Source of the DNA: an uncultured Candidatus Saccharibacteria bacterium
Lineage (GTDB): Bacteria; Patescibacteriota; UBA1384; JAGGWG01; CAZAJM01
Direction of reading: 5' to 3'
Assembly (NCBI GenBank): GCA_964485625.1
Contig: CAZAJM010000002.1
Location: forward strand, 36,167-100,166
DNA: 64,000 nt
Shown here: in pieces, positions 1 to 64,000 of the stretch
Layout of the letters: each line of letters starts with the position of its first letter
How positions within the stretch are numbered: position 1 is the first letter of the stretch
Translations under genes and position numbers: made by a program
Notes under the pieces: model-generated
Told to the model about the DNA's origin: nothing
Databases searched by the model: none
The model's input: only the letters and a program-made list of their open reading frames with translations

Positions 1-1901
1 TCTTAAAACAACCTACTCCCGGTGGCAAAGCAGATCAAATTGCTAAAACTGTTCAAGAAGGTGCTAGTGCTTTCTTAAATCGCCAGTACCGAACCATCGC
101 TATTGTAGCAATTATCTTAGCGGCCCTAATTTACTTTGGCCTTGGCTCAACCACAGCTCTAGGTTTTGTTATAGGTGCCGTTCTTTCAGGTGCTGCTGGA
201 TATATTGGCATGAACATTTCCGTTAGAACTAATGTACGTACTGTAGAGGCGGCTAAATCAGGTCTGGGTAAGGGCATGAAAGTTGCTTTTAGAGGCGGTA
301 GCGTAACCGGTTTTCTAGTAGCTGGCCTGGCTCTAGCCGGAGTAGTAATATTCTACTATTTCACCCGAGATATTAACGCTTTAGTTGGCCTAGGTTTTGG
401 AGGCTCTTTTATCTCTATCTTTGCCCGTCTGGGCGGAGGTATCTTTACTAAAGGCGCCGATGTTGGTGCAGATTTGGTTGGTAAAGTAGAGGCCGGTATT
501 CCTGAAGATGATCCAAGAAATGCTGGAGTAATTGCCGATAATGTTGGTGATAATGTGGGAGACTGTGCCGGTATGGCAGCAGACCTCTTTGAAACCTATG
601 TTGTTACCGCCATTGCCGCTATGCTTATTGGCCATCTTTCAATTGGCACTGATATAGCTGTGGTTCTGCCCCTAATTATTGGTGGGGTTGCCTTAGTGGC
701 TAGTGTGATTGGTTCACTTTTTGTGAAATTACCCAAGAGTAAAAACATTATGACTGGCCTATACTACGGTATCGGTGCTACTGTTATCCTAGCCGGTGCT
801 GCTCTCTATCCTACTATTACTAATCTTACAGATGATCTTAACCTTTTCTACTCAGCACTAGTTGGCATCTTAGTTACTATTCTTCTGGTTGTAATTACCG
901 AATACTACACCTCAACTAAATACTCTCCTGTTAAATCAATTGCTAAAGCCAGTCAATCAGGACATGCTACTAATATCATTACCGGACTAGCCGTTGGCAT
1001 GAAATCTACCGGCTGGCCAATTGTAGTTATTGGCGGAGCAATCTTAGCCGCCTACTACTTTTCAGGGGTCTATGGCATTGCTATCGGGGCTATGAGTATG
1101 CTCTCTCTAACCGGAATTATTGTCGCTCTAGATGCCTATGGGCCAATAGCTGATAATGCCGGCGGTATCGCTGAGATGAGTGGGATGGAAGAAGTAAGGG
1201 ATGTTACCGATCCACTAGATGCCGTTGGCAATACTACTAAAGCAGTTACTAAAGGCTATGCTATTGGTTCTGCCTCTCTAGCTGCACTAGTACTATTTGT
1301 CGCTTATACCGAAGACTTGGCTCGAGTATCAGAGAAGTTTGAAGATATTACTTTCATGCTCTCTAACCCTTATGTGTTAGTGGGGCTCTTTATTGGTGGA
1401 CTACTACCATATCTTTTTAGCGCCTACTCAATGGAAGCGGTCGGTAAGGCTGGAGCAGCTGTGGTCAAGGAAGTAAGAAGACAGTTTAAAGAGATCCCGG
1501 GTATTATGGAAGGCAAGAACGAACCGGAGTATGGCAAGGCAGTCGATATTGTTACTGCCTCTGCCCTAAGAGAGATGATCGTGCCGGCCCTGATCCCGGT
1601 CTTAACTCCAATCTTGGTTGGCTTACTACTAGGCGCTAAAGCCTTGGGTGGTATGCTAATTGGTTCTATTATCACTGGAGTATTTGTCGCTATCTCTATG
1701 ACCTCGGGTGGAGCTGCTTGGGACAATGCTAAAAAGTATATTGAGGATGATAACTACGGCGGCAAAGGCAGCGAGGCTCACAAAGCAGCCGTAACCGGCG
1801 ATACAGTTGGAGATCCTTACAAAGACACTGCAGGTCCAGCGATAAACCCTATGATCAAAATCATTAATATAATTGCTCTATTATTAATACCCTTCTTGTA
1901 A
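1..1901 (+). CDS. hppA: Membrane-bound proton/sodium-translocating pyrophosphatase (V-PPase), 5'-partial
   Basis: In-frame translation from the window start reads ...[20 protein letters not shown]...[15 protein letters not shown], continuous with the 210..1901 ORF. It carries the classic V-PPase motifs [19 protein letters not shown] and [21 protein letters not shown], and the C-terminal [13 protein letters not shown]. The gene starts upstream of the window. Confidence 0.9.
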
Positions 1902-1924
1902 GGATATCCAACAGGGAAGGGTGT

Positions 1925-1981
1925 CAGGGAAACGGAAGTTTCCCTGCTAGAGGAAAATACTAAAAACCGAGTGGTTTTTAG
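1925..1981. repeat. Two adjacent perfect 9-bp stem / tetraloop hairpins (cagggaaac-ggaa-gtttccctg at 1925-1946; ctaaaaacc-gagt-ggtttttag at 1960-1981), inside the 97-nt spacer between the two copies of the hppA 3' end
   Basis: Read directly from the sequence. Both stems are perfectly complementary. Confidence 0.6.
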
Positions 1982-2000
1982 GGAGCGAAGCGACGTTTGA

Positions 2001-2090
2001 GATCCTTACAAAGATACTGCGGGTCCAGCGATAAACCCTATGATAAAGATAATTAATATTATTGCCCTATTATTAATACCCTTCTTGTAG
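2001..2090 (+). repeat. Second, non-translated copy of the last 30 codons of hppA (duplicate of 1812-1901)
   Basis: 90-nt direct repeat of 1812-1901 with 8 nucleotide differences (7 third-position synonymous changes, plus TAA to TAG in the stop codon). An in-frame TGA at 1998-2000 lies immediately upstream, so this copy is not part of an ORF. Confidence 0.7.
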
Positions 2091-2114
2091 AAAGACTAGA
2101 AAAAAGAGAAGTCT

Positions 2115-2136
2115 CAGTCCAGCTGGGACTTTTTTC
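2115..2136 (+). terminator. Putative rho-independent terminator after hppA (agtcc-agctg-ggact followed by TTTTTCTT)
   Basis: 5-bp GC-containing stem, 5-nt loop and a U-tract, with an A-rich 5' flank (aaaagagaag) that could extend the stem. It lies downstream of the second hppA tail copy. Confidence 0.4.
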
Positions 2137-2190
2137 TTGAAAAAATCCAACCTATCAGTTAGTTTTAAATTAGTAATCTAGACCTGCACC

Positions 2191-2448
2191 ATGTGGGGAG
2201 GCAGAGAGATGAAACAAGCAGAAGTAGTTGTTAATAGAGATTTTCGTAACAGGTTAATGCTTGAAAGAGCTCACAAACATAGCATCAGACTAGAATCGAT
2301 ATCGAGAAGAAATGGCAACACTCTTTGCTTTGTGTTTAGCTTTCTTGATAATCCCAACTGTTTGGCACAAATAAGAAGAAATAGAGGTGGCCCAAGGATT
2401 ATAAGGGATTATGAGGAGTTCGAAACTTGCACAGAGGAGCTGATTTGA
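2191..2448 (+). CDS. Hypothetical small protein. A more likely start is the internal ATG near 2209, preceded by ggaggcagagag.
   Basis: ORF only. No recognisable motifs. Lies in an accessory-looking gap between hppA and the next genes. Confidence 0.2.
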   Translation: MWGGREMKQAEVVVNRDFRNRLMLERAHKHSIRLESISRRNGNTLCFVFSFLDNPNCLAQIRRNRGGPRIIRDYEEFETCTEELI

Positions 2449-2768
2449 TGGCCGAGGACATAGGAGCTGATGGGCTTCCAAAATTAACCATTGAGCTTAA
2501 CCCCAGTCACCCTGATTTTAGCCGGCTATTTGAGATAGTCACCTGTTTGAAGAAAATGTTTATAAGAAAACGCTTAGCTCTATTGATGTTAACCCAAAAC
2601 TCTAATCTGGGTTCAAAGCACTTAATCTCAATTGGCGGAGATGGCAATGGCAAAGGCGGAGATAAGATGGAATCGGTTAATCAGGTCAGAAGCTATTTTA
2701 GAAACTATGTAGCTAGCTTAGATTATGAACCTACCTTGATCGATCCTTGCTTTAGTTTGGATGAGTAA
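2427..2768 (+). CDS. Hypothetical protein (113 aa)
   Basis: ORF only. Overlaps the previous small ORF. No recognisable domain. Confidence 0.2.
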   Translation: MHRGADLMAEDIGADGLPKLTIELNPSHPDFSRLFEIVTCLKKMFIRKRLALLMLTQNSNLGSKHLISIGGDGNGKGGDKMESVNQVRSYFRNYVASLDYEPTLIDPCFSLDE

Positions 2769-2854
2769 TTTCAAACCAAATTAATATGTTTGTATATTTG
2801 CTCATCTTTTTAATTAAAAAGGCTATAAATAGATACTAGTTTTGGTGCTAAACA

Positions 2855-3550
2855 CTAAAATCTATCCATAGCTTGATTTAGAATAGCTACTAACTCATCT
2901 AGTAATTTAATTTGCTGGTCAGTTAGGACTTCTATACTCTGCTCGAGATAATAACTTGGTGACCTTAGAGCATTCCTGAAATCATAATAAGTAATATTAG
3001 CCAGTGCCAAACGAAGTTCCTCTGAAAATCTCTCCAAGTACCAGCAACGACTATATTTTCTTTTTACCAAGAACAGGCCCAAACCATTAACTCTTAAGTT
3101 TCTAAGAATATACCCTAGAGCGGCCTTTTTGTGTTGGTTTGGGATAACCAAACTTATCATCCTATCAAACTCGCTAGACAAACCCCTAAGGGCCTGTCTC
3201 ACGTCACAGCTAAGACCTTCTCCTAACATATCTTCTCTATCTGGAATGTTACCATTACTAATACCCCAGGCCTTAGTCCAAGATGGCCAATTATGATTAA
3301 TACCGTTCCAATTAAATATGTGCGTAACTTCATCATGATAGTAGGTCCCCAGGGGTGAGTAAAAGGAGTCTGGGGGCAAGACTTCAAATATACTACTCTT
3401 ACTTGGACTACCATTAGAATATCTTCTCGCCATAAAACCAAGAGTAATAGTAGCGTCACTAATTGATCGGCCAACAATTGCTTTAGTTGAAATTAAGTAT
3501 GTAACCAGAGAATAACTTTTGCCAACTGCTAAGCTAGCAATTATATTCAT
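2855..3550 (-). CDS. Hypothetical protein (231 aa), unknown function
   Basis: Clean ORF with no family recognised. Possible weak nucleotidyltransferase-like N-terminus (speculative). Confidence 0.45.
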   Translation of the reverse strand: MNIIASLAVGKSYSLVTYLISTKAIVGRSISDATITLGFMARRYSNGSPSKSSIFEVLPPDSFYSPLGTYYHDEVTHIFNWNGINHNWPSWTKAWGISNGNIPDREDMLGEGLSCDVRQALRGLSSEFDRMISLVIPNQHKKAALGYILRNLRVNGLGLFLVKRKYSRCWYLERFSEELRLALANITYYDFRNALRSPSYYLEQSIEVLTDQQIKLLDELVAILNQAMDRF

Positions 3551-3720
3551 AGCCCTACCTCCCTTTTCAAGGTGCTCTTACTCAACTTATTAAACACGCA
3601 TCTAATCTTTAAGTCAAAAAGTAAGAATAAAATATATTTCCATATTTGACCAAAGGGCTTTAGCTGTGGTTAAATAAGAGTAATAATTTGTATTAAGAGT
3701 ATTAGAAAGGCTAGATATAT

Positions 3721-5526
3721 ATGAAAAAGTACCAGAAACCAATACTGGCAATAGTTGTTGTCTCTTGTTTGCTAGTTTTAGTTTGGGGAGGCCTAAAGCT
3801 ATCTTACTATGGTAAGTTCTACCCTACTGCTAGAGTAGCCGGGGTAAGTGTGGCCGGAATGAGCGAAGAGCAGGCAGAGGAAGAATTAAAAGAGCAAGTT
3901 GATCGATTTAAGGGCTCTACTATCTGGTTTAGTTACAAAGATAGAGATTTTGCCTATGAGGTTGATTTTGAAAAAATTGATTTTTTGATCGAAGAATCTG
4001 TTAGAGAGGCAAAAGCCAGCAACAGACTATCTGATCTTCTAGATAGTAATTATCCAATAAAGGTCGAGGCTGATGAACAGCTAGAGAAGAATATCATCTC
4101 TTTCTTTTCTGATCATATCAACCAAGAGATGGTCGGGGAATCAATCTCTCTTGATGGAGGTGATATTAACTACCAAGAGGCCAAGCCCGAAATTAAACTT
4201 GATAAAAAAAAGACATGGAACAACTTTCTTAGCTCCATCTCCAGCCTACAAGATTCTGTGAATATAGCTTATCAGGAGACCTACCCCTCTACCAGCTCCA
4301 ATCTTTTTTCTACCTACCAAAAAGTCTCTAATTTGGTAAATCTGACCCCAATTAAGATTATCTCTGAAGATGAAGATAAAACTATTAATCAGATAGAGCA
4401 GAATGATATTATCAGCTGGCTTAATATTACCAACCAGAGAGAGAGCCGCTGTAAGATAAAAAAGGGTTGTTTATTACTGGATAATATGGATCCGATCACC
4501 AGCCAGACTACCTTTGATAAGGAGAAATTAAGCAGTTGGGCAGATAGACTGGCAGCTGAGGTTAATAAGGAGCCGACCAACGCCAAGCTTAGCTTCAATG
4601 GTAAAAAAATAGTTGTAGAAGAACCAGCCCAGTATGGCTACAAAATTAACAACAAGCAACTTCTAGAACAGATTAATAGTTTAATTGATAACCCAGAGCC
4701 GGAGATCAGTCTAGCAGTAGAAGTAGATAAGCCACCAGTCAGAGCTGACACCTTGGAAAAACTAGGCATTAAAGAGCTTGTTGGTCGGGGTGAGACAACC
4801 TTCTATGGTAGCTCAAGTAATAGGATTCATAATGTTCGTACCGGAGCTTCCAGGATATCCGGCGCCTTGATTGGCCCTGGGGAAACATTCTCAGCAGCCG
4901 AGAGAGTAGGAGACGTAGAGAAATCCACTGGATATCTGCCCGAGTATGTGATTAAAGGCAAAGAGACTATTAAAGAATATGGCGGTGGACTCTGTCAGGT
5001 CTCTTCTACTCTTTTTAGAGCCGCTATTAGATCTGGCTTTGAAATTGTTGAAAGGCATCCTCACGCTTACCGGGTTAGCTACTATGAACCACCAATCGGC
5101 ATGGATGCAGCAATCTATGTACCCTGGACTGATCTAAAATTTGTTAACAACACTAAAAACTGGGTCTTAATTCAATATGAGATGAGCGGCTATCAATTGG
5201 CTTTCAATGTCTATGGCACCAACGATGGCCGAAAGGTCTCTATTTCCGAACCTAAATCAGGTAATTTTCAGCCCCCACCGAAGCCGATTATCATTAAAGA
5301 CAAGACCTTAAAACCAGGAGATAAAGTGGTAGAAGAGAAAGGCCGCCAAGGAGCTGATGCTTGGTTTAAATACAAGGTTAAAAAAGACGGAGAATTTATT
5401 ATAAACCAAACTATTAGTAGCCACTACCAGGCCTGGCCGGCCAAAATTAGAGTCGGTCCAGAGAAAAAGAAGGACAATAAAAAGAAAGATAATAAAAAGG
5501 AGAAAAATGAAAAAAAAGAAGATTGA
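3721..5526 (+). CDS. VanW-family protein with N-terminal TM anchor and C-terminal G5-like region
   Basis: N-terminal hydrophobic helix. VanW-domain signature stretch RIHNVRTGASRISGALIGPGETFSAAERVGD...GGGLCQVSSTLFRAAIRSGFEIVERHPH...GMDAAIY. Lys-rich C-terminal tail. Confidence 0.75.
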   Translation: MKKYQKPILAIVVVSCLLVLVWGGLKLSYYGKFYPTARVAGVSVAGMSEEQAEEELKEQVDRFKGSTIWFSYKDRDFAYEVDFEKIDFLIEESVREAKASNRLSDLLDSNYPIKVEADEQLEKNIISFFSDHINQEMVGESISLDGGDINYQEAKPEIKLDKKKTWNNFLSSISSLQDSVNIAYQETYPSTSSNLFSTYQKVSNLVNLTPIKIISEDEDKTINQIEQNDIISWLNITNQRESRCKIKKGCLLLDNMDPITSQTTFDKEKLSSWADRLAAEVNKEPTNAKLSFNGKKIVVEEPAQYGYKINNKQLLEQINSLIDNPEPEISLAVEVDKPPVRADTLEKLGIKELVGRGETTFYGSSSNRIHNVRTGASRISGALIGPGETFSAAERVGDVEKSTGYLPEYVIKGKETIKEYGGGLCQVSSTLFRAAIRSGFEIVERHPHAYRVSYYEPPIGMDAAIYVPWTDLKFVNNTKNWVLIQYEMSGYQLAFNVYGTNDGRKVSISEPKSGNFQPPPKPIIIKDKTLKPGDKVVEEKGRQGADAWFKYKVKKDGEFIINQTISSHYQAWPAKIRVGPEKKKDNKKKDNKKEKNEKKED

Positions 5527-6886
5527 TAGAGATATTTTTCGATCTTACGATATCCGAGGAGAATATCCAGAAAGTTTAAACGAGGAAACTGCCTACTTAA
5601 TTGGGCGGGGCTATGGCAGCTTACTTAAAAAGGCTCGAACGATTGTCGTTGGTCGGGATATCAGAGAGAGTAGCAGCAAGATAAACAAAGATATTATCAA
5701 GGGTCTAGTAGATAGTGGTAAAGACGTTATTGATATCGGTCAAGTCTCAACGGAGATGGTCTACTTTGCCGTTAACCACCTAAAAGCCGATGGAGGGCTA
5801 GCTCTAACCGCCTCTCACAACCCAGCCGGTTGGGCAGGGGTTAAAATGGTTAGAGAAGAAGCCATACCAATTAGTGACGAGACGGGTATTAATGAGATTA
5901 GAGATATGATCTTAAAAGATGATTTAATTGAGCCAAAGAAGAAAGGAGAGGTGAGAAAAGAAGACGTCTTAGATGCCTATCACAAGAAACTTCTAAGCCT
6001 GGTTGATACTAAAAAAATTAAACCTCTTAAAATAGTTGTCAACGCCCTCAACGGGGTTGCCGGGCTAACAATTAAGAAACTACTAGACAGACTGCCAGTA
6101 GAGGTGATTGAGGTTGATTTTGAGCCTGAACCAAACTTTCCCAAGGGAGAACCCGACCCTCTCTTGCCTAAAAGACAGACCGAGACTTCTAAATTAGTTA
6201 AAAAACACCGAGCAGATTTAGGAGCCAGTTTTGACGGTGATGGAGACAGGTGCCTTTTCTTTACCGAAGAAGGCAATTTTATCAGAGGCAGCTACGTTGT
6301 TGCCCTACTAGCCGAGCATATTCTAAAGAAGAACAAAGACCAAGGCAAAGTAATTACCGACTGCCGACTGTTTTGGCCAGCCCAAGAGATCGTTGAGAAG
6401 GCCGGAGGCAAGCTAATTATTAACAAGCCAGGCCATACCTACTTAAAACAAGCGATGAGAGATCACCAAGCTCTCTTTGCCGGAGAGGTCTCCGGACATT
6501 TCTATTACAGGAACTACTACTATGCCGACTCCGGCCTGCTAACCCTACTTTATTTCCTAGAGTTTCTCTCTAGCTCTAAATCCACTCTTACAGAGATGAT
6601 CGCTCCTTTGGCTAAAAAATACCCAGCCAGTGATGAGATAAACTTTAAGGCAGAGAACAAAGAAGAGATACTAAAGAGAGCAGAGACTGTCTATGGCAAA
6701 GAAGGCAAGATAGAAAGAGTCGATGGCATTGGTGTTAATCTAGATAAATGGCGCTTCAATCTAAGACCTTCGGGTACAGAGCCTAAGATTAGACTAAACC
6801 TAGAAGCTAAAGACAAAACCACTTTAAATAAAAAAGAGCAAGAACTAATCTCTTTTATAAAAGATCTTGGCGGCAAACTATCCTAA
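5507..6886 (+). CDS. Phosphoglucomutase / phosphomannomutase (alpha-D-phosphohexomutase family)
   Basis: Active-site serine loop TASHNPAGW, metal-binding loop FDGDGDRCLF, sugar-binding GEVSGH. Start overlaps the upstream ORF by 20 nt. Confidence 0.8.
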   Translation: MKKKKIDRDIFRSYDIRGEYPESLNEETAYLIGRGYGSLLKKARTIVVGRDIRESSSKINKDIIKGLVDSGKDVIDIGQVSTEMVYFAVNHLKADGGLALTASHNPAGWAGVKMVREEAIPISDETGINEIRDMILKDDLIEPKKKGEVRKEDVLDAYHKKLLSLVDTKKIKPLKIVVNALNGVAGLTIKKLLDRLPVEVIEVDFEPEPNFPKGEPDPLLPKRQTETSKLVKKHRADLGASFDGDGDRCLFFTEEGNFIRGSYVVALLAEHILKKNKDQGKVITDCRLFWPAQEIVEKAGGKLIINKPGHTYLKQAMRDHQALFAGEVSGHFYYRNYYYADSGLLTLLYFLEFLSSSKSTLTEMIAPLAKKYPASDEINFKAENKEEILKRAETVYGKEGKIERVDGIGVNLDKWRFNLRPSGTEPKIRLNLEAKDKTTLNKKEQELISFIKDLGGKLS

Positions 6887-7849
6887 ACCAATCGCTTCTT
6901 TGACTTGTGCTAGTTTCTTACTAGATCTTTTTCTAGCTTTCTTTAAACCCTTTTCAAGTACTTTATCTAAAATATCTTTCTTCTCTACCTTCTCTTTTTC
7001 TTCTTGAATTTCTTCTAAAAATGTAGCTACTAACTGTGCTAAGTCTTTCTTAAACTCTCCATAACCCTCACCCTTATACTCCCCCTCAATCTCTTCGATC
7101 TTTTTACTACTAAATAAGCTATATAGGTCAAGCAGGTTAGAGATGGCAGGTTTCTCTTCTAGATCATATTTCACTTCACTACCTGAGTCGGTCACGGCGG
7201 AAATAATTTTTTCTTCTGCCTCTTTACTGCTATCGTTTAGATTGATCTTGCTCTTAGAGGGTCCGGACTTACTCATCTTTGAGCTGGGGTCGGTTAAGCT
7301 CATAATTCGAGCAGACTCTTTAACTACTTTGGCCTTAGGCTCAATAAAGACTTCTCCGTATTTGTTGTTAAATTTTCGAGCTAGCTTGCGAGCAAACTCA
7401 ATATGTTGAACTTGGTCCTCTCCTACCGGCACAATCTGAGTATCATAGAGCAAAATATCAGCAGCTTGAAGAATGGGGTAATTGAGAAGTCCGGCAGTAA
7501 CAATCTGCTCCTTATCTTTCTTATCTTTATACTGAGTCATCCGCCTTAGCTCACTATCACTGACCAAAGAACTTAAAATCCAGGTTAGATCGGTATGATC
7601 CGGATTATCTGAACCAATAAAAACGGTTGACTTGGAACTATCCAAACCTGCTGCTAAGAACCAGAGTAGGTAATCTCGTCTATAGTTTCTAATCTTCTCG
7701 GGTTCAAAACTAGTGGTAATGGCATGATAGTCGGCTACTGCAAAAACGCAGTCGTGTTTTTTCTGCAACTCCAACCACTGCTGGATCGCTCCGAAATAGT
7801 TACCAACTGTTAACTGACCCGAGGGTCTAATAGCGCTAAATACTTTCAT
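6878..7849 (-). CDS. trpS: Tryptophanyl-tRNA synthetase
   Basis: Class I aaRS motifs TVGNYFG (HIGH-type) and KMSKS. Length 323 aa, typical of TrpRS. N-terminus PSGQLTVGNYFGA. Confidence 0.85.
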   Translation of the reverse strand: MKVFSAIRPSGQLTVGNYFGAIQQWLELQKKHDCVFAVADYHAITTSFEPEKIRNYRRDYLLWFLAAGLDSSKSTVFIGSDNPDHTDLTWILSSLVSDSELRRMTQYKDKKDKEQIVTAGLLNYPILQAADILLYDTQIVPVGEDQVQHIEFARKLARKFNNKYGEVFIEPKAKVVKESARIMSLTDPSSKMSKSGPSKSKINLNDSSKEAEEKIISAVTDSGSEVKYDLEEKPAISNLLDLYSLFSSKKIEEIEGEYKGEGYGEFKKDLAQLVATFLEEIQEEKEKVEKKDILDKVLEKGLKKARKRSSKKLAQVKEAIGLG

Positions 7850-7888
7850 ATATCTAAAAGTCTATACTACCAGTGGTCTTTTTTCAAA

Positions 7889-7909
7889 CCGGAAGGTTAC
7901 CTTCCGATT
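7889..7909. repeat. REP-like palindrome variant ccggaaggttaccttccgatt in the trpS / 7962 intergenic region
   Basis: Same flanks as the RAYT-associated repeats (ttttcaaa...cggaag..cttccgatt), but with a different loop-proximal stem. Confidence 0.4.
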
Positions 7910-7961
7910 ATTATTCTACGCCTCAAATGGTCAACTAAAAATAGTTTGATATAATGAAGTT

Positions 7962-8870
7962 ATGAGATTAAATGACATCCAAAAGGCAGCATTACTAACA
8001 ATAAAATATTTTGATCTTTTTAATTACCCACCTGATCACAAACAGATTCATAAGTACCTTTATGGGCAGAAAACCCATATCCGCCAGACCAACCAGGCAC
8101 TATTTGAATTAAAGAAGTTAGGCCTAATAGGTAAAAAGTCTAATTATTGGTTCTTGAGCGGGAAGGAACAGTTGGTCGATCAGAGATTAATTAGAGTCAA
8201 ACACTCAAAAAAACTAAGAAAAAAACTACTATATATCGGCTGGCTCTTTAAACTAGTTCCCTTTGCTAGGTCAGTGGTGATCTCAAACAACCTGGCCTTT
8301 AACAACGCTAGTAAAACCTCTGATATCGATCTACTTATCTTAACCAGGGAGAACCGGCTCTGGACAGCTCGCTTTTTTGCCACTTTAATAGCCAACCTAA
8401 CAGGCTTGCGAGTAATGAGCAGAGAGGGTGACCCCGGGCAGCTCTGTTTAAGCTTCTTTATTTCTGAGGATAATATGAATTTAATTGGGATAGATAGAGA
8501 CTACCAGATATTTAGAAGCTTCTGGATAGCCTTACTGGACCCACTCTATGATAATGGGCTCTTCTCAAAGTTTCTTCAGGCCAACTCTTGGGCAATCAAG
8601 AACTTTCCTAATTTAAATAAGTCTTGGCAGAAAGGTGAGAGAAAACCGTTATCATTACTTGCATTTCTGGGTGAAAAAATTCTTAATCTAATACCAGGGC
8701 TTGAAAAGAGACTCTATCGTTTCCAAAAGAACAAAATCTCAAAGCCCAAAAAAGAATCTATCAAAAAAGAGGTAGTTATCACCACCTCAGTCTTTAAATC
8801 CCATTTTGATAATCACCGCCAAGAGGTAACTAAAATCTTAAAAAAGTACTACAAAAAAATCTACAACTAA
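7962..8870 (+). CDS. Hypothetical protein (302 aa), possible nucleotidyltransferase-fold
   Basis: Clean ORF. The segment ...NNASKTSDIDLLILTRE resembles a minimal nucleotidyltransferase h[GS]..D[IL]D motif. Not a confident match. Confidence 0.45.
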   Translation: MRLNDIQKAALLTIKYFDLFNYPPDHKQIHKYLYGQKTHIRQTNQALFELKKLGLIGKKSNYWFLSGKEQLVDQRLIRVKHSKKLRKKLLYIGWLFKLVPFARSVVISNNLAFNNASKTSDIDLLILTRENRLWTARFFATLIANLTGLRVMSREGDPGQLCLSFFISEDNMNLIGIDRDYQIFRSFWIALLDPLYDNGLFSKFLQANSWAIKNFPNLNKSWQKGERKPLSLLAFLGEKILNLIPGLEKRLYRFQKNKISKPKKESIKKEVVITTSVFKSHFDNHRQEVTKILKKYYKKIYN

Positions 8871-9292
8871 GCAGCCACCTTCTTTTCTAATCGAACAACT
8901 CTTTTTTCTAAAGCATTTAAATCTTCTTGATCTGCTTTCATTTTTAACTCTTGTTTAATAAGTGAAACATCCTCTTTTATTAAACCCACCTCTTCAAAAA
9001 CAGCATCAATTTTATTTGAATTATTCTCAATCTTTTCTTTATTTATTTGAATCCCATCACCCAAAGCTCTTAAATCATCCTGAAATTTTTCATAGATAAC
9101 TTCAATAGTTCTTTTAAAGTTATCATCGATTTCTTTGGTGTGCTTGTCAAACCTTCTATCAATCTCTTTGGTATGTTTATCAAATTTCTGGTCAATAGCC
9201 TTAGTATGCCTATCAAATTTTTGATCGATTATGTCCGTATGCTTTTCAAAACTTTTGTTGATTTGTTCTAAATCTTTCTTTGTCAAAGTCAT
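8867..9292 (-). CDS. Coiled-coil protein with four tandem 11-residue repeats (IDQKFD[KR]HTK[AE])
   Basis: Translation shows IDQKFDRHTKA / IDQKFDKHTKE / IDRRFDKHTKE / IDDNFKRTIEV. The underlying 33-bp DNA tandem repeats are visible at about 9110-9245. Confidence 0.5.
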   Translation of the reverse strand: MTLTKKDLEQINKSFEKHTDIIDQKFDRHTKAIDQKFDKHTKEIDRRFDKHTKEIDDNFKRTIEVIYEKFQDDLRALGDGIQINKEKIENNSNKIDAVFEEVGLIKEDVSLIKQELKMKADQEDLNALEKRVVRLEKKVAA

Positions 9293-9333
9293 ATTGAATA
9301 TATTATACCAAACTAATTACAATTTAGTAAAAT

Positions 9334-9789
9334 CTATTTAAGCTCAATTATTATCCGTCGGTTTGGCTCCTCGCCAATGCTTCTAGAGGTTAATTTAGGA
9401 TTGCTTCTGATTTCCATATGAATCATCTTTCTTTTAAATGGGTTCATTGGTTCTAGAACTACCGGTTCCTCTGTCTCTAAAGCTTTCTCTATCGCTTTCT
9501 GAGCCTCACTACTAGCCTCCTCTATTTGAGAGTACTTATAACTATTAATATCAATAGTTAAATAGGTAAACTCTCCTAATTCTTTATTAATTAGAAGTCT
9601 TAATAGATGCTGTATATCGGCCAGGTTCTGGCCACTCTTGCCAATTAGAATCCCGGGCTCATCTATCTCAATATTTATCCAGAGCCCATCATCGCTCTGC
9701 TCTTCTTTTAGACTAGCTTCTGCTAAGTAGCCTAGCTGGGAGAAAAAATCTTTGATAAGCTTCTGAATTTTTGATATCTTCTTTTCCAT
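9334..9789 (-). CDS. jag: Jag/KhpB-type RNA-binding protein (KH + R3H domains)
   Basis: Sits downstream of yidC, as in the conserved rnpA-yidD-yidC-jag operon. GKSGQNLADIQHLLRLL (KH-like) and a C-terminal R3H-like ...RKMIHMEI...RSIGEEPNRRIIIE. Confidence 0.7.
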   Translation of the reverse strand: MEKKISKIQKLIKDFFSQLGYLAEASLKEEQSDDGLWINIEIDEPGILIGKSGQNLADIQHLLRLLINKELGEFTYLTIDINSYKYSQIEEASSEAQKAIEKALETEEPVVLEPMNPFKRKMIHMEIRSNPKLTSRSIGEEPNRRIIIELK

Positions 9790-10544
9790 TATTTTTCTTT
9801 TATTTTAACCTCTACTTCACTATCTCTATTTAGTAGATAGTTCTGGGCAATAGTAAAGAGGTTTCTGGTTGTCCAATAAATTCCAATTGCTGCCGGGAAC
9901 TGAAGAACAATAATAAAACTCATCACAGGCAGAAAGCCCTTCATCTGCTTGCCCATCATCTTGGTTAGCTGAGACTGGAAATCTCCTTTCTTATCTTTGT
10001 CTTTGTCTTTTCCGTCTTCTTTATCATCTCCCATGCCCATCTGACTAGGAGTGGTTACTGTCTGCCAGTAGGTGGTTAACCCGGCAATTACAGCGATATA
10101 GATTGAGCCGGTCGCCGTCATATCCGCTATACCTAATAGGGTTGTATTTAGGATCTCTGGCCGACTGACAAAAGAGTAGAGTAAGTCTAAACTCTCTGGG
10201 TTGATATAGCTTCTAAAAAGATAGTAGACCGCAATAAAGATTGGAAACTGAATCAGCAAAGGCAAGCAACCACCGGCCGGATTTACCCCTTCCTCCTGAT
10301 AGAGTTTAAGTAACTCCTGGGATTGCTTCTCTTTATCGTCTTTGTGTTTCTCTTGGATCTCCTTCATCTTCGGCTGGATTTTTTTTAAATCTTTCTGGCT
10401 CTCAATTTGCTTCTTATAGAGTGGGGCTAACAAGAACTGGATTAGAACAGTAAGTACGATAATAGCTATACCCATATCCCCAACTAGGTTATAGATTAGA
10501 ATCAAAACATTAAAGATTGGCTGAATAAAGTAAGTTTCCCACAT
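9789..10544 (-). CDS. yidC: Membrane protein insertase YidC (short Gram-positive/Oxa1-like form)
   Basis: ...APLYKKQIESQKDLKKIQPKMKEIQEKHKDDKEK...YQEEGVNPAGGCLPLLIQFPIFIAVYY. Five predicted TM segments. Operon context. Confidence 0.85.
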   Translation of the reverse strand: MWETYFIQPIFNVLILIYNLVGDMGIAIIVLTVLIQFLLAPLYKKQIESQKDLKKIQPKMKEIQEKHKDDKEKQSQELLKLYQEEGVNPAGGCLPLLIQFPIFIAVYYLFRSYINPESLDLLYSFVSRPEILNTTLLGIADMTATGSIYIAVIAGLTTYWQTVTTPSQMGMGDDKEDGKDKDKDKKGDFQSQLTKMMGKQMKGFLPVMSFIIVLQFPAAIGIYWTTRNLFTIAQNYLLNRDSEVEVKIKEK

Positions 10545-10568
10545 ATATATTTATATTAATGTATTTAT

Positions 10569-10802
10569 TTACTTAACTGGGTCATAACCGCTACCACCCC
10601 AAGGATTACATCGAGCCACTCTTTTGATAGCTAACCAGCTGCCCTTTAGTATCCCATACTTTTCTATCGATTCATAGCCATACTGAGAACAGGTTGGGCT
10701 ATAGCGGCAGGCCTTAACAGGAATCAGTTTACCGAGAAGGCCGTGATCTAAAGAGAGTGTCTTCTGATATACTCTGATTAATCCTAGCAAAATATATTTC
10801 AT
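10569..10802 (-). CDS. yidD: Membrane protein insertion efficiency factor YidD
   Basis: 77 aa. YidD signature [19 protein letters not shown]...[13 protein letters not shown]. Confidence 0.8.
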
Positions 10803-11131
10803 CCTAGGTGCTTAGTTAATTTAGTCAGTTGCTCGTTAAAATCTTCCACCAGACCTTTCTCTTTTTGATAATCCTTCTTAACCATTAAGACCAAATAGCC
10901 TTGAGGTATTTTTTCTAGACTATCTTTAACCAGACCCCTCAATCTTCTCTTTATCCTATTTCTCCGACTTGCCTTGAGGCTCACCTTATTACTAACAACA
11001 AATCCGACCTTTTTCAAGTCTCTGGCTGATAAGTAGAACCAAATAGAGTTAGGAGAGTAGAACCTCTTCCCTTTTTTCATAACTCTCTTAAAAGTGCTAT
11101 CTTTCCTTATTCGACTATCTCTATTAAGCAT
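10799..11131 (-). CDS. rnpA: Ribonuclease P protein component
   Basis: 110 aa, basic. RNR-type motif [14 protein letters not shown]. Immediately upstream of yidD. No rpmH ORF was found between it and dnaA. Confidence 0.8.
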
Positions 11132-11298
11132 GGTTGTGGAAAACTTGTTTAGATATTAACAGGCTAAGCTTAACGGGTTTTTAGGCTATTGTCAAAATAT
11201 CCTGATCGTTATTTAACAAAGGAGATTTGACTCTAACTAAAACAAATATAGTCAATGTCAAGCTAAACCCCAATAACTGAGTACTTGTAATTATGGCT

Positions 11299-11354
11299 GT
11301 GGATAATTACAATATTAACAGGGTTTGTATCTAAGTTATCCACTTGTTAATATC
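11299..11354 (+). promoter_or_regulatory. dnaA promoter region with two DnaA boxes (tgtggataa about 11299-11307, inverted; ttatccact about 11337-11345) and a candidate -35/-10 (ttgtat-N17-taatat)
   Basis: Perfect or near-perfect TTATCCACA consensus 9-mers. The second box lies inside the promoter spacer, suggesting autoregulation. Coordinates carry +/-1 uncertainty. Confidence 0.5.
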
Positions 11355-11365
11355 AGAATAACGAA

Positions 11366-12754
11366 ATGAATTTAAACGAGGCTTGGCAAAATGTGTTGGG
11401 GGAACTAGAAGTTGAACTCTCACGAGCTAATTTTACAACGTGGTTTAAAGATACTTTTATCGATTCCTACACTGATGAGAATGAGGTGGTAGTGGGCGTG
11501 CCAACCAATTTTACGAAGAAATGGCTAGAGAAGAAGTATAAGCAGGATCTAAAAAAGTCTTTAGCCAAAAATTTACCCGAAGTTAAAGAGATAACCTTTG
11601 TTATTAAAGAGAGAAAAGAGACTCCCAAAGAGAAAGAGGTTGATAGTTTACCTGTTGAAAACAGATCTGGCCAAGAGATACGTAAAGAGAAGATGTCTGA
11701 GCCCAAAGAAGTTGGAAAGTCTTCCAAACCGGCCGGACTCAATCCCAACTATACTTTTAAAAAGTTTGTGGTTGGGGAATCCAATAAATTGGCCCATGCC
11801 GCTAGCAAGGCAGTAGCTAGCTCTCCTGGTGTTAGTTACAACCCTCTCTTTATCTATGGGGGGGTTGGTCTAGGTAAGACCCACCTAATGCATGCTATAG
11901 GCAACTCTATTAAGAACCGAGATCCGGAAAAAGAGATCCTCTATGTTACATTTGAAACTTTTACCAACCATTTTATCGATGTGGTTCAAAACGGTGGGGT
12001 AAAAAAATTCAAAGACAAGTACCGAAACCTCGATGTCTTGCTTGTCGATGATATTCAGTTTATTTCAAAAAAAGAGCGAACCCAAGAAGAGTTTTTTCAC
12101 ACCTTCAATGCCCTCCATCAAGAGAATAAGCAGATCGTTATCACCTCCGACCGCCAACCCAAAGAGATACCAACTTTAGAAGACCGACTACGAAGCAGAT
12201 TTGAGTGTGGGATGATAGCCGACGTTGGCAAACCAGATGTTGAGACCAGAATGGCCATAATCTCTAAAAAACTCGATGCTAAAAACTATGAGCTTTCTAG
12301 AAATATTGTTGAATATATTGCCGAAAATATCCATCATAGTATTAGAGAGCTAGAGGGAGCAGTTAATCGTTTGGTTGCTTATGGCGATCTCAAAGGCGAG
12401 ACAATAACCTTGGATACCGCCGAGGAAATATTGGGGAACATATTAACCGAACAAGAAAAAAGATTAAGTCCGGATAAGGTTATTGAAGAGATTGTCGGTT
12501 TTTTTGAAGTTAAAAAGAAAGATTTACTTGGTAAAAGAAGATTTAAAGAGTTGGTAGTACCACGACAGCTAACTATGTACCTACTCCGTCATGAACTAAA
12601 CCTATCTTTCCCTCAAATAGCTGAAGTATTAAACAAAAAAGACCACACAACTATAATCCATGGTTGTGAGAAGATTGAGAAAGAGTTACAGAAAAATAAG
12701 CGATTAAAAAAAGAATTCGATATTGTTAAAGAGAAGATATATATCGGTGGATAA
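11366..12754 (+). CDS. dnaA: Chromosomal replication initiator protein DnaA
   Basis: N-terminal ...WQNVLGELEVELSRANFTTWF. AAA+ Walker A GGVGLGKTHLMHAIGN. C-terminal DnaA-box binding domain ...LTMYLLRHELNLSFPQIAEVLNKKDHTTIIHGCEKI. Confidence 0.95.
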   Translation: MNLNEAWQNVLGELEVELSRANFTTWFKDTFIDSYTDENEVVVGVPTNFTKKWLEKKYKQDLKKSLAKNLPEVKEITFVIKERKETPKEKEVDSLPVENRSGQEIRKEKMSEPKEVGKSSKPAGLNPNYTFKKFVVGESNKLAHAASKAVASSPGVSYNPLFIYGGVGLGKTHLMHAIGNSIKNRDPEKEILYVTFETFTNHFIDVVQNGGVKKFKDKYRNLDVLLVDDIQFISKKERTQEEFFHTFNALHQENKQIVITSDRQPKEIPTLEDRLRSRFECGMIADVGKPDVETRMAIISKKLDAKNYELSRNIVEYIAENIHHSIRELEGAVNRLVAYGDLKGETITLDTAEEILGNILTEQEKRLSPDKVIEEIVGFFEVKKKDLLGKRRFKELVVPRQLTMYLLRHELNLSFPQIAEVLNKKDHTTIIHGCEKIEKELQKNKRLKKEFDIVKEKIYIGG

Positions 12755-13005
12755 GTTTGTGATTAGTTTAGTATAAGTTGTTAATAGAGTTTAAAAAACA
12801 TCATCATAATTACTTATCCCATAGTAATCCATAACAATTATCACCCACTTATCAGCAAATAATTATTAAATAAATTACTAAATTAATAGAAGTAAAAATC
12901 AATTAAATAAATCTTATCAACATATCCCCAGACCTTGTTATTACTACTATATAAATAAACTAAATACTTAATAATATAGAGCGGGTAAAAAAATAATATA
13001 TATTT
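12755..13005. other. Candidate oriC: AT-rich dnaA-dnaN spacer with four same-orientation TTATC-core DnaA-box-like 9-mers (ttatcccat 12814, ttatcaccc 12838, ttatcagca 12849, ttatcaaca 12914) and an AT-rich putative unwinding element
   Basis: Sequence inspection. Position between dnaA and dnaN, as in many bacteria. Confidence 0.5.
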
Positions 13006-14124
13006 ATGAAAATAACATTACTTAGAAAGAATTTAAATGAAGCTCTAAGGATAGCTTCACCGGCAATCTCAAACCAAGCCGATCTAGCCATACTATCTAA
13101 TTTTCTAATTAGAGCCGATCAAAGTATGGTTAGTATTTTAGCAACTGACTTAGAGATTGGAGTAACTATTAAAGTAAGAGGTAAGGTAGATGAGCCTGGA
13201 GAGATAACAATACCGGCTCAAATATTTTCTGAGTTTATTAGTAACTCTAATGAAGAGCGGGTTGAGATAGAGACAGAGAAAGATACTCTTAAAATAAACG
13301 ATGGTAAAAATAGGGCTACTATTAAAGGTCAGCCCACAGAAGACTATCCTCAAATACCAGATATTAATGAGGAGCAGACTGAGTCAATAACAATTAATGG
13401 TGAAAAAATATACTCGGCCTTAAATAGGGTCTTAACTGCACCGACCAAAGATGATTCAAGGCCAATTCTATCTGGAGTACTGTTTGAAGTGATGGAGAGC
13501 TCTTTAAAATTAGTTGCTACAGATTCTTATCGTTTGGCCGAAGAGGTGGTTAGTTTAAACGATAAACCAACCCAGAAATCAAAAGTGGTTGCACCACTAA
13601 AAGCTTGCCAAGAACTTTCAAGGATTTTGGAGAAAGAGATAGAGAACGATCTAGAGATAATATTCTCGGAGAACCAAATTGGTTTTCAAGTAAATAATAA
13701 AACTTTGGTCAGCCGCTTGATTGAGGGAGACTATCCGGATTATAGCCAGATTATTCCCGACAGTTTCAACACCAAACTAACTCTTAAAAGGAAAGAGTTT
13801 TTAAATGCCGCTAAAACTGCCTGGTTGTTTAGTCGCGATCAAGCTAATAATGTTAAGTTAAAAATTACAGATAATAACCTAACTATTTTAGCTACCTCTC
13901 CTCAGATTGGTGAGAGTAAGAGTAGCCTTGATCTATCAGATAAAAACGGACCTGATGTAGAGATCTCTTTTAACATTAAGTTTATCACCGATATTCTTAA
14001 TGTGATCTCCGGAGATGAGGTTGAGCTAAAACTCAACCAATCTAACCAACCCGGTCTGATTAGAGAGAGGGGTAATAATGATTTTCTTTACTTAATTATG
14101 CCTCTTAAAACCGAAGAGGAGTAG
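13006..14124 (+). CDS. dnaN: DNA polymerase III beta sliding clamp
   Basis: 372 aa. N-terminal MKITLLRKNLNEALRIASPAIS...LSNFLIRADQ...LATDLEIGV. Three-domain length. Synteny dnaA-dnaN-recF. Confidence 0.9.
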   Translation: MKITLLRKNLNEALRIASPAISNQADLAILSNFLIRADQSMVSILATDLEIGVTIKVRGKVDEPGEITIPAQIFSEFISNSNEERVEIETEKDTLKINDGKNRATIKGQPTEDYPQIPDINEEQTESITINGEKIYSALNRVLTAPTKDDSRPILSGVLFEVMESSLKLVATDSYRLAEEVVSLNDKPTQKSKVVAPLKACQELSRILEKEIENDLEIIFSENQIGFQVNNKTLVSRLIEGDYPDYSQIIPDSFNTKLTLKRKEFLNAAKTAWLFSRDQANNVKLKITDNNLTILATSPQIGESKSSLDLSDKNGPDVEISFNIKFITDILNVISGDEVELKLNQSNQPGLIRERGNNDFLYLIMPLKTEEE

Positions 14125-14153
14125 GTTGGGTATATAACCAAAAGAACTACTAG

Positions 14154-15260
14154 ATGAAGTTAAGATTAAACTTAGTTAACTTCCGTAATTTTAAGAAGCG
14201 GTCGTTTGACATCAAACCACCCACTATAATCATCGGCCACAATGCTAGTGGTAAGACCAATATAGTTGAGAGTATTTTTTTACTTTCAACTACCAACTCT
14301 TTTAAAAAATCTAAGAGCAAAGACTTTGTTCTTTTTAATAAAGATTTCACTAAGATTACTTTGGAAGAGATAAAGAAAGACCAAATTAATCAATTTGAGC
14401 TTAGAATTAAGAAAGATAACTCATATAAAAAAGAGGGCTATCTCGATGAGAGACAGGTAAGCCTATCGGAGTTAATTGGTGGCCTACCGACAGTCGTCTT
14501 TGCCCCCGAAAGCCTCCATATTATTAAAGGCAGTCCCTCCCTTAGAAGAAGTTTTTTAAATTTGGTTATCAGTCAGATCGATAGCAGTTATCTAAACAAT
14601 CTTTTAAAATACAAGCAAGTAAAGGAAGAGAGAAATAAACTACTTGGTCTAATTAGTGAGGGGCGAGCGGATAAAGATGAGTTGGAGTTCTGGGACCGGG
14701 AGCTAACCAAGACCGGAGCCTATCAAATATTAAAACGACATCAATTTATTAGCTACTTGAATAAAAATATCAACAAACTCTACAACCATATTTCAAGAGA
14801 GCGGCATAAAATTAAAATAAGCTATAAGACAAACTTTGGAGAGCTTAATAAAGATAACGATGAGTTAGACCAAATCAAAGATAGCTACTCTCAGACCCTG
14901 GCTGGTAGTCTCAAAACGGATCTCAGATACACTACCACCACCAAGGGACCACATCGAGATGATATAGAGATATTAATTGACTCTAGCCCAATTGCCGGCA
15001 CCGGTTCTCAAGGCGAGATCCGTTCGATGGCTTTTGTCATTAAACTTCTAGAGAGAGATTATTTAAAAAACCAAATAGACAAGGAACCAATATTTTTGCT
15101 TGATGATCCCTTGTCTGAGCTAGATGATTTTAGAGCCAAGTACTTACTTGATAAAATTAAAGATGATAGAGTAATAATAACCGCTCTAGAGGAGGAGCTT
15201 AGAGGAATTGAGAAATATATTGATAATTTTCAAATAATTAATTTAAGTCCCAAAGAATGA
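14154..15260 (+). CDS. recF: DNA replication/repair protein RecF
   Basis: Walker A GHNASGKTNIVESI. Signature/Walker B region ...LLDDPLSELD. Synteny. Confidence 0.9.
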   Translation: MKLRLNLVNFRNFKKRSFDIKPPTIIIGHNASGKTNIVESIFLLSTTNSFKKSKSKDFVLFNKDFTKITLEEIKKDQINQFELRIKKDNSYKKEGYLDERQVSLSELIGGLPTVVFAPESLHIIKGSPSLRRSFLNLVISQIDSSYLNNLLKYKQVKEERNKLLGLISEGRADKDELEFWDRELTKTGAYQILKRHQFISYLNKNINKLYNHISRERHKIKISYKTNFGELNKDNDELDQIKDSYSQTLAGSLKTDLRYTTTTKGPHRDDIEILIDSSPIAGTGSQGEIRSMAFVIKLLERDYLKNQIDKEPIFLLDDPLSELDDFRAKYLLDKIKDDRVIITALEEELRGIEKYIDNFQIINLSPKE

Positions 15261-15529
15261 AAAAAATATCAGAAGTACTGAAAAGTAAGGGAATAAGAAA
15301 GACGGCCGGTGCCGCCCTGGTCTGTAAAAAGGCAGAAGATTTAATCAAAGAGACTTTAAATATTAAAGATTTGGAAGTGGTTAAGTATCAAGGCAAGGCA
15401 CTTTTTCTCTCTACAAGAAGCTCAGCTAGCTCTCAAAAAATATTTGAGAACCAAACCAAGTTAATTGAAAAGATTAAAAAGAACTTAGATATCGATCTAG
15501 AGCGAATCAGTTATCGTAAGAAGTACTAA
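15257..15529 (+). CDS. DUF721-family (DciA-like) small protein downstream of recF
   Basis: 90 aa. Overlaps the recF stop. In the position where DUF721/DciA-like genes typically follow recF. Call rests on size and position. Confidence 0.45.
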   Translation: MKKISEVLKSKGIRKTAGAALVCKKAEDLIKETLNIKDLEVVKYQGKALFLSTRSSASSQKIFENQTKLIEKIKKNLDIDLERISYRKKY

Positions 15530-15556
15530 AAGCCAATATGGATATAAAACAAACCG

Positions 15557-16348
15557 TTAGGCCTTGTTCCAAATATCTAGTAATTTTTCTTGGCCTTTTC
15601 TTAAGTTTTTGTAAGGAAACAGTTCTAATATAAATGGACCATAGTAGCCAGCATCTTTACAGTTTTTTATAAATTTTTTGTAATCAATGTTGCCCTCACC
15701 AATAGATTTGTGTTGATCTTTGGTGCCGTCATTGTCATGAATATGAATATCTAACACTCTGTCATTAATTGATTTAAAAAACTCCAACGGGCTTTTGTTG
15801 CTGGTATTAGTATGCCCAACATCAAGAGTAACTTTTAGACCAGGTACTGCATTTAAAACCTTTAAAAAGTCTTCATAACTACTACAAAGATTTCTACCCC
15901 AAGCATCTAAGTTTTCCAGGCAAATTGATACATTTTTTTCTTTGCCCATCTTGGCGATTTTTTGCAAGTTATCAATTAGTGAATCATATACTTTATCTAT
16001 AGCCCTACTTGGCAGTTCTCGCCAGCCGGGGTGGATAGTTAACCTATCGCTGCCAACTTTTTGAGCCAAATCGATAGCTTTGGCTACGTTTTTGTATAGC
16101 CCTTCCCTGATTTCAGGTAATAGAGTAGAGGTGGGTAAATAGAAAGCAGTATGAATGATTAACTTGATATTGTTATCTTTGGCTTTCTGTTTGATTTCCA
16201 CAATCTTATCTTTAGATAGATTGAAGTTTTGTGGCCAATCTAAGGCTATCTCAAACCAATCAAAATCATTCTCAATGGCAAAATCAAGATCATCTATTAT
16301 ATCTTCAGTTGTTAATTGTCCCATGACACCGATTTGTGGTTTTTTCAT
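15557..16348 (-). CDS. Sugar phosphate isomerase/epimerase (xylose isomerase-like TIM barrel)
   Basis: 263 aa. Metal-ligand-like motifs ...IHTAF..., ...ICLENLD..., ...DVGH..., ...HIHD... spaced as in the AP endonuclease 2 / xylose isomerase-like fold. Confidence 0.6.
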   Translation of the reverse strand: MKKPQIGVMGQLTTEDIIDDLDFAIENDFDWFEIALDWPQNFNLSKDKIVEIKQKAKDNNIKLIIHTAFYLPTSTLLPEIREGLYKNVAKAIDLAQKVGSDRLTIHPGWRELPSRAIDKVYDSLIDNLQKIAKMGKEKNVSICLENLDAWGRNLCSSYEDFLKVLNAVPGLKVTLDVGHTNTSNKSPLEFFKSINDRVLDIHIHDNDGTKDQHKSIGEGNIDYKKFIKNCKDAGYYGPFILELFPYKNLRKGQEKLLDIWNKA

Positions 16349-16359
16349 GTTTGTTTGTT

Positions 16360-17703
16360 TTAATCTTGTTCTTTTTTACGCTCAATAATTTTTTCAGCTC
16401 TTTCTAAGGCGTTTCTTTTGGCTTGTTCTAGGTCAGCTAACATGTACTCCATAACTGTATCTTCGGTTGCTCCCTGCTTGATATATCTCTCTGACATCCA
16501 CTCATTCATACCCTTTAATGTAGGTGGACAATCTAAATATCGTGCTCTTTCACCATGGTAATCTTTTAGTATAGCATATATTATGCAATCTTCTGGATTG
16601 TTGGAAAAAACTGATTTAGAAAAATTACGCTCACGTTCAATGAAATCATCTCTAGCTGGACCATTGTTGTCTTTTATCTCCTGGGTTTCACTAATACGCT
16701 TCTGTAAATATTCATCATATTTTCCACTCTCAGCATCTGTTATACTTTTTTCTGACAAAATATTTCTGTGGCCAATAAAAAAAACACCCTCATTGCATCC
16801 GTAGTGAGCCAAGGCTGCCCAACCCTGGAAAGAGTTTTCTAGGGCCTGATCAATGTCCCCGGTTAAGTAGAGGGTGCCAAATAATGTTTCGGCGTCACCA
16901 TTAATATCAAAACGTAGTCTGCCTCGTAGTTCGTTTAATGATCCTCTAAAGATAGATGCTCCCAGGACGTGTGCAACGCAGTGCTCGTCTTCAATTATCT
17001 CTCTTTTTCCTTCACTCATTCTTTCTAGAGCCGATTCTACCTCTGTTTTAACAGAAGTATCTTGTTCAATTATTTCATTTTTTACTCTTTCTAGTTCGAT
17101 CATAGATAAAATTCTAGCTTCTTGTGCTATTTCCATTCTCTCACTCCCCCAATCACCGTGTTTTTTTGCTTCTTCAAACTCATATTCAATGCCATCCAAA
17201 GCGTGGTCTCCAGGCTTTAAGGCGCTAGCGGTCATATGTTTACCACTTCTTTCTTCCTGTTGCTTTTCTGCAAATTCTGGATTATCTCTTATTTCACTAA
17301 ACACCCAACTAATATTACCAATTCTGTCGACAAATGCCGAAATGCCATCATCGCTTTTTGTAACAGCTGTTTCCAATGATTCACCGCGATAAAGTGATTC
17401 GAATAACGTCACTATATCCATGGAGCCTTTTCTTGAATCACCTTTTAGCTCTCTTTGATGTGCTTTAAATAGTTGGCGTCCGTAAATAAAACTGACCATA
17501 CCTTTGTCGTTGGCAGATTCTTTTTGCCAATCTTTTAGGTTTTCTACAGATCTCTTTAAATATTCAACACGCTCTTTGCGGTTTTTACTCATAATTTTCT
17601 CATCATTAGTCAGATGCTCTTCGGCATTTTTGTACTCTTCTGGTGTTGGTTGATAGCTTGTTTCTTTTTCAATCATAATATTTGTTAATTTTCTATTATC
17701 CAC
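16360..17703 (-). CDS. Hypothetical protein (447 aa), unknown function. Lies in a higher-GC segment.
   Basis: Clean ORF. E/R-rich composition unlike its neighbours. No recognisable motif. Confidence 0.5.
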   Translation of the reverse strand: MDNRKLTNIMIEKETSYQPTPEEYKNAEEHLTNDEKIMSKNRKERVEYLKRSVENLKDWQKESANDKGMVSFIYGRQLFKAHQRELKGDSRKGSMDIVTLFESLYRGESLETAVTKSDDGISAFVDRIGNISWVFSEIRDNPEFAEKQQEERSGKHMTASALKPGDHALDGIEYEFEEAKKHGDWGSERMEIAQEARILSMIELERVKNEIIEQDTSVKTEVESALERMSEGKREIIEDEHCVAHVLGASIFRGSLNELRGRLRFDINGDAETLFGTLYLTGDIDQALENSFQGWAALAHYGCNEGVFFIGHRNILSEKSITDAESGKYDEYLQKRISETQEIKDNNGPARDDFIERERNFSKSVFSNNPEDCIIYAILKDYHGERARYLDCPPTLKGMNEWMSERYIKQGATEDTVMEYMLADLEQAKRNALERAEKIIERKKEQD

Positions 17704-17794
17704 TCAGGGGGAACTCAGATAAAGGATTTCAATTAGTTGGCGGGGAGGCCAAATCTAATCTGAATCTCTACCTGAGTGGAAAACGGGGATGGTG

Positions 17795-18001
17795 CTAACT
17801 TGCGAGGAGCTTCTTAATGGGGCGATAGAGCGGGGAAACGGCCACAAGTAGAAGAATCACACCTCCAAGTACTGCAGAGTGAGTTGTCAGCATTACTGTG
17901 GTCCCTAGAGCTACTCCCAGCAGGTTGCCAATGACTAGTGCCAGGATTGCCCGGGACGCAGAGCCGTAGTAGGCCCTAAAGTGCTTCCAAAACTCCAGCA
18001 A
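17795..18001 (-). CDS. Small two-TM membrane protein (68 aa), hypothetical
   Basis: Hydrophobic segments ILALVIGNLLGVALG and LGGVILLLVAV. The local GC is about 50%, far above that of the rest of the window. Confidence 0.35.
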   Translation of the reverse strand: MLEFWKHFRAYYGSASRAILALVIGNLLGVALGTTVMLTTHSAVLGGVILLLVAVSPLYRPIKKLLAS

Positions 18002-18195
18002 GTTATTTCACCTCCTCGTGTTTATAAGTTACGCTTCTATTGAAGCTGCCAGTAATATACTAGTTAATGTCAAATGTGTCAATGATATTTAACAACAATT
18101 AATTAATTATTATATAATTAACAGGTTAAATTTGACTTTTTAGATAATATAATATATAATATGTAAAAGAATTTTACAACAAATTAAATCAATTT

Positions 18196-18942
18196 ATGGA
18201 TCAAAAACTACTTAAGGCCCTATCTGGGCTTAACCTGTCGGATAATGAGTCTAGAGTATATATAGCCGCTCTAGAATTGGGTTCAGCTACTGTTTCTCAG
18301 ATAGCTAAAAAAGCTGGTGTGGAGAGGGTTAATACATATAATGTTATAGAGAAGCTGATGAGTAAGGGTTTTGTCTATCAGACTGGAGAAGGAAAATTGA
18401 AAACCTACTCCGCCGTTAGCCCTAAAAGATTAGAGGCAATATCAAGATCTAGAACAGAAAATCTTAAAAATGCCCTACCCCAATTACTATCAATTGAAAA
18501 CTCAAACGAGGTTAAGCCTAAGGTTAGATATTATCAAGGCATTGAAGGAATCAAGGAGGCTTTTGAAGAAACCTTAAAGTGCGATAAAGATGAAGAAATA
18601 CTGGCGGTTGCTACCGCTGAAGGAATATATCAAGCATTAGGAGATTGGACCAGTGAATATTTAAAAAGAAGGATAGAGAAAGGTATTAAAATGAGAGCTA
18701 TAGTCGATAATTCAAAAATAGGTAAAAAGCATAAATCTAACGACAAACAGGAACTACGTACTACAAGATTAGTTGATAAGGATAAGTTTTATTTTTCTAA
18801 TGAGATCAATATATTCGATAATAAGGTAATGATCGTTTCCTATAAAGACAAGATGGGTCTAATAATTGAATCTAAACAAGTTGCCGACACTCAAAGATCG
18901 GTATTTGAACTAGCCTGGAAAGGGGCAAATAATAAATCTTAG
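18196..18942 (+). CDS. TrmB-family transcriptional regulator
   Basis: N-terminal HTH LSDNESRVYIAALELGSATVSQIAKKAGVERVNTYNVIEKLMSKGFV matches the TrmB/archaeal sugar-regulator wHTH pattern. A C-terminal domain follows. Confidence 0.65.
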   Translation: MDQKLLKALSGLNLSDNESRVYIAALELGSATVSQIAKKAGVERVNTYNVIEKLMSKGFVYQTGEGKLKTYSAVSPKRLEAISRSRTENLKNALPQLLSIENSNEVKPKVRYYQGIEGIKEAFEETLKCDKDEEILAVATAEGIYQALGDWTSEYLKRRIEKGIKMRAIVDNSKIGKKHKSNDKQELRTTRLVDKDKFYFSNEINIFDNKVMIVSYKDKMGLIIESKQVADTQRSVFELAWKGANNKS

Positions 18943-21900
18943 TAGCCAATATGGATATGGTTCCACATATGATTATTAGAAAACAGCCCTCTATTACCAC
19001 GCTCTTCTAAGGAGCCATATTTATCATAGATTAGATTAGGTCGATCTTGGTCTTCTTCTCCCTCATCGCTTAACCCATTGTAGTAGTTAACATCTTCTTC
19101 TCTAAAGACCCCTATTTGAAGAGGTAGATCTTCGGCTCTTAGAGTCCAGCCGACCAGCTCTCTAATATGTTCTCTGGTGATCTCGGTTGGGTCTTGGCAT
19201 TTAGTCTCACCGATTCCCAACAAATTACTCAAAACAGTGACTCCTAATTCATACCAATTCTGTGTTACTAAACCGACTATTAATCCACGACTAAAACCTC
19301 TAATTCCAGTTGCCTCATCTATCTCCTCTCCAATTCCAATTTGGTAGGCCATATAGCCGATGGTGCCGACTCCGACCTCCCCACCGCTAATAATACTCTC
19401 TGCTGCTCTAGCAGACTCAACCACATCTCTGTCAACGCCAAAGCTTGTTGCTAGTTGTGTATAGAACTCTCCTTCCTCTAAGTTTCCGTTCTGGAAGCCT
19501 TGGTAGATATCTCTTATCTGCCTTGCTTGACCAACTGTTATACCGGCAAATTGTTGGAACTCATCATCAAAGAACATCTCAGTCATCTCCAAGTAATCTA
19601 GATCTCCTTCAATTACATTTACTACTGCCGGATCTACTACTTCAAAACTACTGTTTAGAACACTGATTAATCTTCCGTCACCTACATTGCCATCTTCCCA
19701 GCCATTATAGGTTTCCTCAATTGCATCTATCTCGGCCCTAGTTAGGCCAATTGCGCCATCGAGCCTTAAATCTATCCAGCTACCGATTAGGGTCTGTTGG
19801 GTCTGATCTTTTATTACCTCTTGGTTAATTTCATCGAAGGCACTATCGATATTTCCGTTAAACAAGTTCGTTAGAACGGTTCTATCAGTAACTGTTGAGC
19901 CAGAAACCCCAACAAAGCTAAGTCCGGCCTCTAGGTACTCATCTTGGCCTATCTCCTCTCCCCTAATATATGAGCGGTCAAATAGATTGGAGAGAACATT
20001 GGCTTGGCTACGATTACCGTCAGTTAGAATTAGAGAGAGTCTCTCCATCCCTGCCGAGAGGGCCCGGTCTCTAGATTCCGGGTCGTTAGTAATTTGAGAT
20101 AGGGCTAGGTCTTTAGGCCAAGACAGTTCCTGCCCTAGATACCTGTCATATAGCTGGGATAACCCAGTGATTAATTGGTTGTTATCTACGTTGCCATTTA
20201 GAATTAGATCAGCGATATTAACGTCTATGTCCGGCCTTTCATCTAGGCCAACTAAATCAGCCAGTTTCTTGTTGCTTAAACCAAATAATTGAGCTTGGGC
20301 AACCCTGCGGGCATAATCTTCGGCTTTTATCTCTCCTTGATAGAGCCTGTAGGTCAACCCTCTATCTAAACCCAAAGATGAATCGGCCCAAGAGAGCTTA
20401 TCTATAACGGTCTGGTCCGGCACCTCATCAGTCTCAATTATCTGATCTAGTTCTTCAACAGAGATGTTAAAACTTGCCGCTACCCGTTCTTTGCCGTTCT
20501 GCTTAATGATCTCTTCCATATCGCCAAAAAATGAACCACTAGTTAAGCCTTTGCTCTCAACTATGGCTTGACCTACCTCTAACTTGATGTTTTTACTTGG
20601 CCCATCATACTCCCACTCATCAAACCAGCCATAGCTATTAGTGTTATCGACTCCCAACCTCTCAAGAATTAAGGCTAGTCCGGCCCTGGCAATTGCTTCG
20701 TCTGTATTAGAGCCCCCATCGACTATCGCCATAAAACTATTGCCCGGCAGACCTAGTTCGGTCTCGACATATGATGAACCGATTCGATTGACTACATCTT
20801 GCCAGTTACCGTCTTTGATCGAGTGGTAGTCATAGATTGTTGGTTGGTAGTTGCCAAAGTTAGGTCGGTATTGGTAGAAAAGCTCTTCTTCCAAACTACT
20901 TCCTGCCAATTTAATATATTCATTTAATCTTTCTTTGTTGGTTAACAGGTTTTTTAGATCTTCTGCTCCGACTTGGTAGTAATCAACCCCCGTAAGTTCG
21001 GTTAATTTTTCCCGAGTAAGATTATCTATCTGCTCGTCTTTAATCCGCTCAATTACATCTTGGCCTAAATTCTCTAGCCCCTCTTCTCTTCTCTGGTCAT
21101 CCTGGTTAGCGATAATTGATTGGACTTGAGCTTTGGAGATACCCAAAGGCAGGCTGATCTCTCCTGAGCTTATCAGACTATTTAGAAGATCAAGACTAAT
21201 ATCTTGACTACTCTCTTGATTATATGGATCTATTCCTAGGGCTCCTGATAGATGGTAGAGACCGGCGGTTAATAGTGAACTCTCTTTACTACTAGATAGA
21301 TCTGAGATTGTATCGCTAGGCAGGCCAATGCTCTTACTAAGCCCGGATAAACTTTGGGAGTTATTAACTCTAGTTCGGTAGGCCTGACCGACTAAGCTAA
21401 GCGTCTCATTGTTACTGCCCCCCAAGCTCTCTATGCCGGTCTTTCTAATAAACTGGTTGGGGTTGGTGTTAATTATTTTCTCTAGATTGTCCTCGCTATA
21501 ATCAATCCGGTAAGCGTTCTCTACTACTGCCTTGCCTAGCTCATAGTTGCTCCAATCTCCCTGCCAGTTAGAGTAGTCCAGACCTAGACCTTCTCTAATC
21601 ACCCGCAGGCCAATAGACTTTAGAATATCTTCTTGGCTACTGCCTTCTATTGAGCCTCCGGGCAGACCCAAGATCTGTTCAAGATAACGGCTACCAACAC
21701 TTAACTCTCCACTGCCGCTCCCGGCAACTATGGAGTTAATGGTGCCAGAGGGTAGGCCTAGCCCGTCTTCCAGGTGGGCCGAACCAAGATTGGGGCTATC
21801 AAGACGACTATTAATTAAGTACCTAGGATCTATGCCTAGTTCTTGGGCGATTTGAGATAGGCCCGATTCCATTAGGGCCGAGTCGATATTATGATGACCT

Positions 21901-23465
21901 CTTTGGTTACCAGGCAGGCGAATAACGGAAGCCAGATCATTTAAGTTGGGGTTTAGGTAGTTGTTAAGCCCGGGTGGCCGGTACTCTGTTTGATAAGCTA
22001 CATGTGCCGGATACCATTTGGTCTTATCACCAAATCCTAAAAAACCCTTAGTCTCACATTTATAGCTACCAACTACAGAGATATCGGCCGCTTTGCCCCC
22101 GTAGTGGGCTGAGCGGGTCGCTTCAGACTCACTAGTTACCGCCTCTTCATCTGACTTGGGGTCAAATTGAGTTAACCGGGAAACTTTAATCTGTGACCAC
22201 TTTTTAGAAGGTTTGGTAAGCTCATCTATTTTTTTAGTCCGAGTGGCCTTAGGAGACTTAATTATCTGGTAGAGTTCATCTTCGTCCACTTGATTAACTC
22301 CAACTCCCTCGTTCTCACCTTGGGCTCTCCGAGCAAGCTCATTAAGTAGTCGTAGTAATCTAATATCTATTTTAAACTCTTTGATTAGGCGAAGATCGTA
22401 TTGATTAATTGCTAGAACCGGCTCTTTCTGCCCCCTGTTAACTGCTTGGAGGGCTTTTAGAATATTTTGATTGTACTCTGATAGTAGGGTTAGGTCATCT
22501 CTTAAGCCTTCGTTGTCTGCTAAGCTCTGGCTACTATTAAGATCGGAGATGGTTGATTTGATTAGTTGGTGATTATCCAATGCCATCTCCAGGCTGGCTC
22601 GATTCCGGCCACCCATAGCTGATAGAGCAGAGAAGTTGGTTAAAATCCGATCGGTCTTAGTAGATAAGTTCTTTATTTCCCTGCTAAGCTCTTGCTTGTC
22701 TTGAGCCCGGGCAAATTGCCAGAAGCTGGTCTGGCTATCTGTCTCCTCGCTCTCCTCTTCCACTTCTTCATCAATTCCTTTAGCTACCTTTCTGGCCTCA
22801 TCGGCCGCCTTGTCACACTCGCCTGCCCAACAGACCGCCTCGGCCACATCTTGCCTGTCAGCAGCTAAGTCCTCATCTGGAAGCTCGGTTGGGGTTGAGC
22901 CCATATTACTAGCAAGATATATCAGGCCAAAAATTAATATTACTGCTAATAAAACCAACCCAATTATTGCAGCATATTCACCAATAAAAGCAATAGCCGC
23001 TCCGGCTCCTCTAGCAATAGCTCCACCGGCCCTACTAAGCAAACCCCCGGCCTTGGCTGCCTCCTTGCCACCCTTGGCAGCTTTGGCGGCATCTTTTGCC
23101 TCCTTCTTAACTGCTTTCTCACCTACATCCTCTGCTTTATCTTCAGCCTCATCTTTCGCCTTCTCTCCTAGGTCACTATCGTCTTTCTCCTGGTCTTCTT
23201 TCTGGTCCTTTTCTTCTTGATCTTTCTCTTCTTCTTTGTCCTCCTCCTCTTCCTTCTCATCCTGCTCTTCTTCATCTCTCTCTTCATCCTCATCTTCTTC
23301 TTGCTGCTGGTCTTGTCTGCCAACAGAAGTAGGCTTCTTCTTTAGGCGCTTAATAGTCTCTTCTGTGATCTCTGTCTCCTCTGTTTTTTCAACGTCAAGC
23401 TCCGTTTTAAGACGTTCGTAGTAACTATCTTCTTCTCTTTTTTTCTTTTTTTTATCTTTAGCCAT
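18939..23465 (-). CDS. Giant membrane-anchored surface protein (1508 aa): acidic/Lys-rich cytoplasmic N-terminus, one TM helix, about 1300-aa extracytoplasmic region. Last gene of the T4SS-like operon.
   Basis: Continuous ORF. N-terminal 150 aa are E/D/K low complexity. TM AIAFIGEYAAIIGLVLLAVILIFGLIYL at about 160-187. No enzymatic motif recognised. Confidence 0.6.
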   Translation of the reverse strand: MAKDKKKKKREEDSYYERLKTELDVEKTEETEITEETIKRLKKKPTSVGRQDQQQEEDEDEERDEEEQDEKEEEEDKEEEKDQEEKDQKEDQEKDDSDLGEKAKDEAEDKAEDVGEKAVKKEAKDAAKAAKGGKEAAKAGGLLSRAGGAIARGAGAAIAFIGEYAAIIGLVLLAVILIFGLIYLASNMGSTPTELPDEDLAADRQDVAEAVCWAGECDKAADEARKVAKGIDEEVEEESEETDSQTSFWQFARAQDKQELSREIKNLSTKTDRILTNFSALSAMGGRNRASLEMALDNHQLIKSTISDLNSSQSLADNEGLRDDLTLLSEYNQNILKALQAVNRGQKEPVLAINQYDLRLIKEFKIDIRLLRLLNELARRAQGENEGVGVNQVDEDELYQIIKSPKATRTKKIDELTKPSKKWSQIKVSRLTQFDPKSDEEAVTSESEATRSAHYGGKAADISVVGSYKCETKGFLGFGDKTKWYPAHVAYQTEYRPPGLNNYLNPNLNDLASVIRLPGNQRGHHNIDSALMESGLSQIAQELGIDPRYLINSRLDSPNLGSAHLEDGLGLPSGTINSIVAGSGSGELSVGSRYLEQILGLPGGSIEGSSQEDILKSIGLRVIREGLGLDYSNWQGDWSNYELGKAVVENAYRIDYSEDNLEKIINTNPNQFIRKTGIESLGGSNNETLSLVGQAYRTRVNNSQSLSGLSKSIGLPSDTISDLSSSKESSLLTAGLYHLSGALGIDPYNQESSQDISLDLLNSLISSGEISLPLGISKAQVQSIIANQDDQRREEGLENLGQDVIERIKDEQIDNLTREKLTELTGVDYYQVGAEDLKNLLTNKERLNEYIKLAGSSLEEELFYQYRPNFGNYQPTIYDYHSIKDGNWQDVVNRIGSSYVETELGLPGNSFMAIVDGGSNTDEAIARAGLALILERLGVDNTNSYGWFDEWEYDGPSKNIKLEVGQAIVESKGLTSGSFFGDMEEIIKQNGKERVAASFNISVEELDQIIETDEVPDQTVIDKLSWADSSLGLDRGLTYRLYQGEIKAEDYARRVAQAQLFGLSNKKLADLVGLDERPDIDVNIADLILNGNVDNNQLITGLSQLYDRYLGQELSWPKDLALSQITNDPESRDRALSAGMERLSLILTDGNRSQANVLSNLFDRSYIRGEEIGQDEYLEAGLSFVGVSGSTVTDRTVLTNLFNGNIDSAFDEINQEVIKDQTQQTLIGSWIDLRLDGAIGLTRAEIDAIEETYNGWEDGNVGDGRLISVLNSSFEVVDPAVVNVIEGDLDYLEMTEMFFDDEFQQFAGITVGQARQIRDIYQGFQNGNLEEGEFYTQLATSFGVDRDVVESARAAESIISGGEVGVGTIGYMAYQIGIGEEIDEATGIRGFSRGLIVGLVTQNWYELGVTVLSNLLGIGETKCQDPTEITREHIRELVGWTLRAEDLPLQIGVFREEDVNYYNGLSDEGEEDQDRPNLIYDKYGSLEERGNRGLFSNNHMWNHIHIGY

Positions 23466-23468
23466 TTG

Positions 23469-24770
23469 TTAATAGTTTTTAGAGATTAATTCAAGGCTAA
23501 CTAACTGATTATCTGTAGTTAAATATATTTGGTTGTTATTATTATCTACCTCGACCTCTCTAACTACCTCCTTATTATCCTCTGGCCAGCCATACTCTAG
23601 TAGTTCTCCACTGTTAATATCGTATCTAAACAATTTATCTTCTTCGTCGATTCTGCCTGTTCCAATAAACTGGTTGTTGCTGACCCAGTCGATATTGTTT
23701 AGATCTAGATTAATATTTAAATTCTCCTTATTCTCACCACCTATATCCATAATCGAAAGAGGTTTTAGTCTTTCTGGGGATTGACTTAGGTAGAGAATCT
23801 TCTTGCTATCAGCACTTACCTGGGCCCAGCTAATTTGGCTGTTCTCTAGTGGTGTCCGGAGCCGATCCAAGTAGCTATCATAGATTGAGATACTTTCGCT
23901 GTTACTAATTAGAATATATTCCTTGTTTGGTGACCAAGATATCTCTGGGTCGGTATAACCACTAATCTTAGCTACCCTTCTAACATTTTTTCTCTCCAAG
24001 TCACTTACCACTAGAGAGCTCTCTGGCTCTAGGGTTGAATAGTAGTAGGCGACCTGGTCAAGATCAGGATTAATACTGATACTACCAATGCCGGTGCCCC
24101 AAAACTTAGCTGTTTGATTGAGTAGGTCGTAGCGATTAAAATCATAGAAATATGTAGCAGCACTAGAAGTATCTTTAAAAAATTTAGTGCCGGTTAATTG
24201 GTAGGGCTTATCTATTTGGGCGATAACTCCTAGGTGATCTTTGGTCCAGATAAGGTTTTTAATGTTTCTAAAGATATTTGGAGAGATCCTTTCGGGGTTA
24301 GCCCCATCTCTTCCTAGATTTAATCTCCAACAAGAGCTGTTTTTAAGATAGAAGAGGGTGTTTCTGTTTGAGTCGTAGCTTAGATACTCTATCTTACCCT
24401 TATCAAGCTCATTAAACGACGGCTCTTTCTGCAGATTTACTTTAATTGGCTCGTTGGAGAAGTAGTCGACATTAATTGTCTGTCTGTAAGTTAGATATCC
24501 AGGAGCGGAGATCATTAACAGGTGCTCTCCGGGGCTGGCAGAGAAGCCCTTGTCAACCTCTCTGTTATCCAAAGCTATACTGACCTCTTCTGGTTGGCTA
24601 ATAACTTTAACTGGTGCCTGGTAGAAAAAAAGCAAGTAAAGACCACCAAGCACCAGAACAATTGCTAGGCCGATAATTGCCCTATTAAGCCAACTTAAAC
24701 CAGCTCCTGACTTTTTAATCTTCTGGTTGGTGCTAAACTCCTTCTCTAACTTTTCTAACTGTTTATTCAT
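23469..24770 (-). CDS. Membrane-anchored TolB-like / PD40 beta-propeller protein with a PEGA-like domain
   Basis: N-terminal TM LAIVLVLGGLYLLFF. The LLMISAPGYLTYRQTINV segment resembles a PEGA domain. Repeated ...SWSPN.../...ILY.S... propeller-like blades. Confidence 0.45.
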   Translation of the reverse strand: MNKQLEKLEKEFSTNQKIKKSGAGLSWLNRAIIGLAIVLVLGGLYLLFFYQAPVKVISQPEEVSIALDNREVDKGFSASPGEHLLMISAPGYLTYRQTINVDYFSNEPIKVNLQKEPSFNELDKGKIEYLSYDSNRNTLFYLKNSSCWRLNLGRDGANPERISPNIFRNIKNLIWTKDHLGVIAQIDKPYQLTGTKFFKDTSSAATYFYDFNRYDLLNQTAKFWGTGIGSISINPDLDQVAYYYSTLEPESSLVVSDLERKNVRRVAKISGYTDPEISWSPNKEYILISNSESISIYDSYLDRLRTPLENSQISWAQVSADSKKILYLSQSPERLKPLSIMDIGGENKENLNINLDLNNIDWVSNNQFIGTGRIDEEDKLFRYDINSGELLEYGWPEDNKEVVREVEVDNNNNQIYLTTDNQLVSLELISKNY

Positions 24771-25932
24771 GAGAGTAGATTATTGTTCCACTTGAATCAG
24801 TGTGAGACAGATTACTTGCTTGATTGTATAAAGATCTATCTAACTGACAGCTATAGGCGCCTCTTGTTGTTGAACTATTAACCATAAGTGTATCTGTTGC
24901 TGGATCGTAACCTCTTATCACTATGATGTGACCATAGCTTGATCTTGATCTTTGGCAATTTGAATTGAAGTGGAATCTTTGGAATAATATTACAGGATTT
25001 TTTGCTTTAAGTGATTTCATAACAGTCGACCAACCATTTCCATTGGAGCTTACTCTGCCAACCTTCCAGGCTTTGCCACTTTGTTTTTTTAGTTGAGACA
25101 ATGCTGCTGAGGGAGTGTTAACTGGCCCACCTGAGTATGTATCATCTATTGTCCAGTTACCACCGTAGTAATTAAGCACCATGGCAACCGAAGCTCTGCC
25201 ACAAGTCATACTTGTCTTTTGACCAACTAGGGGCACATTAAGTTTAACATAGTCTCCTCTGATAATATTAGAGGCAGTAGCCGTTTTTAGACTTGGACAA
25301 GAGCCAATAATTTCATTAAAAACTTTAGGTACTACATCAAACCAATGATTGCAATTTTTTCCGCAATATATTTCTCCTATCGACCTAATGTCTGTTATTC
25401 CTTTGCTCAGATATTTTCTTTGCATATATTCAGCATGATTGGCAATTGAGGTATCGTAGTCCGGAAAATCCTCCCAGTCTCTTGGATTAGAACCATTAGA
25501 AGGTACACAAGGATAATCTCCTAATTTAGCAGTATTGCAAGTCATGCTTTGGTAATTATGAGTTGAGGATGAAGCTGCTCCGTAGTTAGTGGCATAAGTT
25601 GTTTCAGCGCCAGCAATAGCAATCATCAGGGCCGGATTCACATTATACTTCTTTCCCTCCCCGGCAAAAATTAACCCCTTATCGGCTAGAGGAGAGTCCG
25701 GTCTTTTTTTAGAAAACCAAGAGTTAAGACATTTTCCGACCTCTTCTGGATCGGCTCCTGAAGGATAGAATAGGCTGCCACTACCACCAGCCTGGGCTGA
25801 GGGCATATACCCACCAGCAATGCCGGAAGTTCTTTCGTGAAATGCAAAAGCGCCAACTGCGCCAAAGATTAGCATGGCGATACCAATAACAAAGACAATT
25901 ATTGTGGCTACTAACCCATCCTGTCTTATCAT
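24763..25932 (-). CDS. Membrane-anchored cell-wall hydrolase: N-acetylglucosaminidase-like domain plus C39/papain-like cysteine peptidase domain (CwlT/PrgK/TcpG analogue)
   Basis: The start is placed at the ATGA overlap with the upstream gene (MIRQDGL...), not the longer ORF-track start. Glucosaminidase-like VNPALMIAIAGAETTYATNYG...SIANHAEYMQRKY. Peptidase part QKTSMTCGRASVAMVLNYYG (Gln/Cys) with GHIIVIRGYD (His). Confidence 0.6.
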   Translation of the reverse strand: MIRQDGLVATIIVFVIGIAMLIFGAVGAFAFHERTSGIAGGYMPSAQAGGSGSLFYPSGADPEEVGKCLNSWFSKKRPDSPLADKGLIFAGEGKKYNVNPALMIAIAGAETTYATNYGAASSSTHNYQSMTCNTAKLGDYPCVPSNGSNPRDWEDFPDYDTSIANHAEYMQRKYLSKGITDIRSIGEIYCGKNCNHWFDVVPKVFNEIIGSCPSLKTATASNIIRGDYVKLNVPLVGQKTSMTCGRASVAMVLNYYGGNWTIDDTYSGGPVNTPSAALSQLKKQSGKAWKVGRVSSNGNGWSTVMKSLKAKNPVILFQRFHFNSNCQRSRSSYGHIIVIRGYDPATDTLMVNSSTTRGAYSCQLDRSLYNQASNLSHTDSSGTIIYSHE

Positions 25933-26627
25933 GGCGCCCTCCAAGCATAACCGACTTGATCGTGAGGATTTTTTAGGAAAAATGATCTGGATATCCATTG
26001 TACGCTGCAAGAACTCTTGCCGCTATTGTGAACTAAGAAGGCATCTTTGTTTTTATCATATTGAGTAGTTGCCATAATATGCATAGTTCCACCGGTGCCG
26101 TTTCTTTTGGGATACTTGGTATAGATAATGACAGCGTCGCCATTTCTAATGGTGTTAATTATGCTGTTCATACCATCGTTTTTATAACTTGTTCTTCTTG
26201 TCCAACTCCCCGGAACCTTTCTTTGTAGTTCAGGACCCCAAGGCCTTCTTCCACCTGACCAATAAGTAAGATCTGTTGGTTTTATGTATTCTCCGGTATA
26301 GCCCATAATAATAGCGGCAGCAGAGGTACAGCCACAGTAACCGCTTTTGAATTGTTTTAGGCAGGGTATATAGTGGTTGTTTGGGTCACCATTAATATAT
26401 GAGCCATCACCGGCTACAGATTCAATATTAACAGGTTGGTTAGGATCTGACGCAATATACTCTCCTTCTGAGGGGCTAAACCCGGCCCCAGCCACAGGCG
26501 AGTAACTAGCCAAACTAACTCCTGCTGCTATGGCTAGGTCAACCAAAAGAATGCCGGCTAAGATAAATATTCCGGCGATTAGGCAACTTACCGCTCCAGC
26601 TTGCTTATTCTCCCTGGCTCTCATCAC
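25929..26627 (-). CDS. Membrane-anchored papain-like (C39-like) cysteine peptidase domain protein
   Basis: N-terminal TM. GYCGCTSAAAIIMGY (catalytic Cys context) and MHIMATTQYD (His), resembling the C39-like fold of the next gene. Confidence 0.45.
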   Translation of the reverse strand: MMRARENKQAGAVSCLIAGIFILAGILLVDLAIAAGVSLASYSPVAGAGFSPSEGEYIASDPNQPVNIESVAGDGSYINGDPNNHYIPCLKQFKSGYCGCTSAAAIIMGYTGEYIKPTDLTYWSGGRRPWGPELQRKVPGSWTRRTSYKNDGMNSIINTIRNGDAVIIYTKYPKRNGTGGTMHIMATTQYDKNKDAFLVHNSGKSSCSVQWISRSFFLKNPHDQVGYAWRAP

Positions 26628-28404
26628 CCTCCTCCTCTTTCATCTCTAGGATCTCCTTGGGATCAGTGGTAATCATCTTGTCTTCAATATATGAGCCGAT
26701 GACTTTGATAGCGGCATGGTTTAGACCGGCAAAGAAAAGCCCTTCACCTACATCTGATTGGAGTAGTAGATATCTTTCTCCTTGGGTTAGATTAAATGTT
26801 TTGCTAACTAGATCGATTGATGACGGAGATTGTTTGAGCAGCATCTGTAGGGAGGAGTTAGAGACAATCGCCTTGCCATACTTGTTATTAAGCACATCTT
26901 CTACATCTTGACTGACCACGGTTAGACCTAAGTAATATTTTCGAGCCCTTTTAGCTAGAGCATAGAGGAACTTAGCTGAATCTTCATGTTGCATCATCCA
27001 CCAGGCCTCATCGACGACCATCAGTCTTCTTTTCTTCTCTTTTCTAATCTGGTTCCAGACGTAACCTAGAATATTGTAGATCGCCAGTGGTCTTAGCTCT
27101 TCATCTAGGTCTCTTACGGAGAAGACATTCATCTGGTTGTTCATATCGATGTTGGTCTGGTGCTTGAAGAGGCCTGAGAAGGTACCCTGGGTATACTTCT
27201 CTAATCTTCTAGCCAGGCTCTCACCATCCTTCATACCGGTTAGTACTCTCTGAAGATCTTCCAGTAGAGGTGGCTCGTTCTTGTGGGTCTCAATATTTTC
27301 GTTAATATCTTTTAGGGCATATGTTTCAAAGAGAGCTTTCTCTAAAATAGCATCTTCTTCTACGCTTAAGCCCTCCATCATCAGCCCGACTAAACCTTTG
27401 ATTCTAATAATAGTGCCTTTTAAGATTGCCTCCCCATCTTCTTCTTGGCCACCGGAGAGATCAAATGGGTTGATCCAATTGCCGGCCTCTAGGTCAACCT
27501 GTAAGTAGTTACCACCAATTCCTTCACACATCCGCTTGTACTCTTCTTCCGGGTCAACTACTATTACCTGCGTGTCATACATCATCGATCTAATAATCTC
27601 TAGCTTAACAGCGTAGGATTTTCCCGAACCAGACTTACCGAAGACAACTGAGTTGGCATTCTCCAGTTCAAAGCGGTCAAAGATGATAAGGGAGTTGTTG
27701 TTACGGTTGATTCCATAAAGAATACCACTGTTACCAGTTAGATTGGAAGAGATAAAGGGGAAGGTAGAAGACAGAGAGCCGGTATCAAAATTACGATTAA
27801 TCATTAATTTGTTTAGTCCTAGGGGAAGGGTTGAGTCAAAACCATCTTTCATTCTAAAGAGGGCTCTTTTGGTTAGAACGATTCCTCCGGCTAAGCGAGT
27901 CTCTATCTGAGAGGTGAGAGTATCTAGTTCCTCAAGGGTTTTAGCATAGATTGTAAAGTAGAGCCCAAATTGGAAGAGCTTAACCTCTCCTTTCTGTAGG
28001 GCATGCCTTAGGGATTCAACATCTTCCATAGCTGTTTCAAGCTCTGGGTCGGAGACTAGGCCCTTCTCTTTTTTCATTCGCCAACTCGATTCCATCTGGC
28101 CCAGCCTGGTCTGGAGTTGTTTCATGATCCGCTTGGTGTCTACCGGATAGACAAACATAGATATATCCATGGTAGCATCGTAGTTAATTAGGGGGGAGAG
28201 CCAGTTGGTGTTTAGATATCTTGGGTAGGTAAAGACAAAGAAGGTTTTAGCATAACGATCATTTATCTTGATATGATCGGGATTAACCAAAAAACTAGCT
28301 GGAGCGATTAGGTCTTTAACCTCAATCATTCCCTTCTCGTAGATCTCCAGGGCTTTCTGGGGGCTTAAGTCGTCATTTTTCTTCTTCTCGCCAATGCCAA
28401 ACAT
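26605..28404 (-). CDS. virB4: VirB4/TraE/ConE-type type IV secretion ATPase (ATPase core)
   Basis: Walker A VVFGKSGSGKSYAV. Walker B RRLMVVDEAWWMM (the DEAW motif typical of VirB4). 599 aa. Confidence 0.8.
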   Translation of the reverse strand: MFGIGEKKKNDDLSPQKALEIYEKGMIEVKDLIAPASFLVNPDHIKINDRYAKTFFVFTYPRYLNTNWLSPLINYDATMDISMFVYPVDTKRIMKQLQTRLGQMESSWRMKKEKGLVSDPELETAMEDVESLRHALQKGEVKLFQFGLYFTIYAKTLEELDTLTSQIETRLAGGIVLTKRALFRMKDGFDSTLPLGLNKLMINRNFDTGSLSSTFPFISSNLTGNSGILYGINRNNNSLIIFDRFELENANSVVFGKSGSGKSYAVKLEIIRSMMYDTQVIVVDPEEEYKRMCEGIGGNYLQVDLEAGNWINPFDLSGGQEEDGEAILKGTIIRIKGLVGLMMEGLSVEEDAILEKALFETYALKDINENIETHKNEPPLLEDLQRVLTGMKDGESLARRLEKYTQGTFSGLFKHQTNIDMNNQMNVFSVRDLDEELRPLAIYNILGYVWNQIRKEKKRRLMVVDEAWWMMQHEDSAKFLYALAKRARKYYLGLTVVSQDVEDVLNNKYGKAIVSNSSLQMLLKQSPSSIDLVSKTFNLTQGERYLLLQSDVGEGLFFAGLNHAAIKVIGSYIEDKMITTDPKEILEMKEEEGDESQGE

Positions 28405-28405
28405 A

Positions 28406-29146
28406 TTATTTACTTTCTTTTTTAGATTTAATTACCGCTCCCATCACATCTTCCGGGTTAGCTATTTTTTTGAACTGAGCCGAGGTTGGGTTGTAGGAGG
28501 TGTATAGTAGCTCAATAATCTCCTGGGTGTTAAGCTGGACTGCTCTGATGCCAATAGAGCTTAGCCCAGAGGCTACCAGGCCTGCTCTCTGTCGCAGTTC
28601 TTTCTTCGCCGCTTCCTTATCTTTGATCTCTATCTTCTTTTTCTGTTTGCTCCTAAAACCGGCAAATAGTTTCTCAAAAGGATTTAAGGCCTTAGAGGAG
28701 ATTGGTTCATAGGGGACAACAACGAAGAAGTTCTTATCCATAATATTGGCAACATCGATTATTCGACGGACAAAGTCGGTATAGTCGGCCATCTGAGCCC
28801 GGAGTAGACTATTGGATTGGTTCTTGGTCCGCTTCTCCAGGTCTTGTAGATATCCTGTTAAGTTTAACTTTCGAGATTGAGTAATAATTTGAATGGGGAA
28901 GGAGAGAGAGTTGAGAAAAGCTTGATAGCCACCGATAATAGCGTTCTGTTCCTCCTCGTTTTTTAAGGAGAAATTAACGGCCGAGACCATTAAGACGATT
29001 CTTATGCCTCCGTTTTTTAAATAAACAAAACCATCCTCAATCCGATCGATATCCAGATTCTCTTGAGTTGGATTATATTTAGTCTCCGTAGACTCTTCTA
29101 GGCCCTCCGGGACTTCTCTGTCTTTCTCTTCTTCTTTCTTTGCTAT
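28406..29146 (-). CDS. VirB4 N-terminal-domain-like protein. Probably begins upstream of the first ATG at a non-canonical start near 29146.
   Basis: ORF track gives 28406..28990 (194 aa). The same frame stays open upstream to a TAA at 29156-29158 and encodes ...NPTQENLDIDRIEDGFVYLKNGGIRIVLMVSAVNFSLKNEEEQNAIIGGYQAFLNSL, which resembles N-termini of Gram-positive conjugative VirB4 proteins (pattern recalled from memory). A perfect SD AAGGAGG sits 4 nt before an ATA codon at 29146-29144. The gene ends 1 nt before the virB4 ATG. Confidence 0.45.
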   Translation of the reverse strand: MAKKEEEKDREVPEGLEESTETKYNPTQENLDIDRIEDGFVYLKNGGIRIVLMVSAVNFSLKNEEEQNAIIGGYQAFLNSLSFPIQIITQSRKLNLTGYLQDLEKRTKNQSNSLLRAQMADYTDFVRRIIDVANIMDKNFFVVVPYEPISSKALNPFEKLFAGFRSKQKKKIEIKDKEAAKKELRQRAGLVASGLSSIGIRAVQLNTQEIIELLYTSYNPTSAQFKKIANPEDVMGAVIKSKKESK

Positions 29147-29189
29147 ATTCCCTCCTTAATTAATATCTGCCTTCTAACTTCTAATTATA

Positions 29190-29723
29190 TCACACAGCCT
29201 CTACTTCGTTTAATGGATCTTCTAAGCCCTCTTTTCTCTCTTGGGGTGACTCAACTCTGCCCTCCGGTTCATCTTCACTGACCACCCTCTTGCCCGTATC
29301 TCTATGCCGCCAGCCGTGGGTATCGACAATCTCCGCTAAAATCTGTAGGCGGCTACGGACCTTTTTGGGGTCTTTAGTTAGCTGGTCGTCATCTTCCTCC
29401 TCATCTTCTTTAGCAATTTTAGGTAGCTCTTGCCCTTTTTTAAAGTATTGCTTTGTCCAGACGAAGATCTTGGGAGAAAAAACAAAAGAGATAAAGGCGG
29501 ATAGAAAGTAAGCAAAGTCTTGTTCTTGAACTTTTAAGAAGGCGAAGGCCAGAGCAGCGGCAGTGATTAGAAAGATTAGCAACCAGCCGGACCAATGGGT
29601 AAAGGTAGAGTAGATGATATAGTCGAGCATGCCGGCTACCAAAAGAAAAATGAACTGCTTTAAAGTCAGAGGCCCAATCACCTTATCTTCCAAGTCTATA
29701 TTTTGTGGGACTTTGTATTGCAT
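29190..29723 (-). CDS. PrgI-family (VirB3-like) two-TM protein
   Basis: N-terminus MQYKVPQNIDLEDKVIGPLTLKQFIFLLVAGML matches the PrgI-family signature (VP.[DN]I...E.K.iGp.TlrQ). Two TM helices. Immediately upstream of the VirB4 genes. Acidic C-terminal tail. Confidence 0.6.
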   Translation of the reverse strand: MQYKVPQNIDLEDKVIGPLTLKQFIFLLVAGMLDYIIYSTFTHWSGWLLIFLITAAALAFAFLKVQEQDFAYFLSAFISFVFSPKIFVWTKQYFKKGQELPKIAKEDEEEDDDQLTKDPKKVRSRLQILAEIVDTHGWRHRDTGKRVVSEDEPEGRVESPQERKEGLEDPLNEVEAV

Positions 29724-29726
29724 AAA

Positions 29727-31814
29727 TTATTCATTTAGATTTTCTTCGTATCTACTTAATTCGCTAATTTGCTCTCTAATTACCTCTTCTATGGTTGAGC
29801 TCTCAATTCTTCCTTCGCTTATCTCCCTAGAAAGAGCCCCTATTATTTCATCAATTCTCTCTTCGGGGATATCTCCTACAGCTTCATGTTCAAGGGTTCT
29901 TTTAATCTGTTCCTTTATCTCTTTTCTGGTTGCTAATTCCTGAGTGGTAATGCCTCTAGTTTCAGTGCTAAGCACTTGAGTTGGTCTTGGGGCGTCAGCA
30001 ACAGTTCTGCTAATAGCAGTTGCTCTGGTGGAAATAGTATCATTTAAACCTATTTCTAGCGCTAATTGTTCGCTATTTGGAGCACTTCCAGTTCGACCTA
30101 CATAACTTTTAAATGCTGGTGCAGATATTGAATAATTAGAAAGTGCTCCCAAGGCACTTTCTTTGGTGTGAACCATATCTTCAGGAAGGCCCGTTACACT
30201 TACCACACGATCTACTACACTGCTTTCTAGATCACCCTCACTTCTATTTTTTATTTCGGCTTGGAGTTCTTCGATGTTGGTAATTGTTACATCAATGTCT
30301 TCTTGGCTTCTAAGGTTATCAATTGTTGCTTCAGCTATTAAATCGTAATTGCCCCCTCCTATCTCCAGGCCTGCCATTTTTTGCAAATTTTTAATATCTT
30401 TATCACTAATTTTTTCAAATAATATACCCTTTTCATCATTTATCATTTGTTGCCCGGCAGTTGTGCTAGGATCATAAAATCCCTTGCCTTTACCTGAAGC
30501 TTCACCTATACCTTGCAGTAAGCTTTTTATAAGTGGTTTGTCGTCTTTGTAATCCGGATCATTAAACATCATACCGAGGGCTCTTATTGCTGCGGTTCTT
30601 GTGTCTGCGTTGCCAGCGTAGAGTGCTCCAAGTGCGCCCTCGATTCCTCCATTTTTGATGTTCTCAGCTGAAGACATCGCTTTATCATGATATTGGGTCC
30701 TTAGCATCTCTTGACCAAGCCTATGTTTTTCCCAGCTCTTCCTAACACTTTTGCCTGTCTCTTTTGACTCAACTTCCAAGGCATTTTCTAGTATATCATC
30801 AATATGCTTTCCCCCTTCTAGACCCTTGTTAATATTACTAAAAAATCTACCAGCACCTACTGCCTGATCATCATCTCCCAATTTTCGACTGCCTACTTTT
30901 GCTCCCCACTTTAAAAAACCCCCAGCCCTTCCTAGCGATTTAGATACAGTTTCTCCAGCTTTTCCTTTAAAAAAACCTAGAACAGCTCCAGAAATGCTAT
31001 TCATACCAACTATTTGATAGGAAATTATTAATGCGGCTATGATTAAAACAATGCCACCGATAAATCCTCCCCAAGGAGTATCGCTGGCTTGCACTTGCAA
31101 GACATTTATCAACCAGACTGAAATAAATATTACCGGACCTACTAGTAAGAATTTTAAAAACCAATCAAACCATATCCCAGCAATGGATTTTCCTAGTGGA
31201 ATGAAGTACAGAACTACGGCGACAGGAGATAGGACGAACAGTATAACTATTACGTAGTATCTAACATATAAGATGAAGGTGAGCATCACCCAGAGAATAA
31301 GAGGAATTAACAAGAGTAATGCCCCGACAATTATCAAGGGAAGGCCGAGTGCTCCAACATAGGGAAAAAACAAGGCGATTACCCCAGTTAAAGTAAAGAT
31401 TCCGCCAACAGTGGTTTGGCCAGTCATGGAACTATAAAGTATCTCACCAATTCCATCCCCAGGACCAGCTAATTGAATAAAAAAATCAGTAACGGAGCTT
31501 ACAATATCTACAACTTCAATAATTAGAAAATAGCTAAAATTTGCTAGAATTATTCCAACAATAAGTCCAGGTAGCGTTCGTTTGATGTCATAGGTTTCTA
31601 AATCAATTCTAAGTAGATAAGCTAAAGCAATAAATATTAATCCAACTACGGCAACAAAATTAACCAGCCCAAGCACAACACTCCAAGCCTCTTCCATCCC
31701 TGCTGATCTAAGCTCTCCGGCAATTCTTGGATAGCCATACGACAGGTTCGGAACAGTTAAAGCTGCCATTAAAAAGAAAAAAATAATTAACTTTTTTATT
31801 TTACACAGGAACAT
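29727..31814 (-). CDS. VirB6-like polytopic membrane protein with a large C-terminal soluble domain
   Basis: Signal-like N-terminus, at least 6 hydrophobic helices within the first about 280 aa, then a roughly 400-aa hydrophilic domain. Position next to PrgI/VirB4, as for VirB6/ConG/PrgH analogues. Confidence 0.5.
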   Translation of the reverse strand: MFLCKIKKLIIFFFLMAALTVPNLSYGYPRIAGELRSAGMEEAWSVVLGLVNFVAVVGLIFIALAYLLRIDLETYDIKRTLPGLIVGIILANFSYFLIIEVVDIVSSVTDFFIQLAGPGDGIGEILYSSMTGQTTVGGIFTLTGVIALFFPYVGALGLPLIIVGALLLLIPLILWVMLTFILYVRYYVIVILFVLSPVAVVLYFIPLGKSIAGIWFDWFLKFLLVGPVIFISVWLINVLQVQASDTPWGGFIGGIVLIIAALIISYQIVGMNSISGAVLGFFKGKAGETVSKSLGRAGGFLKWGAKVGSRKLGDDDQAVGAGRFFSNINKGLEGGKHIDDILENALEVESKETGKSVRKSWEKHRLGQEMLRTQYHDKAMSSAENIKNGGIEGALGALYAGNADTRTAAIRALGMMFNDPDYKDDKPLIKSLLQGIGEASGKGKGFYDPSTTAGQQMINDEKGILFEKISDKDIKNLQKMAGLEIGGGNYDLIAEATIDNLRSQEDIDVTITNIEELQAEIKNRSEGDLESSVVDRVVSVTGLPEDMVHTKESALGALSNYSISAPAFKSYVGRTGSAPNSEQLALEIGLNDTISTRATAISRTVADAPRPTQVLSTETRGITTQELATRKEIKEQIKRTLEHEAVGDIPEERIDEIIGALSREISEGRIESSTIEEVIREQISELSRYEENLNE

Positions 31815-33261
31815 TGTTTAGTAGATTGTTTAATATATTAAAAATACTTTCAACTATTTCGTTTACCCACTTCTTTAATTTTTCCGTGATTGATTTTAAA
31901 AATTGATTACCCCCCTTTAAGCTTCCTCTATCAGTCTGGTCATCAACAGTTAGCATTAGTGAATTAAAGTTCTCTCTCTCTTTCTTTACTATTTCCAATA
32001 AATTTTCATCTTGAGAAGCTAAACACTCTCTATATTCGATATATTTGCTTAAATAGTTTGAGGCTAGATAAAGTTTTTCCCAATCTTTTTGTTGATTTTG
32101 GTTATAATTAAGTAGTCCAAGCAGGACATCTGGGGTTACCTCACTTAGTTCTGTTACACAAGTTGCCAAATCAACAAACTTATTATATTTAGATGTTTCG
32201 CTGTTAACTTGATTTGATATAGCGGTTTTTGTTAATCCAGATTTACTTTTTCCGGTACAATAAGGTATTCGATCGACAATTTCTTCATGATCAGCCCAGG
32301 CACTAGTTATTGTTTTTTCTGTTTCATGTATTATATTATTCATTTGTTGATAGGTGCCAGTGTTTATACTAGACAAGCCTGCATTGGCAAAGAAGCTAAG
32401 AAATAAATTTTTATCCTCTTGGAAGCTAAGAAGCAATAAGTCTGGGTCGTCGAATATCACATTGTTGTTTTCTGACCACCAATTATTAGCTTGCTTTTTT
32501 ATTTGGCTAATAATCTCTTTCCCATTGTCTTGTGCTTGATAATTATTTTCCAAATTTTTGTTAGTGCAATAATCAATTGCATCTTGAGAGGCTTCTCTTT
32601 GATGTAAATTATCAGTTGTATTTAGCTTGGCCCCATTAGCATAAATGTCTTTGGATAATTTTGCTAAAGTAGGATTATCTTTTTCATCAATAATATCAAA
32701 TTTATATGTTTGAAACGGTCCAGTGAACCATTGGAGCTTCCTAACTATTTCGTCTATAACATTAGTTGTGTCAGGTTGGTTGTATTGAAAAGAGTAATCA
32801 GATTCATCCCTGTCTGTGTGTTTTACCAGAGCCAAAACAGATTTGTTGGATACAAATAACACGCTTCTTTTATCACTTTCCAGTATGTACCAATTTGCAT
32901 CTACCATTCTGTTCGCTGAAAGCGGATCATTCGGGTCAAACCTTTCTGTTGATCTAGGAGGCTGCCCTCTGTATAAAGATCCTAGACTAGAAGCTGGCCC
33001 CTTGAAATAATAGACTTTATCAGTATCATCAATTGTCAATTTTATTTTTTTAGTATCTGATTCCGGCTCTATAATTAGGTCAAACTGATAATCTCTAGAG
33101 TAGCTTAAACTGGGTAAGTCATCAATATTAATACCTTTTGTTTTTGTCGGATTTATTAAAATTATAGACGTAACAAAAACCAATAAAACAAAAATAGGAA
33201 AAAAAGCTAGCAACAAATTTTTTGTATTTTTTTTATTGTTCTTTCTGTTTTTTCCTTTCAC
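31801..33261 (-). CDS. Bitopic membrane protein (486 aa), unknown function. Possible VirB8-like scaffold analogue.
   Basis: Basic N-terminus, single TM LLLAFFPIFVLLVFVTSIILI, large extracytoplasmic domain. Translationally coupled within the cluster. Confidence 0.4.
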   Translation of the reverse strand: MKGKNRKNNKKNTKNLLLAFFPIFVLLVFVTSIILINPTKTKGINIDDLPSLSYSRDYQFDLIIEPESDTKKIKLTIDDTDKVYYFKGPASSLGSLYRGQPPRSTERFDPNDPLSANRMVDANWYILESDKRSVLFVSNKSVLALVKHTDRDESDYSFQYNQPDTTNVIDEIVRKLQWFTGPFQTYKFDIIDEKDNPTLAKLSKDIYANGAKLNTTDNLHQREASQDAIDYCTNKNLENNYQAQDNGKEIISQIKKQANNWWSENNNVIFDDPDLLLLSFQEDKNLFLSFFANAGLSSINTGTYQQMNNIIHETEKTITSAWADHEEIVDRIPYCTGKSKSGLTKTAISNQVNSETSKYNKFVDLATCVTELSEVTPDVLLGLLNYNQNQQKDWEKLYLASNYLSKYIEYRECLASQDENLLEIVKKERENFNSLMLTVDDQTDRGSLKGGNQFLKSITEKLKKWVNEIVESIFNILNNLLNNVPV

Positions 33262-34296
33262 TTATCCCTCCTCTTTTAGTGAGTTTGCTTTTAGCTGCAT
33301 CTGCTTAGCAGTCTCTGTTTCGTTTTTTGATTGGTAGGCTTTGGAGAGCAGCTCATAGGTTAGGCTGTAGCTGGGGTCTAGCTCCTTAGCCTTATTTAAA
33401 TTCTCTATTGCTTGATCAGTTTGGTTCTCTTGAATCTGGCCATAAGCTAGAAAGACATAGCCATCTCTTAGATCCGGATATTCTGATATTAACTCCTCTA
33501 GTTTAGCAGTGGCTAGACCGGACTCCCCTACCTGATTAAGCAGTTGGCCTAAAAGTAGCTTTCTAGTGGCTGGGCTATTGGTGGCTAGCATTCTTTTAAA
33601 AGCGGTCTCTATTTGCTGGCAGTCTTCCTTGGTTGCTGCTAGAACAGACTTCTCTAAATTGCTAAAGCTTACTTCTTGGTTTTTGGAGTATTTCTCGATT
33701 TGCTCATAGCCATTTTCAACATCTCTGTAGGCCAGTACTAATCCGAGGTAGAGATTATAGTCAGCTGAAGGGAAGATCTCTAAGGCAGCTTGGAAACTCT
33801 CTTCTGCCTGTTTGAGCTGATTCTGGTTCATCTGGGCCCTACCTAGCCAGTAATATATTTCACTGTTGGTCGGTTCATAGGCGAAGCAATTTTCAAAGTA
33901 GCTCTGAGCTTGGGCGTAATCTTTTTGATTGTAATAGGTTTTGGCTAGAGCGAAGGTGGGCGCCATCTCTTCTCTGGCAAACTGGATTGACTTTTTGTAT
34001 GAGTCTATTGCCATCTCTGTCTGGCCTATCTTCTCAAGCACTCTGCCTTGGTGGTAGTAGGGGGCAAAACTTCTGGGGGTGGCCATCTGAGCTTTCTTGT
34101 ACTGCAAATAGGCCTGTTTGTACTCTTGGCTCTGTTCTAATTCTTGACCTTTAGCTAGATAATCTTCGGCCAGACTAGCTCTTTTGCCATCCATTAGAAA
34201 CCAAAAAGCACCAAACAGGATAAGAATTGATAAAAAAACAATTAAACCGATCTGTAATCCTCGATTTTTCATAAGCTTGAGTTTATTATAGCACAA
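33262..34296 (-). CDS. TPR-repeat membrane-anchored protein
   Basis: N-terminal TM. At least 6 TPR-like 34-residue repeats (A..Y...G......A...Y..AL...P). Its stop abuts the next gene (1-nt gap). Confidence 0.6.
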   Translation of the reverse strand: MCYNKLKLMKNRGLQIGLIVFLSILILFGAFWFLMDGKRASLAEDYLAKGQELEQSQEYKQAYLQYKKAQMATPRSFAPYYHQGRVLEKIGQTEMAIDSYKKSIQFAREEMAPTFALAKTYYNQKDYAQAQSYFENCFAYEPTNSEIYYWLGRAQMNQNQLKQAEESFQAALEIFPSADYNLYLGLVLAYRDVENGYEQIEKYSKNQEVSFSNLEKSVLAATKEDCQQIETAFKRMLATNSPATRKLLLGQLLNQVGESGLATAKLEELISEYPDLRDGYVFLAYGQIQENQTDQAIENLNKAKELDPSYSLTYELLSKAYQSKNETETAKQMQLKANSLKEEG

Positions 34297-34319
34297 ATTT
34301 AGATTTTGATGTAAGATTT

Positions 34320-36407
34320 TTAATTAGGCCAGTCCGACACTATTAGATCCTTATACTCCTCTTCATCAAAGGCCTGGTTTAGTTCTTGCCAGAGAGTTTC
34401 GGTGATATGGGGGATAAAGGGATGGAGCAGTTTTAGGCTAATGGCAATTACTCCGCCTAAGAACTCGACTGCCTCTTGTTTTTTCTTTTCGTCTTTGCCA
34501 AAAATAGCGTCTTTGTTATCTTCTAGGCATTTATCGCAGAAAGAGTGCCAGAAGAAGTGATAGACTTCCTTTATCGCTAGATCATAACGGTACTTATCTA
34601 GGTATTTATTGGTCTTATCAATAGTTGTTTTTAGCTCCTCTTTGATCTCTTGGTTATGTTTTGACTTTGGTTCTAGCTCACTTAATTTGGTTGGTAGTTG
34701 GTAGCTTCTCTCTACGTTCATTAGTATAAAGCGAACTGCATTCCAGATTTTGTTATTAAACTTCTGTCCGGCCAGTACGTCTTCTTCGCTATACTTTATC
34801 TCTTGGTTATGGCCTGAGTTCCAAGCCAGGCTAAATCGAGTAGCATCGGCGCCGTATTTCTCTATTAGCTCCAGTGGGTCGATGCCTGTGCCTAGACTCT
34901 TGCTCATCCGCTGGCCTTTCTTGTTTTTAACTGTGGCATGAATATATACCTCGTTAAAGGGGATCTTTTCTGTTAGTTCTAAGGAAGAGAAGATCATCCG
35001 GGCTACCCATAGGTAAAGAATATCTCGAGCAGTAGTTAGCAGTTGGGTTGGGTAGAAATCTGCCATATCTTTGCTTTCTTTGGGCCAGCCTAGAGTGGCA
35101 AAGGGCCAGAGAGCTGAGGAGAACCAAGTATCAAGAACGTCTTTCTCGCCCTTAATTGGGATCTCGTGGCCCCACCAGATCTGTCGGCTAATACACCAAT
35201 CGCGGACGTTCTCCATCCAATCAAGATAGATCTTTTTGTATCTTTCCGGATAGAATTTAATCTTACCTTCCTCTACTGCTTTAATGGCTGGACCTTTGAT
35301 TTTGTCCATATCAACAAACCATTGTTTGCTGGGAAGAGGCTCAATCACCGTGTCGCATCTATAGCAGAGGGCGATTCGGTTATCTATCTCCTCGGTCTTC
35401 TCTATTAGTTTATCTTTTTCCAGGTCTTTAATGACTTCTTTTCTAGCCTTAAACCTATCTAGGTCTTGGTATTTATCAGGGACTTTCTTGGTCATCTTGC
35501 CCTCTTTGTTTATAATTCGGATGGTCTCTAAGTTGTGTCTCTTGGCCATCCGCTCATCTGCTAGGTCCGAAGAGGGGGTTACTTTAACGGCGCCAGTGCC
35601 AAATTTGGCATCGACCTCATGATCGGCAATAATCTTAATGGTCCGGTCGGTAATCGGAAGTCGGACTTCCGCACCAATCAGGTCTTTATATCTATCGTCG
35701 CTCTTGTTGACCGCTATTGCAGTATCACCGAGCATAGTCTCGGGCCTGGTAGTAGCAACGGTGATATATTTGTCTTTCTTATTCTTAAGGGGGTATTTGA
35801 TATAGTAGAACTTTGACTTGCTCTCTTTATATTCCAACTCTAGATCCGACAAGCTGCTAGCACACCTTGGACACCAGTTTACAACCCGACTGCCTTGGTA
35901 GATATATCCTTTTTCTTTGTATTTAAGGAAGGCCTGTTTAACCGCTTCTTGGTAATCATTATCTAAAGTAAATCTCTGTCGGCTCCAGTCACAACTTGCT
36001 CCCAGCCTTTTGAGCTGGTCAAGGATCTTGCCCCCATACTCCTCTTTCCACTTCCAGACCTCTTCGATAAATTTCTCTTTACCCAAATCTTTTCTGGTTT
36101 TGCCCTCTTTGGCCAGTTTTTTCTCAACTACATTTTGAGTAGCTATGCCAGCATGATCTAGGCCGGGCATCCATAGGGTTTTTAGGCCCATCATTCTTTT
36201 TTGTCGAACTATAATATCTTGAACAGTAGCATTTAGGGCGTGGCCAATATGAAGAGAGCCGGTAACATTTGGCGGAGGTAGCATGGTAGTAAAGGTTTTA
36301 GCATCTTTCTTTAGTTCTAGATTGTCAGGATTAAAGTAGCCCTTCTTCTGCCAAGAACCATATATCTTCTCTTCTGATTTTTTATAGTTATATTTTTTAT
36401 CAAGCAT
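34320..36407 (-). CDS. valS: Valyl-tRNA synthetase (short form lacking a C-terminal coiled-coil)
   Basis: PPPNVTGSLHIGHA and KMSKS-type RMSKSLGTG. Editing and anticodon-binding regions present. Only 695 aa. Confidence 0.85.
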   Translation of the reverse strand: MLDKKYNYKKSEEKIYGSWQKKGYFNPDNLELKKDAKTFTTMLPPPNVTGSLHIGHALNATVQDIIVRQKRMMGLKTLWMPGLDHAGIATQNVVEKKLAKEGKTRKDLGKEKFIEEVWKWKEEYGGKILDQLKRLGASCDWSRQRFTLDNDYQEAVKQAFLKYKEKGYIYQGSRVVNWCPRCASSLSDLELEYKESKSKFYYIKYPLKNKKDKYITVATTRPETMLGDTAIAVNKSDDRYKDLIGAEVRLPITDRTIKIIADHEVDAKFGTGAVKVTPSSDLADERMAKRHNLETIRIINKEGKMTKKVPDKYQDLDRFKARKEVIKDLEKDKLIEKTEEIDNRIALCYRCDTVIEPLPSKQWFVDMDKIKGPAIKAVEEGKIKFYPERYKKIYLDWMENVRDWCISRQIWWGHEIPIKGEKDVLDTWFSSALWPFATLGWPKESKDMADFYPTQLLTTARDILYLWVARMIFSSLELTEKIPFNEVYIHATVKNKKGQRMSKSLGTGIDPLELIEKYGADATRFSLAWNSGHNQEIKYSEEDVLAGQKFNNKIWNAVRFILMNVERSYQLPTKLSELEPKSKHNQEIKEELKTTIDKTNKYLDKYRYDLAIKEVYHFFWHSFCDKCLEDNKDAIFGKDEKKKQEAVEFLGGVIAISLKLLHPFIPHITETLWQELNQAFDEEEYKDLIVSDWPN
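35655..35671. repeat. In-frame copy of the REP palindrome cggaagtcggacttccg inside valS (encodes EVRLP)
   Basis: Exact 17-nt palindrome identical to the RAYT-flanking repeat core, with an aatc flank. Confidence 0.5.
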
Positions 36408-36429
36408 TGTTTTTTTAGTATATCCTTAT

Positions 36430-37446
36430 TTAGGGTAGAATTTCAAGTTCTTGCCAAGGTGTGAATTGATTGTTTTCGGCTAAATAACTTCCTCTGGCAG
36501 CGATTATTGCCCCATTGTCCGTACTATATTTCATCTCCGGAAGCATAAGATTGGGCAAGTTCTTCTGTTCTAGTTTTTGCCTAATTCGCTTATTAGCACT
36601 AACCCCTCCACCAACAAGAACTGATTTAGTCGGTTGTTCTAGGGCTGCTCTCTCCACTTTCTCACTTATTACCTCTGCTACTGCTTCTTGAAACTCATAG
36701 GCCAGATAGGGGATATTCTTCTCACTAAAATCTAGCCTTGTAGTCTCCGTTAGAACAGCGGTTTTAAGCCCTGAGAAGGAAAAATCGTAGCTTTTATCAT
36801 TGATAAGCGGCCGCGGCAAACTAAACTCATCTTCTTCCTTCTCTGGTTTCTTGGTTACTCTCTCTATCTCCGGTCCGCCTGGATAGTCTAGCCCAAGCAG
36901 AATTGCTACCTTATCAAAGCTCTCTCCTGCCGCATCGTCTCGACTCTGGCCTAACAGCCTCATCTCTTGATGATTTATTAAGTGATAGATCTGAGTGTGA
37001 CCGCCTGAGATTACTAGGCCAATAGCGGGGAATTTAACTTGGTTTTTGTTTGAAATAATCGATCCATAAAGATGGGCAACTACGTGATCGACTTCTATTA
37101 AAGGAATATTTAGGACATAGGAGAGGGTTTTTGCTAGATTGACCCCGATTAGTAGAGAGCCGACTAGCCCCGGTCGGTTAGCAACGGCAATAGCATCGAC
37201 TCTATCTAGTTTGAACTTTTTATTTAATTTATCCAACAAAGGGAAGATCTTTGCCACTTGTTCTCTGGCCGCTATCTCAGGTACCACGCCTTTAGTTAGC
37301 TTGTGGATCTCTTCCTGGCTATAGACTAGATTGTGTATAATTTTCGGTCTCTTTCCTTTTTCTTTTTTAGCTATAGCTAGGCCCGTTTCATCGCAGGTTG
37401 TCTCTATGCCTAAGATATATTGTATTTCTTTCTGTTTTCTACTCAT
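36430..37446 (-). CDS. tsaD: tRNA N6-adenosine threonylcarbamoyltransferase TsaD (Kae1/Gcp family)
   Basis: N-terminal ILGIETTCDETGLAI. ...GGVSANKRIR.... Length 338 aa. Confidence 0.85.
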   Translation of the reverse strand: MSRKQKEIQYILGIETTCDETGLAIAKKEKGKRPKIIHNLVYSQEEIHKLTKGVVPEIAAREQVAKIFPLLDKLNKKFKLDRVDAIAVANRPGLVGSLLIGVNLAKTLSYVLNIPLIEVDHVVAHLYGSIISNKNQVKFPAIGLVISGGHTQIYHLINHQEMRLLGQSRDDAAGESFDKVAILLGLDYPGGPEIERVTKKPEKEEDEFSLPRPLINDKSYDFSFSGLKTAVLTETTRLDFSEKNIPYLAYEFQEAVAEVISEKVERAALEQPTKSVLVGGGVSANKRIRQKLEQKNLPNLMLPEMKYSTDNGAIIAARGSYLAENNQFTPWQELEILP

Positions 37447-37538
37447 ACTTCTATCAGTTTTAACAAAAAATTCCCGCTTGTCAATTGGACGGCAGTTAGT
37501 TAATATTAACTTAGTAATAATTAAGAATTGATTTAGTT

Positions 37539-38591
37539 ATGAAAGTAAATGTTGATCCTAAAGAGAGCTTTAAGCCGGTCTGGGATGGGTTTGTGAAAAA
37601 TTCTCCTAATGGTTCTCTAACCCAGTCTTGGGTTTGGGGCGATTTTTTAGACTCAATGGGAGAGCAGACATTACGGTTGGCAGTGACCAGCTCTCAGCTT
37701 TCAAGTGAGAGCCAAGATTTCCTGGCAGCCAAAAGCCAAGTACTAGGGACTCTACTTCTAGTAAAAAGAGAGGCCAAGTCTTTTAATTATTGGTATGCTC
37801 CTTACGGCCCGGTTTTAGGCCAGATAAAGACAGAAAAAACTTTTTCTCAACTGATAAGTAAGACATATAGCTTGGCTAAAGAGAGGAATATAGATTTTTT
37901 AAGATTAGAGCCGAAACTTCCTCTTGATAACTATCTAACAATTCCTGCTGTCGATGATACTGCTCAGGCCCAGCACACTTTAATAGTTGATATTAGCAAA
38001 GAAGAGAAGGAGATAATGGCCGAGATGAAATCAAAATGGCGATATAATATCCGTCTGGCAAAGAAGAAGGGGGTTAGGATTAAACAGGCCGAGACGGTAG
38101 AAGAGATCGGTGAGTTCTGGAAGCTTTTAAAGCAAAATTCGATCGATAATAGTTTCTCAACTCATTCTAAAGAGTACTACTATCGCCAACTAGAAATTCT
38201 TTCAGGGCAAGATATGGAGGTTCTCTTGTTGGCGAAAAAAGGCAAGAAGACAGTCGCTGCTAATCTAATTGGTTTCTATGGTCCAACCGCCTACTATCTT
38301 CACGGTGCCATGGATCGGGAGTACTCTAACTTAATGGCACCTCATCTGCTACAATGGCAGGCGATTAAATTAGCTAAAAAAAGAGGTTGTACTCGTTATG
38401 ATCTTTTTGGTATTGCTCCACCTAAGGCCAGTAAAGATCATCCTTGGCAAGGCTTTAGTCGATTTAAGAAGGGCTTTGCGCCAGAGACCAAGATTACTAG
38501 TTATCCGGGCGCCTACTTTATACCCATAAGTAGCTTAAAGTATCTTGCTTACAAGTCAGTTAAGAAGGTTAAAAATTATTTCGATCTATGA
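37539..38591 (+). CDS. FemAB-family peptidoglycan interpeptide-bridge peptidyltransferase
   Basis: 350 aa. Family-typical ...WRYNIRLAKKKGV... and ...YYLHGAMDREYSNLMAPHLLQWQAIKLAKKRGCTRYDLFGI.... Adjacent to a Mur ligase. Confidence 0.6.
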   Translation: MKVNVDPKESFKPVWDGFVKNSPNGSLTQSWVWGDFLDSMGEQTLRLAVTSSQLSSESQDFLAAKSQVLGTLLLVKREAKSFNYWYAPYGPVLGQIKTEKTFSQLISKTYSLAKERNIDFLRLEPKLPLDNYLTIPAVDDTAQAQHTLIVDISKEEKEIMAEMKSKWRYNIRLAKKKGVRIKQAETVEEIGEFWKLLKQNSIDNSFSTHSKEYYYRQLEILSGQDMEVLLLAKKGKKTVAANLIGFYGPTAYYLHGAMDREYSNLMAPHLLQWQAIKLAKKRGCTRYDLFGIAPPKASKDHPWQGFSRFKKGFAPETKITSYPGAYFIPISSLKYLAYKSVKKVKNYFDL

Positions 38592-39904
38592 TTAAAGATA
38601 AAATAAAAGAGATTATACCCGAAAGTCTTCTAGATTTCTACCATCAGGCAATGACCTGGCTTGCTTTAAATTACTATCGTCGACCGACAGAGAGAATGAA
38701 GGTTATTGGTGTAACTGGAACTAACGGCAAGACGACTACTTGTCATCTAATTAACCGTCTTCTAGAAGATGCCGGTTACAAGACAGGTATGATTACAACC
38801 ACTGCAATCAAAATCGACAAGAAGGTAGAGGTGAACAAAATGAAGATGACTACCCCCGAGCCCTTTACCCTCTTTTCCCTAATCAGGCAGATGAAAGATA
38901 GGGGCTGTCAATATCTAATACTGGAAACCTCCTCTCATGCTATTGCTCAGCACCGAGTGGCTGGAGTTGATTTTGATATGGCGGTGATGACCAATTTGAC
39001 TCGAGAGCATCTGGATTATCATAAGACATTTGAAGAGTACAAGCAGGCCAAGTTCTGGCTTTTTAATAATCTAACTAATTTTAAACGAAAACCAAACACA
39101 CCAAAGGTAGCAATCTTAAATCGTGATGATCGGAGTTGGTCTGATTTTTCTCAGGCTCAGGCCGACCGGACTTTTGCCTATGGTATTTTAAAAGGAGATA
39201 TTGTTGCTAAGTCTGTCAATTACCATGAAGATGGCAGTCAGTTTTTGGTAGAGACTCCTATTGGGCAGATAAGAATCGAGACTAATTTGCCGGGCAGGTT
39301 CAATGTCTATAACTCCCTAGCCGCCATATCGGCTGCAGTCGCTTTTGGTATCGATCTTAAGACAATCAAAAAGTCTCTTAAGTCTGCCAAGGGTGTGCCG
39401 GGGCGGATGGAGGTGATCGATCAAGGCCAAGATTTTAAAGTAATAGTCGATTATGCTCATACCCCCGATGGACTCAATCAGGTGCTCCAAACTCTAAAGC
39501 CAAGCCTAAAAGGCAAACTAATTATTGTTGTCGGAGCTGAGGGTAGGAGGTCCAAGACCAAGCGCCCCTTGCTTGGTGCTCTCTCGGCTAAGTATGGAGA
39601 TTATGTTATTGTCAGTAATGTTGATCCTCGGGATGAAGACCCTAATCAAATAATTAGTGATGTTGCCGATGGGGCAATTAGGGCAGAGAAGGGCGAAAAA
39701 CGAATTAAAGAAGGCAAGAACTTATTTAAGATTCCTGACCGTAAGAAGGCTATTAAGAAAGCTTTCTTTTTAGCCCGGCCCCAGGATACAGTTCTTCTGC
39801 TAGCTAAGGGTGCTGAGCAGGCAATGGAGTTAAAAGATAAGACTATTAGCTGGGATGACCGAAAAGTTGCCAGAGAACTTCTAAAATCAACCAAGAATGG
39901 CTGA
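38588..39904 (+). CDS. murE: Mur ligase, MurE-like (UDP-MurNAc-tripeptide synthetase), lacking the usual N-terminal domain
   Basis: P-loop VIGVTGTNGKTTT near the N-terminus. DYAHTPDGLNQVL motif typical of MurE/MurF. 438 aa. Confidence 0.6.
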   Translation: MIKDKIKEIIPESLLDFYHQAMTWLALNYYRRPTERMKVIGVTGTNGKTTTCHLINRLLEDAGYKTGMITTTAIKIDKKVEVNKMKMTTPEPFTLFSLIRQMKDRGCQYLILETSSHAIAQHRVAGVDFDMAVMTNLTREHLDYHKTFEEYKQAKFWLFNNLTNFKRKPNTPKVAILNRDDRSWSDFSQAQADRTFAYGILKGDIVAKSVNYHEDGSQFLVETPIGQIRIETNLPGRFNVYNSLAAISAAVAFGIDLKTIKKSLKSAKGVPGRMEVIDQGQDFKVIVDYAHTPDGLNQVLQTLKPSLKGKLIIVVGAEGRRSKTKRPLLGALSAKYGDYVIVSNVDPRDEDPNQIISDVADGAIRAEKGEKRIKEGKNLFKIPDRKKAIKKAFFLARPQDTVLLLAKGAEQAMELKDKTISWDDRKVARELLKSTKNG

Positions 39905-42608
39905 AGATAAAAAGAAAGAAAAATTAGTCTTAATCGATGGCCATGCCCTAATTCATCGGGCCTTCCATGCTCTGCCCGAGCTAACGACTAAAGATGGCCA
40001 GTTGGTAAACGCTGCCTATGGCTTCTGTCTGATTATGCTTAATGCCCTAGAAGACTTAAGGCCGGAATATGGTGCGGTTAGTTTTGATTTGGCTAAGCCA
40101 ACTTTTAGGCATAAAGAGTATGATCAGTATAAGGGGAAGAGAAAGAAGACTCCCAAAGAGCTCTCAAAACAGATTCCCTTAATAAAAGAGATTGTTCGTG
40201 CTTTTAACATTCCCATTTTTGAGCAGCAGGGTTATGAGGCTGATGATGTGGTTGGTTCTCTGGCCAAGCAATTAACAAACGTGCATCCAGGTCTTGAGGT
40301 AGTAATCGTTACTGGCGATCTGGATATCCTACAATTAGTAGACAGTAACATCTCTGTCTATACCATGAGAAAAGGCCTTACTAATATGATTAAGTATGAT
40401 AGAGATAAAGTTAAGCAGAGATATGGCTTTAAACCGGAGAAACTAATAGATTATAAGGGGCTAAAGGGTGACCCCAGTGACAACTTGCCGGGCGTAGAAG
40501 GCGTTGGAGACAAAACAGCCAAGATCTTAATCGATAAGCATGGCAGCCTAGAGCAGATATATGAGGATTTAGATAATGGTCTAGTCGATCTCTCCGATCG
40601 ATTGAAAGAAAGTCTAGAGAAAAATAGACAGATTGCCTTTCAGAGCAAAGACTTAGCCACTATTAGAACCGATGTTAAACTTGATGCTGGTCTAGATAAG
40701 ATGAAACTATCTGATTATGACAGAGAGAAAGTAGTTGAGTTGTTTAAAGGGCTTGAGTTTAGGTCTCTAATCCAGAGATTACCGGAATCTGATGGTAAAA
40801 AAAATTCGGATAACTCCAATAAAAGTAAAAAAGAAGCTAAATGCAGCTATCTACTTATTAAGTCAAAAAATCAGCTTAAGAAGATAATTGAAGAGATTAA
40901 AAATAAGAAGGTGTCAGCGATCGACTTAGAGACCGACAATCTAGGTGGCAAGATTGTTGGAGTATCTCTAGCTTGTTCGGCCGATAAAGCCTACTATCTT
41001 CCAATTGGCAAAAAATTCAAAACAGCGGACCTAGAAGATTTAATTGAGGATAAATCTATTATTAAAATTGGCCACGGATTAAAATATGACTACCAAATGT
41101 TAGCAGAAAACGGGCTTAGTTTGGAAGGAGAGCTCTTCGACACGATGGTTGCGGCCTATCTAATCAATCCGGAAAGAAGGAGCTATAAGCTAGATAATTT
41201 AGTGATGGATGAGTTTGGCGAAGAGATTACTCCCTTAACCGATCTGATGGGCAAAGATTACGGTACCAATTTAAGCCAAGTAGAGGTGGAGAAAGTCAAA
41301 GACTATGCCTGTGAGGATGCCGAGATGGCCTATCGACTCTACAAGCTATATAGAGATCAACTTAAAGATCTCAAACTACAAAAACTATTTGGGCAGATTG
41401 AGATGCCTCTGATGCCAATTTTAGCGACTATGGAGAGTTTGGGGATCAGGGTGAGTAAGGCTAAGCTAGAGGAATTAAAAAGTAAGGTTAGTTCTAAGCT
41501 GGAAACGACCGAAAAAAAGATAAAAGATTTAGCCGGCAGTGACTTTAATCTTAACTCCCCTCTTCAGCTTAGAGAGGTGCTCTTTGATAAACTAGAGATT
41601 AGTAGCAAAGGAATTAGAAAGACTAAGACAGGGCTCTCCACTGCAGCTAGCGAATTGGAGAAGATAAAAGACCGCCATCCGATAGCCAAATTAATTTTAG
41701 AGTATCGCCAGGTTGAAAAGATTAGGAACACCTATATCGAGCCTCTCTTAGAGAGAGAAGTTCAAAGAATTAAGACCAACTTCAATCAAGTAGCGACAGC
41801 TACAGGCCGACTCTCTTCTTCTGACCCTAATCTACAGAACATCCCAACTAGAAGTGAGTTGGGTCAGGAGGTCAGAAAGGTTTTTATTCCAGAGGATGGC
41901 TTTAGGTTGGTGAGTTTAGACTACTCTCAAATCGAGCTGAGGGTAGCTGCTCATCTCTCTGGAGATAAGACAATGGAAGAAGCTTTTAATAGTAATCAGG
42001 ATATTCATTCCAAGACTGCCTCCGAGCTCTTTGAAGTTAGCTTGGATAAAGTTAGTGAAAAACAGAGAGACCAAGCTAAAACGATTAACTTTGCCGTACT
42101 TTATGGCATGAGCCCCTACGGCCTCTCCCAGTCCTTGGATGAATCAAGAGAGTATGCCTCAAAGTTTATCAATAATTACTTCAAAACTTTTTCGGGAGTG
42201 AAAAAATATCTCGACAGTCTCGTTGATCAGGCCAAAGAAGAGGGCTATGTTGAAACAATGTTAGGTCGAAGAAGATACTTTGATCTAAAACAAGGTTCCA
42301 ACCGAAGACAGCTTGAAAGAGCGGCTATTAATACCCCAATTCAGGGTAGCGCGGCCGATATCATGAAAAAAGCAATGATTGATGTCAGTAATAGTATCTC
42401 TTTGTCAAAGACTCTTAAATCAAAGAAACCCAGAATGATATTACAAGTACATGATGAACTTATTTTTGAGATTAGGGAGAATAATTGGCTCTTGGAGGCA
42501 GAGAAAATTAAAAAAATTATGGAGTCGGTTGTTGATTTGAAGGTGCCTCTTAAGGTTGATATTAAGTCAGGTAGCAGTTGGGGAGAGATGGAGAAAGAAG
42601 ATGTCTAA
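39897..42608 (+). CDS. polA: DNA polymerase I (5'-3' exonuclease, 3'-5' exonuclease-like and polymerase domains)
   Basis: N-terminal 5' nuclease LVLIDGHALIHRAFHA...YEADDVVGSLA. Polymerase motifs ...DYSQIELRVAAHLS... and ...QVHDELIFE.... 903 aa. Confidence 0.9.
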   Translation: MAEDKKKEKLVLIDGHALIHRAFHALPELTTKDGQLVNAAYGFCLIMLNALEDLRPEYGAVSFDLAKPTFRHKEYDQYKGKRKKTPKELSKQIPLIKEIVRAFNIPIFEQQGYEADDVVGSLAKQLTNVHPGLEVVIVTGDLDILQLVDSNISVYTMRKGLTNMIKYDRDKVKQRYGFKPEKLIDYKGLKGDPSDNLPGVEGVGDKTAKILIDKHGSLEQIYEDLDNGLVDLSDRLKESLEKNRQIAFQSKDLATIRTDVKLDAGLDKMKLSDYDREKVVELFKGLEFRSLIQRLPESDGKKNSDNSNKSKKEAKCSYLLIKSKNQLKKIIEEIKNKKVSAIDLETDNLGGKIVGVSLACSADKAYYLPIGKKFKTADLEDLIEDKSIIKIGHGLKYDYQMLAENGLSLEGELFDTMVAAYLINPERRSYKLDNLVMDEFGEEITPLTDLMGKDYGTNLSQVEVEKVKDYACEDAEMAYRLYKLYRDQLKDLKLQKLFGQIEMPLMPILATMESLGIRVSKAKLEELKSKVSSKLETTEKKIKDLAGSDFNLNSPLQLREVLFDKLEISSKGIRKTKTGLSTAASELEKIKDRHPIAKLILEYRQVEKIRNTYIEPLLEREVQRIKTNFNQVATATGRLSSSDPNLQNIPTRSELGQEVRKVFIPEDGFRLVSLDYSQIELRVAAHLSGDKTMEEAFNSNQDIHSKTASELFEVSLDKVSEKQRDQAKTINFAVLYGMSPYGLSQSLDESREYASKFINNYFKTFSGVKKYLDSLVDQAKEEGYVETMLGRRRYFDLKQGSNRRQLERAAINTPIQGSAADIMKKAMIDVSNSISLSKTLKSKKPRMILQVHDELIFEIRENNWLLEAEKIKKIMESVVDLKVPLKVDIKSGSSWGEMEKEDV

Positions 42609-43563
42609 GTATTTGCTATTTGGAGAAGATAAATTAAAAAAAGAGCAGGCTGTAAAAAAACTAAAAGAGAAGTTTGGTAAGAAATACTCGGTTCATAATA
42701 TTGAGCAGTTTGATTTTAGTCGGGCCGATCTCTCCATCCAGGACTTACAGGCCAAGTTGCAGGCAGTACCTTTTCTGGCCAAGAAGAGGCTTTTAATAAT
42801 TAGTAATGTTCTTTCTTCTTTTAATAAAAATCAGACCAAAAAAAGAGAGATTGTCAGTAGGCAGTTGACCGCTGCTCCGGAGACTACCATTTTAGTTATT
42901 ATCGAGGAGAAGGTCCATCATGCCACTGCCAAGAAGCTTGGCCAGAGCGGATTTAAGGTTAAAGATTTTAAATCTAGCTATGGTTATCAGCTTGAAAGTT
43001 GGTTAAAAGATAAGGTCGATCAGATGGATCTAAGTATTGATTCCAAGAATACTAAATTAGTAATTGAGCGTCTTGGCTCAGACAGCGGAGCAATCTATCA
43101 GGAGCTGATCAAACTCAAACACTATCTTGGCTATGATGACAGAAGAAAAATAACCAGTGAGGATATTGAGCAAGTGGTTAGTATCAAAACTGATCTAGTT
43201 ATCTTTGATCTAATCGACAAAGTGGCGACCAAACAACTTGATAAGGCAGTTGAGTACTTGTTTGACTTACTTGATCAAGGTGTCTCGGAGACCTATATTG
43301 TGGCGATGATCGACTCAACTTTAACTAAGATAATTCAAGCTTTGGACTGTGGGGAGCAAGAAGAGTCTCTTAGCCCCGATAAGCTTAAGAACAAATTTGG
43401 CTGGCATCCTTATGTTTCTAAGAAGATTTTCTCTCAGATGAAAAGCTTTAACAAAAAAGCTCTGATAGATAGTTATCAGAAGCTATATCAAACTGATTAC
43501 AACCTTAAGCTTGCCAAAACGGAACCAAAGACCCAATTAGCTCTCTTTCTTAGCCAATTGTGA
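42601..43563 (+). CDS. holA: DNA polymerase III delta subunit-like protein
   Basis: The start is placed at ATGTCTAAG overlapping the polA stop (MSKYLLFGED...). The ORF-track 42556 start would overlap the polA C-terminus. HolA-like length and position. Confidence 0.55.
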   Translation: MSKYLLFGEDKLKKEQAVKKLKEKFGKKYSVHNIEQFDFSRADLSIQDLQAKLQAVPFLAKKRLLIISNVLSSFNKNQTKKREIVSRQLTAAPETTILVIIEEKVHHATAKKLGQSGFKVKDFKSSYGYQLESWLKDKVDQMDLSIDSKNTKLVIERLGSDSGAIYQELIKLKHYLGYDDRRKITSEDIEQVVSIKTDLVIFDLIDKVATKQLDKAVEYLFDLLDQGVSETYIVAMIDSTLTKIIQALDCGEQEESLSPDKLKNKFGWHPYVSKKIFSQMKSFNKKALIDSYQKLYQTDYNLKLAKTEPKTQLALFLSQL

Positions 43564-43782
43564 TTTTAGCCGAGCTGCTTTATTGGGATGGATAATATTT
43601 TTCTTAGCCGCCTTATCTATAGCTTTATAGGCTCTGGCAATCGCCTCTTCGCGGGCTTTTTTTGATTTGGCCGATTCGAGCTCTTTTCTGGACTCTCGGA
43701 TCTTTTCTAAGTAATCTAAATTCTTTTGGCGGTTGCGCCGATTGATTTGAATTCGTTTTTTAGATGATTTGATAATTGCCAT
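43537..43782 (-). CDS. rpsT: 30S ribosomal protein S20
   Basis: MAIIKSSKKRIQINRRNRQKN... is S20-like from the internal Met. Basic, about 80 aa. Confidence 0.8.
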   Translation of the reverse strand: MAIIKSSKKRIQINRRNRQKNLDYLEKIRESRKELESAKSKKAREEAIARAYKAIDKAAKKNIIHPNKAARLKSQLAKKES

Positions 43783-43862
43783 ATGAGAAGATGTTAACAT
43801 AGGCTATCTGATAAGTCAATCATCGACCAAGAAAATTATGATATAATTAGATTAAGCTATAT

Positions 43863-45503
43863 ATGATAAAAACATTAGAAGGAAGGGGCAAGTATAGTTT
43901 GGAATTTGTTTTAGCAGTATCTTCTTTATTACTGCTGTTTTTTCTTGTTTTTCCCGCTAGGATCTCTGCCTATAGCTATAGCCCGGTTATTGAGCAGGTC
44001 GATGCTATGGTTGAGATTGGTAAAGATGGTTCAGTGACTGTTGATCAGGAGATGGTATTTAATTCTAATAGTAATTACCTGTTTTGGATAATTCCCTCCA
44101 AAAATGCTACTAATATCTCTATTAGTCAGGGGGGCCAGATGGTGATGCCCTCTAAGATAAAAAAAGAGGGTGACCGAACGATTGTCTTCTGGCTTAGCCA
44201 GGATAGTCAGGACTATTACACTCAGTCCAAATCTTCTTTGAGCTATCAGCTGCCTTCAGATATCTCTCTTCGCTCAGGCAAGGAACTTATTAATCATATC
44301 TATCTAAAAGAGCCGGGCCAGATGATTGAGGAGCTTAATTTAAGTGTTACTTATCCAGGAGAGATAGTTTCTTCAGAGCAAAGATATTACGGTGTCCATG
44401 GTGTAGGGGAGGTTGAATACAGCCAGGAAAATAACCGTTTCGACTATCAGGTTAGCCAGATCTCTGAATATGGCATCTTCTCTTTTGACCTAGTTGCGCC
44501 AAGAGGCTCTTTCGAGCAGACCTTCTGGGAGGAGTTAAAGCTATCAATTGGCTCCCTTAGCTTAGAGGTAGTCTTGCTTATTAGCCTGGTCTTGCCCCTG
44601 ATAGCTCTCTTCTTTCTTTTCTCTATCTACCGCAATCATATCTATACTAAGGATATCTCCAACCTTAAAGGTTATCTCGACCAGCCCCCGTCTAAATTGA
44701 GCCCGATGGAGGTAGATATTTTACGCAGAGGAAGACTAAGCCAGAGTGGGATTGGAGCTCAGATTCTAAGTCTGCTTAACAGAGGTTATCTAACGGTAGT
44801 CGAGAAACCGGATAAGACAATCCTTGGCAAGATTAAAGAGCCAAATGAGGAGATTAGTGAGCAGGACCGGATGCTTATCAATATTCTATTTGAGAGGAAG
44901 AAACTAAAGGGTGGCTTAGGTGAAATTGAGAAGAAGAAGAGAGAGTCTCTTTTTGATAAGCTAACTGATGAGTTGTTTAAAAAAGTTAACAGAAAAGTTT
45001 TTGATATGAATCTTTTTGTTGCCGATCAAACCAAGATTAAAAACAGAGTTTTAAAACAAGCGATATTAATCTTTTTTGTTGCGCTACTGTTGGCTATCTT
45101 CTTGTTGCTATTTTTTCCTTCCTCGCCTTGGTTAGCAGTAGCACCTGTTAGCATGGTCTTTATCTCCCTATTAATTGTTCGTCTAAGACATTTCTTTACT
45201 GTTCGTAGTCCAAAAGGCCAGGACGAGTTGGTTAGTTGGCTTAAATTTAAAAATTACTTAAAAGAAGAGCATCCCGTTACTCGGGCCGATAAGGCTACTT
45301 TTTTAGAGTATCTGCCTTGGGCCTACCTTTTCTCAGTCAGCCAGAGCTGGACAAGAAAGTTTAATCGCTATCCCATCGCTTGCCCTTCTTGGTTTGCAAG
45401 TTGTACGCATGGAGAGCGAATAGAAGACCGAATTAAAAAGACGACCGATTTAATTGATAGGATATCCGAAGAGATTGTTGGCCTAAAATCGCCTCTATCT
45501 TAA
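43863..45503 (+). CDS. DUF2207-like membrane protein
   Basis: Signal/TM N-terminus. SYS...IEQVDAMVEIGKDGSVTVDQEMVF resembles the DUF2207 N-terminal domain. Internal TM pair and Cys-containing C-terminus. Confidence 0.4.
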   Translation: MIKTLEGRGKYSLEFVLAVSSLLLLFFLVFPARISAYSYSPVIEQVDAMVEIGKDGSVTVDQEMVFNSNSNYLFWIIPSKNATNISISQGGQMVMPSKIKKEGDRTIVFWLSQDSQDYYTQSKSSLSYQLPSDISLRSGKELINHIYLKEPGQMIEELNLSVTYPGEIVSSEQRYYGVHGVGEVEYSQENNRFDYQVSQISEYGIFSFDLVAPRGSFEQTFWEELKLSIGSLSLEVVLLISLVLPLIALFFLFSIYRNHIYTKDISNLKGYLDQPPSKLSPMEVDILRRGRLSQSGIGAQILSLLNRGYLTVVEKPDKTILGKIKEPNEEISEQDRMLINILFERKKLKGGLGEIEKKKRESLFDKLTDELFKKVNRKVFDMNLFVADQTKIKNRVLKQAILIFFVALLLAIFLLLFFPSSPWLAVAPVSMVFISLLIVRLRHFFTVRSPKGQDELVSWLKFKNYLKEEHPVTRADKATFLEYLPWAYLFSVSQSWTRKFNRYPIACPSWFASCTHGERIEDRIKKTTDLIDRISEEIVGLKSPLS

Positions 45504-45573
45504 CTGTTGACTAACCAATTATTATATGATTAAATGGAGTTAAGACGACTCCTAATTAATTTTTATTTCTAAG

Positions 45574-46713
45574 ATGAACTCAAGCGATCTGACTGAAAAA
45601 CAAAAAGCAGTACAAGAGATTAAAGAGGCCAAGCATATCTTGCTGGCTATCTCTCAAAGACCGACCGGTGATCAGATAGGTTCACTTTTAGCATTAGCCG
45701 AAGGGTTAAGGTTGGGTAAGAAAAATATTTTCTTTGCCAGTGGCAGCCAACTTGATGACAGATATAGTTATTTGAGTGGATTTAAAAACATTAACTACAA
45801 TCTTACAGGTTCAAAGGATTTTATTTTACAGATAGACCAGAAGGGTGCCAAGGCAGATCACCTGGGTTATAAGATGGAAGATGGCAAATTAAAAATTACT
45901 ATTACTCCTGAGATGGGTAATTTTGAGCCTGATGATGTTAGTTACTCTTATGGTGACTATCAGTACGACCTAATAATCACTCTCGGAGTTAGTGAACTTA
46001 AAACTTTGGGCAAGCTCTACGAAGATGATCCGGAAATCTTCTATAAGACCAAAACTATTAATATTGACAATAACGCCAAAAACCAACAGTACGGAGAGAT
46101 TAATTGGCTCGATAAAAAATCCTCTTCTCTTTCTGAAATGATGGTTTCAATTATGGAGGCTTTGGAGATTGATTTAAACGAAGAGATTGCCACTGCCCTA
46201 TTAACCGGCCTTATTAGCTCGACTAATCGATTTCAAGATGAAAATACTACATCAAAAGCCTTAACTGTTGCAGCCCAACTAATGGCGGCTGGGGCTGATC
46301 GTTCTAAGATAATAAACAATCTTTATGACCAGACCCCCTACCTTTATTTAAAAGGCTGGGGCAGAATTATGGAGAACTTAAACCTAGATCCGGCACTTAA
46401 TTTTGCTTTCTCTAACTTAAGCAAGAAAGACTTAACGGAACTGAAAATTGAAGGCCCAGCCATTAACCAGGCACTTGATAAGTTGCTTTCCAATATTAAG
46501 GAGGCTCGAATAGCTGCCCTAATTCAACAGACTGATGACGGAGTGAAAGTATCTCTGAGATCCGGAGGAGAGATAGATGTTTCTACGCTAGCTAAAAAGT
46601 ATGATGGAGGTGGCCAGAAGACCAAGGCCGGCTTTGACTTAAAAGGAGACTATGAGGATTTAAAGAAGAAATCGGTTAGATTGATTAAAGACTATCTAAA
46701 AGAAAATCTCTAG
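45574..46713 (+). CDS. NrnA-like DHH/DHHA1-family protein with substituted catalytic motifs (probable pseudo-enzyme)
   Basis: Architecture parallels NrnA. Motif I HxxPDxD is RPTGDQ. Motif III DHH is IDNN. DHHA1 GGGH is GGGQ. Confidence 0.5.
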   Translation: MNSSDLTEKQKAVQEIKEAKHILLAISQRPTGDQIGSLLALAEGLRLGKKNIFFASGSQLDDRYSYLSGFKNINYNLTGSKDFILQIDQKGAKADHLGYKMEDGKLKITITPEMGNFEPDDVSYSYGDYQYDLIITLGVSELKTLGKLYEDDPEIFYKTKTINIDNNAKNQQYGEINWLDKKSSSLSEMMVSIMEALEIDLNEEIATALLTGLISSTNRFQDENTTSKALTVAAQLMAAGADRSKIINNLYDQTPYLYLKGWGRIMENLNLDPALNFAFSNLSKKDLTELKIEGPAINQALDKLLSNIKEARIAALIQQTDDGVKVSLRSGGEIDVSTLAKKYDGGGQKTKAGFDLKGDYEDLKKKSVRLIKDYLKENL

Positions 46714-46739
46714 ATTTCTGATATAATAGAGCTAACGAT

Positions 46740-47297
46740 ATGAAATTCTTAAATCGTTTAGAGCGAGGTTTTGTTTGGTTTTTTGATATCGGTCGGGTAG
46801 TTATTCTAATAGCGATAACTGCTATAGTTTTCTACTACTCAACCGGACAGTTCTTTGTCGTTAGCGGAGTATCCATGAACCCTAGTTTAGTTGATGGAGA
46901 GTGGTTAGCTATTTCAAAAATTAACCACTATATCAGGGATATAAAAAGAGGCGAGGTGATCGTCTTTCATTTTCCCGGCACCAGAGAGGACAAATATATT
47001 AAAAGAGTTATCGGTCTGCCCGGCGAAGAAGTAAAAGTAAAGAATAGCAAGATTTTCATTGATAACCAACAGCTCTATGAGGGTTATTTAGACAAAAAAG
47101 AGATTACTGAAGGAGAGGTAAATATTAAATTAAACAAAGACGAGTACTTTGTTATGGGAGATAACCGTAATCAGTCCAACGACTCTAGGGCCTGGGGGCC
47201 TTTGCCTAAAGAAGAGATCATTGGTCAGGCAGTCTTTGTGCTCTATCCAAATAAAGATAGTCGCTCAATTATTGTGCCGGGTTATCACCTGAACTGA
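46740..47297 (+). CDS. lepB: Signal peptidase I
   Basis: GVSMNPSL (Ser box), IKRVIGLPGE (Lys box), VMGDNRNQSNDSRAWG. Confidence 0.85.
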   Translation: MKFLNRLERGFVWFFDIGRVVILIAITAIVFYYSTGQFFVVSGVSMNPSLVDGEWLAISKINHYIRDIKRGEVIVFHFPGTREDKYIKRVIGLPGEEVKVKNSKIFIDNQQLYEGYLDKKEITEGEVNIKLNKDEYFVMGDNRNQSNDSRAWGPLPKEEIIGQAVFVLYPNKDSRSIIVPGYHLN

Positions 47298-47356
47298 GAA
47301 GGCTTGCAATATTAAGGAAAGTTTGATACTATGTTCTCATAAAGATAGAAACTACT

Positions 47357-47617
47357 ATGGCTAGAAAAACCAAAGAAGAAAAACTAAAGGATAAATACCA
47401 GGAGCACAAAGAGGATACTGGCTCTACTCCTGTTCAAGTAATTGATCTATCTGCTAAGATTAACGAGTTAGCCGACCACCTTAAAGAACACAAGAAAGAT
47501 TTTGACTCTAAGGTTGGTCTTTTAAAGATGATTTCCAAAAGAAGGAAACTTCTGATATACTTAAGAAAAGAAGACGAAGATAGGTACACAAAATTAATTA
47601 AGGACTTAGATCTCTAA
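47357..47617 (+). CDS. rpsO: 30S ribosomal protein S15
   Basis: 86 aa. ...DTGSTPVQVIDLSAKINELADHLKEHKKDFDSKVGLLKMISKRRKLLIYL. Confidence 0.9.
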   Translation: MARKTKEEKLKDKYQEHKEDTGSTPVQVIDLSAKINELADHLKEHKKDFDSKVGLLKMISKRRKLLIYLRKEDEDRYTKLIKDLDL

Positions 47618-47739
47618 AAAGGTAGATAGTTCAAAGTTTAAGGGAGGAAGAGAATTGATTAAGGAGCTTAGAGCTTGATTAGTTCCTTTTCTCTCTCGTG
47701 TTTGAACTCATCACTTCTAACGGATCTATTATCTAAACT

Positions 47740-49854
47740 ATGTCTAAAAATTTGATTAAGCGTAAGCAAGCAAAAGCTACCGGAAAAGTATCCGGTCGTG
47801 ATTTTGCCCTAGAGACAGGAAAGCTGGCTCAGTATGCTGATGGCTCGGTTTTAGCCCGATTTGGCGATACAGTGGTTTTGGCAACAGCCGTTATTTCGGA
47901 TGAACCAAAAGATGATGCTAGCTTCTTTCCATTACTAGTAGATTATGAGGAGAGGCTCTATGCAGCCGGCAAGATTTCAGGTTCTAGATTTTTTAAACGA
48001 GAAGGTCGACCAAGTGAAGAAGCAGTTCTGATGGCAAGAATGATTGACCGTCCGATTAGACCTCTTTTTCCTAAAGGCTACCGAAACGATGTTCAGTTAA
48101 TTATTACCGCTCTATCATATGACCCAAACAGTGAGATTGAGGTACCGGCAATTGTTGCTGCCTCCTCCGCTCTTTTAATGGCCGGTGCTCCTTTCGAGGG
48201 GCCAATTGGTGCCGTTAAGATGGGTCTGGAGAACGATAAACTGATTGCCAATCCGACTACCGACCAATTAGAAGAGTCTGATCTAAATATTACTGTAGTC
48301 GGCACTAAAGAAAGAATGTTGATGGTGGACGGTGAGGCTAATGAAGTTTCTACTGATATATTACTCAAAGCATTTAAGCAGGCTCAAAAAGAACTTCAGG
48401 CAACTATTAAGGTCCAGGAAGAGTTAGTTAAGAAAGGTGATCCTCTCACAAGACCAGACCCAATTCTGCCTGACCCTCAGATTAAAAAACAGATTAAAGA
48501 TGAGCTAGGCGCTAAGATAAAAAAAGCAATTAAGCTCGAAAAAGATGAGAGGGATGAAGAGATTAGTAACTTAGAAGATGAAGCAGTTGGTTTTTTAGAA
48601 GGCGAGTTTAAGAAGGCCGATATTAAAGATAGTTTCGAGCAGATCTACTACGATTTAATTAGGGCAATGATTTTTGAAGAAGGTGTTCGACCTGATAAAA
48701 GAAAACCCGATCAAATCAGAGATATTAGTGTTGAGCTGCCAGATCTACCAAGAAGCCATGGTGCTGGTCTCTTTCAGCGAGGTATGACTCAAGTGATGTC
48801 AGTTATTACCTTAGCCTCAACTAGTAAAGAGGGTCTTATCGATACAATGGAGACAGAGGCCTCTAGAAGGTTCTATCACCATTATAACTTCCCGCCATTT
48901 ACAGTTGGTGAGATTAGGCCAATGAGAGGTCCTGGTCGAAGAGAGATAGGCCACTCCCGATTAGGCGAGAAAGCTCTCCGACCGGTTCTGCCTACCAGTG
49001 AAGAGTTTCCATATGTGATTAGAGCAGTCTCAGAGTGTCTGTCATCTAATGGCTCAACCAGTATGGGTGCGGTCTGTGCTAGTAGTGTTGCTTTAATGGC
49101 AGCGGGAGTACCGCTTAAAAACTCTGTTTCAGGTGTTGCTACTGGACTGGTAGCTAAAACTAAAGGTGATAAAATTGAAGACTACACTATTTTAGCCGAT
49201 ATTCAGGGTTTAGAAGACTTTTTGGGCCATATGGATCTGAAATTAGCCGGTACTAAGAATGGTATTACGGCCGTTCAGCTAGATGTTAAAGTAGCCGGAA
49301 TTACTTTTGAGATTATTGAAGAGGCCCTAGAGGTCTCTCAAAAAGCTCGAAACAAAATTAGAGAGACAATGGACAAAGTTATTGCCAAGCCCGCTAAAAC
49401 AATTTCTGACTATGCTCCTCAGATTGAAGTAGTTAAAATTGATAAAGAGAAGATTGGTGATGTGATTGGTCCGGGAGGTAAAACAATTAACAAGATCATC
49501 GAAGATACAGAGACTGAGATCGATATTGACGACGATGGCACAGTTGCCATTAGTGGTCAGAGCAAGGAAGGTTTAACCAAGGCAATTGAGATGGTCAAGG
49601 CTCTGGGTCAGAAACCAAAAACAGGCCAAATCTACCAGGGCGAGGTTACCAGAGTGGAAGATTATGGTGCTTTTGTTGAGTTCCTGCCCGGCCAAGAAGG
49701 CTTGGTCCATATTTCCGAGTTAGCTGAGGGCCACGTTAAAAAGACAACCGATGTTGTTAAGAAGGGTCAGAAGATTCCAGTTATGATTCTAGGGGTGGAC
49801 GAGAAAGGCAGAGTTAATCTTTCATATAAGTCGGCTAAAAAGAAAGAGAAATAG
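47740..49854 (+). CDS. pnp: Polynucleotide phosphorylase
   Basis: Two RNase PH domains, KH (IGPGGKTINKI) and S1 (GQIYQGEVTRVEDYGAFVEF). 704 aa. Follows rpsO. Confidence 0.9.
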   Translation: MSKNLIKRKQAKATGKVSGRDFALETGKLAQYADGSVLARFGDTVVLATAVISDEPKDDASFFPLLVDYEERLYAAGKISGSRFFKREGRPSEEAVLMARMIDRPIRPLFPKGYRNDVQLIITALSYDPNSEIEVPAIVAASSALLMAGAPFEGPIGAVKMGLENDKLIANPTTDQLEESDLNITVVGTKERMLMVDGEANEVSTDILLKAFKQAQKELQATIKVQEELVKKGDPLTRPDPILPDPQIKKQIKDELGAKIKKAIKLEKDERDEEISNLEDEAVGFLEGEFKKADIKDSFEQIYYDLIRAMIFEEGVRPDKRKPDQIRDISVELPDLPRSHGAGLFQRGMTQVMSVITLASTSKEGLIDTMETEASRRFYHHYNFPPFTVGEIRPMRGPGRREIGHSRLGEKALRPVLPTSEEFPYVIRAVSECLSSNGSTSMGAVCASSVALMAAGVPLKNSVSGVATGLVAKTKGDKIEDYTILADIQGLEDFLGHMDLKLAGTKNGITAVQLDVKVAGITFEIIEEALEVSQKARNKIRETMDKVIAKPAKTISDYAPQIEVVKIDKEKIGDVIGPGGKTINKIIEDTETEIDIDDDGTVAISGQSKEGLTKAIEMVKALGQKPKTGQIYQGEVTRVEDYGAFVEFLPGQEGLVHISELAEGHVKKTTDVVKKGQKIPVMILGVDEKGRVNLSYKSAKKKEK

Positions 49855-49875
49855 TATAGGCAATTAACTAAACTT

Positions 49876-50490
49876 ATGAGCGATAGTTTAGAGAAGATCG
49901 CCAAAGAGGCTGGAAAGTGCCAAGAGTGCCAGCTTTATCAAGGAACCAATAATGTGGTTCCTGGCGAGGGCAGTGGTAAGAGTGGCATCTTCTTTATCGG
50001 TGAGGCACCGGGACAGAAAGAGGATGAGACCGGTAGGCCATTCTGTGGTCGAGCGGGGAAGTTTTTAGATGAGATGCTGGAGATAATTGAGCTTAAAAGG
50101 GAAGATGTTTTTATTGGCAATGTTATCAAGCACCGCCCGCCTAATAACAGGGATCCGGAAGAAGAAGAGAAAGAAGCCTGTTTTAAGTTCTTGCTTCGTC
50201 AACTCAATGTCCTAAAACCTAAACTAATCGCTACTCTGGGTAGACATGCTCTAAACTCTTTCCTGCCCGATCTGGCCATCAGTCAAGTCCATGGTCAGCC
50301 CAAACGGATTAGTTGGCAGAAGAGTCCCCGAATTAGCAAGAAAGAGAAGATGTATAGTCAGAAGGTAGTTATTATGCCTCTCTATCATCCAGCAGCCGGT
50401 CTTTACCGGGCTAGTATGAAAGAGACACTAATAAGCGACTTTAAAAAGATACCAAAAGTATTAGAAAAGATAGATAGTTCTAATATCTAA
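49876..50490 (+). CDS. Uracil-DNA glycosylase, family 4
   Basis: CQECQLY...GEAPGQKEDETGRPFCGRAGKFLDEML motif set, with a 4Fe-4S Cys pair. Confidence 0.8.
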   Translation: MSDSLEKIAKEAGKCQECQLYQGTNNVVPGEGSGKSGIFFIGEAPGQKEDETGRPFCGRAGKFLDEMLEIIELKREDVFIGNVIKHRPPNNRDPEEEEKEACFKFLLRQLNVLKPKLIATLGRHALNSFLPDLAISQVHGQPKRISWQKSPRISKKEKMYSQKVVIMPLYHPAAGLYRASMKETLISDFKKIPKVLEKIDSSNI

Positions 50491-50576
50491 GAAGATAATA
50501 TAAATATTAATAATAAGAAATATATTAAATAGAAATTTTAATTTTAAAAGTTCTAAAGAATATTAACTAAAATTAC

Positions 50577-52319
50577 ATGAACAAGAAAACTAAGAGAAAA
50601 ATTACGACAAGAAACAATTCAAACAAGAGCCAGGCAGGTGCCGAGGTAATGTTTGAGAAAGACAAACTAAAAATTATTCCTCTAGGAGGAGTAGATGAGA
50701 TCGGGAAGAATATGACCATCTTCGAATATGATGAGAATATTCTGCTCGTTGATTGCGGGATGATGTTCCCGACCGGAGAGATGTTAGGCATAGATTTTGT
50801 CTTGCCAAACACTAAATACCTAGAAGAGAGAAAAGACCAGATTAAAGGCATAGTCATTACTCATGGACATGAGGATCATATTGGTGCTCTGCCTTACGTT
50901 CTGCCTAGATTGGGTCATCCTACCGTCTATGCGACTAAGCTTACCAAGGGCTTGATTGAAGCGAAATTAAGAGAATTTAATCTGCCAAGCCAGAAGATTG
51001 CCCTAATACAACCTAGAAAGAAGTTTAAGTTAGGTTGCTTTGACATTGAACCATTTAGAGTAACTCATTCCATCCCCGATGGTGTTGGCCTGGGTATTGA
51101 TACTCCGGTGGGCAAAGTAGTTCACACAGGAGACTTTAAACTAGATTTTACCCCAGCCGATAAAGAAGTAACAGACCTTTCTGCCCTAGCTAGATTTGGG
51201 GATGAGGGGGTGCTCTGCTTGCTCTCCGATAGTACTAATGTGGAGGTACCAGGCTATACGGTTAGTGAGAAAGAGGTAGGCAAGACTTTCAACAGCATTA
51301 TTGCTAAGGCTAAAGGCAGAGTTATTGTCTCTTCTTTTGCCTCTCTAATTAATAGAATCCAGCAGGTAATTGATGCTGCTCATAAATATAACCGGAAGGT
51401 AATGATCTCCGGTCGATCGATGGAAGAGAACGTGGTCACCGCTATTAACTTGGGCTTTCTCGATATTCCCCCAGGGGTATTAGTTGAGCCTAAGCAAGCT
51501 AGAAAACTTAACGATGATCAGCTGGTAGTAATGTGTACCGGCTCTCAAGGTGAGGCCTACTCCGCTCTAGTTAGAATGGGCTCAGGAGATCATCGAGATG
51601 TTACAATTAAAAAGGGTGATACAGTAGTAATCTCTGCCTCAGCAATTCCGGGCAACGAATCTTCAATTCATCGTACAATTAACGATCTGTTTAGACTTGG
51701 TGCCAAGGTAGTCTATGGTCGGGATGTTGATATTCATGTTTCGGGACACGCTTCCCAAGAAGAGCTGAAGATGATCATTGAACTAGTAAGACCAAACTAC
51801 TTAATCCCTATTCATGGCGAGGACAGACATACTGTCCAGCATGCTGAGCTAGCTCAAGAGTTGGGTATGAAAGCAGATAATACTTTTGTTATTGATGATG
51901 GGCAAGTAGTAACTTTTGATGAGGACGGCAAGGGCAAGATAGCCAAGCAACGCATTCCATCAGGCTACGTCATGGTCGACGGACTGGGTGTAGGAGATGT
52001 TGGCAATATTGTACTGAGAGATAGACAGGCCATGGCTAAAGAGGGCGTCTTTATGATTGTGGTAACAGTAGATCATAAGACAGGCGAGTTGGTTACTAGC
52101 CCCGATCTAATCTCTAGAGGTTTTGTCTATATGAAAGCCAGAGAGAAGTTGGTTGAAGATACTCGTCAGAAAGTAAAAGACCTAATGAAAGACTATAACG
52201 ATAAAAATAAGGCTAACTGGTCTCTAATCAAAGATAAGCTAAGAGATGAGATTGGCAAGTTCCTTTACCAAAAAACCCAAAGAAGACCAATGGTTCTCCC
52301 TGTGGTAATTGAGGTCTAG
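50577..52319 (+). CDS. rnj: Ribonuclease J (beta-CASP metallo-beta-lactamase)
   Basis: HGHEDHIGALPY motif, beta-CASP region, C-terminal domain. 580 aa. Confidence 0.85.
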   Translation: MNKKTKRKITTRNNSNKSQAGAEVMFEKDKLKIIPLGGVDEIGKNMTIFEYDENILLVDCGMMFPTGEMLGIDFVLPNTKYLEERKDQIKGIVITHGHEDHIGALPYVLPRLGHPTVYATKLTKGLIEAKLREFNLPSQKIALIQPRKKFKLGCFDIEPFRVTHSIPDGVGLGIDTPVGKVVHTGDFKLDFTPADKEVTDLSALARFGDEGVLCLLSDSTNVEVPGYTVSEKEVGKTFNSIIAKAKGRVIVSSFASLINRIQQVIDAAHKYNRKVMISGRSMEENVVTAINLGFLDIPPGVLVEPKQARKLNDDQLVVMCTGSQGEAYSALVRMGSGDHRDVTIKKGDTVVISASAIPGNESSIHRTINDLFRLGAKVVYGRDVDIHVSGHASQEELKMIIELVRPNYLIPIHGEDRHTVQHAELAQELGMKADNTFVIDDGQVVTFDEDGKGKIAKQRIPSGYVMVDGLGVGDVGNIVLRDRQAMAKEGVFMIVVTVDHKTGELVTSPDLISRGFVYMKAREKLVEDTRQKVKDLMKDYNDKNKANWSLIKDKLRDEIGKFLYQKTQRRPMVLPVVIEV

Positions 52320-52672
52320 GAAATAGCAATTTAGATTGATTTTCGAACTAAGGGCTGGTAAGTTTATATCAGCCCTTTAACATTCCGTCAAAAAAGAAGA
52401 GAGGGGAGCCCATAGATGGTAGAGAATCAGAATCTTTTAGACTGGGATAAGTGTATGGGTATTTTGTGTGAAGATCTGTTATCGCCCGAATTTAGTGAAA
52501 GCTCAAGAAGTTTTTTCATTTCCATCTTAGCTTCGCTAGATAATAATCTTTTAGCTGATATTCATACTTTACGAGACCTTAGAAGAGCAGCACCTTTTTC
52601 CACTAATTAAGTTTTGAGTTTGTATAGTTTGTGTTTGTGCACAAAGCATTATTATTCTCAAGACTTATTTTA

Positions 52673-52701
52673 TTGCAAAAAAGTAATTTTTAACCTAATA
52701 T
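52673..52701 (+). promoter_or_regulatory. Candidate sigma70-type promoter for tRNA-Ser (ttgcaa-N17-taatat)
   Basis: Read from sequence. 17-nt spacer. The -10 lies about 27 nt upstream of the tRNA 5' end. Confidence 0.35.
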
Positions 52702-52727
52702 ATTATTAAAGGCTGGGTAGTTAACCT

Positions 52728-52820
<93 letters not shown>

Positions 52821-52843
52821 TAATTTGTAAATAATTAATCATT

Positions 52844-53026
52844 ATGAAAAAGACAGTAGAAAAACATGGTGCCTCTAGTGCGGTCTATGGTTTAGGCTTT
52901 GTTGGTGCGGTGATCTATTTCGTTTCTACAGCCACAGGTTTCTGGATGGGAGTTTTGGGTATTATTAAGGCAATTGTTTGGCCAGCCTTTCTGGTCTATG
53001 AGCTATTAGCCTATCTGGGTCTGTAG
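52844..53026 (+). CDS. Small hydrophobic protein (60 aa), hypothetical
   Basis: Two predicted TM segments. ORF only. Confidence 0.3.
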   Translation: MKKTVEKHGASSAVYGLGFVGAVIYFVSTATGFWMGVLGIIKAIVWPAFLVYELLAYLGL

Positions 53027-53032
53027 TTTTCT

Positions 53033-53899
53033 ATGAATAATAAAACCAAAAAAGAACCACCTTCTAATGAAGTTAAGATAGCTAATGAGGCTAGTCTCGA
53101 GGCTAAGATAGAGAATATGGCTGAGGCAGGAGTCGATCGCCTGGCAGTTATGGCTGATTTTGATCGAACCTTAACGACTGCTTATGTTGATGGAGAGCGG
53201 CGACCTTCAATAATTTCAATTTTGCGTGATGGAGACTATATCTCCTTTGATTATGCTAAACGGGCCCACGAGCTTTATGACAAATATCATCCAATTGAAA
53301 TTGATCCTGAGGTTGGCGAAGAGGAGAGAGTTGAGGCGATGAATAACTGGTGGCGAGAGCATTTCGATCTATTGATCGAATCCGGCCTTAAAATTGATCA
53401 TATTCATCAGGCAGTAGAGGCAGGTAAGATAAAATTTCGCTTAGGAGCTAAAGATTTTTTCAAGGGTTTAGCAGACCAAGGTGTGCCTTTAGTCATAGTC
53501 TCCTCTAGTGGTCTGGGGGTTGAGTCTATCCAGTTTGTCTTAGAAGAAGAGGGGTTTTATAGTGGTAATATTAAAATTGTTTCCAATCAATTTGTTTGGG
53601 ATAAAGATGGCAGGGCGGTCGGAGTAGAAGAGCCATTAGTGCATATAGCTAACAAAGATCAGGTTGTTGCTGGAGAAGCGGGTTTAGAAGGTAGAGATAA
53701 TATCATTTTGCTAGGTGATAGTATAGATGATTTGAAGATGGTTGAGGGAGTTAGTTATAGTAATTTGGTTTCAGTTGGCTTTTTAAATGAAGAGGTTGAG
53801 AAGAATATAGGGAGATACTTGGATAGTTTTGATGTAGTAGTCAGGGATGATGGTTCGATGGCTTTAGTTAATAAGATAATATCTAGAATAAAGGGGTAG
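53033..53899 (+). CDS. HAD-superfamily hydrolase, pyrimidine 5'-nucleotidase (UMPH-1)-like
   Basis: HAD motif I DFDRTLT. Motif IV LGDSIDD. Cap-domain length pattern as in cytosolic 5'-nucleotidase III-like proteins. Confidence 0.5.
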   Translation: MNNKTKKEPPSNEVKIANEASLEAKIENMAEAGVDRLAVMADFDRTLTTAYVDGERRPSIISILRDGDYISFDYAKRAHELYDKYHPIEIDPEVGEEERVEAMNNWWREHFDLLIESGLKIDHIHQAVEAGKIKFRLGAKDFFKGLADQGVPLVIVSSSGLGVESIQFVLEEEGFYSGNIKIVSNQFVWDKDGRAVGVEEPLVHIANKDQVVAGEAGLEGRDNIILLGDSIDDLKMVEGVSYSNLVSVGFLNEEVEKNIGRYLDSFDVVVRDDGSMALVNKIISRIKG

Positions 53900-53900
53900 G

Positions 53901-54182
53901 ATGTTAAGCATAATAATTAATTTGTTGATTGGGCTAGTGATTGGCTATGTTGCTACTATAATCTATGAATATATTTTTGACTTGATTTGGTATCTAACTG
54001 GGGAAGAACCGATTATTGTCTTGTTTGGTTGGCATCTTCACCACAGTCTCTATGGCATATTTGTTTTGATAATATTTTTAATTTTCTTTACCAACTATAT
54101 TTTTCTTGGCATTGGATTAGGCGTAGTTGCCAGACATACCCAAGACGAGAAGCTAGTCTTTATTGATAAACAGAAATATTAA
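53901..54182 (+). CDS. Small membrane protein (93 aa), hypothetical
   Basis: Three hydrophobic segments. ORF only. Confidence 0.3.
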   Translation: MLSIIINLLIGLVIGYVATIIYEYIFDLIWYLTGEEPIIVLFGWHLHHSLYGIFVLIIFLIFFTNYIFLGIGLGVVARHTQDEKLVFIDKQKY

Positions 54183-54194
54183 TTAATAGATAAA

Positions 54195-54845
54195 TTGATG
54201 AAAAAACGTTATTACATGTTAATTCTTTTGGTCTTTGTTCTCGCCTCTTTAGTTATTAGCTATATTTATTACCCTCATTTGCCTGAGCAGATTGCTAGCC
54301 ATTGGAACGCTCAAGGGGAGGTCGATGGTTATACTAGTAAGTTTTGGGGTGTTTTAATCGGACCTTTAACTTTATTGGGGATGTTGGTTCTCTATTGGAT
54401 AGTGCCAAAAATTGACCCTTTAAAAGAAAATATCGACAAATTTGCCGGTTATTTTAATATATTTATTATTATTCTTTCTCTTTTTCTGCTAACAATTCAT
54501 ATATTAATGATTTTGTGGAATGTTGGTACCCAAGTAGCAATAGATATGGTAGCGGCGGCTGGGATAGGGATCATCATGATTGTTGCTGGGGTTTTGATTA
54601 GTAACGCCAAACAGAACTACTCTATCGGTATACGCACACCTTGGACATTGGCTAACAAGCAGGTTTGGGAAGATACTCATAAGTTGTTTGGCCCTATTTT
54701 TTCTATTGTCGGCATTTTAATTGTTTTTGGTCTGGTATTGTTTAACAACTATCTCTTTATAGTTGCTATAGTTTCTATTATTGGGGTTGCTGTCGCCAGT
54801 TATATCTACTCTTACTTGGACTATCTTAGGGTTAATAAACAATGA
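54195..54845 (+). CDS. SdpI/YhfL-family membrane protein (DUF1648 + SdpI domains)
   Basis: IASHWNAQGEVDGYTSK and NYSIGIRTPWTLANKQVWEDTHK are diagnostic for the family. Multiple TM helices. Confidence 0.65.
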   Translation: MMKKRYYMLILLVFVLASLVISYIYYPHLPEQIASHWNAQGEVDGYTSKFWGVLIGPLTLLGMLVLYWIVPKIDPLKENIDKFAGYFNIFIIILSLFLLTIHILMILWNVGTQVAIDMVAAAGIGIIMIVAGVLISNAKQNYSIGIRTPWTLANKQVWEDTHKLFGPIFSIVGILIVFGLVLFNNYLFIVAIVSIIGVAVASYIYSYLDYLRVNKQ

Positions 54846-55291
54846 AAAGAAGGATTATCTCAATTCCTCCGAACTACTTCTATTTAAGCATAATAATTTC
54901 AGCGTTATTGTTCTATCTTTTGCCTGGATATAATCTGATTGGCTATCCTTATCGTTGGCTAGGAGCTCTATTGTTATTGATTGGGATAGTCTTTGTTTCT
55001 TATTCCTTTCTGCAGTTTAACAAGGCACAGACTAGCGAAAAATTCCAAAAATCAGATAGTTTGGTCACCAACGGTCTTTACCGTTACTCTCGCAATCCGA
55101 TGTATTTAGGAGCAGTTATTTTTTTGATTGGTTTTTCAGTTTTTTTAGGTAACATAATCTCTTTTTTAGTCCCAATCGCATTTTTTATGATAATTAATCA
55201 GATGTTTATCCCATATGAAGAAGAGAAAGCCGAAAAAGAGTTTGATCAGAAGTACTTAGATTACAAAAAACAAGTTAGAAGGTGGCTTTAG
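54842..55291 (+). CDS. Isoprenylcysteine carboxyl methyltransferase (ICMT)-family membrane methyltransferase
   Basis: ...YRYSRNPMYLGAVIFLIGFSV... RNPMY motif. Four TM segments. Confidence 0.55.
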   Translation: MKRRIISIPPNYFYLSIIISALLFYLLPGYNLIGYPYRWLGALLLLIGIVFVSYSFLQFNKAQTSEKFQKSDSLVTNGLYRYSRNPMYLGAVIFLIGFSVFLGNIISFLVPIAFFMIINQMFIPYEEEKAEKEFDQKYLDYKKQVRRWL

Positions 55292-55294
55292 CAC

Positions 55295-56122
55295 AAAATC
55301 GGAAGTCGGACTTCCGATTTTAAATAGTTCTTAATAATCTAATTCTATAGTCAGATCTCTTATTGAGTCAATTTCAATTTCCATCAACCAATCTTTTACT
55401 TCCCGCTTATATTCATCTGGATCTTGATAATTGTCAGATAAGAATTCTCTCTGAGTTAATGAAGGGAAATTTTTCTTTCCGATGTAGTCTAGATAACTAC
55501 TCCAGCGGTAGCTCTCCAAAAAATTGACTGCTCTATTTATGTTGTTCAACTTTCCTTCTTTCCAATTTGGCTCGATCAGTTCTAACGGGTTCAAATGAAT
55601 GTAATTAGGAAGATAGTTAAAGTGTTCATCCTCTTCAATTAGCACAGCTTTATACTTACCTTGGAATAGTGGCCCGACTCTATCGTTTTTTAGGTTGAAG
55701 TAATTTGTGTATCCGGTACCAATTTTTCTCATAAATTCGGTTATACCTTCGTCTTTAACTTGTTTTAATAACAAATGATAGTGATTTGGCATCAGGCAAA
55801 ATACTAATATATTCACTAAAAAGTCTCTTGGTTTTTTATTGCTCTCTTGCTTATCTCTGAGTTTCTCAATATACGGAAGTCCGACTTCCGAATATTGATT
55901 AACATAATATTTATCCGATGGATTTGTGTCGTTGAATTCGTATAGATTGTGAATAAACCTAACGTAATCTTTCTCTTCAGGGTAAATAATCCGTTTCTCA
56001 ACTCCTCTGTTATAGACATGATAGAATTTTCCAGTAATCGGTTTATCCCGATTAGTCATATTATTGATATTCTAGCCTAAAATTAGATATTTTTCAAAAT
56101 CGGAAGTCCGACTTCCGATTTT
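55295..56122. mobile_element. REPtron / IS200-like unit: RAYT gene bounded by 27-nt inverted palindromic repeats (aaaatcggaagtcggacttccgatttt at 55295-55321, and its reverse complement at 56096-56122)
   Basis: Exact reverse-complementary 27-mers flank the single transposase ORF. Each is itself an imperfect hairpin (cggaagtc/gacttccg). Confidence 0.6.
55331..56059 (-). CDS. REP-associated tyrosine transposase (RAYT) / IS200-like Y1 transposase
   Basis: YHVYNRGVEKRIIY, LMPNHYHLLL (HuH motif) and GPLFQGKYKAVLIEE (catalytic Tyr region). An internal REP copy at 55874-55890 encodes SEVGLP. Confidence 0.7.
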   Translation of the reverse strand: MTNRDKPITGKFYHVYNRGVEKRIIYPEEKDYVRFIHNLYEFNDTNPSDKYYVNQYSEVGLPYIEKLRDKQESNKKPRDFLVNILVFCLMPNHYHLLLKQVKDEGITEFMRKIGTGYTNYFNLKNDRVGPLFQGKYKAVLIEEDEHFNYLPNYIHLNPLELIEPNWKEGKLNNINRAVNFLESYRWSSYLDYIGKKNFPSLTQREFLSDNYQDPDEYKREVKDWLMEIEIDSIRDLTIELDY

Positions 56123-56165
56123 GGGGTTGTTTTAATTTTGGTTAGGCTTTAGTATTGAAACTAGT

Positions 56166-57896
56166 ATGGATCAGGTGGAAGAGATAAAGCAGAAGACCGA
56201 TATTGTTGATTTGATCGGTTCATATATTAAATTAAAAAAAGCCGGTGCCAACTATAAGGCGGCCTGTCCTTTTCATAATGAAAAAGACCCTTCCTTTATG
56301 GTTAATCCTAATCGGCAGATATATAAATGTTTTGGTTGTGATCGGGGTGGGGATGTCTATGATTTTGTTCAAGAGATTGAAGGTGTTGATTTTCCCGGTG
56401 CTCTCAAAATTTTGGCCGATCGGGCCGGTGTGCGTCTGGAAAAAATTGATAAAAAACATTATGACCAGACCAAAGAGTACTATGAGATCAATGAACTGGC
56501 GGCTAAATTTTACCAGTATGTGTTGAAGAAAGAAGACTTAGGCAAGAAGGGGCTTAAATATTTAAAAAATGAAAGGTTGTTGGAAGAAAAGGTAATTGAG
56601 CAATTTAGGATAGGTTATGCGCCTAAGGCCTGGGATAATTTGGTTAAGTTTCTAACCAAAAAAGGTTTTGATGAGGAGAAGATTGTTAAAGCAGGTTTAG
56701 CAATTAAGAGTGATAAGAATAATTCAGTCTATGACAGGTTTAGGGGTAGGATTATGGTGCCAATTTTAAACCCGGCCGATGGAGTAGTTGGTTTTACCTC
56801 TAGAATCTTGCCCCAATTTGATGATGGCAAGATGGGTAAGTATATTAATTCGCCTGAGACCCCAATATTTAATAAGAGCCGGACTCTTTTTGGTAAGAAT
56901 TTTGCTAATAAAAAAATAAGGGAAAGCAAAAGAGCAATTTTAGTGGAAGGGCAATTCGATGTAATTAGCTCTCATCAAAATGGTTTTACTAATACTATTG
57001 CTACTTCGGGTACTTCTTTAACTCCGGAGCAAGTCGAGCTGATTGGTCGGGTGGCTGAAGAGATAGTCTTTGCTTTTGATAGCGATAGTGCCGGTCAGAG
57101 GGCGACTAATAAGGGTATCGATTTGGCTTTAGTCAGTAATTTGGAGGTAAAAGTTGCAATAATACCAGGCAAATTTGGTGATGTTGATGACGTGCTTAGA
57201 GCCGATCCAGACTTATGGAAGGGCGCTTTGGCTGAGGCTAAGGAGGTAATTCGGTACTATTTTGACAAATTAATTCCTCAAGATACTTCTAGTCTTTCGG
57301 CAAATGATAAGAGAAAGATAGTTAAGGAGTTGATGGAGCAAGTTAAGAAAGCAGAGGACCCAATTATTGAGGGTGATTGGATAAATCAAATTAGTGAGGC
57401 TCTGGAGATTGATGAAGAGTTTGTTAATAAAGCTATGACTAAATATGATCAAGCCCAGCCAAGTTATTCAAACAGAACTGATGAGGACTCTTCGTCAGAG
57501 AGCACAAAAAGCAATTCAAGAGATAGCCAAAGAAGAATTATTGGCCTAATGATGACATTTGAGGATTTATCTGATAGTATAGAGGAAGAGTTTGATCTAG
57601 ACCTAATAACCGATTCTAAGTTGAAAGATCTATTTCAAGCTTACAGAGAGAATAAACTATCTAGAGGCCAGGAAAAGTTGGTCGATAGTTTGGTTCTTGA
57701 AGTAGAGAGTGAATATGAGGATGAGGACGAAGAGACAGCCCGGGATGAGTTTAGGCAATTAATTAACAGGTTAAAGTCAAAGCAGAAAGATAAGATTAAA
57801 GAGAAATTTGCTCAAAAGATAAAGGCGGCAGAGAAGGAAGGGGATATTAAAAAGGTTAAGGATTTAATAGCAAAATTTCAAAAGATAATTAAATAA
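56166..57896 (+). CDS. dnaG: DNA primase
   Basis: Zinc ribbon [13 protein letters not shown]...[17 protein letters not shown] ...[12 protein letters not shown]...[11 protein letters not shown]. Precedes rpoD. Confidence 0.9.
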
Positions 57897-59017
57897 TGGA
57901 AGAGAAAAAAGAATCAAACAAAGAAGTAAAAGAGCTAACAGAGAAACTGCCTAGCAAGTTTAAAAAGCTTATTGATAAAGGCGGTGAGCATGGCTTTATC
58001 TCTTATCAGGAAATTATTCAAACTGAACCAAACGTTGAGTCAAGACAGAAATGGCTCGATGATTTTTTCCATATTATCCACCGGGAAGGCATTGAGGTGG
58101 TAGATGGTAGAGCCAATACCAAAATATTACAAGATACCGATGATGAGGAAGAACTTCTAGAATCTATTAATACCTCTCAAATATCAGACTATATCGATGA
58201 CTCTGTTCGGATGTATTTGCGTGAGATCGGCAAGGTACCTCTTTTGGATAAAGAGGGTGAGGTAAGATTGGCTAAAAGAATTGAGAAGGGTGATGAAGTG
58301 GCTAGGAGAAAACTGGCCGAAGCTAACTTACGTTTGGTAGTTTCAATTGCCAAAAAATATATCGGCCGAGGACTTAATTTGCTTGATCTTATTCAAGAAG
58401 GCAATGAGGGCTTACTTAAGGCAGTTAACAAGTTTGACTACACCAAAGGCTATAAGTTCTCAACCTATGCCACTTGGTGGATTCGCCAGGCTATTATGAG
58501 AGCGATTGCCGATCAGTCTCGAACTATCAGGGTGCCTGTTCATATGGTAGAGAAGATTAATAAGATGAACCGAATCCAAAGACAGTTGGTTCAAGATTTG
58601 GGCCGAGAGCCTTTACCGGAGGAAATTTCAGCAGAGATGGGTGTGGAAGTTGATGAGGTAGAGAAAATTATCAAAATTTCTCAGGAAACGGTCTCTCTTG
58701 AGGCACCAGTGGGCGAGGAGGAAGATTCCAAGCTGGGTGACTTTATTGAAGATGAAGAGATGGAATCACCGCGTGATGCTGCAACTTATGACCTGCTAAA
58801 AGAAGATGTTGATAAGATACTAAACAAACTTGAGCCTAGAGAGAAGCGTATTTTAGAGATGAGATTTGGTCTAGAAGATGGTACTACCCATACTCTAGAA
58901 GAGGTAGGACAGGAGTTTGGCGTTACTAGAGAAAGAATTAGGCAGATTGAAGCTAAGGCTTTAGAGAAACTAAAAGAACAAGAACAAGATACAAAATTAA
59001 GTGAGTACTTGAGATAG
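57896..59017 (+). CDS. rpoD: RNA polymerase sigma factor RpoD (sigma-70 family)
   Basis: Region 2 ...[36 protein letters not shown].... Region 4 ...[24 protein letters not shown].... Confidence 0.9.
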
Positions 59018-59929
59018 ATGGTTAAGCTAGAATTTAACAACCAAAGGCTGGTAATTGATAAGCTGGGTGCTGGAATCGCCCAGTATTTTATTAAAGAGAA
59101 TGGCCGTCAGCAAAATATCGTTTATGGCTATAGTTCTAGAGAGAAGAAGGATGGTTCTATGGGAGATATCCTCTCTCCTTTTCCCGGTAGAGTTGAAGAT
59201 GCCCGATATTGTTATAATGGAAAATCGCATCGTCTTCGGAAGGTAAAAATCAAAGGGGGCCAGGCTATTCATGGTTTTGTAAAAGAAAGAAGCTGGGACT
59301 TAAAAAAGGTTGGGGATAGTCAAATCATAGCCTCCTATTTGCTTGATGGCACCAAAGATCAGATTGGTTATCCGTTCAAGCTAGATTATCAAATAGACTA
59401 TACTCTCTCTAATAAGGGTCTTACTGTGGATTCTAGAGTTAAGAATGTTGGCAGTAACAAAGCACCTTTCGGCCTGGGTTTTCACCCCTATTTTGATCTC
59501 GGCTGCCAAGTTGATGAAATGGAGATTAGCTTCCAAGCTAAGAAGATGGTTGAATTTGATCGAGATCTAAAGCCAACTGGGAAATTAATTGATATTGAGG
59601 AGACCGATTATGATTTTATAGAACCAAAAAAGATAAACGATCTTGTGATCGATAATTGTTTCACAGAACTAGTTAGAAATAGTAATGGTATTCATGAAAT
59701 GGTTCTGGATAACAAGCAAAATAAAAGAAAGATAACTATCTGGCAAGATAGAGCCTATGATTACTTACAGCTCTATTCGGCAGATACTAAAAAAGAACCT
59801 CTGAAAAGAAGGGCTTTAGCTGTTGAGCCCCAGACCTGTTCTGGTTTTGCTTTTAATCTACCGGAACTGGGTTTGATAGATTTAAGGCCAAATGAAACAT
59901 TCAAGGCCTCTTGGGGTGTGACTATCTGA
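59018..59929 (+). CDS. Aldose 1-epimerase (galactose mutarotase-like) family protein
   Basis: ...GFHPYF... motif and about 300-aa beta-sandwich length pattern. Confidence 0.55.
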   Translation: MVKLEFNNQRLVIDKLGAGIAQYFIKENGRQQNIVYGYSSREKKDGSMGDILSPFPGRVEDARYCYNGKSHRLRKVKIKGGQAIHGFVKERSWDLKKVGDSQIIASYLLDGTKDQIGYPFKLDYQIDYTLSNKGLTVDSRVKNVGSNKAPFGLGFHPYFDLGCQVDEMEISFQAKKMVEFDRDLKPTGKLIDIEETDYDFIEPKKINDLVIDNCFTELVRNSNGIHEMVLDNKQNKRKITIWQDRAYDYLQLYSADTKKEPLKRRALAVEPQTCSGFAFNLPELGLIDLRPNETFKASWGVTI

Positions 59930-59930
59930 T

Positions 59931-60137
59931 TTACTCTTCTTGGTTCTTTGTTGTTTGGTTTGATTTGTGAGCGAAGTAACCCAAGGCTATCCCTAATAAG
60001 GCCATAGCAGCGACAATGTAGATAAGGATGTAGGCTTGATCTTGGGCAAAGATCAAAACAATTGCAGCCATTGCTACCATCAACCCACCAATTGAGCCGG
60101 CAATTTTTACGAACTTGTTTCCGTCATCCATAATCAA
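59931..60137 (-). CDS. Small membrane protein (68 aa), hypothetical
   Basis: Two TM segments. Overlaps the yvcK start by 4 nt (translational coupling). Confidence 0.35.
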   Translation of the reverse strand: MIMDDGNKFVKIAGSIGGLMVAMAAIVLIFAQDQAYILIYIVAAMALLGIALGYFAHKSNQTTKNQEE

Positions 60138-61168
60138 TTATTATTAAATATTTCTATTATCTTTTCAGAAAGCTTTTTGTGGTCGTGATAGAGAGGTTTT
60201 TTGCTATTAATCAGATCTGCTTTAATTACTTTACAGCCATCTATTGAATCTTTTTTAGTAGTAATATTGAAAATACTGCCAATTGTTTCTTGATCTCTAT
60301 TTTCCTCAATTATCTTATCATTTACTAGACATATTTCAAACAGATCTGATTTGGCGTGATCTCTAATTGCTCTGAGATGCTTCTTAACACCAAGGCCTTC
60401 AGTCTCTCCTCTCTCAGTGGAGCAGTTAGCAACATATATTTTACAAGCATTACTATTACTATCAATTGCTTTTGGGATATCCGGTAAAATTAAATTGGGT
60501 ATAATACTGGTAAATAGGCTGCCTGGACCGATAATTATCAAATCAGCACTTTCTATTGCAGCTACTGTTTTTGGGTAGGCTCTAACTTTTTGACTGTAGC
60601 TAATTTTGTTAATCTTCTTCCCTGGGCGAGGAATCTCTGACTCTCCCTTAACCCTAGTCTTATCTTTATAGGTCGCCACTAACTCAGCTTTTTCCAAGGT
60701 AGCCGGCAGTATCTGGCCGCTGGTAAAAAAGATTTGGCTAGTTAACTCAACTGCTTTTTCAAACGAACCAAACTGTTGTGATAGTGCTGTCAACCAGATG
60801 TTACCCAGCGTATGGCCACTTAAGGAGTTAGATTTTTTATCAAAACGATGATTAAAGATTTTTGAGATTAACTCTTCATCATAAGCCAGGGCGGCGATAC
60901 ACTTTCTAATATCACCTGGTGGGGGAATATCAAAATCATTTCTAAGCCTGCCCGTAGAGCCGCCACTATCGGCCATGGCGACAATGGCCGAGATGTCATC
61001 ACAATAATCTTTCAAACCTCTAAGTAATGTAGAGAGGCCGGTGCCTCCACCAATAGCAACAATTTTTAAGGCTTTGCCTGTGTGCCGGCGCTTGTCGTCT
61101 CTTTCATAGATAAGCTCTCGCCAGTATTTTTTAAACAGCTTATTTAAAGATCTTGGGGAATTATTCAT
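60134..61168 (-). CDS. yvcK: YvcK/CofD-family gluconeogenesis factor (UPF0052)
   Basis: ...KIVAIGGGTGLSTLLRGLK... N-terminal signature. 344 aa. Confidence 0.75.
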   Translation of the reverse strand: MNNSPRSLNKLFKKYWRELIYERDDKRRHTGKALKIVAIGGGTGLSTLLRGLKDYCDDISAIVAMADSGGSTGRLRNDFDIPPPGDIRKCIAALAYDEELISKIFNHRFDKKSNSLSGHTLGNIWLTALSQQFGSFEKAVELTSQIFFTSGQILPATLEKAELVATYKDKTRVKGESEIPRPGKKINKISYSQKVRAYPKTVAAIESADLIIIGPGSLFTSIIPNLILPDIPKAIDSNSNACKIYVANCSTERGETEGLGVKKHLRAIRDHAKSDLFEICLVNDKIIEENRDQETIGSIFNITTKKDSIDGCKVIKADLINSKKPLYHDHKKLSEKIIEIFNNN

Positions 61169-61544
61169 CGTCTTTCAATAGCTTAAGTGCTGCTGAGTTA
61201 ATACAGAACCTTTTGCCCGTGGACTGATTTTTCTCATCAAAGACATGTCCTAGATGAGCATGACACTTGCCACAGAGAACCTCTGTTCTTTCCATGCCGT
61301 GAGACTTGTCTTTTTTGGTCTCTATAGCACCATCAATAGCTTTGTTAAAACTAGGCCAACCGGTACCCGAATCGAATTTAGCATTAGAAGAGAACAGCTT
61401 ATGACCACAACAGATACAGAGATAGTCCCCTTTTTTGTTGGTCTTTAGATATTTGCCACTAAAAGGTGGCTCTGTGGCGCCCTCTTGGGTAACCTTGTAT
61501 GATATGTCGTCTAGTTCTTCCTTATGTTTGACCATAATCAACAA
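61161..61544 (-). CDS. msrB: Peptide-methionine (R)-S-oxide reductase
   Basis: Zn Cys pairs CICCGHKLF and CGKCHAHLGHVF. Catalytic RFCINSAAL. Confidence 0.85.
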   Translation of the reverse strand: MLIMVKHKEELDDISYKVTQEGATEPPFSGKYLKTNKKGDYLCICCGHKLFSSNAKFDSGTGWPSFNKAIDGAIETKKDKSHGMERTEVLCGKCHAHLGHVFDEKNQSTGKRFCINSAALKLLKDDE

Positions 61545-61550
61545 TTTTAA

Positions 61551-62957
61551 CTATTCGTATTTTAATGCTTCTACCGGGTCAAGCCGAGCTGCTTTTTTGG
61601 CTGGGATTATGCCTGCAATCAAACCTATTGTCATTGTAAATAGAATGACCGCAATGGGGAGCCAGAAGGGTGTGGAGAAGATATCTTTTGCTCCTCCAGC
61701 TAAGACCGGATCGTTGGCTACATCTATTGTGGTTAGAACGTAGGTATTTAACACATAGCTAATAATTATTTGAGCGATCCAGGCTAGGGCGACACCGACC
61801 GCTCCACCAATCAGCCCCATTAATCCTGCCTCCCAAGTAAAAATCCGGCTAATGTTCTTTCTGGAGGCTCCGGTTGCTCTCATTACCCCGATCTCTCGAG
61901 TTCTTTCGTAGGTAGACATGATCATGGTGTTGATGATCCCAATTGATGCTACAATTAAGGCAATTAGGCTGAAGACTCCAAGCACAGAAGCAACGACTGT
62001 AAAGACTGTAAAAATCTCCTTAAACATGCTCTTGAAAGATTCTGTGCCCAGATCTAATTTATTAATTTCTTCTCTAACCCAATCGACATTATCAATATTA
62101 TCGGTTGTTACTAGAATTGAGTGATAGCCATATTTTTCTGTCCAGTCTTTCTCATTTCTTTGAAAAGCAAATATATCACTTGCCCAAGCTAAGGTGATAT
62201 TGATATCACTAGACTCAAAGGTACTGGCAGTTACTCCAACAATTTCTGCTTCAAAAACCTGGCTTTGATTGGCTAGAAGATCTCTTTCTACCTCCTGCCA
62301 AAGCTCATCGTGAGTTTCTTTTGGTATTCTCTCCCAGTAATTATCTCCATATCGGTTTAATAGTTCTTGCTCTACAACTTCACCCTCGATCCAGTCTTTC
62401 TGGATATTTATATTAATATTTTTGCCAAGCAAATTATTGGCTTCTGCTTCACTATAGCCAAAAGCACTTAAATATGTTCTTCCAATAACTATTGCTCTCT
62501 CCTCGCCCTGGTATAGGTTTCTGCCTACTAACATCTCTTTTTCAGTTCCCAAGCTAGATTTTATAGCGGTAATATTAGCGGCATAAGATTTGTTTTGGTC
62601 TGCCAACTGGATTGATTTTGGATCGATATTTATGCTAGGAGCTACGTCGATAACATGATCAATTGTTTCTATCTGGTCTACTTTCTCAGCCGGAATCTCA
62701 TAAGATCTCACTTGTCCTTCCTCGACTTCTGCTGGCCCATCTTCTCCCCCCTCAATAGCTGGCCTGACAATTATTTGAGTTATCTTACCTGTCTTTTCAA
62801 GCTCTCCTAAGACGATATCTTCCATCCCAAACCCCAAAGAAGAAATTATCATGATTAAGAATGCCCCAATACTTATTGCCAGGACTGTTAAAACAGTTCT
62901 GGATTTTCTTCTAAATAGGTTTTTGATTCCCAGACTAATTACATCAAAAAATGACAT
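61551..62957 (-). CDS. ABC transporter permease, FtsX/MacB-like
   Basis: N-terminal TM, large extracytoplasmic domain, C-terminal 3-TM FtsX domain. Immediately downstream of the ATPase gene. Confidence 0.8.
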   Translation of the reverse strand: MSFFDVISLGIKNLFRRKSRTVLTVLAISIGAFLIMIISSLGFGMEDIVLGELEKTGKITQIIVRPAIEGGEDGPAEVEEGQVRSYEIPAEKVDQIETIDHVIDVAPSINIDPKSIQLADQNKSYAANITAIKSSLGTEKEMLVGRNLYQGEERAIVIGRTYLSAFGYSEAEANNLLGKNININIQKDWIEGEVVEQELLNRYGDNYWERIPKETHDELWQEVERDLLANQSQVFEAEIVGVTASTFESSDINITLAWASDIFAFQRNEKDWTEKYGYHSILVTTDNIDNVDWVREEINKLDLGTESFKSMFKEIFTVFTVVASVLGVFSLIALIVASIGIINTMIMSTYERTREIGVMRATGASRKNISRIFTWEAGLMGLIGGAVGVALAWIAQIIISYVLNTYVLTTIDVANDPVLAGGAKDIFSTPFWLPIAVILFTMTIGLIAGIIPAKKAARLDPVEALKYE

Positions 62958-62963
62958 AGATAA

Positions 62964-63626
62964 TTAGTTTAACTTTCCATCTTTTATTTCAATAACCCTT
63001 TGGCCCGTTTTGGCAATTTTTGGGTCGTGAGTTATTACAACCAAAGTAGCTCCGTAGGATTTGTTGATCTCTTGTAGCAACTCCATAATGTTATTGCCTG
63101 TCTTGCTATCTAGATTGCCCGTTGGTTCATCGGCCAGGATGATCTTTGGATTATTTATAATTGCCCTAGCAATAGAGACTCTCTGTCTTTGCCCGGAGGA
63201 TAGTTGGGTAGGTCGGAAACCCATCCTGTTCTTGAGGCCAACTTTAGTTAGAGCTTCTTCTGCTCTTTCTGTACGTTCTTTTGAGCTAACCCCAGCCCAG
63301 AGCAGAGGCAGGAGGGTATTTTCTAAAGCGGTATAGAAGGGCATTAGATTAAATGTTTGAAAAACAAAACCTATAGTTTTATTGGTAAACTCAGATTTTT
63401 CTTTGTCATCGAAGCTATTGATGTCATTATCATCAACTATTATCTGGCCTTCTGTTGGGCTATCTAAACCGCCAATAACATTCAATAGTGTGGTTTTGCC
63501 CGATCCTGATGGCCCGACCACACAGACAAATTCACCCTTATTAATTTCAAGATCAATATTTTTTAAAGCAAATATCTTCTCTGAGCCCATCTGATAAATA
63601 CGAGAGACATTATTTAGTTCAATCAT
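62964..63626 (-). CDS. ABC transporter ATP-binding protein (MacB/LolD type)
   Basis: Walker [10 protein letters not shown], signature LSGGQRQRV, Walker [12 protein letters not shown]. Confidence 0.85.
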
Positions 63627-63744
63627 ATTATTATATTTTCTTTACTTAATTATACCAGAAACTATCAATCATATATATTATTTACAATTACCTCTTTATA
63701 TGATAAAGTTCTATTGCTTGTCTAAGAATAAAATAATATAGAAT

Positions 63745-64000
63745 ATGAGCACAAAAGAATTAATTAGCAAATTTTCCGGCTACTTCGTTAGGTACTTTCG
63801 AGTAACTATTATTCTCTTTCTATCTTTTCTGGTTTTAGGCTACTATTCATATACCACTTTTTTGGATAGAGAAGGATTCCCTCCTACAGAGGTTCCTGTC
63901 GGTGTCATTCAAGCTACCTACTTTGTTGATGACGCTAATAAGGTTAACAATCAGGTTACCAAACCAGTAGAAGAGGCAATATCTGAGATCGAAGAGGTGA
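63745..64000 (+). CDS. RND-family (AcrB/MMPL-like) transporter, N-terminal fragment. Runs off the window end.
   Basis: Translation MSTKELISKFSGYFVRYFRVTIILFLSFLVLGYYSYTTFLDREGFPPTEVPVGVIQATYFVDDANKVNNQVTKPVEEAISEIEEV matches the RND TM1 / start-of-periplasmic-loop pattern. No stop within the window. Confidence 0.45.
   Translation, partial: MSTKELISKFSGYFVRYFRVTIILFLSFLVLGYYSYTTFLDREGFPPTEVPVGVIQATYFVDDANKVNNQVTKPVEEAISEIEEV

Follow-up and report, generated by a model that had tools for sequence, protein, structure and literature searches.

The block of minus-strand genes at positions 18939-34296 of the 64-kb stretch of DNA analyzed here (the window) raises the question of what function may be served by a type IV secretion system (T4SS) that is encoded without a relaxase. 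Inspection of the open reading frames (ORFs) revealed that the block comprises 10 tightly packed ORFs and not the eleven consecutive genes listed in the initial annotation, whose ORF coordinates and common strand were reproduced. The intergenic spacings range from -23 to +3 nt, with the sole exception of +43 nt ahead of the TrsD-like gene; the initial annotation, which gave 1-14 nt gaps or overlaps, likewise described a tightly packed block. Starting from the first gene of the block, the features are:

33262..34296, minus strand: 344-aa TPR protein with a membrane anchor, encoded at the start of the block (TPR_8/TPR_2/TPR_1)
31801..33261, minus strand: 486-aa orphan protein (p486) with an N-terminal transmembrane segment (TM); no profile match
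29727..31814, minus strand: predicted VirB6-like polytopic membrane protein, 695 aa (homology to a TrbL/VirB6-positive protein of locus L012)
29190..29723, minus strand: 177-aa VirB3-like protein of the PrgI family, C-terminal tail acidic (PF12666)
28406..29146, minus strand: TrsD/TraC-like protein, homologue of the VirB4 N-terminal domain (NCBIfam TrsD)
26605..28404, minus strand: VirB4 ATPase, 599 aa, without the usual N-terminal domain (NF045971)
25929..26627, minus strand: membrane-anchored C39-like cysteine peptidase, 232 aa, TM at aa 8-44 (Peptidase_C39_2)
24763..25932, minus strand: membrane-anchored bifunctional hydrolase (Gluc-C39), glucosaminidase-like N-domain and C39-like cysteine peptidase (Peptidase_C39_2)
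23469..24770, minus strand: membrane-anchored protein with a PEGA-like domain and a TolB-like beta-propeller, 433 aa (family profile)
18939..23465, minus strand: giant membrane-anchored protein, 1508 aa, TM at aa 153-191

The VirB4 and PrgI assignments were both confirmed by profile searches. VirB4 exceeds the equivalog cut-off of NF045971 (conju_CD1110; 372 bits, cut-off 325), covering model positions 184-728 of 752, and also matches P-loop_TraG of Pfam (E 8e-26); among PDB entries, 4AG5 matches best (E 2e-42). The protein shares 52-61% identity with those of 80 Patescibacteria loci and 30-38% with plasmid VirB4s of Firmicutes/Actinobacteria, most of the matching plasmids being typed as conjugative. 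PrgI matches PF12666 (Pfam; E 7e-11, 42.9 bits, cut-off 27) and its homologues adjoin TrsD/VirB4 in 73-75 of the 80 related loci. The motifs quoted in the initial annotation, i.e. KVPQNIDLEDKVIGPLTLKQ of PrgI (aa 4) and Walker A (GKSGSGKS, aa 256) and Walker B (VVDEAW, aa 463) of VirB4, are all present.

The separate protein resembling a VirB4 N-terminal domain, proposed to precede VirB4, was also recognized. The ORF with a canonical start (28406-28990) encodes 194 aa, which match TrsD/TraD (NCBIfam, E 2e-6) and positions 136-284 of the VirB4_plasma model, corresponding to the N-terminal part of VirB4 (E 3e-9); the orthologues in two further contigs, L082 and L083, are TraC-like (PF26593). Approximately 52 conserved codons are located 5′ of this ORF and extend back to an ATA at 29146 behind AAGGAGG, the gene being devoid of a canonical start codon. 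The conserved upstream peptide NPTQENLDIDRIEDGFVYLKNGG aligns to L083, where a GTG start corresponds to the ATA of the window. An apparent 200-nt "gap" after PrgI proved to be this conserved N-terminus. TrsD adjoins VirB4 in 78-80 of the 80 related loci and is the commonest T4SS component of Patescibacteria. With 2,272 homologues reported in this phylum (PMC12102498), a separate VirB4 N-domain is not peculiar to this locus, and the "split VirB4" of the initial annotation corresponds to this known component.

In the VirB6-like protein, 5 or more hydrophobic segments are located between aa 1 and 275. The C-terminal half (~400 aa) is hydrophilic and variable, as in the "extended VirB6" type. The window protein itself gave no Pfam or PDB sequence match. 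Its region aa 14-322 is similar (E 5e-10) to the L012 protein, which passes Pfam TrbL/VirB6 (27.2 bits, cut-off 25.9); TrbL matches occur in 2 of 24 family members, and homologues are located upstream of PrgI in 42 loci. The proposed VirB6 assignment is thus kept as a transitive one only, via the L012 protein and not by a direct match. By homology, VirB4 and the TrsD-like, PrgI and VirB6-like proteins would form a translocon in the cytoplasmic membrane.

Each accessory protein of the cluster carries a single N-terminal TM. The 232-aa protein, a putative wall endopeptidase, matches Peptidase_C39_2 (E 5.5e-6, 27.4 bits, cut-off 24), as does Gluc-C39 (E 1.4e-14), so that the papain-like hydrolase and its paralogue predicted earlier are both supported, but the glucosaminidase (PF01832; E 4e-5, 24.7 bits, cut-off 30.2) at a sub-threshold level only. 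Gluc-C39 probably starts at the ATG at 25932, which shares the sequence ATGA with the stop of the upstream gene, although its longest ORF begins at a TTG at 26010; its homologues immediately follow VirB4 in L001, L002 and L004-L009. For the 433-aa protein, the predicted beta-propeller was upheld by the family profile, which matches TolB structures (E 1e-22), and the PEGA domain of the window protein stayed below the cut-off (E 8.6e-4, 19.6 vs 20.8). In 22 loci, a conserved counterpart of the propeller part (aa ~115-430) is encoded downstream of VirB4; PEGA was found in 5 and PD40 repeats in 9 of the 22 family members.

The giant protein is composed of an acidic/lysine-rich cytoplasmic N-terminus, an Ala/Gly-rich stretch, one TM and a large, mostly helical ectodomain. 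It has no Pfam match (AlphaFold pLDDT 40); homologues of 1500-2022 aa are encoded downstream of VirB4 in L001, L002, L006, L007, L008, L051, L082 and L083. It contains SAHYGGKAAD (aa 452-461), an SxHxxGxAxD motif, and HIH (aa 1503-1505), and these motifs (SxHxxGxAxD and a C-terminal HxH) are conserved in all homologues that cover them. The former, with its H-x6-D spacing, is that of the LAS zinc peptidases (Hedgehog N-domain, Streptomyces DD-carboxypeptidase, Peptidase_M15); ShhN has SLHYEGRAVD...AHIH where the giant protein has SAHYGGKAAD...NHIH. However, ~33-60 residues separate the two motifs in known members, as in a small Patescibacteria protein (L014), compared with ~1,040 in the giant protein, and all statistical matches are sub-threshold (E 0.06-1), those to Hedgehog N-domains being at the zinc motif. 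The giant protein is a candidate Hedgehog/DD-peptidase (LAS)-type wall peptidase, in which the two motifs may form a split zinc site.

The TPR protein shows strong matches to TPR_8/TPR_2/TPR_1 (Pfam, E 1e-18 to 1e-21), in agreement with the initial annotation, and has its TM at aa 11-38. The stop of its gene abuts the start of the p486 gene. Both L082 and L083 retain the TPR gene ahead of the cluster, and in L008 a TPR gene is encoded two positions upstream of that for the VirB6-like protein. The p486 protein, which has no Pfam or NCBIfam match (AlphaFold pLDDT 40), consists of a hypervariable N-half and a conserved C-half, with an amphipathic helix at its end (...WVNEIVESIFNILNNLLNNVPV). Just 10 relatives were found among 1.84 billion representative proteins; they are 468-495 aa long, save two short ones (82 and 105 aa).

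As claimed before, none of the ORFs of ≥100 aa in the 64-kb window encodes a relaxase, coupling protein (T4CP), integrase or pilin, and a search for flanking or att-like repeats around the cluster found none. The window shows no GC deviation. Genes valS and tsaD are located upstream on the same strand, also as claimed, and recF, dnaN and dnaA 3.7-7.6 kb downstream on the opposite strand. The same 10-gene block is present in L082 and L083, in the latter abutting recF-dnaN-dnaA, and the core is shared across 80 Patescibacteria species.

T4SSs of Patescibacteria, initially recognized in Nanosynbacter lyticus TM7x (McLean et al. 2020, PMC7427843), form their own VirB4 clade, sister to MPF-FATA, and are mostly relaxase-less and located near dnaA (PMC12102498). 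The combination of PrgI, TrsD, VirB4, VirB6-like protein and cell-wall hydrolases, as read from the sequence, is the published Patescibacteria layout (Wang et al. 2023, PMC10633639; phylum-wide survey by Quinonero-Coronel et al. 2025, PMC12102498), including a VirB4 without N-domain, and is not new; the VirB4 passes the cut-off of the MPF-FATA-type CD1110 model, so the earlier view that no textbook MPF type applies has to be abandoned. The cluster of Southlakia epibionticum ML1 (SEML1_0004/0006-0019; Wang et al. 2023) is likewise chromosomal, beside dnaA-dnaN-recF and on the opposite strand, and SEML1_0006-0019, essential for epibiotic growth, include no recognizable coupling protein or relaxase (PMC10633639). 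Its order is dnaA-dnaN-recF, PEGA protein, lysozyme plus cysteine-proteinase protein, 1113-aa Hedgehog/DD-peptidase protein, VirB4, the next gene, PrgI, NTF2-like protein and VirB6-like protein (PMC10633639). The PEGA, lysozyme/cysteine-peptidase and large wall-peptidase proteins (SEML1_0005, 0006 and 0007) flank virB4 and are essential; SEML1_0006, with PF01832, lysozyme-like and cysteine-proteinase domains, is the counterpart of Gluc-C39 (PMC10633639). The PEGA, hydrolase and large proteins are thus not odd extras of the window cluster.

The two clusters also differ. Downstream of virB4, Southlakia has the DD-peptidase, lysozyme/peptidase and PEGA proteins, and the window C39, Gluc-C39, the PEGA-propeller (a fusion that distinguishes it from the Southlakia PEGA protein) and the giant protein; the zinc motifs lie within one 155-aa domain in Southlakia. 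The TPR protein and the lineage-restricted p486 upstream are further differences. S. epibionticum requires its VirB2-like pilins, genes for which are often located near virB4 in this phylum, whereas no VirB2-like gene and no adjacent array of PF18895 pilins was found in or near the window cluster, nor was a VirB8-like (NTF2) protein recognized in it. Compared with the conjugative MPF-FATA systems of monoderm bacteria, i.e. pGO1 (TrsC/TrsD/TrsE/TrsG), pCF10 (PrgH/PrgI/PrgJ/PrgK/PrgL), C. difficile CTn2 (CD1110 VirB4) and a Pontibacillus megaplasmid (L084), the window shares (i) a CD1110-family VirB4, (ii) PrgI-family VirB3, TrsD-like and VirB6-like proteins upstream, (iii) a large membrane-anchored peptidoglycan hydrolase directly after virB4 (a 1050-aa DD-metalloendopeptidase in L084) and (iv) the absence of an outer-membrane core (VirB7/9/10). 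Unlike these plasmid- or ICE-borne systems, it is located in the core chromosome, has neither oriT nor a PrgB-type adhesin, and encodes additional propeller, TPR and orphan proteins. The effector or toxin T4SSs Bordetella Ptl and Brucella VirB are likewise non-conjugative and function in the absence of a VirD4-type coupling protein, but they belong to the diderm MPF-T type, which includes VirB7-VirB11 and a pilin, and homology is limited to VirB3, VirB4 and VirB6.

It is very probable that the block encodes a chromosomal Patescibacteria (CPR) T4SS, derived from MPF-FATA and re-used for host-bacterium interaction rather than conjugation. This reading is based on homology and on experiments in another Patescibacteria lineage, and the relaxase-less host-interaction machine of a reduced-genome episymbiont envisaged in the initial annotation matches the published systems (PMC12102498, PMC10633639, PMC12857230). 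The two C39-like peptidases, the glucosaminidase-like domain and the giant protein, judging from their domains and N-terminal anchors, would locally open the peptidoglycan of the cell itself and possibly that of the host; the PEGA/TolB-like propeller, TPR and p486 proteins may act as extracytoplasmic scaffold or contact parts. Since no coupling protein or relaxase is encoded nearby, proteins (or pilus/contact functions) are a likelier substrate than conjugative DNA.

A T4SS acting in reverse, as in the Helicobacter ComB and archaeal Ced systems, could import host nucleic acids or macromolecules into a cell unable to make nucleotides. A 2026 preprint on a cultivated relative describes feeding on host RNA, tubular structures (which "may be T4SS pili") and phylum-wide VirB4 monophyly, and in class ABY1 competence and recombination genes adjoin virB4 (PMC12102498). 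Genes for PNPase and RNase J are present in the window, but both are of the ordinary housekeeping kind, and comEC, comF and nucleases are absent in and beside the cluster. The weak VirB4 matches to CedB (E 6e-14) and CedD (E 1e-6), ATPases of archaeal DNA import, are far below the cut-offs and tiny next to the CD1110 match; moreover, loss of comEC does not affect the viability of S. epibionticum, for which the authors favor export or another role. The direction of transport is not readable from sequence, and we consider uptake unlikely.

It is still less probable that the cluster serves in active conjugation, with the relaxase, oriT and coupling protein located in another part of the genome. 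The machinery shares homology with MPF-FATA conjugation systems, with its nearest plasmid VirB4s mostly on conjugative plasmids, the absence of relaxase and T4CP applies to the 64-kb window only, and VirD4-like genes exist in most Patescibacteria genomes, usually distant from virB4; yet relaxases occur in only 103 of 3,035 such genomes, and the t4cp homologue of S. epibionticum is non-essential while its T4SS is essential (PMC12102498). The position beside dnaA-dnaN-recF, conserved in the window genome, L083 and S. epibionticum, fits a vertically inherited, housekeeping-like machine. The missing relaxase, coupling protein and integrase, together with the non-canonical TrsD start, might alternatively reflect a decaying integrated conjugative element. 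This is hardly credible given ten intact, tightly coupled ORFs, the widely shared core, and the lack of a GC anomaly and of att-like repeats around the cluster. Furthermore, the core proteins are 72-93% identical in three relatives (VirB4 89-93%, TrsD 82-88%, PrgI 72-85%) and DnaA 78% (window vs L083), which indicates purifying selection.

In the same three relatives, the accessory proteins are less conserved (C39 51-69%, propeller 52-59%, giant 54-61%, Gluc-C39 23-44%, p486 20-35%), and the VirB6-like protein is either 94% or 27% identical. Divergence thus appears to be far more rapid in the surface-exposed parts of the cluster than in the ATPase core, which would be expected of parts that meet the host surface. 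The new points are minor: this contrast between conserved core and divergent surface genes, the possible split zinc site, and a 3.4-kb insertion with a 15-nt duplication, which abuts the cluster.

An ORF scan of the window located ten ORFs on the minus strand (18939-34296), encoding, in gene order, a TPR protein, p486 (a 486-aa orphan), a VirB6-like protein, PrgI, a TrsD-like protein, VirB4, a C39 peptidase, a Gluc-C39 hydrolase, a PEGA-propeller protein and a giant membrane-anchored protein of 1508 aa. The eleven genes counted in the initial annotation could not be reproduced. With the most plausible starts, the spacings along the cluster are 0, -14, +3, +43, +1, -23, -4, -8 and +3 nt. As originally claimed, tsaD and valS lead into the cluster in a same-strand run. 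The genes dnaA-dnaN-recF are located 3.7-7.6 kb past its last gene; the cluster occupies a chromosomal site near dnaA, with no relaxase in the window. The positions are as follows:

36430-37446, minus strand, tsaD, in a same-strand run with the cluster
34320-36407, minus strand, valS, in a same-strand run with the cluster
31801-33261, minus strand, p486
23469-24770, minus strand, propeller protein (433 aa)
18939-23465, minus strand, giant protein
14154-15260, recF
13006-14124, dnaN
11366-12754, dnaA

The remaining window ORFs of at least 100 aa are housekeeping genes, three ORFs without a family match and one IS200-like transposase. The named genes are those for H+-PPase, a trpS/tyrS-type synthetase, yidC, dnaA, dnaN, recF, a femAB-like protein, a Mur ligase, polA, holA, PNPase, RNase J, dnaG, rpoD and an ABC transporter. 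No relaxase, VirD4/TcpA-type coupling ATPase, integrase or pilin family was found among the ORFs of at least 100 aa of the 64-kb window, and no direct repeats bracket the cluster; within this scope, the initial annotation was right about the absence of these genes and of att repeats. The GC content is even across the window. GC skew follows the coding strand here and was dropped as an origin marker, and promoter and terminator scans remained at chance level. The sole recognized mobile-element gene in the window, an IS200-like Y1 transposase ORF (55331-56059; PF01797, E 1.5e-6), is located 21 kb from the cluster.

The sequence motifs originally quoted for the cluster proteins are present, and the VirB4, PrgI and VirB6-like assignments were borne out by profile searches, the last only via a family relative. 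The PrgI-family VirB3 homolog is above the cut-off (PF12666, E 7e-11). VirB4 matches NCBIfam NF045971 (VirB4-like conjugal transfer ATPase, CD1110 family) with 372 bits versus a cut-off of 325, this match being restricted to model positions 184-728, and its nearest solved structure is the C-domain of Thermoanaerobacter VirB4 (4AG5, E 2e-42). For the ORF ahead of VirB4, there are matches to NCBIfam TrsD/TraD (E 2e-6) and to the N-terminal part of VirB4 models; its orthologs in two metagenomic contigs (L082 and L083) carry the TraC-like domain PF26593. Of the "split VirB4" proposed earlier, the separate N-domain-like protein therefore stands, but as the separate TrsD component. Searched by itself, the 695-aa polytopic protein encoded upstream of PrgI matched nothing in Pfam or among PDB sequences. 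Over residues 14-322, it is homologous (E 5e-10) to a protein from one of the loci that is above the cut-off for Pfam TrbL/VirB6 (PF04610), as are 2 of the 24 family members, and it is through this relative that the 695-aa protein is VirB6-like; a PDB sequence search with the family profile yielded nothing meaningful. In two related loci (L008, 6191-7645; L009, 6995-8644), a protein of ~500 aa with an HExxH motif (HEMSH and HESWH, respectively) is encoded between the VirB6-like gene and PrgI. The window lacks this protein, possibly an accessory metalloprotease.

The sole gap in the cluster, an apparent 200 nt between PrgI and a 194-aa ORF, is coding and not intergenic. It encodes, in the frame of this ORF, NPTQENLDIDRIEDGFVYLKNGG, which aligns with the N-termini of the orthologs in two related contigs, and ~52 conserved codons thus lie upstream of the first ATG, GTG or TTG of the TrsD-like gene. 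The frame opens past a TAA (29158-29156) and has no ATG, GTG or TTG before 28990; the counterpart of the GTG start of a relative is an ATA at 29146, with AAGGAGG four bases ahead. Because of the conserved upstream codons and the position of this ATA behind AAGGAGG, the gene probably comprises 247 codons with a non-canonical start. Either this rare start is used or the TrsD-like protein is N-terminally truncated in this genome. Callers restricted to ATG, GTG and TTG will truncate the gene here.

The initial annotation had described a bifunctional glucosaminidase and papain-like wall hydrolase with a paralog. Peptidase_C39_2 is above the cut-off in both small hydrolases, which lie next to virB4 in the VirB1 role; the glucosaminidase match of the Gluc-C39 protein is below the cut-off, and the best hit of this protein in a PDB sequence search was to a C39 protease domain (E 0.22). 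Gluc-C39 translation probably begins at an ATG that shares the sequence ATGA (25929-25932) with the stop codon of the first C39 gene; a start at the TTG at 26010, as in the longest ORF, would lengthen the protein by 26 unlikely residues. Profile matches leave no doubt about the TPR protein. The PEGA/beta-propeller assignment is supported by the family of the 433-aa protein, in which PEGA itself is sub-threshold: the 22-member family profile matches TolB structures (E 1e-22), with PD40 repeats in 9 and PEGA in 5 of the 22 members. Each of the accessory proteins carries one hydrophobic anchor, at its N-terminus.

Neither p486 nor the giant has a family match. Ten relatives of p486, eight of them of 468-495 aa, were found among 1.84 billion representative proteins. 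In this family the C-half is conserved and closes with a strongly conserved amphipathic helix (W-[VI]-x-x-[IL]-x-x-I-F-x-x-L-x-x-L-L-N-x-V-P-V). A Gly/Ala-rich hydrophobic stretch precedes this helix by ~120 residues in the majority of members, though not in the window protein. Word-indexed homolog searches returned 3 proteins for the giant, 2 for p486 and 3 for the VirB6-like protein, and deep alignments were therefore impossible. The AlphaFold2 model of p486 (8-sequence alignment; pLDDT 40.0) was too poor for a fold search.

Using VirB4, we found 80 loci in species-representative genomes (52-61% identity). Most of them are labeled Patescibacteria (Saccharibacteria, Berkelbacteria, Doudnabacteria, Falkowbacteria, Parcubacteria and others), and many of the remaining ones "uncultured Gammaproteobacteria" or unclassified. 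TrsD adjoins VirB4 in 78-80 of these loci and PrgI in 73-75; a VirB6-like protein occurs in 42 loci, a propeller in 19, Gluc/C39 in about 8 and true giant homologs in 6. Strict searches kept 22 true propeller/PEGA members and about 9 true giant members; a loose iterative HMM search giving 75 "PEGA" and 48 "giant" matches was rejected, having drifted via TM and low-complexity regions. The best plasmid VirB4s, from Firmicutes and Actinobacteria, are 30-38% identical. The gene for the nearest of them, in Pontibacillus, has pilin-like, 116-aa and 274-aa genes ahead of it and, after it, one for a 1050-aa peptidoglycan metalloendopeptidase. The window locus is a Patescibacteria T4SS derived from MPF-FATA, with a VirB4 of the CD1110/FATA type that is, by sequence identity, nearest to other Patescibacteria VirB4s.

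A survey of 3,035 Patescibacteria genomes (Quinonero-Coronel et al. 2025; PMC12102498) described a VirB4 clade sister to MPF-FATA, with TrsD as the most abundant component, VirB3 of the PrgI type, VirB6, and a frequent location near dnaA and dnaN; a 2025 review presents these systems as newcomers to the T4SS superfamily (PMC12857230). The window shows the same part types and dnaA neighborhood; contrary to the earlier claim, its set does belong to a described type. In Southlakia epibionticum, Tn-seq showed SEML1_0006-0019 to be essential for epibiotic growth, a requirement demonstrated in that bacterium only, and the cluster has no recognizable coupling protein or relaxase (Wang et al. 2023; PMC10633639). 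No T4SS before that of the Patescibacteria had been shown to be essential for the bacterium carrying it.

Gene content of the Southlakia epibionticum ML1 locus (supplementary tables of PMC10633639; the positional match of SEML1_0009 is our comparison)
dnaA, dnaN, recF: replication genes
SEML1_0004: prealbumin-like
SEML1_0005: PEGA protein
SEML1_0006: glucosaminidase, phage-tail lysozyme and cysteine proteinase; essential
SEML1_0007: 1113 aa, ECOD Hedgehog/DD-peptidase domain
SEML1_0008: VirB4
SEML1_0009: unannotated; position matches TrsD
SEML1_0010: PrgI
SEML1_0011: "type IV secretion system protein", weak match
SEML1_0012: NTF2-like
SEML1_0013: VirB6-like
SEML1_0014 onwards: PF18895 pilins

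The window shares part types and genomic neighborhood with this locus, and the domain types of SEML1_0006 recur in its C39 and Gluc-C39 hydrolases. It differs in (i) the fusion of PEGA to a TolB-like propeller, (ii) the presence of TPR and p486 genes ahead of the VirB6-like gene and (iii) the lack of a pilin array and of an NTF2-like gene in or beside the cluster. The cluster leaves no space for a small internal gene, and no VirB2-like pilin (PF18895 or related) was found by match near virB4. A pilin near virB4 is a common feature and not a defining one, since it was reported in 1,135 of 1,948 pilin-bearing assemblies (PMC12102498). The only small ORF nearby with two TM segments (68 aa; 17795-18001), considered as a pilin, was rejected, since no pilin family matched it up to E 1.

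Synteny was also compared in related genomes: L082 and L083 contain the same ten-gene block in the same order, which in L083 directly abuts recF-dnaN-dnaA. The encoded proteins differ widely in their conservation.

Protein sequence identity among the window, L082 and L083
VirB4: 89-93%
TrsD: 82-88%
PrgI: 72-85%
DnaA: 78% (window versus L083)
C39 peptidase: 51-69%
Giant: 54-61%
Propeller: 52-59%
Gluc-C39: 23-44%
p486: 20-35%
VirB6-like: 94% (window versus L083), 27% (either versus L082)

At the DNA level, conservation extends from the end of p486 through VirB4 with L083 (83%), and from PrgI into the C39 gene with L082 (76%). The cluster resembles a fixed motor with surface genes to either side that are exchangeable or evolve fast. 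Since the VirB6-like protein is 94% identical in one pair and 27% in the others, with VirB4 at 89-93% in all pairs, the pattern suggests allele replacement or recombination inside the operon. Against the L082 protein (gene at 1561-3690; at 1576-3663 in L083 and 29727-31814 in the window), the membrane domain alone (aa ~8-285) can be aligned.

In the giant protein, a highly charged N-terminus is followed by an Ala/Gly-rich stretch, one TM segment (aa 153-191) and an ectodomain that is largely helical; a search of the protein for internal repeats was negative. All nine homologs keep S-A-H-x-x-G-x-A-x-D-I (window aa 452-462), and the four whose C-terminus is complete all finish with MW[ND]H[IV]H[IV]G[YF]. 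These motifs contain H-x6-D (aa 454-461) and H-x-H (aa 1503-1505), ~1,040 residues apart, the pattern of the LAS enzymes (Hedgehog/DD-peptidase/Peptidase_M15 zinc peptidases). We take SLHYEGRAVD ... AHIH to be the equivalent in Sonic hedgehog; its first motif also appeared in the HMMER alignment. In a PDB search with the giant family profile, 16 of 17 sub-threshold matches were Hedgehog N-domains aligned on the H-x6-D motif (E 0.6-1). The Pfam matches to HH_signal (E 0.059) and Peptidase_M15_3 (E 0.21) were likewise sub-threshold, and hhalign against Hedgehog gave a probability of 51%. Statistically, these signals are weak but point in one direction, that of a putative LAS protein, in which the separation of the motifs would mean a very large insertion within the domain. 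A sequence search of the giant against the PDB gave nothing meaningful, and a chimeric profile of its N- and C-pieces did not improve the Hedgehog/M15 matches. Small contiguous "mini" proteins gave no significant hhalign match to the giant pieces, and Pfam detected no M15 domain in them, but two proteins from this position had SLT domains. The AlphaFold2 model of aa 309-1508 (3-sequence alignment; mean pLDDT 40.1) was too poor for a fold search.

In many Patescibacteria loci, the gene after VirB4 encodes a shared N-terminal module (charged coil, Ala/Gly-rich stretch, TM) with a swapped ectodomain: (i) an SLT lytic transglycosylase in L011 (12250-13278) and L025 (11783-12775), (ii) a contiguous SxHxxGxAxD...HxH in L014 (2754-3659; SCHNLGEAVD, about 60 aa, then GGHIHMS) and (iii) a Cys-rich ectodomain with a looser SCHYGG...AVD...HxH pattern in L013, L018 and L028. 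The LAS reading of the giant is helped by the ectodomains of L011, L025 and L014 and by the Hedgehog/DD-peptidase domain of SEML1_0007; a zinc site of this type is a lead that may prove right or wrong with about equal chance. It is conceivable, although we are inclined to doubt it, that the giant has become, in this lineage, a membrane-anchored VirB1-slot wall enzyme of 1,500-2,000 aa with a two-piece zinc site, forming an exchangeable host-range cassette with p486, Gluc-C39 and the dimorphic VirB6-like protein beside a fixed PrgI-TrsD-VirB4 core. Its long helical insert could bridge the gap to the host envelope.

Homology shows VirB4, TrsD, PrgI and the VirB6-like protein to be the predicted membrane translocon of a monoderm type. 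The anchored muralytic enzymes would open the wall, and the propeller, TPR and orphan proteins may act as a scaffold or contact the host, the machine presumably serving host interaction and not conjugation. This function, guessed in the initial annotation, was judged right and is already published. Uptake of host macromolecules by such a machine is a live alternative. Conjugation would call for distant relaxase and T4CP genes; relaxases were reported in 103 genomes and T4CPs mostly far from virB4 (PMC12102498), and we consider this explanation unlikely here. A decaying ICE is also improbable.

Host interaction is thus the preferred reading, and the locus adds no new kind of system. It is a compact variant without pilin genes in which a conserved motor (PrgI-TrsD-VirB4) is clearly set apart from fast-evolving surface genes. 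This points to p486, the wall hydrolases, the VirB6-like protein in its C-terminal half and the giant DD-peptidase-like protein as host-specificity candidates. The locus has lineage-specific accessories and a notable divergence pattern of the surface genes; the overall interpretation is largely right and already published.

An exact 15-nt direct repeat, AGCCAATATGGATAT, is present at 15531-15545 and 18944-18958, on either side of a 3.4-kb segment (15546-18943); its second copy forms the 3' end of the giant gene (...HIHIGY*). The segment contains an AP-endonuclease-like TIM-barrel gene, a 447-aa ORF without a family match, the 68-aa two-TM ORF and a TrmB-like regulator, and no integrase or transposase was found inside it. 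In L083, the stop of the giant gene directly adjoins a 90-aa ORF and recF. Because of this arrangement and the 15-nt repeat, the segment looks like an insertion with target duplication.

What the first reader, a model, noticed from the sequence alone, without database searches (positions are those of the whole stretch)
18939..23465. 1508-aa giant membrane-anchored protein terminating the secretion operon
The architecture is unusual. It begins with about 150 aa of highly charged E/D/K low-complexity sequence (EEDEDEERDEEEQDEKEEEEDKEEEKDQEEK...) that is predicted cytoplasmic. A single TM helix follows, then about 1300 aa of extracytoplasmic sequence with no recognisable enzymatic motif. It is much larger than any other protein in the window and sits last in the T4SS-like operon. 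It could be an adhesin or contact-dependent effector delivered or displayed by the system, or a structural stalk analogue (VirB10/CagY-like).
Basis: inference. Interest (0 to 1): 0.55.

Follow-up and report, generated by a model that had tools for sequence, protein, structure and literature searches.

The report
Giant T4SS-linked protein, split zinc-site domain
The 1508-residue membrane-anchored protein that ends this Patescibacteria type IV secretion gene cluster belongs to an unannotated family of giant envelope proteins in which two far-apart conserved pieces, carrying a zinc-peptidase-like His/Asp/His signature, appear to fold into one domain around a long helical insertion, making it a candidate cell-wall-acting or host-contact part of a secretion machine whose role in these bacteria is unknown.

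Summary
A 1508-aa ORF (18939-23465, minus strand) has a charged 152-aa N-terminus, one TM helix with N-in/C-out flanks and about 1300 extracytoplasmic residues. It is the last gene of a T4SS-like operon.

It is not motif-free. An exhaustive profile search found 84 representatives, nearly all 1400-2900 aa. They share an N-proximal S-x-H-x-x-G-x-A-x-D motif and a His four residues from the C-terminus, 600-2500 aa apart. These ligands are kept or lost together (58/2/3/5, p=1e-4). The two halves are the protein's most conserved parts. Spliced together, they fold as one unit in AlphaFold (pLDDT 84.7, pTM 0.78).

The signature matches LAS/M15 (Hedgehog/DD-peptidase) zinc sites. All sequence and profile matches stay at motif level, and Foldseek finds no PDB match, so family membership is not shown.

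In every locus with enough upstream sequence, the gene follows a cell-wall hydrolase module: muramidase/SLT plus C39, VanY or amidase; a PEGA-beta-propeller protein; often an M23 peptidase.

Best reading (0.45): a membrane-tethered, zinc-site, peptidoglycan-directed T4SS accessory protein carrying a long, faster-evolving helical arm. I rate it a new variant of a known kind.

The parts
18939..23465 (-). Whole ORF, 1508 aa plus stop codon; the giant T4SS-linked envelope protein
   Evidence: homologues P0002 (62% identity) and P0003 (57%)
23010..23465 (-). aa 1-152: acidic and lysine-rich low-complexity N-terminus, predicted cytoplasmic. Variable across the family and absent in many distant members, which start directly with a signal anchor.
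   Evidence: 56 D/E, 36 K/R; first TM near residues 1-60 in many members
22905..22997 (-). aa ~157-187: the single transmembrane helix, N-in/C-out
   Evidence: Kyte-Doolittle 3.05; flank charges +2 inside, -6 outside
22422..22895 (-). aa 191-348: juxtamembrane extracytoplasmic segment. Contains the CWAG[D/E]C motif (aa 212-217, nt 22815-22832), invariant in the three close homologues. Poorly conserved overall (46-48% identity).
21927..22421 (-). aa 349-513: N-half of the conserved domain. It comprises a helix with invariant D367 and near-invariant R369, a strand IKVSR (R430), the loop and strand carrying the His/Asp motif, and a strand with invariant Q492.
   Evidence: 70-73% identity to L001/L002 against 55-62% for the insertion
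22083..22112 (-). aa 452-461, S-A-H-Y-G-G-K-A-A-D: putative metal-ligand motif (H454, D461). S, H, G, A and D are invariant in 28 diverse members.
   Evidence: It aligns in register with the zinc motif of Shh-N, VanY and M15_4 domains
19218..21926 (-). aa 514-1416: ~900-aa insertion predicted as all-helical. It carries a degenerate ~30-aa repeat marked by LG[LIV][PD] (8 copies). The distance between the two ligand motifs, which includes this insertion, is 600-2500 aa across the family.
   Evidence: secondary structure of the low-confidence model only; motif enrichment 8 observed against 0.36 expected, maximum 3 in 300 shuffles; motif-to-motif distances
19218..19295 (-). aa 1391-1416: conserved hydrophobic 'GL..GL.TxNW/P...L..LxG' segment at the end of the insertion, just before the C-half. 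Not TM-like here (Kyte-Doolittle 1.12) but TM-like in some distant members.
18942..19217 (-). aa 1417-1508: C-half of the conserved domain, starting at the invariant Cys (C1423). It is the most conserved part of the protein (77-78% identity), with pLDDT 94-98 in the spliced model.
18942..18971 (-). aa 1499-1508, H-M-W-N-H-I-H-I-G-Y: C-terminal motif. H1505 (fourth residue from the end) is invariant. The residue at -3 from it is D or E in many members and N in this protein.
23469..24770 (-). Upstream partner: 433-aa N-terminally anchored protein with sub-threshold PEGA and beta-propeller matches here and stronger PEGA matches in the orthologous slot of related loci. It sits immediately upstream of the giant in the window, L001 and L002. 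In L007-L010 an M23 or M15_4 peptidase lies between it and the giant.
24763..26010 (-). Upstream partner: 415-aa anchored protein with a Peptidase_C39_2 domain (1.4e-14) and a weak, sub-threshold glucosaminidase match (4e-5, 24.7 bits against a cut-off of 30.2), read as a cell-wall hydrolase
25929..26627 (-). Upstream partner: 232-aa anchored C39-like protein
26605..28404 (-). VirB4-family T4SS ATPase
   Evidence: Pfam TraG P-loop 8e-26; NCBIfam CD1110 family 7.6e-111
28406..28990 (-). TrsD/TraC-like protein (resembles the VirB4 N-terminus)
29190..29723 (-). PrgI/VirB3-like membrane protein
29727..31814 (-). 695-aa polytopic membrane protein with about 8 TM segments; VirB6-like by position and topology only

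Best explanation
The gene encodes a type II membrane protein with a cytoplasmic charged tail, one TM helix and about 1300 aa outside. It is a conserved accessory component of a Gram-positive-type (MPF-FATA-like) Patescibacteria T4SS.

Its core is one compact domain built from two sequence segments about 950 aa apart: aa ~349-513 and aa ~1417-1508. Together they supply a His-x6-Asp plus C-terminal His triad of the kind that binds the catalytic zinc in LAS/M15 (Hedgehog/DD-peptidase) peptidoglycan peptidases.

The ~900-aa helical-repeat segment between them loops out of this domain as a long arm. Its length varies across the family, and it evolves faster than the domain.

Proposed function: tethered to the membrane next to the T4SS channel, the domain binds or cleaves peptidoglycan peptide stems. 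It would act together with the co-encoded glycan- and peptide-cleaving enzymes and the PEGA-beta-propeller protein. The arm would reach through or beyond the wall, either as a scaffold for the channel or pilus or as a contact with the host cell's wall.

**Shown:** the topology signals; operon membership and synteny; the family and its invariant residues; the coupled retention or loss of the ligands; the confident single-unit fold of the spliced halves; and the hydrolase neighbourhood.

**Inferred:** metal binding; peptidoglycan as the substrate; the arm's geometry and role; and whether the target is the cell's own wall or the host's.
For: **Family.** An exhaustive profile search found 84 representatives at E<=1e-3, nearly all 1400-2900 aa.

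**Motifs.**
- [ST][AP]HxxGxAxD occurs in 51 of 87 sequences and the terminal H[IVL][GS][YF] in 57 of 87, with 600-2500 aa between them.
- In a 28-member alignment of the two halves, the invariant residues are D367, L377, S452, H454, G457, A459, D461, Q492, G1493 and H1505.
- Among 68 full-length members, 58 have both ligand sets, 5 have neither, 2 have only the N-site and 3 only the C-site (Fisher p=1e-4). Three of the double losers are close relatives of the window protein.

**One domain from two halves.**
- The halves are the best-conserved regions: 70-78% identity, against 55-62% for the insertion.
- The spliced halves, modelled with 40 full-length homologues as the alignment, gave mean pLDDT 84.7 and pTM 0.78, with the C-half at 94-98.

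**Resemblance to LAS/M15.**
- Six related Pfam families gave sub-threshold hits, all on the motif: M15_4, VanY, M15_3, HH_signal, Extensin-like_C and DUF5715.
- hhalign aligns the motif in register with Shh-N (P=3.6e-4), VanY and M15_4 domains.
- Four of six positives scored above all 49 negatives. The Shh sequence was validated against the PDB.

**Genomic context.**
- Synteny is identical in L001 and L002.
- Hydrolase modules lie directly upstream in L003, L007, L008, L009 and L010, with Glucosaminidase+VanY, Glucosaminidase+C39, SLT, SLT+Amidase_3, M15_4, M23 and PEGA-beta-propeller proteins.

**Precedent.**
- The essential T4SS cluster of Ca. Southlakia epibionticum has a 1113-aa protein next to VirB4 with a predicted Hedgehog/DD-peptidase domain, followed by lysozyme/cysteine-peptidase and PEGA proteins (PMC10633639 Table S2).
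- Other Patescibacteria T4SS loci encode pilin-M15/VanY fusions after VirB4.
Against: - Foldseek with the confident spliced model found no significant match in the PDB (best E=2.4, TM about 0.1). In the viral library it found only one marginal hit to an uncharacterised phage protein (E=3e-3). A typical M15/Hedgehog fold should have been recognised.
- No Pfam, NCBIfam or PHROG model reaches threshold.
- PDB sequence and profile searches find nothing.
- Every profile alignment to a genuine LAS domain covers only 10-46 columns, with probability 0.5-37%. One of 49 negatives scored 23.1, close to the positives.
- The position that is D or E in many members (the general-base position in M15) is Asn in this protein.
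- The model is of an artificial spliced construct. The native 1160-aa segment gave an uninformative model (pLDDT 36.8 with 3 sequences). I could not read coordinates or PAE, so the spatial clustering of H454, D461 and H1505 is not verified.
- A hydrophobic segment before the C-half is TM-like in some distant members. If it spans the membrane there, the halves would be on opposite sides.
- Only 4 of 80 named Patescibacteria VirB4 loci carry the family within 10 kb, so it is not a universal T4SS part.
Confidence: 0.45

Rival explanations
1. It is a non-enzymatic surface fibre or host-contact protein. The long, fast-evolving helical repeat region is the functional part, acting as an adhesin or specificity determinant for the host cell surface. 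The conserved two-part domain is only a structural, possibly metal-stabilised, base that anchors both ends of the fibre near the membrane.
For: - The giant evolves about 5-6 times faster than VirB4, and the insertion evolves faster than the domain halves.
- The distance between the two ligand motifs, which includes the insertion, varies four-fold (600-2500 aa) across the family.
- Some members have lost both ligand sets yet keep the giant architecture: P0005, P0006 and P0011.
- No canonical adhesin such as PrgB has been found for Patescibacteria T4SSs (PMC12102498).
- The fold search did not recognise a peptidase fold.
Against: - No adhesin, lectin, Ig-like or sorting-signal feature was detected.
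- The strictly invariant residues are exactly a metal-site triad, not fibre residues.
- The neighbours are always peptidoglycan hydrolases.
- The helical arm is inferred from a low-confidence model only.
Confidence: 0.25
2. The two conserved segments are two independent domains rather than one split domain. For example, an extracellular His/Asp motif domain and a separate C-terminal domain, possibly on the other side of the membrane if the hydrophobic segment before it is a second TM helix.
For: - The hydrophobic segment before the C-half reaches TM-like hydrophobicity in some distant members: P0039 3.27, P0027 2.05, P0038 2.03.
- The C-half alone has a very high pLDDT and might be self-sufficient.
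- The native-sequence model did not assemble the halves.
- Profile matches to LAS domains never include the C-terminal motif.
Against: - A pTM of 0.78 for the 240-residue spliced model is high for two unconnected domains.
- The ligands in the two segments are retained or lost together (p=1e-4).
- In the window protein the segment is not TM-like (Kyte-Doolittle 1.12, against 3.05 for the real TM helix).
- The order 'Arg strand, SxHxxGxAxD..., [D/E/N]xxH at the end of the domain' is the order seen in contiguous M15/VanY and Hedgehog-like proteins of other T4SS loci. These end in EPWHWS, DHWHISY or AHWHCVF.
Confidence: 0.12
3. It is a contact-dependent effector or toxin delivered by the T4SS into or onto the host bacterium, where its peptidase-like domain degrades the host wall.
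For: - T4SS-delivered peptidoglycan hydrolase effectors exist in other bacteria, for example the Xanthomonas X-Tfe effectors (established knowledge).
- The role of the Saccharibacteria T4SS is unknown, and effector delivery has been proposed (PMC11665869).
- The protein evolves fast.
Against: - An N-terminal signal anchor or TM helix is present in most members examined. This argues for Sec-dependent membrane insertion and tethering, not T4SS translocation.
- No adjacent immunity-like gene is conserved downstream; the downstream genes differ between loci.
- The gene is fixed in the structural operon with translationally coupled neighbours.
Confidence: 0.08
4. It is a VirB10/CagY-like structural stalk of the secretion channel.
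For: It is large, membrane-anchored by an N-terminal helix with a cytoplasmic N-terminus (as VirB10 is), and encoded in the T4SS operon.
Against: - There is no match to VirB10/TrbI or CagY models.
- The system is of the monoderm MPF-FATA type, which lacks the outer-membrane core complex. VirB10 homologues are essentially absent from Patescibacteria T4SS loci (PMC12102498).
- Only 4 of 80 related VirB4 loci carry the family, which is not expected of a core channel subunit.
Confidence: 0.05

Closest known systems
Membrane-anchored peptidoglycan hydrolases of Gram-positive conjugative T4SSs: PrgK of pCF10, TraG of pIP501, CwlT of ICEBs1 (the VirB1 functional class)
   Same: It is encoded inside an MPF-FATA-type T4SS operon and has an N-terminal membrane anchor with the bulk outside. 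It is associated with glycan-cleaving and peptide-cleaving wall enzymes, and the presumed role is local wall opening for the machine (background in PMC12102498).
   Different: No SLT, CHAP or NlpC/P60 domain is detectable in the giant; those activities are on separate neighbouring genes. The protein is 2-3 times larger. Its only catalytic-type signature is a LAS-like triad split by ~950 aa. It is present in only a subset of Patescibacteria T4SS loci.
SEML1_0007 of Candidatus Southlakia epibionticum ML1: a 1113-aa essential protein next to VirB4 with a structure-predicted Hedgehog/DD-peptidase domain
   Same: It is a large hypothetical protein in a Patescibacteria T4SS cluster that also contains a lysozyme/cysteine-peptidase protein and a PEGA protein. 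It carries a LAS-type domain assignment and is essential for epibiotic growth (PMC10633639 Tables S1 and S2).
   Different: In SEML1_0007 the domain is contiguous (aa 951-1105) and was recognised by structure comparison. Here the motif-bearing segments are ~950 aa apart and the model is not recognised by Foldseek. The gene order differs: SEML1_0007 is directly after VirB4, whereas the giant is last. I could not obtain the SEML1_0007 sequence, so homology was not tested.
LAS metallopeptidases: MEROPS M15 VanX/VanY/LdcB, the Zn D-Ala-D-Ala carboxypeptidase and the Hedgehog N-terminal domain
   Same: It has the same ligand pattern and local context: a strand ending in Arg, then S-x-H-x-x-G-x-A-x-D-[IV], then [D/E/N]-x-x-H on the last strand. 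Compare 'SAHYGGKAADIS ... NHIHIGY' here with 'SLHYEGRAVDIT ... AHIHCSV' in Shh-N.
   Different: Similarity does not extend beyond the motif in any profile comparison. No fold match was found. The segment between the second and third ligand is 600-2500 aa rather than about 40-70. The acidic general-base position is Asn in this protein.
Pilin-M15/VanY fusion proteins encoded after VirB4 in other Patescibacteria T4SS loci
   Same: They occupy a similar place, downstream of VirB4. They carry the same type of zinc motif and a C-terminus that ends right after the last ligand: EPWHWS.., DHWHISY, AHWHCVF.
   Different: They are small (280-614 aa) with a contiguous domain, most of which pass Pfam thresholds (M15_4 2e-14, VanY 4e-14). 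They are fused to a VirB2-like pilin rather than to a helical-repeat insertion. They are not detectably homologous to the giant beyond the motif.
Phage tape-measure proteins with embedded lytic domains (comparison from general knowledge)
   Same: They are very long, predominantly helical proteins that carry a small wall-degrading motif, with a length that varies between relatives.
   Different: There is no sequence or structural similarity: PHROGs found only a non-significant hit at E=0.54, and tblastn against phages found nothing. The giant is a membrane-anchored cellular protein, not a virion component.

Membership tests
LAS / MEROPS M15 zinc peptidases (Hedgehog/DD-peptidase fold) | First two zinc ligands in an H-x(3-6)-D motif, typically within S-x-H-x-x-G-x-A-x-D | tested here: met
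   S452-A-H454-Y-G-G457-K-A459-A-D461. S, H, G, A and D are invariant in 28 diverse members, and the motif is present in strict or loose form in about 60 of 68 full-length members.
LAS / MEROPS M15 zinc peptidases (Hedgehog/DD-peptidase fold) | Third zinc ligand His near the end of the domain, in an H-x-H or [D/E]-x-x-H motif that also supplies the catalytic base | tested here: inconclusive
   H1505 is invariant, and H1503-x-H1505 forms an HxH in this protein. The -3 position is D or E in many members but N here and variable in others. Whether H1505 lies next to H454 and D461 in space could not be measured, because no coordinates were available.
LAS / MEROPS M15 zinc peptidases (Hedgehog/DD-peptidase fold) | Significant sequence or profile similarity to family models (Pfam Peptidase_M15_x, VanY, HH_signal) over the domain | tested here: not met
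   Only sub-threshold hits were found, at 12-16 bits against cut-offs of 22-27, covering about 35 residues. hhalign gave probabilities of 0.5-37% over 10-46 columns. PDB profile search found nothing.
LAS / MEROPS M15 zinc peptidases (Hedgehog/DD-peptidase fold) | Hedgehog/DD-peptidase three-dimensional fold | tested here: not met
LAS / MEROPS M15 zinc peptidases (Hedgehog/DD-peptidase fold) | Zinc binding and peptidoglycan peptide-bond hydrolysis | not testable with these tools
   This requires metal analysis and muropeptide assays.
Patescibacteria MPF-FATA-like T4SS gene cluster (accessory component) | Encoded in one operon with VirB4, VirB3/PrgI, TrsD-like and VirB6-like genes | tested here: met
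Patescibacteria MPF-FATA-like T4SS gene cluster (accessory component) | Linkage conserved in related genomes | tested here: met
   The gene order is identical in L001 and L002, with different downstream genes. Family members lie downstream of VirB4 in L008, L009, L010 and L012. However, only 4 of 80 VirB4 loci carry one, so it is a lineage-restricted accessory part.
Patescibacteria MPF-FATA-like T4SS gene cluster (accessory component) | Physical or functional participation in the machine | not testable with these tools
   This needs genetics, pull-downs or cryo-ET.
VirB1/PrgK/TraG/CwlT class of T4SS wall hydrolases | SLT/lysozyme-like, CHAP or NlpC/P60 catalytic domain | tested here: not met
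   No such domain is found in the giant. Wall-hydrolase-type domains are on the neighbouring genes (C39_2 with a weak glucosaminidase match in the window; SLT, Amidase_3, M23 and M15_4 in relatives).
VirB10/TrbI/CagY channel-stalk proteins | VirB10/TrbI C-terminal domain or CagY repeats | tested here: not met
   No Pfam or NCBIfam hit. Self-comparison shows only a short degenerate LG[LIV][PD] motif, with no long tandem repeats.
Gram-positive T4SS surface adhesins (PrgB-like, LPXTG-anchored) | Adhesin domains and a C-terminal LPXTG sorting signal | tested here: not met
   No adhesin domain was found. The protein ends in ...NHIHIGY with no sorting signal.

The most novel reading that the evidence does not exclude
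A small zinc-site (LAS-derived) domain has been split by insertion of a 600-2500-aa helical-repeat arm. This creates a new class of membrane-tethered 'hydrolase-on-a-loop' proteins. The arm, anchored at both ends in the domain, projects from the epibiont's T4SS across its own wall to the host cell. There it acts as a length-tuned, fast-evolving host-specificity and wall-breaching element of a secretion system whose function in Patescibacteria is still unknown.
Probability: 0.2. Interest if true: 0.8.

Novelty: new variant of a known kind. Interest (0 to 1): 0.6.

Why it matters
Patescibacteria make up a large share of bacterial diversity and live attached to other cells. [quoted passage not shown]

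This protein family is unannotated: there is no Pfam, NCBIfam or PDB match. It is large, exposed, faster-evolving than the core ATPase and always coupled to wall-degrading enzymes. It is therefore a concrete, testable candidate for the part of the machine that deals with the wall, the cell's own or the host's.

If the two-segment zinc domain is confirmed, it would also be an unusually extreme case of a small catalytic domain tolerating a very large insertion, about 950 aa here and with the two motif-bearing segments 600-2500 aa apart across the family. It would also be a warning that domain-based annotation misses such enzymes.

Tried and rejected
**Library and sequence searches**
- Direct Pfam, NCBIfam and PDB-sequence searches of the full protein, of each half and of two spliced constructs gave nothing significant.
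- A profile of the spliced family alignment against PDB sequences gave only a chance hit at E=0.68.
- PHROGs gave nothing useful.
- tblastn of the family consensus against 50,697 phage records gave no match.

**Structure prediction and fold search**
- The first AlphaFold job, on native aa 349-1508 with 3 sequences, gave pLDDT 36.8. I used it only for the statement that the insertion is predicted helical.
I rebuilt it with full-length homologues.
- Foldseek against the PDB and BFVD gave no significant match.

**Homologue and locus searches**
- The word-indexed homology searches were weak: 3 hits for the giant, 3 for a VanY domain and 6 fragments for the family profile. No deep M15 profile could therefore be built for a proper profile-profile test.
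- The genome-contig scan with the giant found no relative.
- Cluster look-up gave no names or accessions for the source genome.

**Other tests**
- Cys470/Cys1423 covariation as evidence for a disulfide staple could not be tested, because the C-half Cys is invariant (40 of 40).
- dN/dS was not computable, because synonymous sites are saturated.
- Iterative repeat-HMM searches recovered only their own 8 seed copies, so I claim a degenerate motif rather than a defined repeat domain.
- I considered and rejected VirB10/CagY and PrgB-type adhesin assignments, since no defining feature is present.

Full report
**1. The observation**

The ORF is exactly as described: 18939..23465 on the minus strand, ATG start, 1508 aa. 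It is the longest ORF in the window; the next longest is 903 aa.

- Residues 1-152 hold 56 D/E and 36 K/R.
- One segment is strongly hydrophobic: Kyte-Doolittle 3.05 at aa 166-184, with the helix at about aa 157-187. Nothing else in the protein exceeds 1.6.
- The N-flank has 3 K/R (net +2) and the C-flank is net -6. By the positive-inside rule the charged tail is cytoplasmic and about 1300 aa lie outside.

The gene ends a tightly packed minus-strand operon:

| Window coordinates | Product |
|---|---|
| 33262-34296 | TPR protein |
| 31801-33261 | anchored 486-aa protein |
| 29727-31814 | 695-aa polytopic protein, about 8 TM segments, VirB6-like by topology |
| 29190-29723 | PrgI/VirB3 (7e-11) |
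| 28406-28990 | TrsD-like protein |
| 26605-28404 | VirB4 (NCBIfam CD1110 family, 7.6e-111) |
| 25929-26627 | anchored C39-like protein |
| 24763-26010 | anchored C39_2 protein (1.4e-14) with a weak, sub-threshold glucosaminidase match |
| 23469-24770 | anchored protein with sub-threshold PEGA and beta-propeller matches |

A convergent TrmB-type regulator overlaps the giant's stop codon by 4 nt. The composition, the T4SS type and the closest relatives place the window in Patescibacteria (CPR). The best named VirB4 relatives, at up to 60% identity, are MAGs labelled Saccharibacteria, Berkelbacteria, Doudnabacteria and Patescibacteria group.

**2. A family of giant proteins**

Library searches on the protein find nothing (Pfam, NCBIfam and PDB sequences). 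The word-indexed search found only two relatives, at 62% and 57% identity.

An exhaustive HMMER search with a profile of aa 349-1508 found 84 cluster representatives at E<=1e-3. Nearly all are 1400-2900 aa long. The matches concentrate on two regions:

- profile positions ~70-290, which correspond to aa ~420-640 of the window protein;
- the last ~60-140 residues.

Most members examined have an N-terminal TM helix or signal anchor. The acidic cytoplasmic tail is present only in part of the family.

**3. Two distant conserved segments carrying a metal-site signature**

The motif [ST][AP]-H-x-x-G-x-A-x-D-[IVL] occurs in 51 of 87 sequences. The C-terminal ending H-[IVL]-[GS]-[YF] occurs in 57 of 87. 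The two lie 600-2500 aa apart.

I aligned only the two segments from 28 diverse members. The invariant residues, in window-protein numbering, are D367, L377, S452, H454, G457, A459, D461, Q492, G1493 and H1505.

With a looser motif definition and HMM-guided alignment, the 68 full-length members split as follows (Fisher p=1e-4):

| Ligand sets present | Members |
|---|---|
| both | 58 |
| neither | 5 |
| N-site only | 2 |
| C-site only | 3 |

This count treats related sequences as independent, so the p-value is indicative only. Three of the double losers (P0005, P0006, P0011) are close relatives of the window protein by overall score (1e-75 to 1e-100). The two ligand sets therefore disappear together while the architecture persists.

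The two segments are the most conserved parts of the protein, measured against L001 and L002:

| Region | Amino-acid identity |
|---|---|
| N-half | 70-73% |
| C-half | 77-78% |
| insertion | 55-62% |
| juxtamembrane segment | 46-48% |

**4. Do the two segments form one domain?**

The native 1160-aa segment, with only three aligned sequences, gave an unusable model with mean pLDDT 36.8. I take from it only that the insertion is predicted as helices throughout.

I then spliced aa 366-513 to aa 1417-1508 (240 aa) and aligned this with 40 full-length homologues. MAFFT placed both halves correctly and gave the same invariant columns. AlphaFold gave mean pLDDT 84.7 and pTM 0.78, with the C-half at 94-98.

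A pTM that high is hard to reach if the two parts had no defined mutual arrangement. Together with the coupled conservation, this supports a single domain interrupted by a ~900-aa insertion.

Three caveats apply:

- The construct is artificial.
- I could not read coordinates or predicted aligned error.
- A conserved hydrophobic segment just before the C-half is TM-like in a few distant members, although not in this protein: Kyte-Doolittle 1.12 here, against 2.0-3.3 in P0027, P0038 and P0039.

**5. Is it a LAS/M15 peptidase?**

The signature reads like one. 'SAHYGGKAADIS ... NHIHIGY' can be set beside Sonic hedgehog's 'SLHYEGRAVDIT ... AHIHCSV' and VanY's 'SMHEAGLAFD ... ESWHFDY'.

Tests in favour:

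- Individual family members give sub-threshold Pfam hits to six families: Peptidase_M15_4 (6 members), DUF5715 (3), VanY (2), HH_signal (2), Extensin-like_C (2) and M15_3 (1).
- All of these hits fall on the motif.
- Three of these families (VanY with DUF5715; M15_4 with Extensin-like_C) co-hit the same stretches of genuine peptidases.
- hhalign puts the motif in register with Shh-N (score 30.2, P=3.6e-4), three VanY domains and an M15_4 domain.
- Four of the six positives scored above all 49 negatives, whose maximum was 23.1.

Tests against:

- Nothing reaches a curated threshold.
- No alignment extends beyond 10-46 columns, and probabilities are 0.5-37%.
- Foldseek with the confident model finds no PDB match (best E=2.4). 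Its only marginal viral-library match is an uncharacterised phage protein.

I therefore do not file the protein as a member of M15. I do keep 'works like a LAS-type zinc site' as the leading mechanistic reading.

**6. Context**

The gene order TPR / ~480 aa / ~700 aa / PrgI / TrsD-like / VirB4 / C39 / C39 / ~440 aa / giant is identical in L001 and L002. Their downstream genes differ: in L002 they are recF-like, dnaN and dnaA.

More distant family members also follow wall-enzyme modules:

| Locus | Genes upstream of the giant, in order |
|---|---|
| L003 | Glucosaminidase+VanY / 344-aa protein / giant |
| L007 | Glucosaminidase+C39 / beta-propeller / M23 / giant |
| L008 | SLT-lysozyme / PEGA-beta-propeller / M23 / giant |
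| L009 | SLT+Amidase_3 / PEGA-beta-propeller / M23 / giant |
| L010 | PEGA-beta-propeller / M15_4 / M23 / giant |

Conversely, only 4 of 80 named Patescibacteria VirB4 loci carry a family member within 10 kb. These four are the ones with the most similar VirB4, at 57-60% identity. The family is therefore a lineage-restricted accessory part.

In many of the other loci the gene after VirB4 is a pilin-M15/VanY fusion. In the essential T4SS cluster of Ca. Southlakia epibionticum, a 1113-aa protein next to VirB4 has a predicted Hedgehog/DD-peptidase domain. It is followed by lysozyme/cysteine-peptidase and PEGA proteins (PMC10633639). LAS-type peptidases are thus a recurrent ingredient of these systems.

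The literature describes the system as MPF-FATA-like and without a recognised adhesin. It mostly lacks a relaxase and a cluster-linked coupling protein, and its role in Saccharibacteria is described as unknown (PMC12102498; PMC11665869).

**7. The insertion and evolutionary rate**

The insertion carries a degenerate ~30-aa unit marked by LG[LIV][PD]. There are 8 copies against 0.36 expected, with a maximum of 3 in 300 shuffles. Looser versions are enriched in other members. No long tandem repeats were found.

The giant's dN to L001 and L002 is 0.30-0.37, against 0.045-0.073 for VirB4. Synonymous sites are saturated, so dN/dS could not be obtained.

**8. Interpretation**

The best-supported reading (0.45) is a membrane-tethered, peptidoglycan-directed accessory protein of the T4SS. 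Its zinc-site domain is assembled from two segments, and its helical insertion forms a long, faster-evolving arm. It would work with the co-encoded wall enzymes.

Rival readings:

| Rival | Confidence |
|---|---|
| A non-enzymatic host-contact fibre on a structural base | 0.25 |
| Two independent domains | 0.12 |
| A delivered effector | 0.08 |
| A VirB10/CagY-like stalk | 0.05 |

The 'no enzymatic motif' statement and the VirB10/CagY analogy are not supported.

**9. Novelty**

T4SS-associated wall hydrolases are a known kind. An unannotated giant family whose only catalytic-type signature is a LAS-like triad split by 600-2500 aa is a new variant of that kind, provided the split domain and metal site are confirmed.

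Noticed in passing
L069:12760-14172, L085:11855-13696, L026:12852-14090, L032:12904-13749, L038:13195-14160: In other Patescibacteria T4SS loci, the gene just downstream of VirB4 encodes a fusion of a VirB2-like T4SS pilin domain (PF18895) with a C-terminal M15_4 or VanY peptidase domain. L038 reads 'SSHYEGRAVDI...AHWHCVF', which is strikingly Hedgehog-like. I did not find a peptidoglycan peptidase fused to a pilin mentioned in the T4SS papers I read.
   Followed up: partly
window 26639-31891 against L002 and L001; window 29727-31814 in particular: The T4SS locus shows mosaic divergence.
- VirB4 is 93% and 89% identical to L001 and L002, with saturated synonymous sites.
- The VirB6-like gene is 94% identical to L002 with dS of only 0.25, yet 30% identical to L001.
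- The glucosaminidase-like/C39 gene is only 40% and 24% identical.
This suggests recent exchange of a VirB6-like cassette and rapid turnover of the exposed components.
   Followed up: partly
window 19218-19295 (aa 1391-1416) and the equivalent segment in P0027, P0038, P0039: A conserved hydrophobic 'h6-T-G-N-P/W-h12-L-F-G' segment lies immediately before the C-half. It is not TM-like in the window protein (Kyte-Doolittle 1.12). It reaches 2.0-3.3 in distant members. It could be a buried core helix, a membrane-dipping hairpin or a second TM helix.
   Followed up: partly
P0005, P0006, P0011 (family members): Three close relatives of the window protein keep the giant architecture but lack both the S-x-H-x-x-G-x-A-x-D motif and the terminal His. 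They may be 'pseudoenzyme' versions, which would imply a structural role independent of the metal site.
   Followed up: partly
window 22815-22832 (aa 212-217): A C-W-A-G-[D/E]-C motif about 25 residues after the TM helix is invariant in the three close homologues. It could be a small disulfide loop or metal-binding knuckle at the membrane surface.
   Followed up: no
window 18196-18942 (+) against 18939-23465 (-): A TrmB/MarR-type HTH regulator gene converges on the giant gene and overlaps its stop codon by 4 nt. There is therefore no room for an intergenic terminator between them.
   Followed up: no
window 34320-37446 (-): Housekeeping genes (TsaD, and a class I aminoacyl-tRNA synthetase with a leucyl-tRNA synthetase editing-domain match) lie directly upstream on the same strand as the T4SS cluster. 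In L002 and in the P0026 contig the cluster or giant sits next to dnaN (and dnaA in L002). This matches the published note that these T4SS clusters are often origin-proximal.
   Followed up: partly
window 25929-26627 and 24763-26010 (-): The two C39-like genes overlap by 82 nt as listed by the mechanical ORF caller, where 24763-26010 uses a TTG start. The true start of the downstream gene is probably further in. Both proteins have one N-terminal anchor.
   Followed up: no
BFVD entry A0A6J5M9G1 (uncultured Caudovirales phage, 689 aa): This is the only marginal structural neighbour of the spliced domain model: Foldseek E=3e-3, 155 aligned columns, TM 0.28. The protein is uncharacterised, and its sequence could not be retrieved for comparison.
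   Followed up: no

Follow-up and report, generated by a model that had tools for sequence, protein, structure and literature searches.

The locus described here raises two questions: whether a gene that directly precedes a VirB4 gene is part of it, and at which codon its translation begins. The window, which is the whole stretch of 64,000 nucleotides of DNA that was analysed, comes from an uncultivated Patescibacterium and encodes components of a type IV secretion system (T4SS). The initial annotation had noticed that a VirB4 ATPase is split into two open reading frames (ORFs) and that the frame of the first continues upstream of its annotated ATG; it proposed that the real start is an ATA codon behind a Shine-Dalgarno (SD) sequence and left open whether the split is an artefact or a real two-gene arrangement. 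The relevant features of the two genes are as follows.

26605..28404, minus strand: VirB4 ATPase gene, 599 amino acids; its ATG lies 1 nt past the trsD stop and has no SD
28406..29146, minus strand: full trsD-like gene, 246 codons plus TAA stop (28408-28406), encoding a stand-alone VirB4 N-terminal domain
28988..28990, minus strand: ATG used by the existing annotation (Met53), an internal methionine at which the 194-amino acid protein of NCBI and Logan (P0004) begins
29144..29146, minus strand: ATA, codon 1 and putative start of the trsD-like gene, which aligns with the starts of orthologues
29151..29157, minus strand: SD sequence AAGGAGG, separated from the ATA by the 4-nt spacer GAAT (29150-29147)

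The annotated 194-amino acid ORF (28990-28406, minus strand) ends with TAA; a single T separates this stop from the ATG (28404) of the 599-amino acid ORF, and the junction TAAtATG was thus read from the sequence as initially described. The two parts do make up a full-length VirB4; however, the extended product has 246 and not 247 amino acids, and the pair 845 and not about 846. One uninterrupted alignment joins positions 99-877 (of 894) of the VirB4_plasma profile (NF045975) to residues 22-809 of the concatenated protein, and TIGR00929 (VirB4_CagE) aligns with residues 37-792 (profile positions 19-723 of 792). Both matches begin upstream of Met53 and cross the junction at residues 246/247, so that coverage is continuous between the two proteins. 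The 599-amino acid protein does not already hold the whole N-terminal domain: it passes the cut-off of 325 bits for the CD1110 family (NF045971) with 371.6 bits, but its match starts at profile position 184 and ends at 728 (of 752), as the N-domain is encoded by a gene of its own.

Matches of the trsD-like protein to NCBIfam profiles all begin at residues 22-36. It aligns with positions 24-197 of 201 of the TrsD/TraD profile NF041427 with 38.5 bits (E=1e-9), far below the curated cut-off of 200 bits, and is therefore a distant relative of pGO1 TrsD rather than a member of the narrow staphylococcal subfamily. Further matches are to VirB4_plasma (positions 99-284 of 894, E=3e-10) and to the CD1110 profile (positions 11-136 of 752, E=1e-5). 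PF26593 (TraC-like) is precomputed for P0004 and for 120 of 120 homologues among the matches listed, and a local Pfam search with the trsD-like protein gave no match to this family. The AlphaFold2 model has a pLDDT of 80.8, with strands 33-37, 40-43 and 48-54 at pLDDT 92-94. In a Foldseek search of the PDB, the top 14 matches were all TrwK/VirB4 of R388 (probability 1.00, E 4e-4 to 1e-2) at modest query TM-scores of 0.30-0.47; a profile search of the PDB with a 119-sequence alignment found nothing, so that the link to VirB4 structures comes from the fold search only. By homology, fold and gene position, the trsD-like protein is a stand-alone VirB4 N-terminal domain.

In relatives, the trsD-like and virB4 genes are likewise separate and not fused. 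The trsD-like protein has 581 homologues, nearly all of which stand alone with a length of 220-330 amino acids; the VirB4 ATPase has 7987 homologues at E<=1e-100, and most of these among the matches listed have about 600 amino acids. The same N-domain gene is found beside a VirB4 gene of this size in hundreds of Patescibacteria, and a published survey, from which the name TrsD is taken, counts 1,664 TrsD genes adjoining virB4 in this group (PMC12102498). Published TrsD genes of Patescibacteria number 2,272. A single virB4 gene, which a frameshift artefact has split or which the cell translates as one by programmed +1 frameshifting or by reading through the stop codon at TAAtATG, would fit the observation that the two parts lie 1 nt apart and rebuild a full-length VirB4 with neither gap nor overlap. 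However, five close lineages all keep the stop and a separate ATG with gaps of 1, 1, 3, 4 and 6 nt, the MFG[IF]G start of VirB4 is conserved across them, and the offset between the genes ranges from -26 to +36 nt in distant relatives. Since gap and relative frame vary among relatives, neither an artefact nor programmed frameshifting is supported; programmed frameshifting or readthrough was rejected, and the probability of a one-gene reading is negligible. The split is the native arrangement and lineage-wide; it is not new, as it has been published as TrsD and VirB4 and is the norm in Patescibacteria.

The gene pair is embedded in a set of genes that is syntenic in relatives.

24763..26627, minus strand: two overlapping genes encoding C39-like peptidase and glucosaminidase-domain proteins
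29190..29723, minus strand: gene encoding a PrgI-family (VirB3-like) membrane protein (Pfam PF12666 PrgI, E=7e-11)
29727..31814, minus strand: gene encoding a hydrophobic, polytopic membrane protein of 695 amino acids, presumed to be VirB6-like

The prgI gene lies immediately upstream of trsD in every related locus. The 695-amino acid protein has no match in Pfam, and it is solely its gene position that suggests a VirB6-like component. The products of the two overlapping genes match Peptidase_C39_2 (E=1.4e-14 and 5.5e-6) and Glucosaminidase (E=4e-5) and are presumed to be VirB1-like cell wall hydrolases.

The trsD frame is open for 55 codons upstream of the annotated ATG, back to a TAA at 29158-29156, and in-frame ATG, GTG and TTG codons are all absent between this stop and the annotated ATG (28990), in agreement with the initial annotation. 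The ATA at 29146-29144 is indeed placed 4 nt past a perfect AAGGAGG (29157-29151), and from the upstream stop to the conserved PEGL motif, no other AUN near-cognate codon occurs. AAGGAGG occurs seven times in the 64-kb window, and a check against the ORF map revealed that only this copy is intergenic; it was called as an SD by its motif, the 3' end of the 16S rRNA (anti-SD) being located outside the window. An SD is absent from most genes of the window, and the GGAGG nearest to the Met53 ATG lies 16 nt upstream of it. When about 45 further ORFs of the window were compared with Pfam, the only gene with an N-terminally cut family match was that of an H+-PPase, which runs off the window edge. Tryptic peptides within residues 2-52 of the extended product include EVPEGLEESTETK, YNPTQENLDIDR and IEDGFVYLK.

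The nearest orthologues start with MAK... or MSE... by ATG or GTG at exactly the ATA codon. The aligned codon is ATG in L003 (P0001, MAKEKE...) and GTG in L004 and L005 (P0002 starts at the GTG of L004), and the product of the window reads IAK... where many homologues read MAK.... In two sister lineages, the homologous codon is ATC: the start region reads 'AAAGGAGGCGGT ATC GCA AAA' in L033 and L034 and 'AAGGAAGGGAGAATAAT ATC GCT AAA' in L006 and L035-L046, which amounts to 15 contigs from separate JGI and Logan samples. L022 and L032 carry the same 'AAGGAGGGAAT' followed by GTG GCC, with an SD spacing of 4 nt as in the window, and the same conserved motif is preceded by a canonical start in 25 of 25 loci that are more distant. 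A neighbour-joining (NJ) tree of the 246-amino acid TrsD protein revealed that the three lineages with an AUH (ATA or ATC) start are monophyletic (86% of 300 bootstraps) and form the sister group to the ATG and GTG lineages. Members of this clade came from look-ups of exact-sequence clusters; scans of genomes and metagenome contigs with the extended protein yielded no further AUH members, only relatives with at most 50% identity and two short fragments, all with canonical starts. L047 (GCA_041890195.1) is a possible further case. The codon in question is thus a near-cognate at the AUG/GUG position of orthologues, stands behind a strong SD and is conserved in a clade of three lineages. All public gene calls in this clade give products of 194, 199, 202 or 219 amino acids instead of about 246; the internal start that gene callers chose differs between the sister lineages and is either the TTG at codon 31 or an ATG, at codon 48 or codon 53.

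The 52-codon extension is under purifying selection. Between the window and L033, it has a dS of 1.15, a dN of 0.10 and a dN/dS of 0.087, and the remainder of the gene has a ratio of 0.030; for most other lineage pairs, dS is saturated, and the AUH lineages are separated by dS>1. Differences at the first, second and third codon positions of the extension number 6/2/15, 7/4/25, 5/4/20 and 10/2/17, and neither stops nor indels occur in it across lineages. Synonymous codon changes have occurred in the PEGL (codons 13-16) and YNPTQ (codons 24-28) motifs but have left both intact, and both lie upstream of all alternative starts. R49 is invariant in the alignment of 119 sequences, and conservation is at least 90% for Q28 and G46; a start at Met53 would lose all three residues and the strands 33-37, 40-43 and 48-54. 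Thus, orthologues do not uniformly start at the methionine corresponding to 28990, and the sequence upstream of it is conserved. The starts of the orthologues, the ATC of the sister lineages and the selection on the extension support the proposal that the real start is the ATA behind the SD, and the comparative data favour a genuine rare start codon over the sequencing error, recent mutation or gene decay that had been considered besides it.

That ATA is one G-to-A change away from ATG, and that a second ATG-to-ATA change is present in the window at codon 48, might point to an error in sequencing or assembly or to a mutation that turned ATG into ATA very recently in this population. This part of the window, ATA included, recurs unchanged in two Logan assemblies, one from run SRR15425351 and one from run SRR15425350; however, both the MAG and these runs may stem from one study or sample the same population, so the agreement of the three assemblies rules out an assembly error but leaves room for a variant fixed within the population. 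What speaks against a recent change is that the two closest sister lineages have ATC and not ATG at this position; together with their divergence at dS>1, this shows that the non-ATG state is older than the separation of the lineages, and the extension has not decayed. We therefore regard an error or recent mutation as hardly credible. It is also very unlikely that the existing annotation is correct and that the 156 nt upstream of the ATG at 28990 are an untranslated leader or a decaying N-terminus. This ATG is the first canonical start and was picked by gene callers (P0004), and as most genes in the genome need no SD, the missing SD at 28990 is not decisive. However, the coding-type conservation of the upstream codons (dN/dS about 0.09), the location of the invariant arginine and three core beta-strands within them, the alignment of full-length VirB4 profiles from residues 22-37 onwards, the canonical starts of all distant loci upstream of the same motif and the disagreement of gene callers between sister lineages all argue against a start at Met53.

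An improbable but more serious alternative is that the extension is translated from another entry point. In-frame CTG, ATC and ATT codons are found at codons 31, 33 and 36, and codon 31 is TTG in L006 and L004; however, codon 31 is CTC in the ATG-started L003 and is therefore no conserved start, no SD is located near codons 31-36, and the PEGL and YNPTQ motifs are conserved upstream of codon 31. Ribosomes terminating on prgI could also scan onwards and reinitiate at or near the AUA, with no need for a free 30S subunit to bind: prgI is encoded on the same strand and ends at 29190, 43 nt upstream, so that both genes could be co-transcribed. As it would rely on the AUA and the SD too, such reinitiation is a variant of the AUA start rather than a true rival, and an independent trsD transcript is suggested by a conserved promoter-like element.

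29184..29192, minus strand: TGATATAAT, extended -10-like box and putative promoter, whose TGA is the stop codon of prgI

The TGATATAAT box occurs four times in the window (1.3 copies expected by chance), each time just 5' of a start codon and on the matching strand, and it is retained in L003, L004, L006 and L033 despite diverged flanking non-coding sequence. A simple -35/-10 promoter scan of the window did not report it because it has no good -35 element; its putative role as the trsD promoter, which would give a leader of around 30 nt, is suggested by the extended -10 motif and its conservation. A fusion of trsD with prgI was rejected, since the frames differ and the in-frame TAA at 29158-29156 and the promoter-like box lie in between. 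The predicted fold of the trsD leader (MFE -5.5 kcal/mol, z=+0.7) is no better than that of shuffled sequences, and a search of the window with Rfam revealed one tRNA only; a riboswitch or thermosensor in the leader was therefore dropped, and the leader is predicted to be unstructured.

Overall, the locus is a normal two-gene VirB4 module, and we consider it likely that trsD is begun at an inherited, SD-driven AUA codon and that TrsD output is lowered. What we infer from sequence is that ribosomes initiate at the AUA, that expression is lowered, that the box acts as a promoter and that trsD is coupled to virB4. In the proposed mechanism, trsD would probably be transcribed from its own TGATATAAT box overlapping the prgI stop codon, and the 7-nt SD would place the 30S subunit on the AUA codon 4 nt downstream. 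The initiator fMet-tRNA would read AUA with a third-position mismatch; TrsD would therefore start with methionine, and initiation would be inefficient and IF3-sensitive. The strong SD would compensate for the AUA in part, leaving a built-in cut in TrsD synthesis as the net effect, and synthesis of VirB4 may drop as well if it is translationally coupled over TAAtATG. The AUH start most likely arose once, as AUC, in the ancestor of the three lineages and would then have become AUA in the window lineage.

Conserved starts other than AUG, GUG or UUG are rare in bacteria, E. coli having two confirmed cases and S. aureus four reported ones, and the dosage of the genes that have been studied is deliberately limited or regulated. 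By analogy, this suggests that the level of TrsD, perhaps the ratio of TrsD to VirB4, is tuned in this lineage. It is doubtful whether one can go further and regard the AUC or AUA start as a selected, IF3-sensed throttle, which would tie the TrsD-VirB4 motor to the translational or growth state of the cell and which a strong SD, of which the genome has very few, would make workable. In a broader version of this idea, ribosomes and IF3 of Patescibacteria may discriminate start codons weakly, and AUH starts may be commoner than annotated. The likely account, an inherited AUA start with lowered output, has consequences for the use of public data: trsD calls in the clade describe a T4SS component without its invariant arginine and without three core beta-strands, and structure predictions, profiles and interaction models of Patescibacteria T4SSs that use these truncated entries would therefore be wrong at the N-terminus. 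Furthermore, the homologous site of trsD offers a natural series of AUG, GUG, UUG, AUC and AUA codons for studying start-codon selection in bacteria with reduced genomes.

The TrsD and VirB4 pair described for Patescibacteria, whose prototype is TrsD/TrsE of the MPF_FATA pGO1 type (PMC12102498), has the same architecture, with the N-domain gene directly 5' of a VirB4 gene of around 600 amino acids, a PrgI/VirB3-like and a presumed VirB6-like gene upstream and a chromosomal location near dnaA. What is new compared to the published TrsD is that the product is annotated 52 residues too short and that the start is most likely non-canonical in this clade. Full-length monoderm VirB4 proteins (NF045971; Mbov_0397/VirB4_plasma, NF045975; TIGR00929) align end to end with the 845 amino acids of the pair, whereas N-domain and ATPase are separate polypeptides with their own stop and start codons in the window. 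Concerning the start codon, E. coli infC and pcnB begin with AUU, and S. aureus has conserved AUA starts in infC, ccpN and citZ and an AUU start in cvfC1, the four S. aureus genes having extended SDs and an output of around 10-30% of that of AUG (PMC13009471). Hecht et al. reported that AUA, AUC and AUU reach 0.1-3% of the AUG level in E. coli, and mass spectrometry, which covered some of these codons including AUC, revealed an N-terminal methionine on the product of the AUC start. A T4SS of this type has been reported to be essential for epibiotic growth in another Patescibacterium (PMC12102498), and an E. coli-like efficiency could be too low for such a component. The trsD gene resembles infC, pcnB, ccpN, citZ and cvfC1 in having a conserved AUH codon at the AUG position and a strong, close SD, and a reduced, IF3-sensitive initiation would be expected likewise. 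In contrast to these genes, trsD encodes a T4SS component of an uncultivated Patescibacterium, and its codon is AUC or AUA instead of AUU, the more usual non-canonical start. As the surrounding genome mostly lacks SDs, trsD stands out more than such genes would in Firmicutes.

The two ORFs lie on the minus strand behind a PrgI-family gene, and the features relevant for their translation are as follows.

End at 29190, minus strand: PrgI-family (VirB3-like) gene, upstream of the 194-aa ORF
29157-29151, minus strand: AAGGAGG (SD), followed by GAAT
29146-29144, minus strand: ATA, proposed start codon, directly after GAAT
28990-28406, minus strand: 194-aa ORF, ATG to TAA
28404-26605, minus strand: 599-aa ORF from its ATG, opening 1 nt after the 194-aa ORF

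Upstream of its ATG (Met53), the 194-aa frame remains open for 55 codons bounded by a TAA at 29158-29156, and this stretch contains no in-frame ATG, GTG or TTG. Comparative sequence data provide good support for a corrected trsD-like gene at 29146-28406, which would encode 246 aa. The sequence facts of the initial annotation were all correct except for the extended product, which had been counted as 247 aa.

The 599-aa protein matches the CD1110 VirB4-like ATPase family with 371.6 bits (curated cut-off, 325 bits), but its match is confined to profile positions 184-728 of 752. The absent N-terminal part (CD1110 positions 11-136) is supplied by the extended upstream protein, which also matches VirB4_plasma (positions 99-284 of 894) and the TrsD/TraD model (24-197 of 201). 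When both proteins were joined in silico (845 aa), one unbroken alignment was obtained with VirB4_plasma (residues 22-809) and with TIGR00929 (residues 37-792); coverage is thus continuous over the junction and starts well upstream of Met53. The extended upstream protein was modelled with AlphaFold from a 119-sequence alignment (mean pLDDT 80.8), and the best 14 PDB matches of the model were all TrwK/VirB4 of plasmid R388.

The initial annotation had left open whether the split of VirB4 is a frameshift artefact or a real two-gene arrangement. Each of five close lineages retains a separate stop codon for the upstream gene and a separate ATG for the ATPase (MFG[IF]G...), with gaps of 1, 1, 3, 4 and 6 nt; across 25 loci of more remote relatives, the offset varies between -26 and +36 nt. 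This variation in gap and relative frame excludes an artefactual as well as a programmed frameshift, and likewise contradicts a fusion of both ORFs. Stand-alone homologues exist for both parts: a database search returned 581 homologues of the extended upstream protein, belonging to Patescibacteria lineages where sources give names and measuring 194-330 aa among the best 120, and 7987 homologues of the ATPase part at E<=1e-100, most of around 600 aa among the matches listed. The arrangement is exactly that described in a 2025 survey (PMC12102498): TrsD (prototype pGO1), a remote homologue of the VirB4 N-terminus, ranks first in abundance among the T4SS components of Patescibacteria, adjoins virB4 in 1,664 cases and is an essential gene of Southlakia epibionticum. 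The split is therefore native and already known as TrsD plus VirB4.

The wider surroundings in the window comprise the following features.

9334-15260: replication-origin neighbourhood
Within 9334-15260, minus strand: jag/KhpB and yidC
11366-12754, plus strand: dnaA
Within 9334-15260 after dnaA, plus strand: dnaN and recF
About 34296-18939, minus strand: T4SS cluster
55331-56059, minus strand: 242-aa ORF with a partial IS200-like Y1 transposase domain (Pfam Y1_Tnp, E=1.5e-6), flanked by housekeeping genes

The T4SS cluster lies 7-23 kb from the dnaA region (dnaA, dnaN, recF), which fits the tendency of Patescibacteria T4SS clusters toward an origin-near position (PMC12102498). Two of its proteins, of 1508 aa (18939-23465, minus strand) and 486 aa (31801-33261, minus strand), have no Pfam match and are likely lineage-specific surface or channel components.

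The closest full-length TrsD homologues begin with MAKEKENKKSSEVPEGLE... (P0001) and MSEKKDQKQSSEIPEGLD... (P0002), and the window protein reads IAKKEEEKDREVPEGLE... at the matching N-terminus. The codons at the start position are listed below; the two ATC lineages were found through cluster look-ups and contig retrieval.

Window and the identical assemblies L001 and L002: ATA
L003 (P0001): ATG
L004 and L005 (P0002): GTG
L033 and L034: ATC, in 'AAAGGAGGCGGT ATC GCA AAA'
L006 and L035-L046: ATC, in 'AAGGAAGGGAGAATAAT ATC GCT AAA'

The ATC lineages together comprise 15 contigs from separate JGI and Logan samples, and gene callers cut their genes at differing internal codons, yielding products of 219, 202 and 199 aa. 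One such codon, the TTG at codon 31 chosen by JGI in L006, was rejected as a start: it is CTG in the window and L033, and CTC in L003, a lineage with an ATG start. Strong SDs are also found in L017 and L031, followed by TTG, and in L022 and L032, which share an identical 'AAGGAGGGAAT' followed by GTG GCC. Thus, one homologous site across the TrsD family carries ATG, GTG, TTG, ATC or ATA behind a strong SD.

A second ATG-to-ATA difference is seen at codon 48 (window 28997-29005; ATA at 29005-29003; GGC ATA AGA, Ile48), which is ATG in 4/4 related lineages; the window lineage thus has ATA in place of both in-frame Met codons that precede Met53. A distant homologue (P0097, called at 202 aa, with 49-51% identity to the window protein in two alignments; L047:1416-1503, GCA_041890195.1, contig JBEEQD010011174.1) has no canonical start upstream of the conserved ATQDFLKI motif and an in-frame ATA 3 nt after GAGGG. 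This may be an AUA start of independent origin, but an indel error is also conceivable in view of an out-of-frame GTG and an A7 run, and the gene lies an unusual 400 nt behind prgI.

In a NJ tree of TrsD, the three lineages with ATA or ATC form one group (86% of 300 bootstraps), in which the window pairs with L033 (92%) and which is sister to the ATG and GTG lineages. Since both branches of the first split in this group include ATC, the simplest history would be one change to AUC, followed by AUC to AUA in the window's lineage. Between the window and L033, the extension (the 52 codons before Met53) has a dS of 1.15 but a dN of 0.10 (ratio ~0.09), and dS over the remaining gene is 1.44. For most other pairs, dS is saturated and not estimable. 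Between PEGL and Met53, most differences affect the third codon position (6/2/15, 7/4/25, 5/4/20 and 10/2/17 at first/second/third positions). PEGL is encoded by CCG GAG GGC CTA, CCA GAA GGG TTA or CCC GAA GGC TTA, and YNPTQ is likewise kept via synonymous codons. Selection and synonymous motif conservation require that translation begins upstream of codon 13, and no AUN near-cognate codon other than ATA occurs between the stop and codon 13.

Within the extension, the 119-sequence alignment shows an invariant R49 and conservation of at least 90% for Q28 and G46; the model predicts strands at 33-37, 40-43 and 48-54 (pLDDT 92-94) and disorder for residues 1-25. Within the N-terminal tail, which is rich in Lys and Glu and otherwise disordered, a PEGL[ED] motif (window 29099-29110, residues 13-16; P0001-P0011) is kept down to ~60% identity; this short motif may serve to dock a partner, for instance PrgI/VirB3 or VirB4.

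A translation start at Met53, as used in the existing annotation, is contradicted by selection, conservation and structure, as the predicted protein would lack R49, Q28, G46 and these strands. Internal near-cognate starts are contradicted by the conserved sequence upstream of them. A sequencing error or fresh mutation would explain the ATA in the window, but the codon recurs in two assemblies from different sequencing runs, so that three assemblies agree, and the sister lineages carry ATC. The position of the orthologue starts and the selection on the extension thus favor the initial proposal of a genuine start at the upstream ATA, which the comparative data as a whole support.

AAGGAGG is found seven times in the window (14.6 expected by chance); by the ORF map, the trsD copy is the only intergenic one, and most of the ~50 genes are devoid of a SD. 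TATAAT or TGATATAAT boxes stand 6-15 nt ahead of many start codons (e.g., 7947-7962, 43839-43863, 46719-46740), and each of the four TGATATAAT boxes in the window is closely followed by a start codon on its own strand. The scarcity of SDs and the closeness of these boxes suggest that mRNAs with a very short leader or none are frequent in the source genome; the trsD leader, with its strong SD, departs from this pattern. This leader is predicted to be unstructured; the promoter-like TGATATAAT box at 29192-29184 (minus strand) overlaps the prgI stop and is kept in all five lineages despite diverged neighbouring non-coding sequence. Translational coupling of virB4 to trsD is plausible, given its start 1 nt after the trsD stop and the missing SD; most genes here have none in any case.

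The SD would anchor initiation, and fMet-tRNA would read AUA (in the sister lineages, AUC) despite a mismatch at the third position; the output would probably be low and IF3-sensitive. In E. coli, initiation at AUA, AUC and AUU reaches 0.1-3% of AUG, and mass spectrometry of one tested codon, AUC, revealed an N-terminal Met on the product (Hecht et al., bioRxiv 063800). Precedents for a conserved AUA/AUU start with a strong SD are infC, ccpN, cvfC1 and citZ of S. aureus, which all have extended SDs and reach ~10-30% of AUG expression (PMC13009471). As judged from sequence comparison, the AUA/AUC start of trsD is a well-supported candidate for a new example of this known but rare phenomenon.
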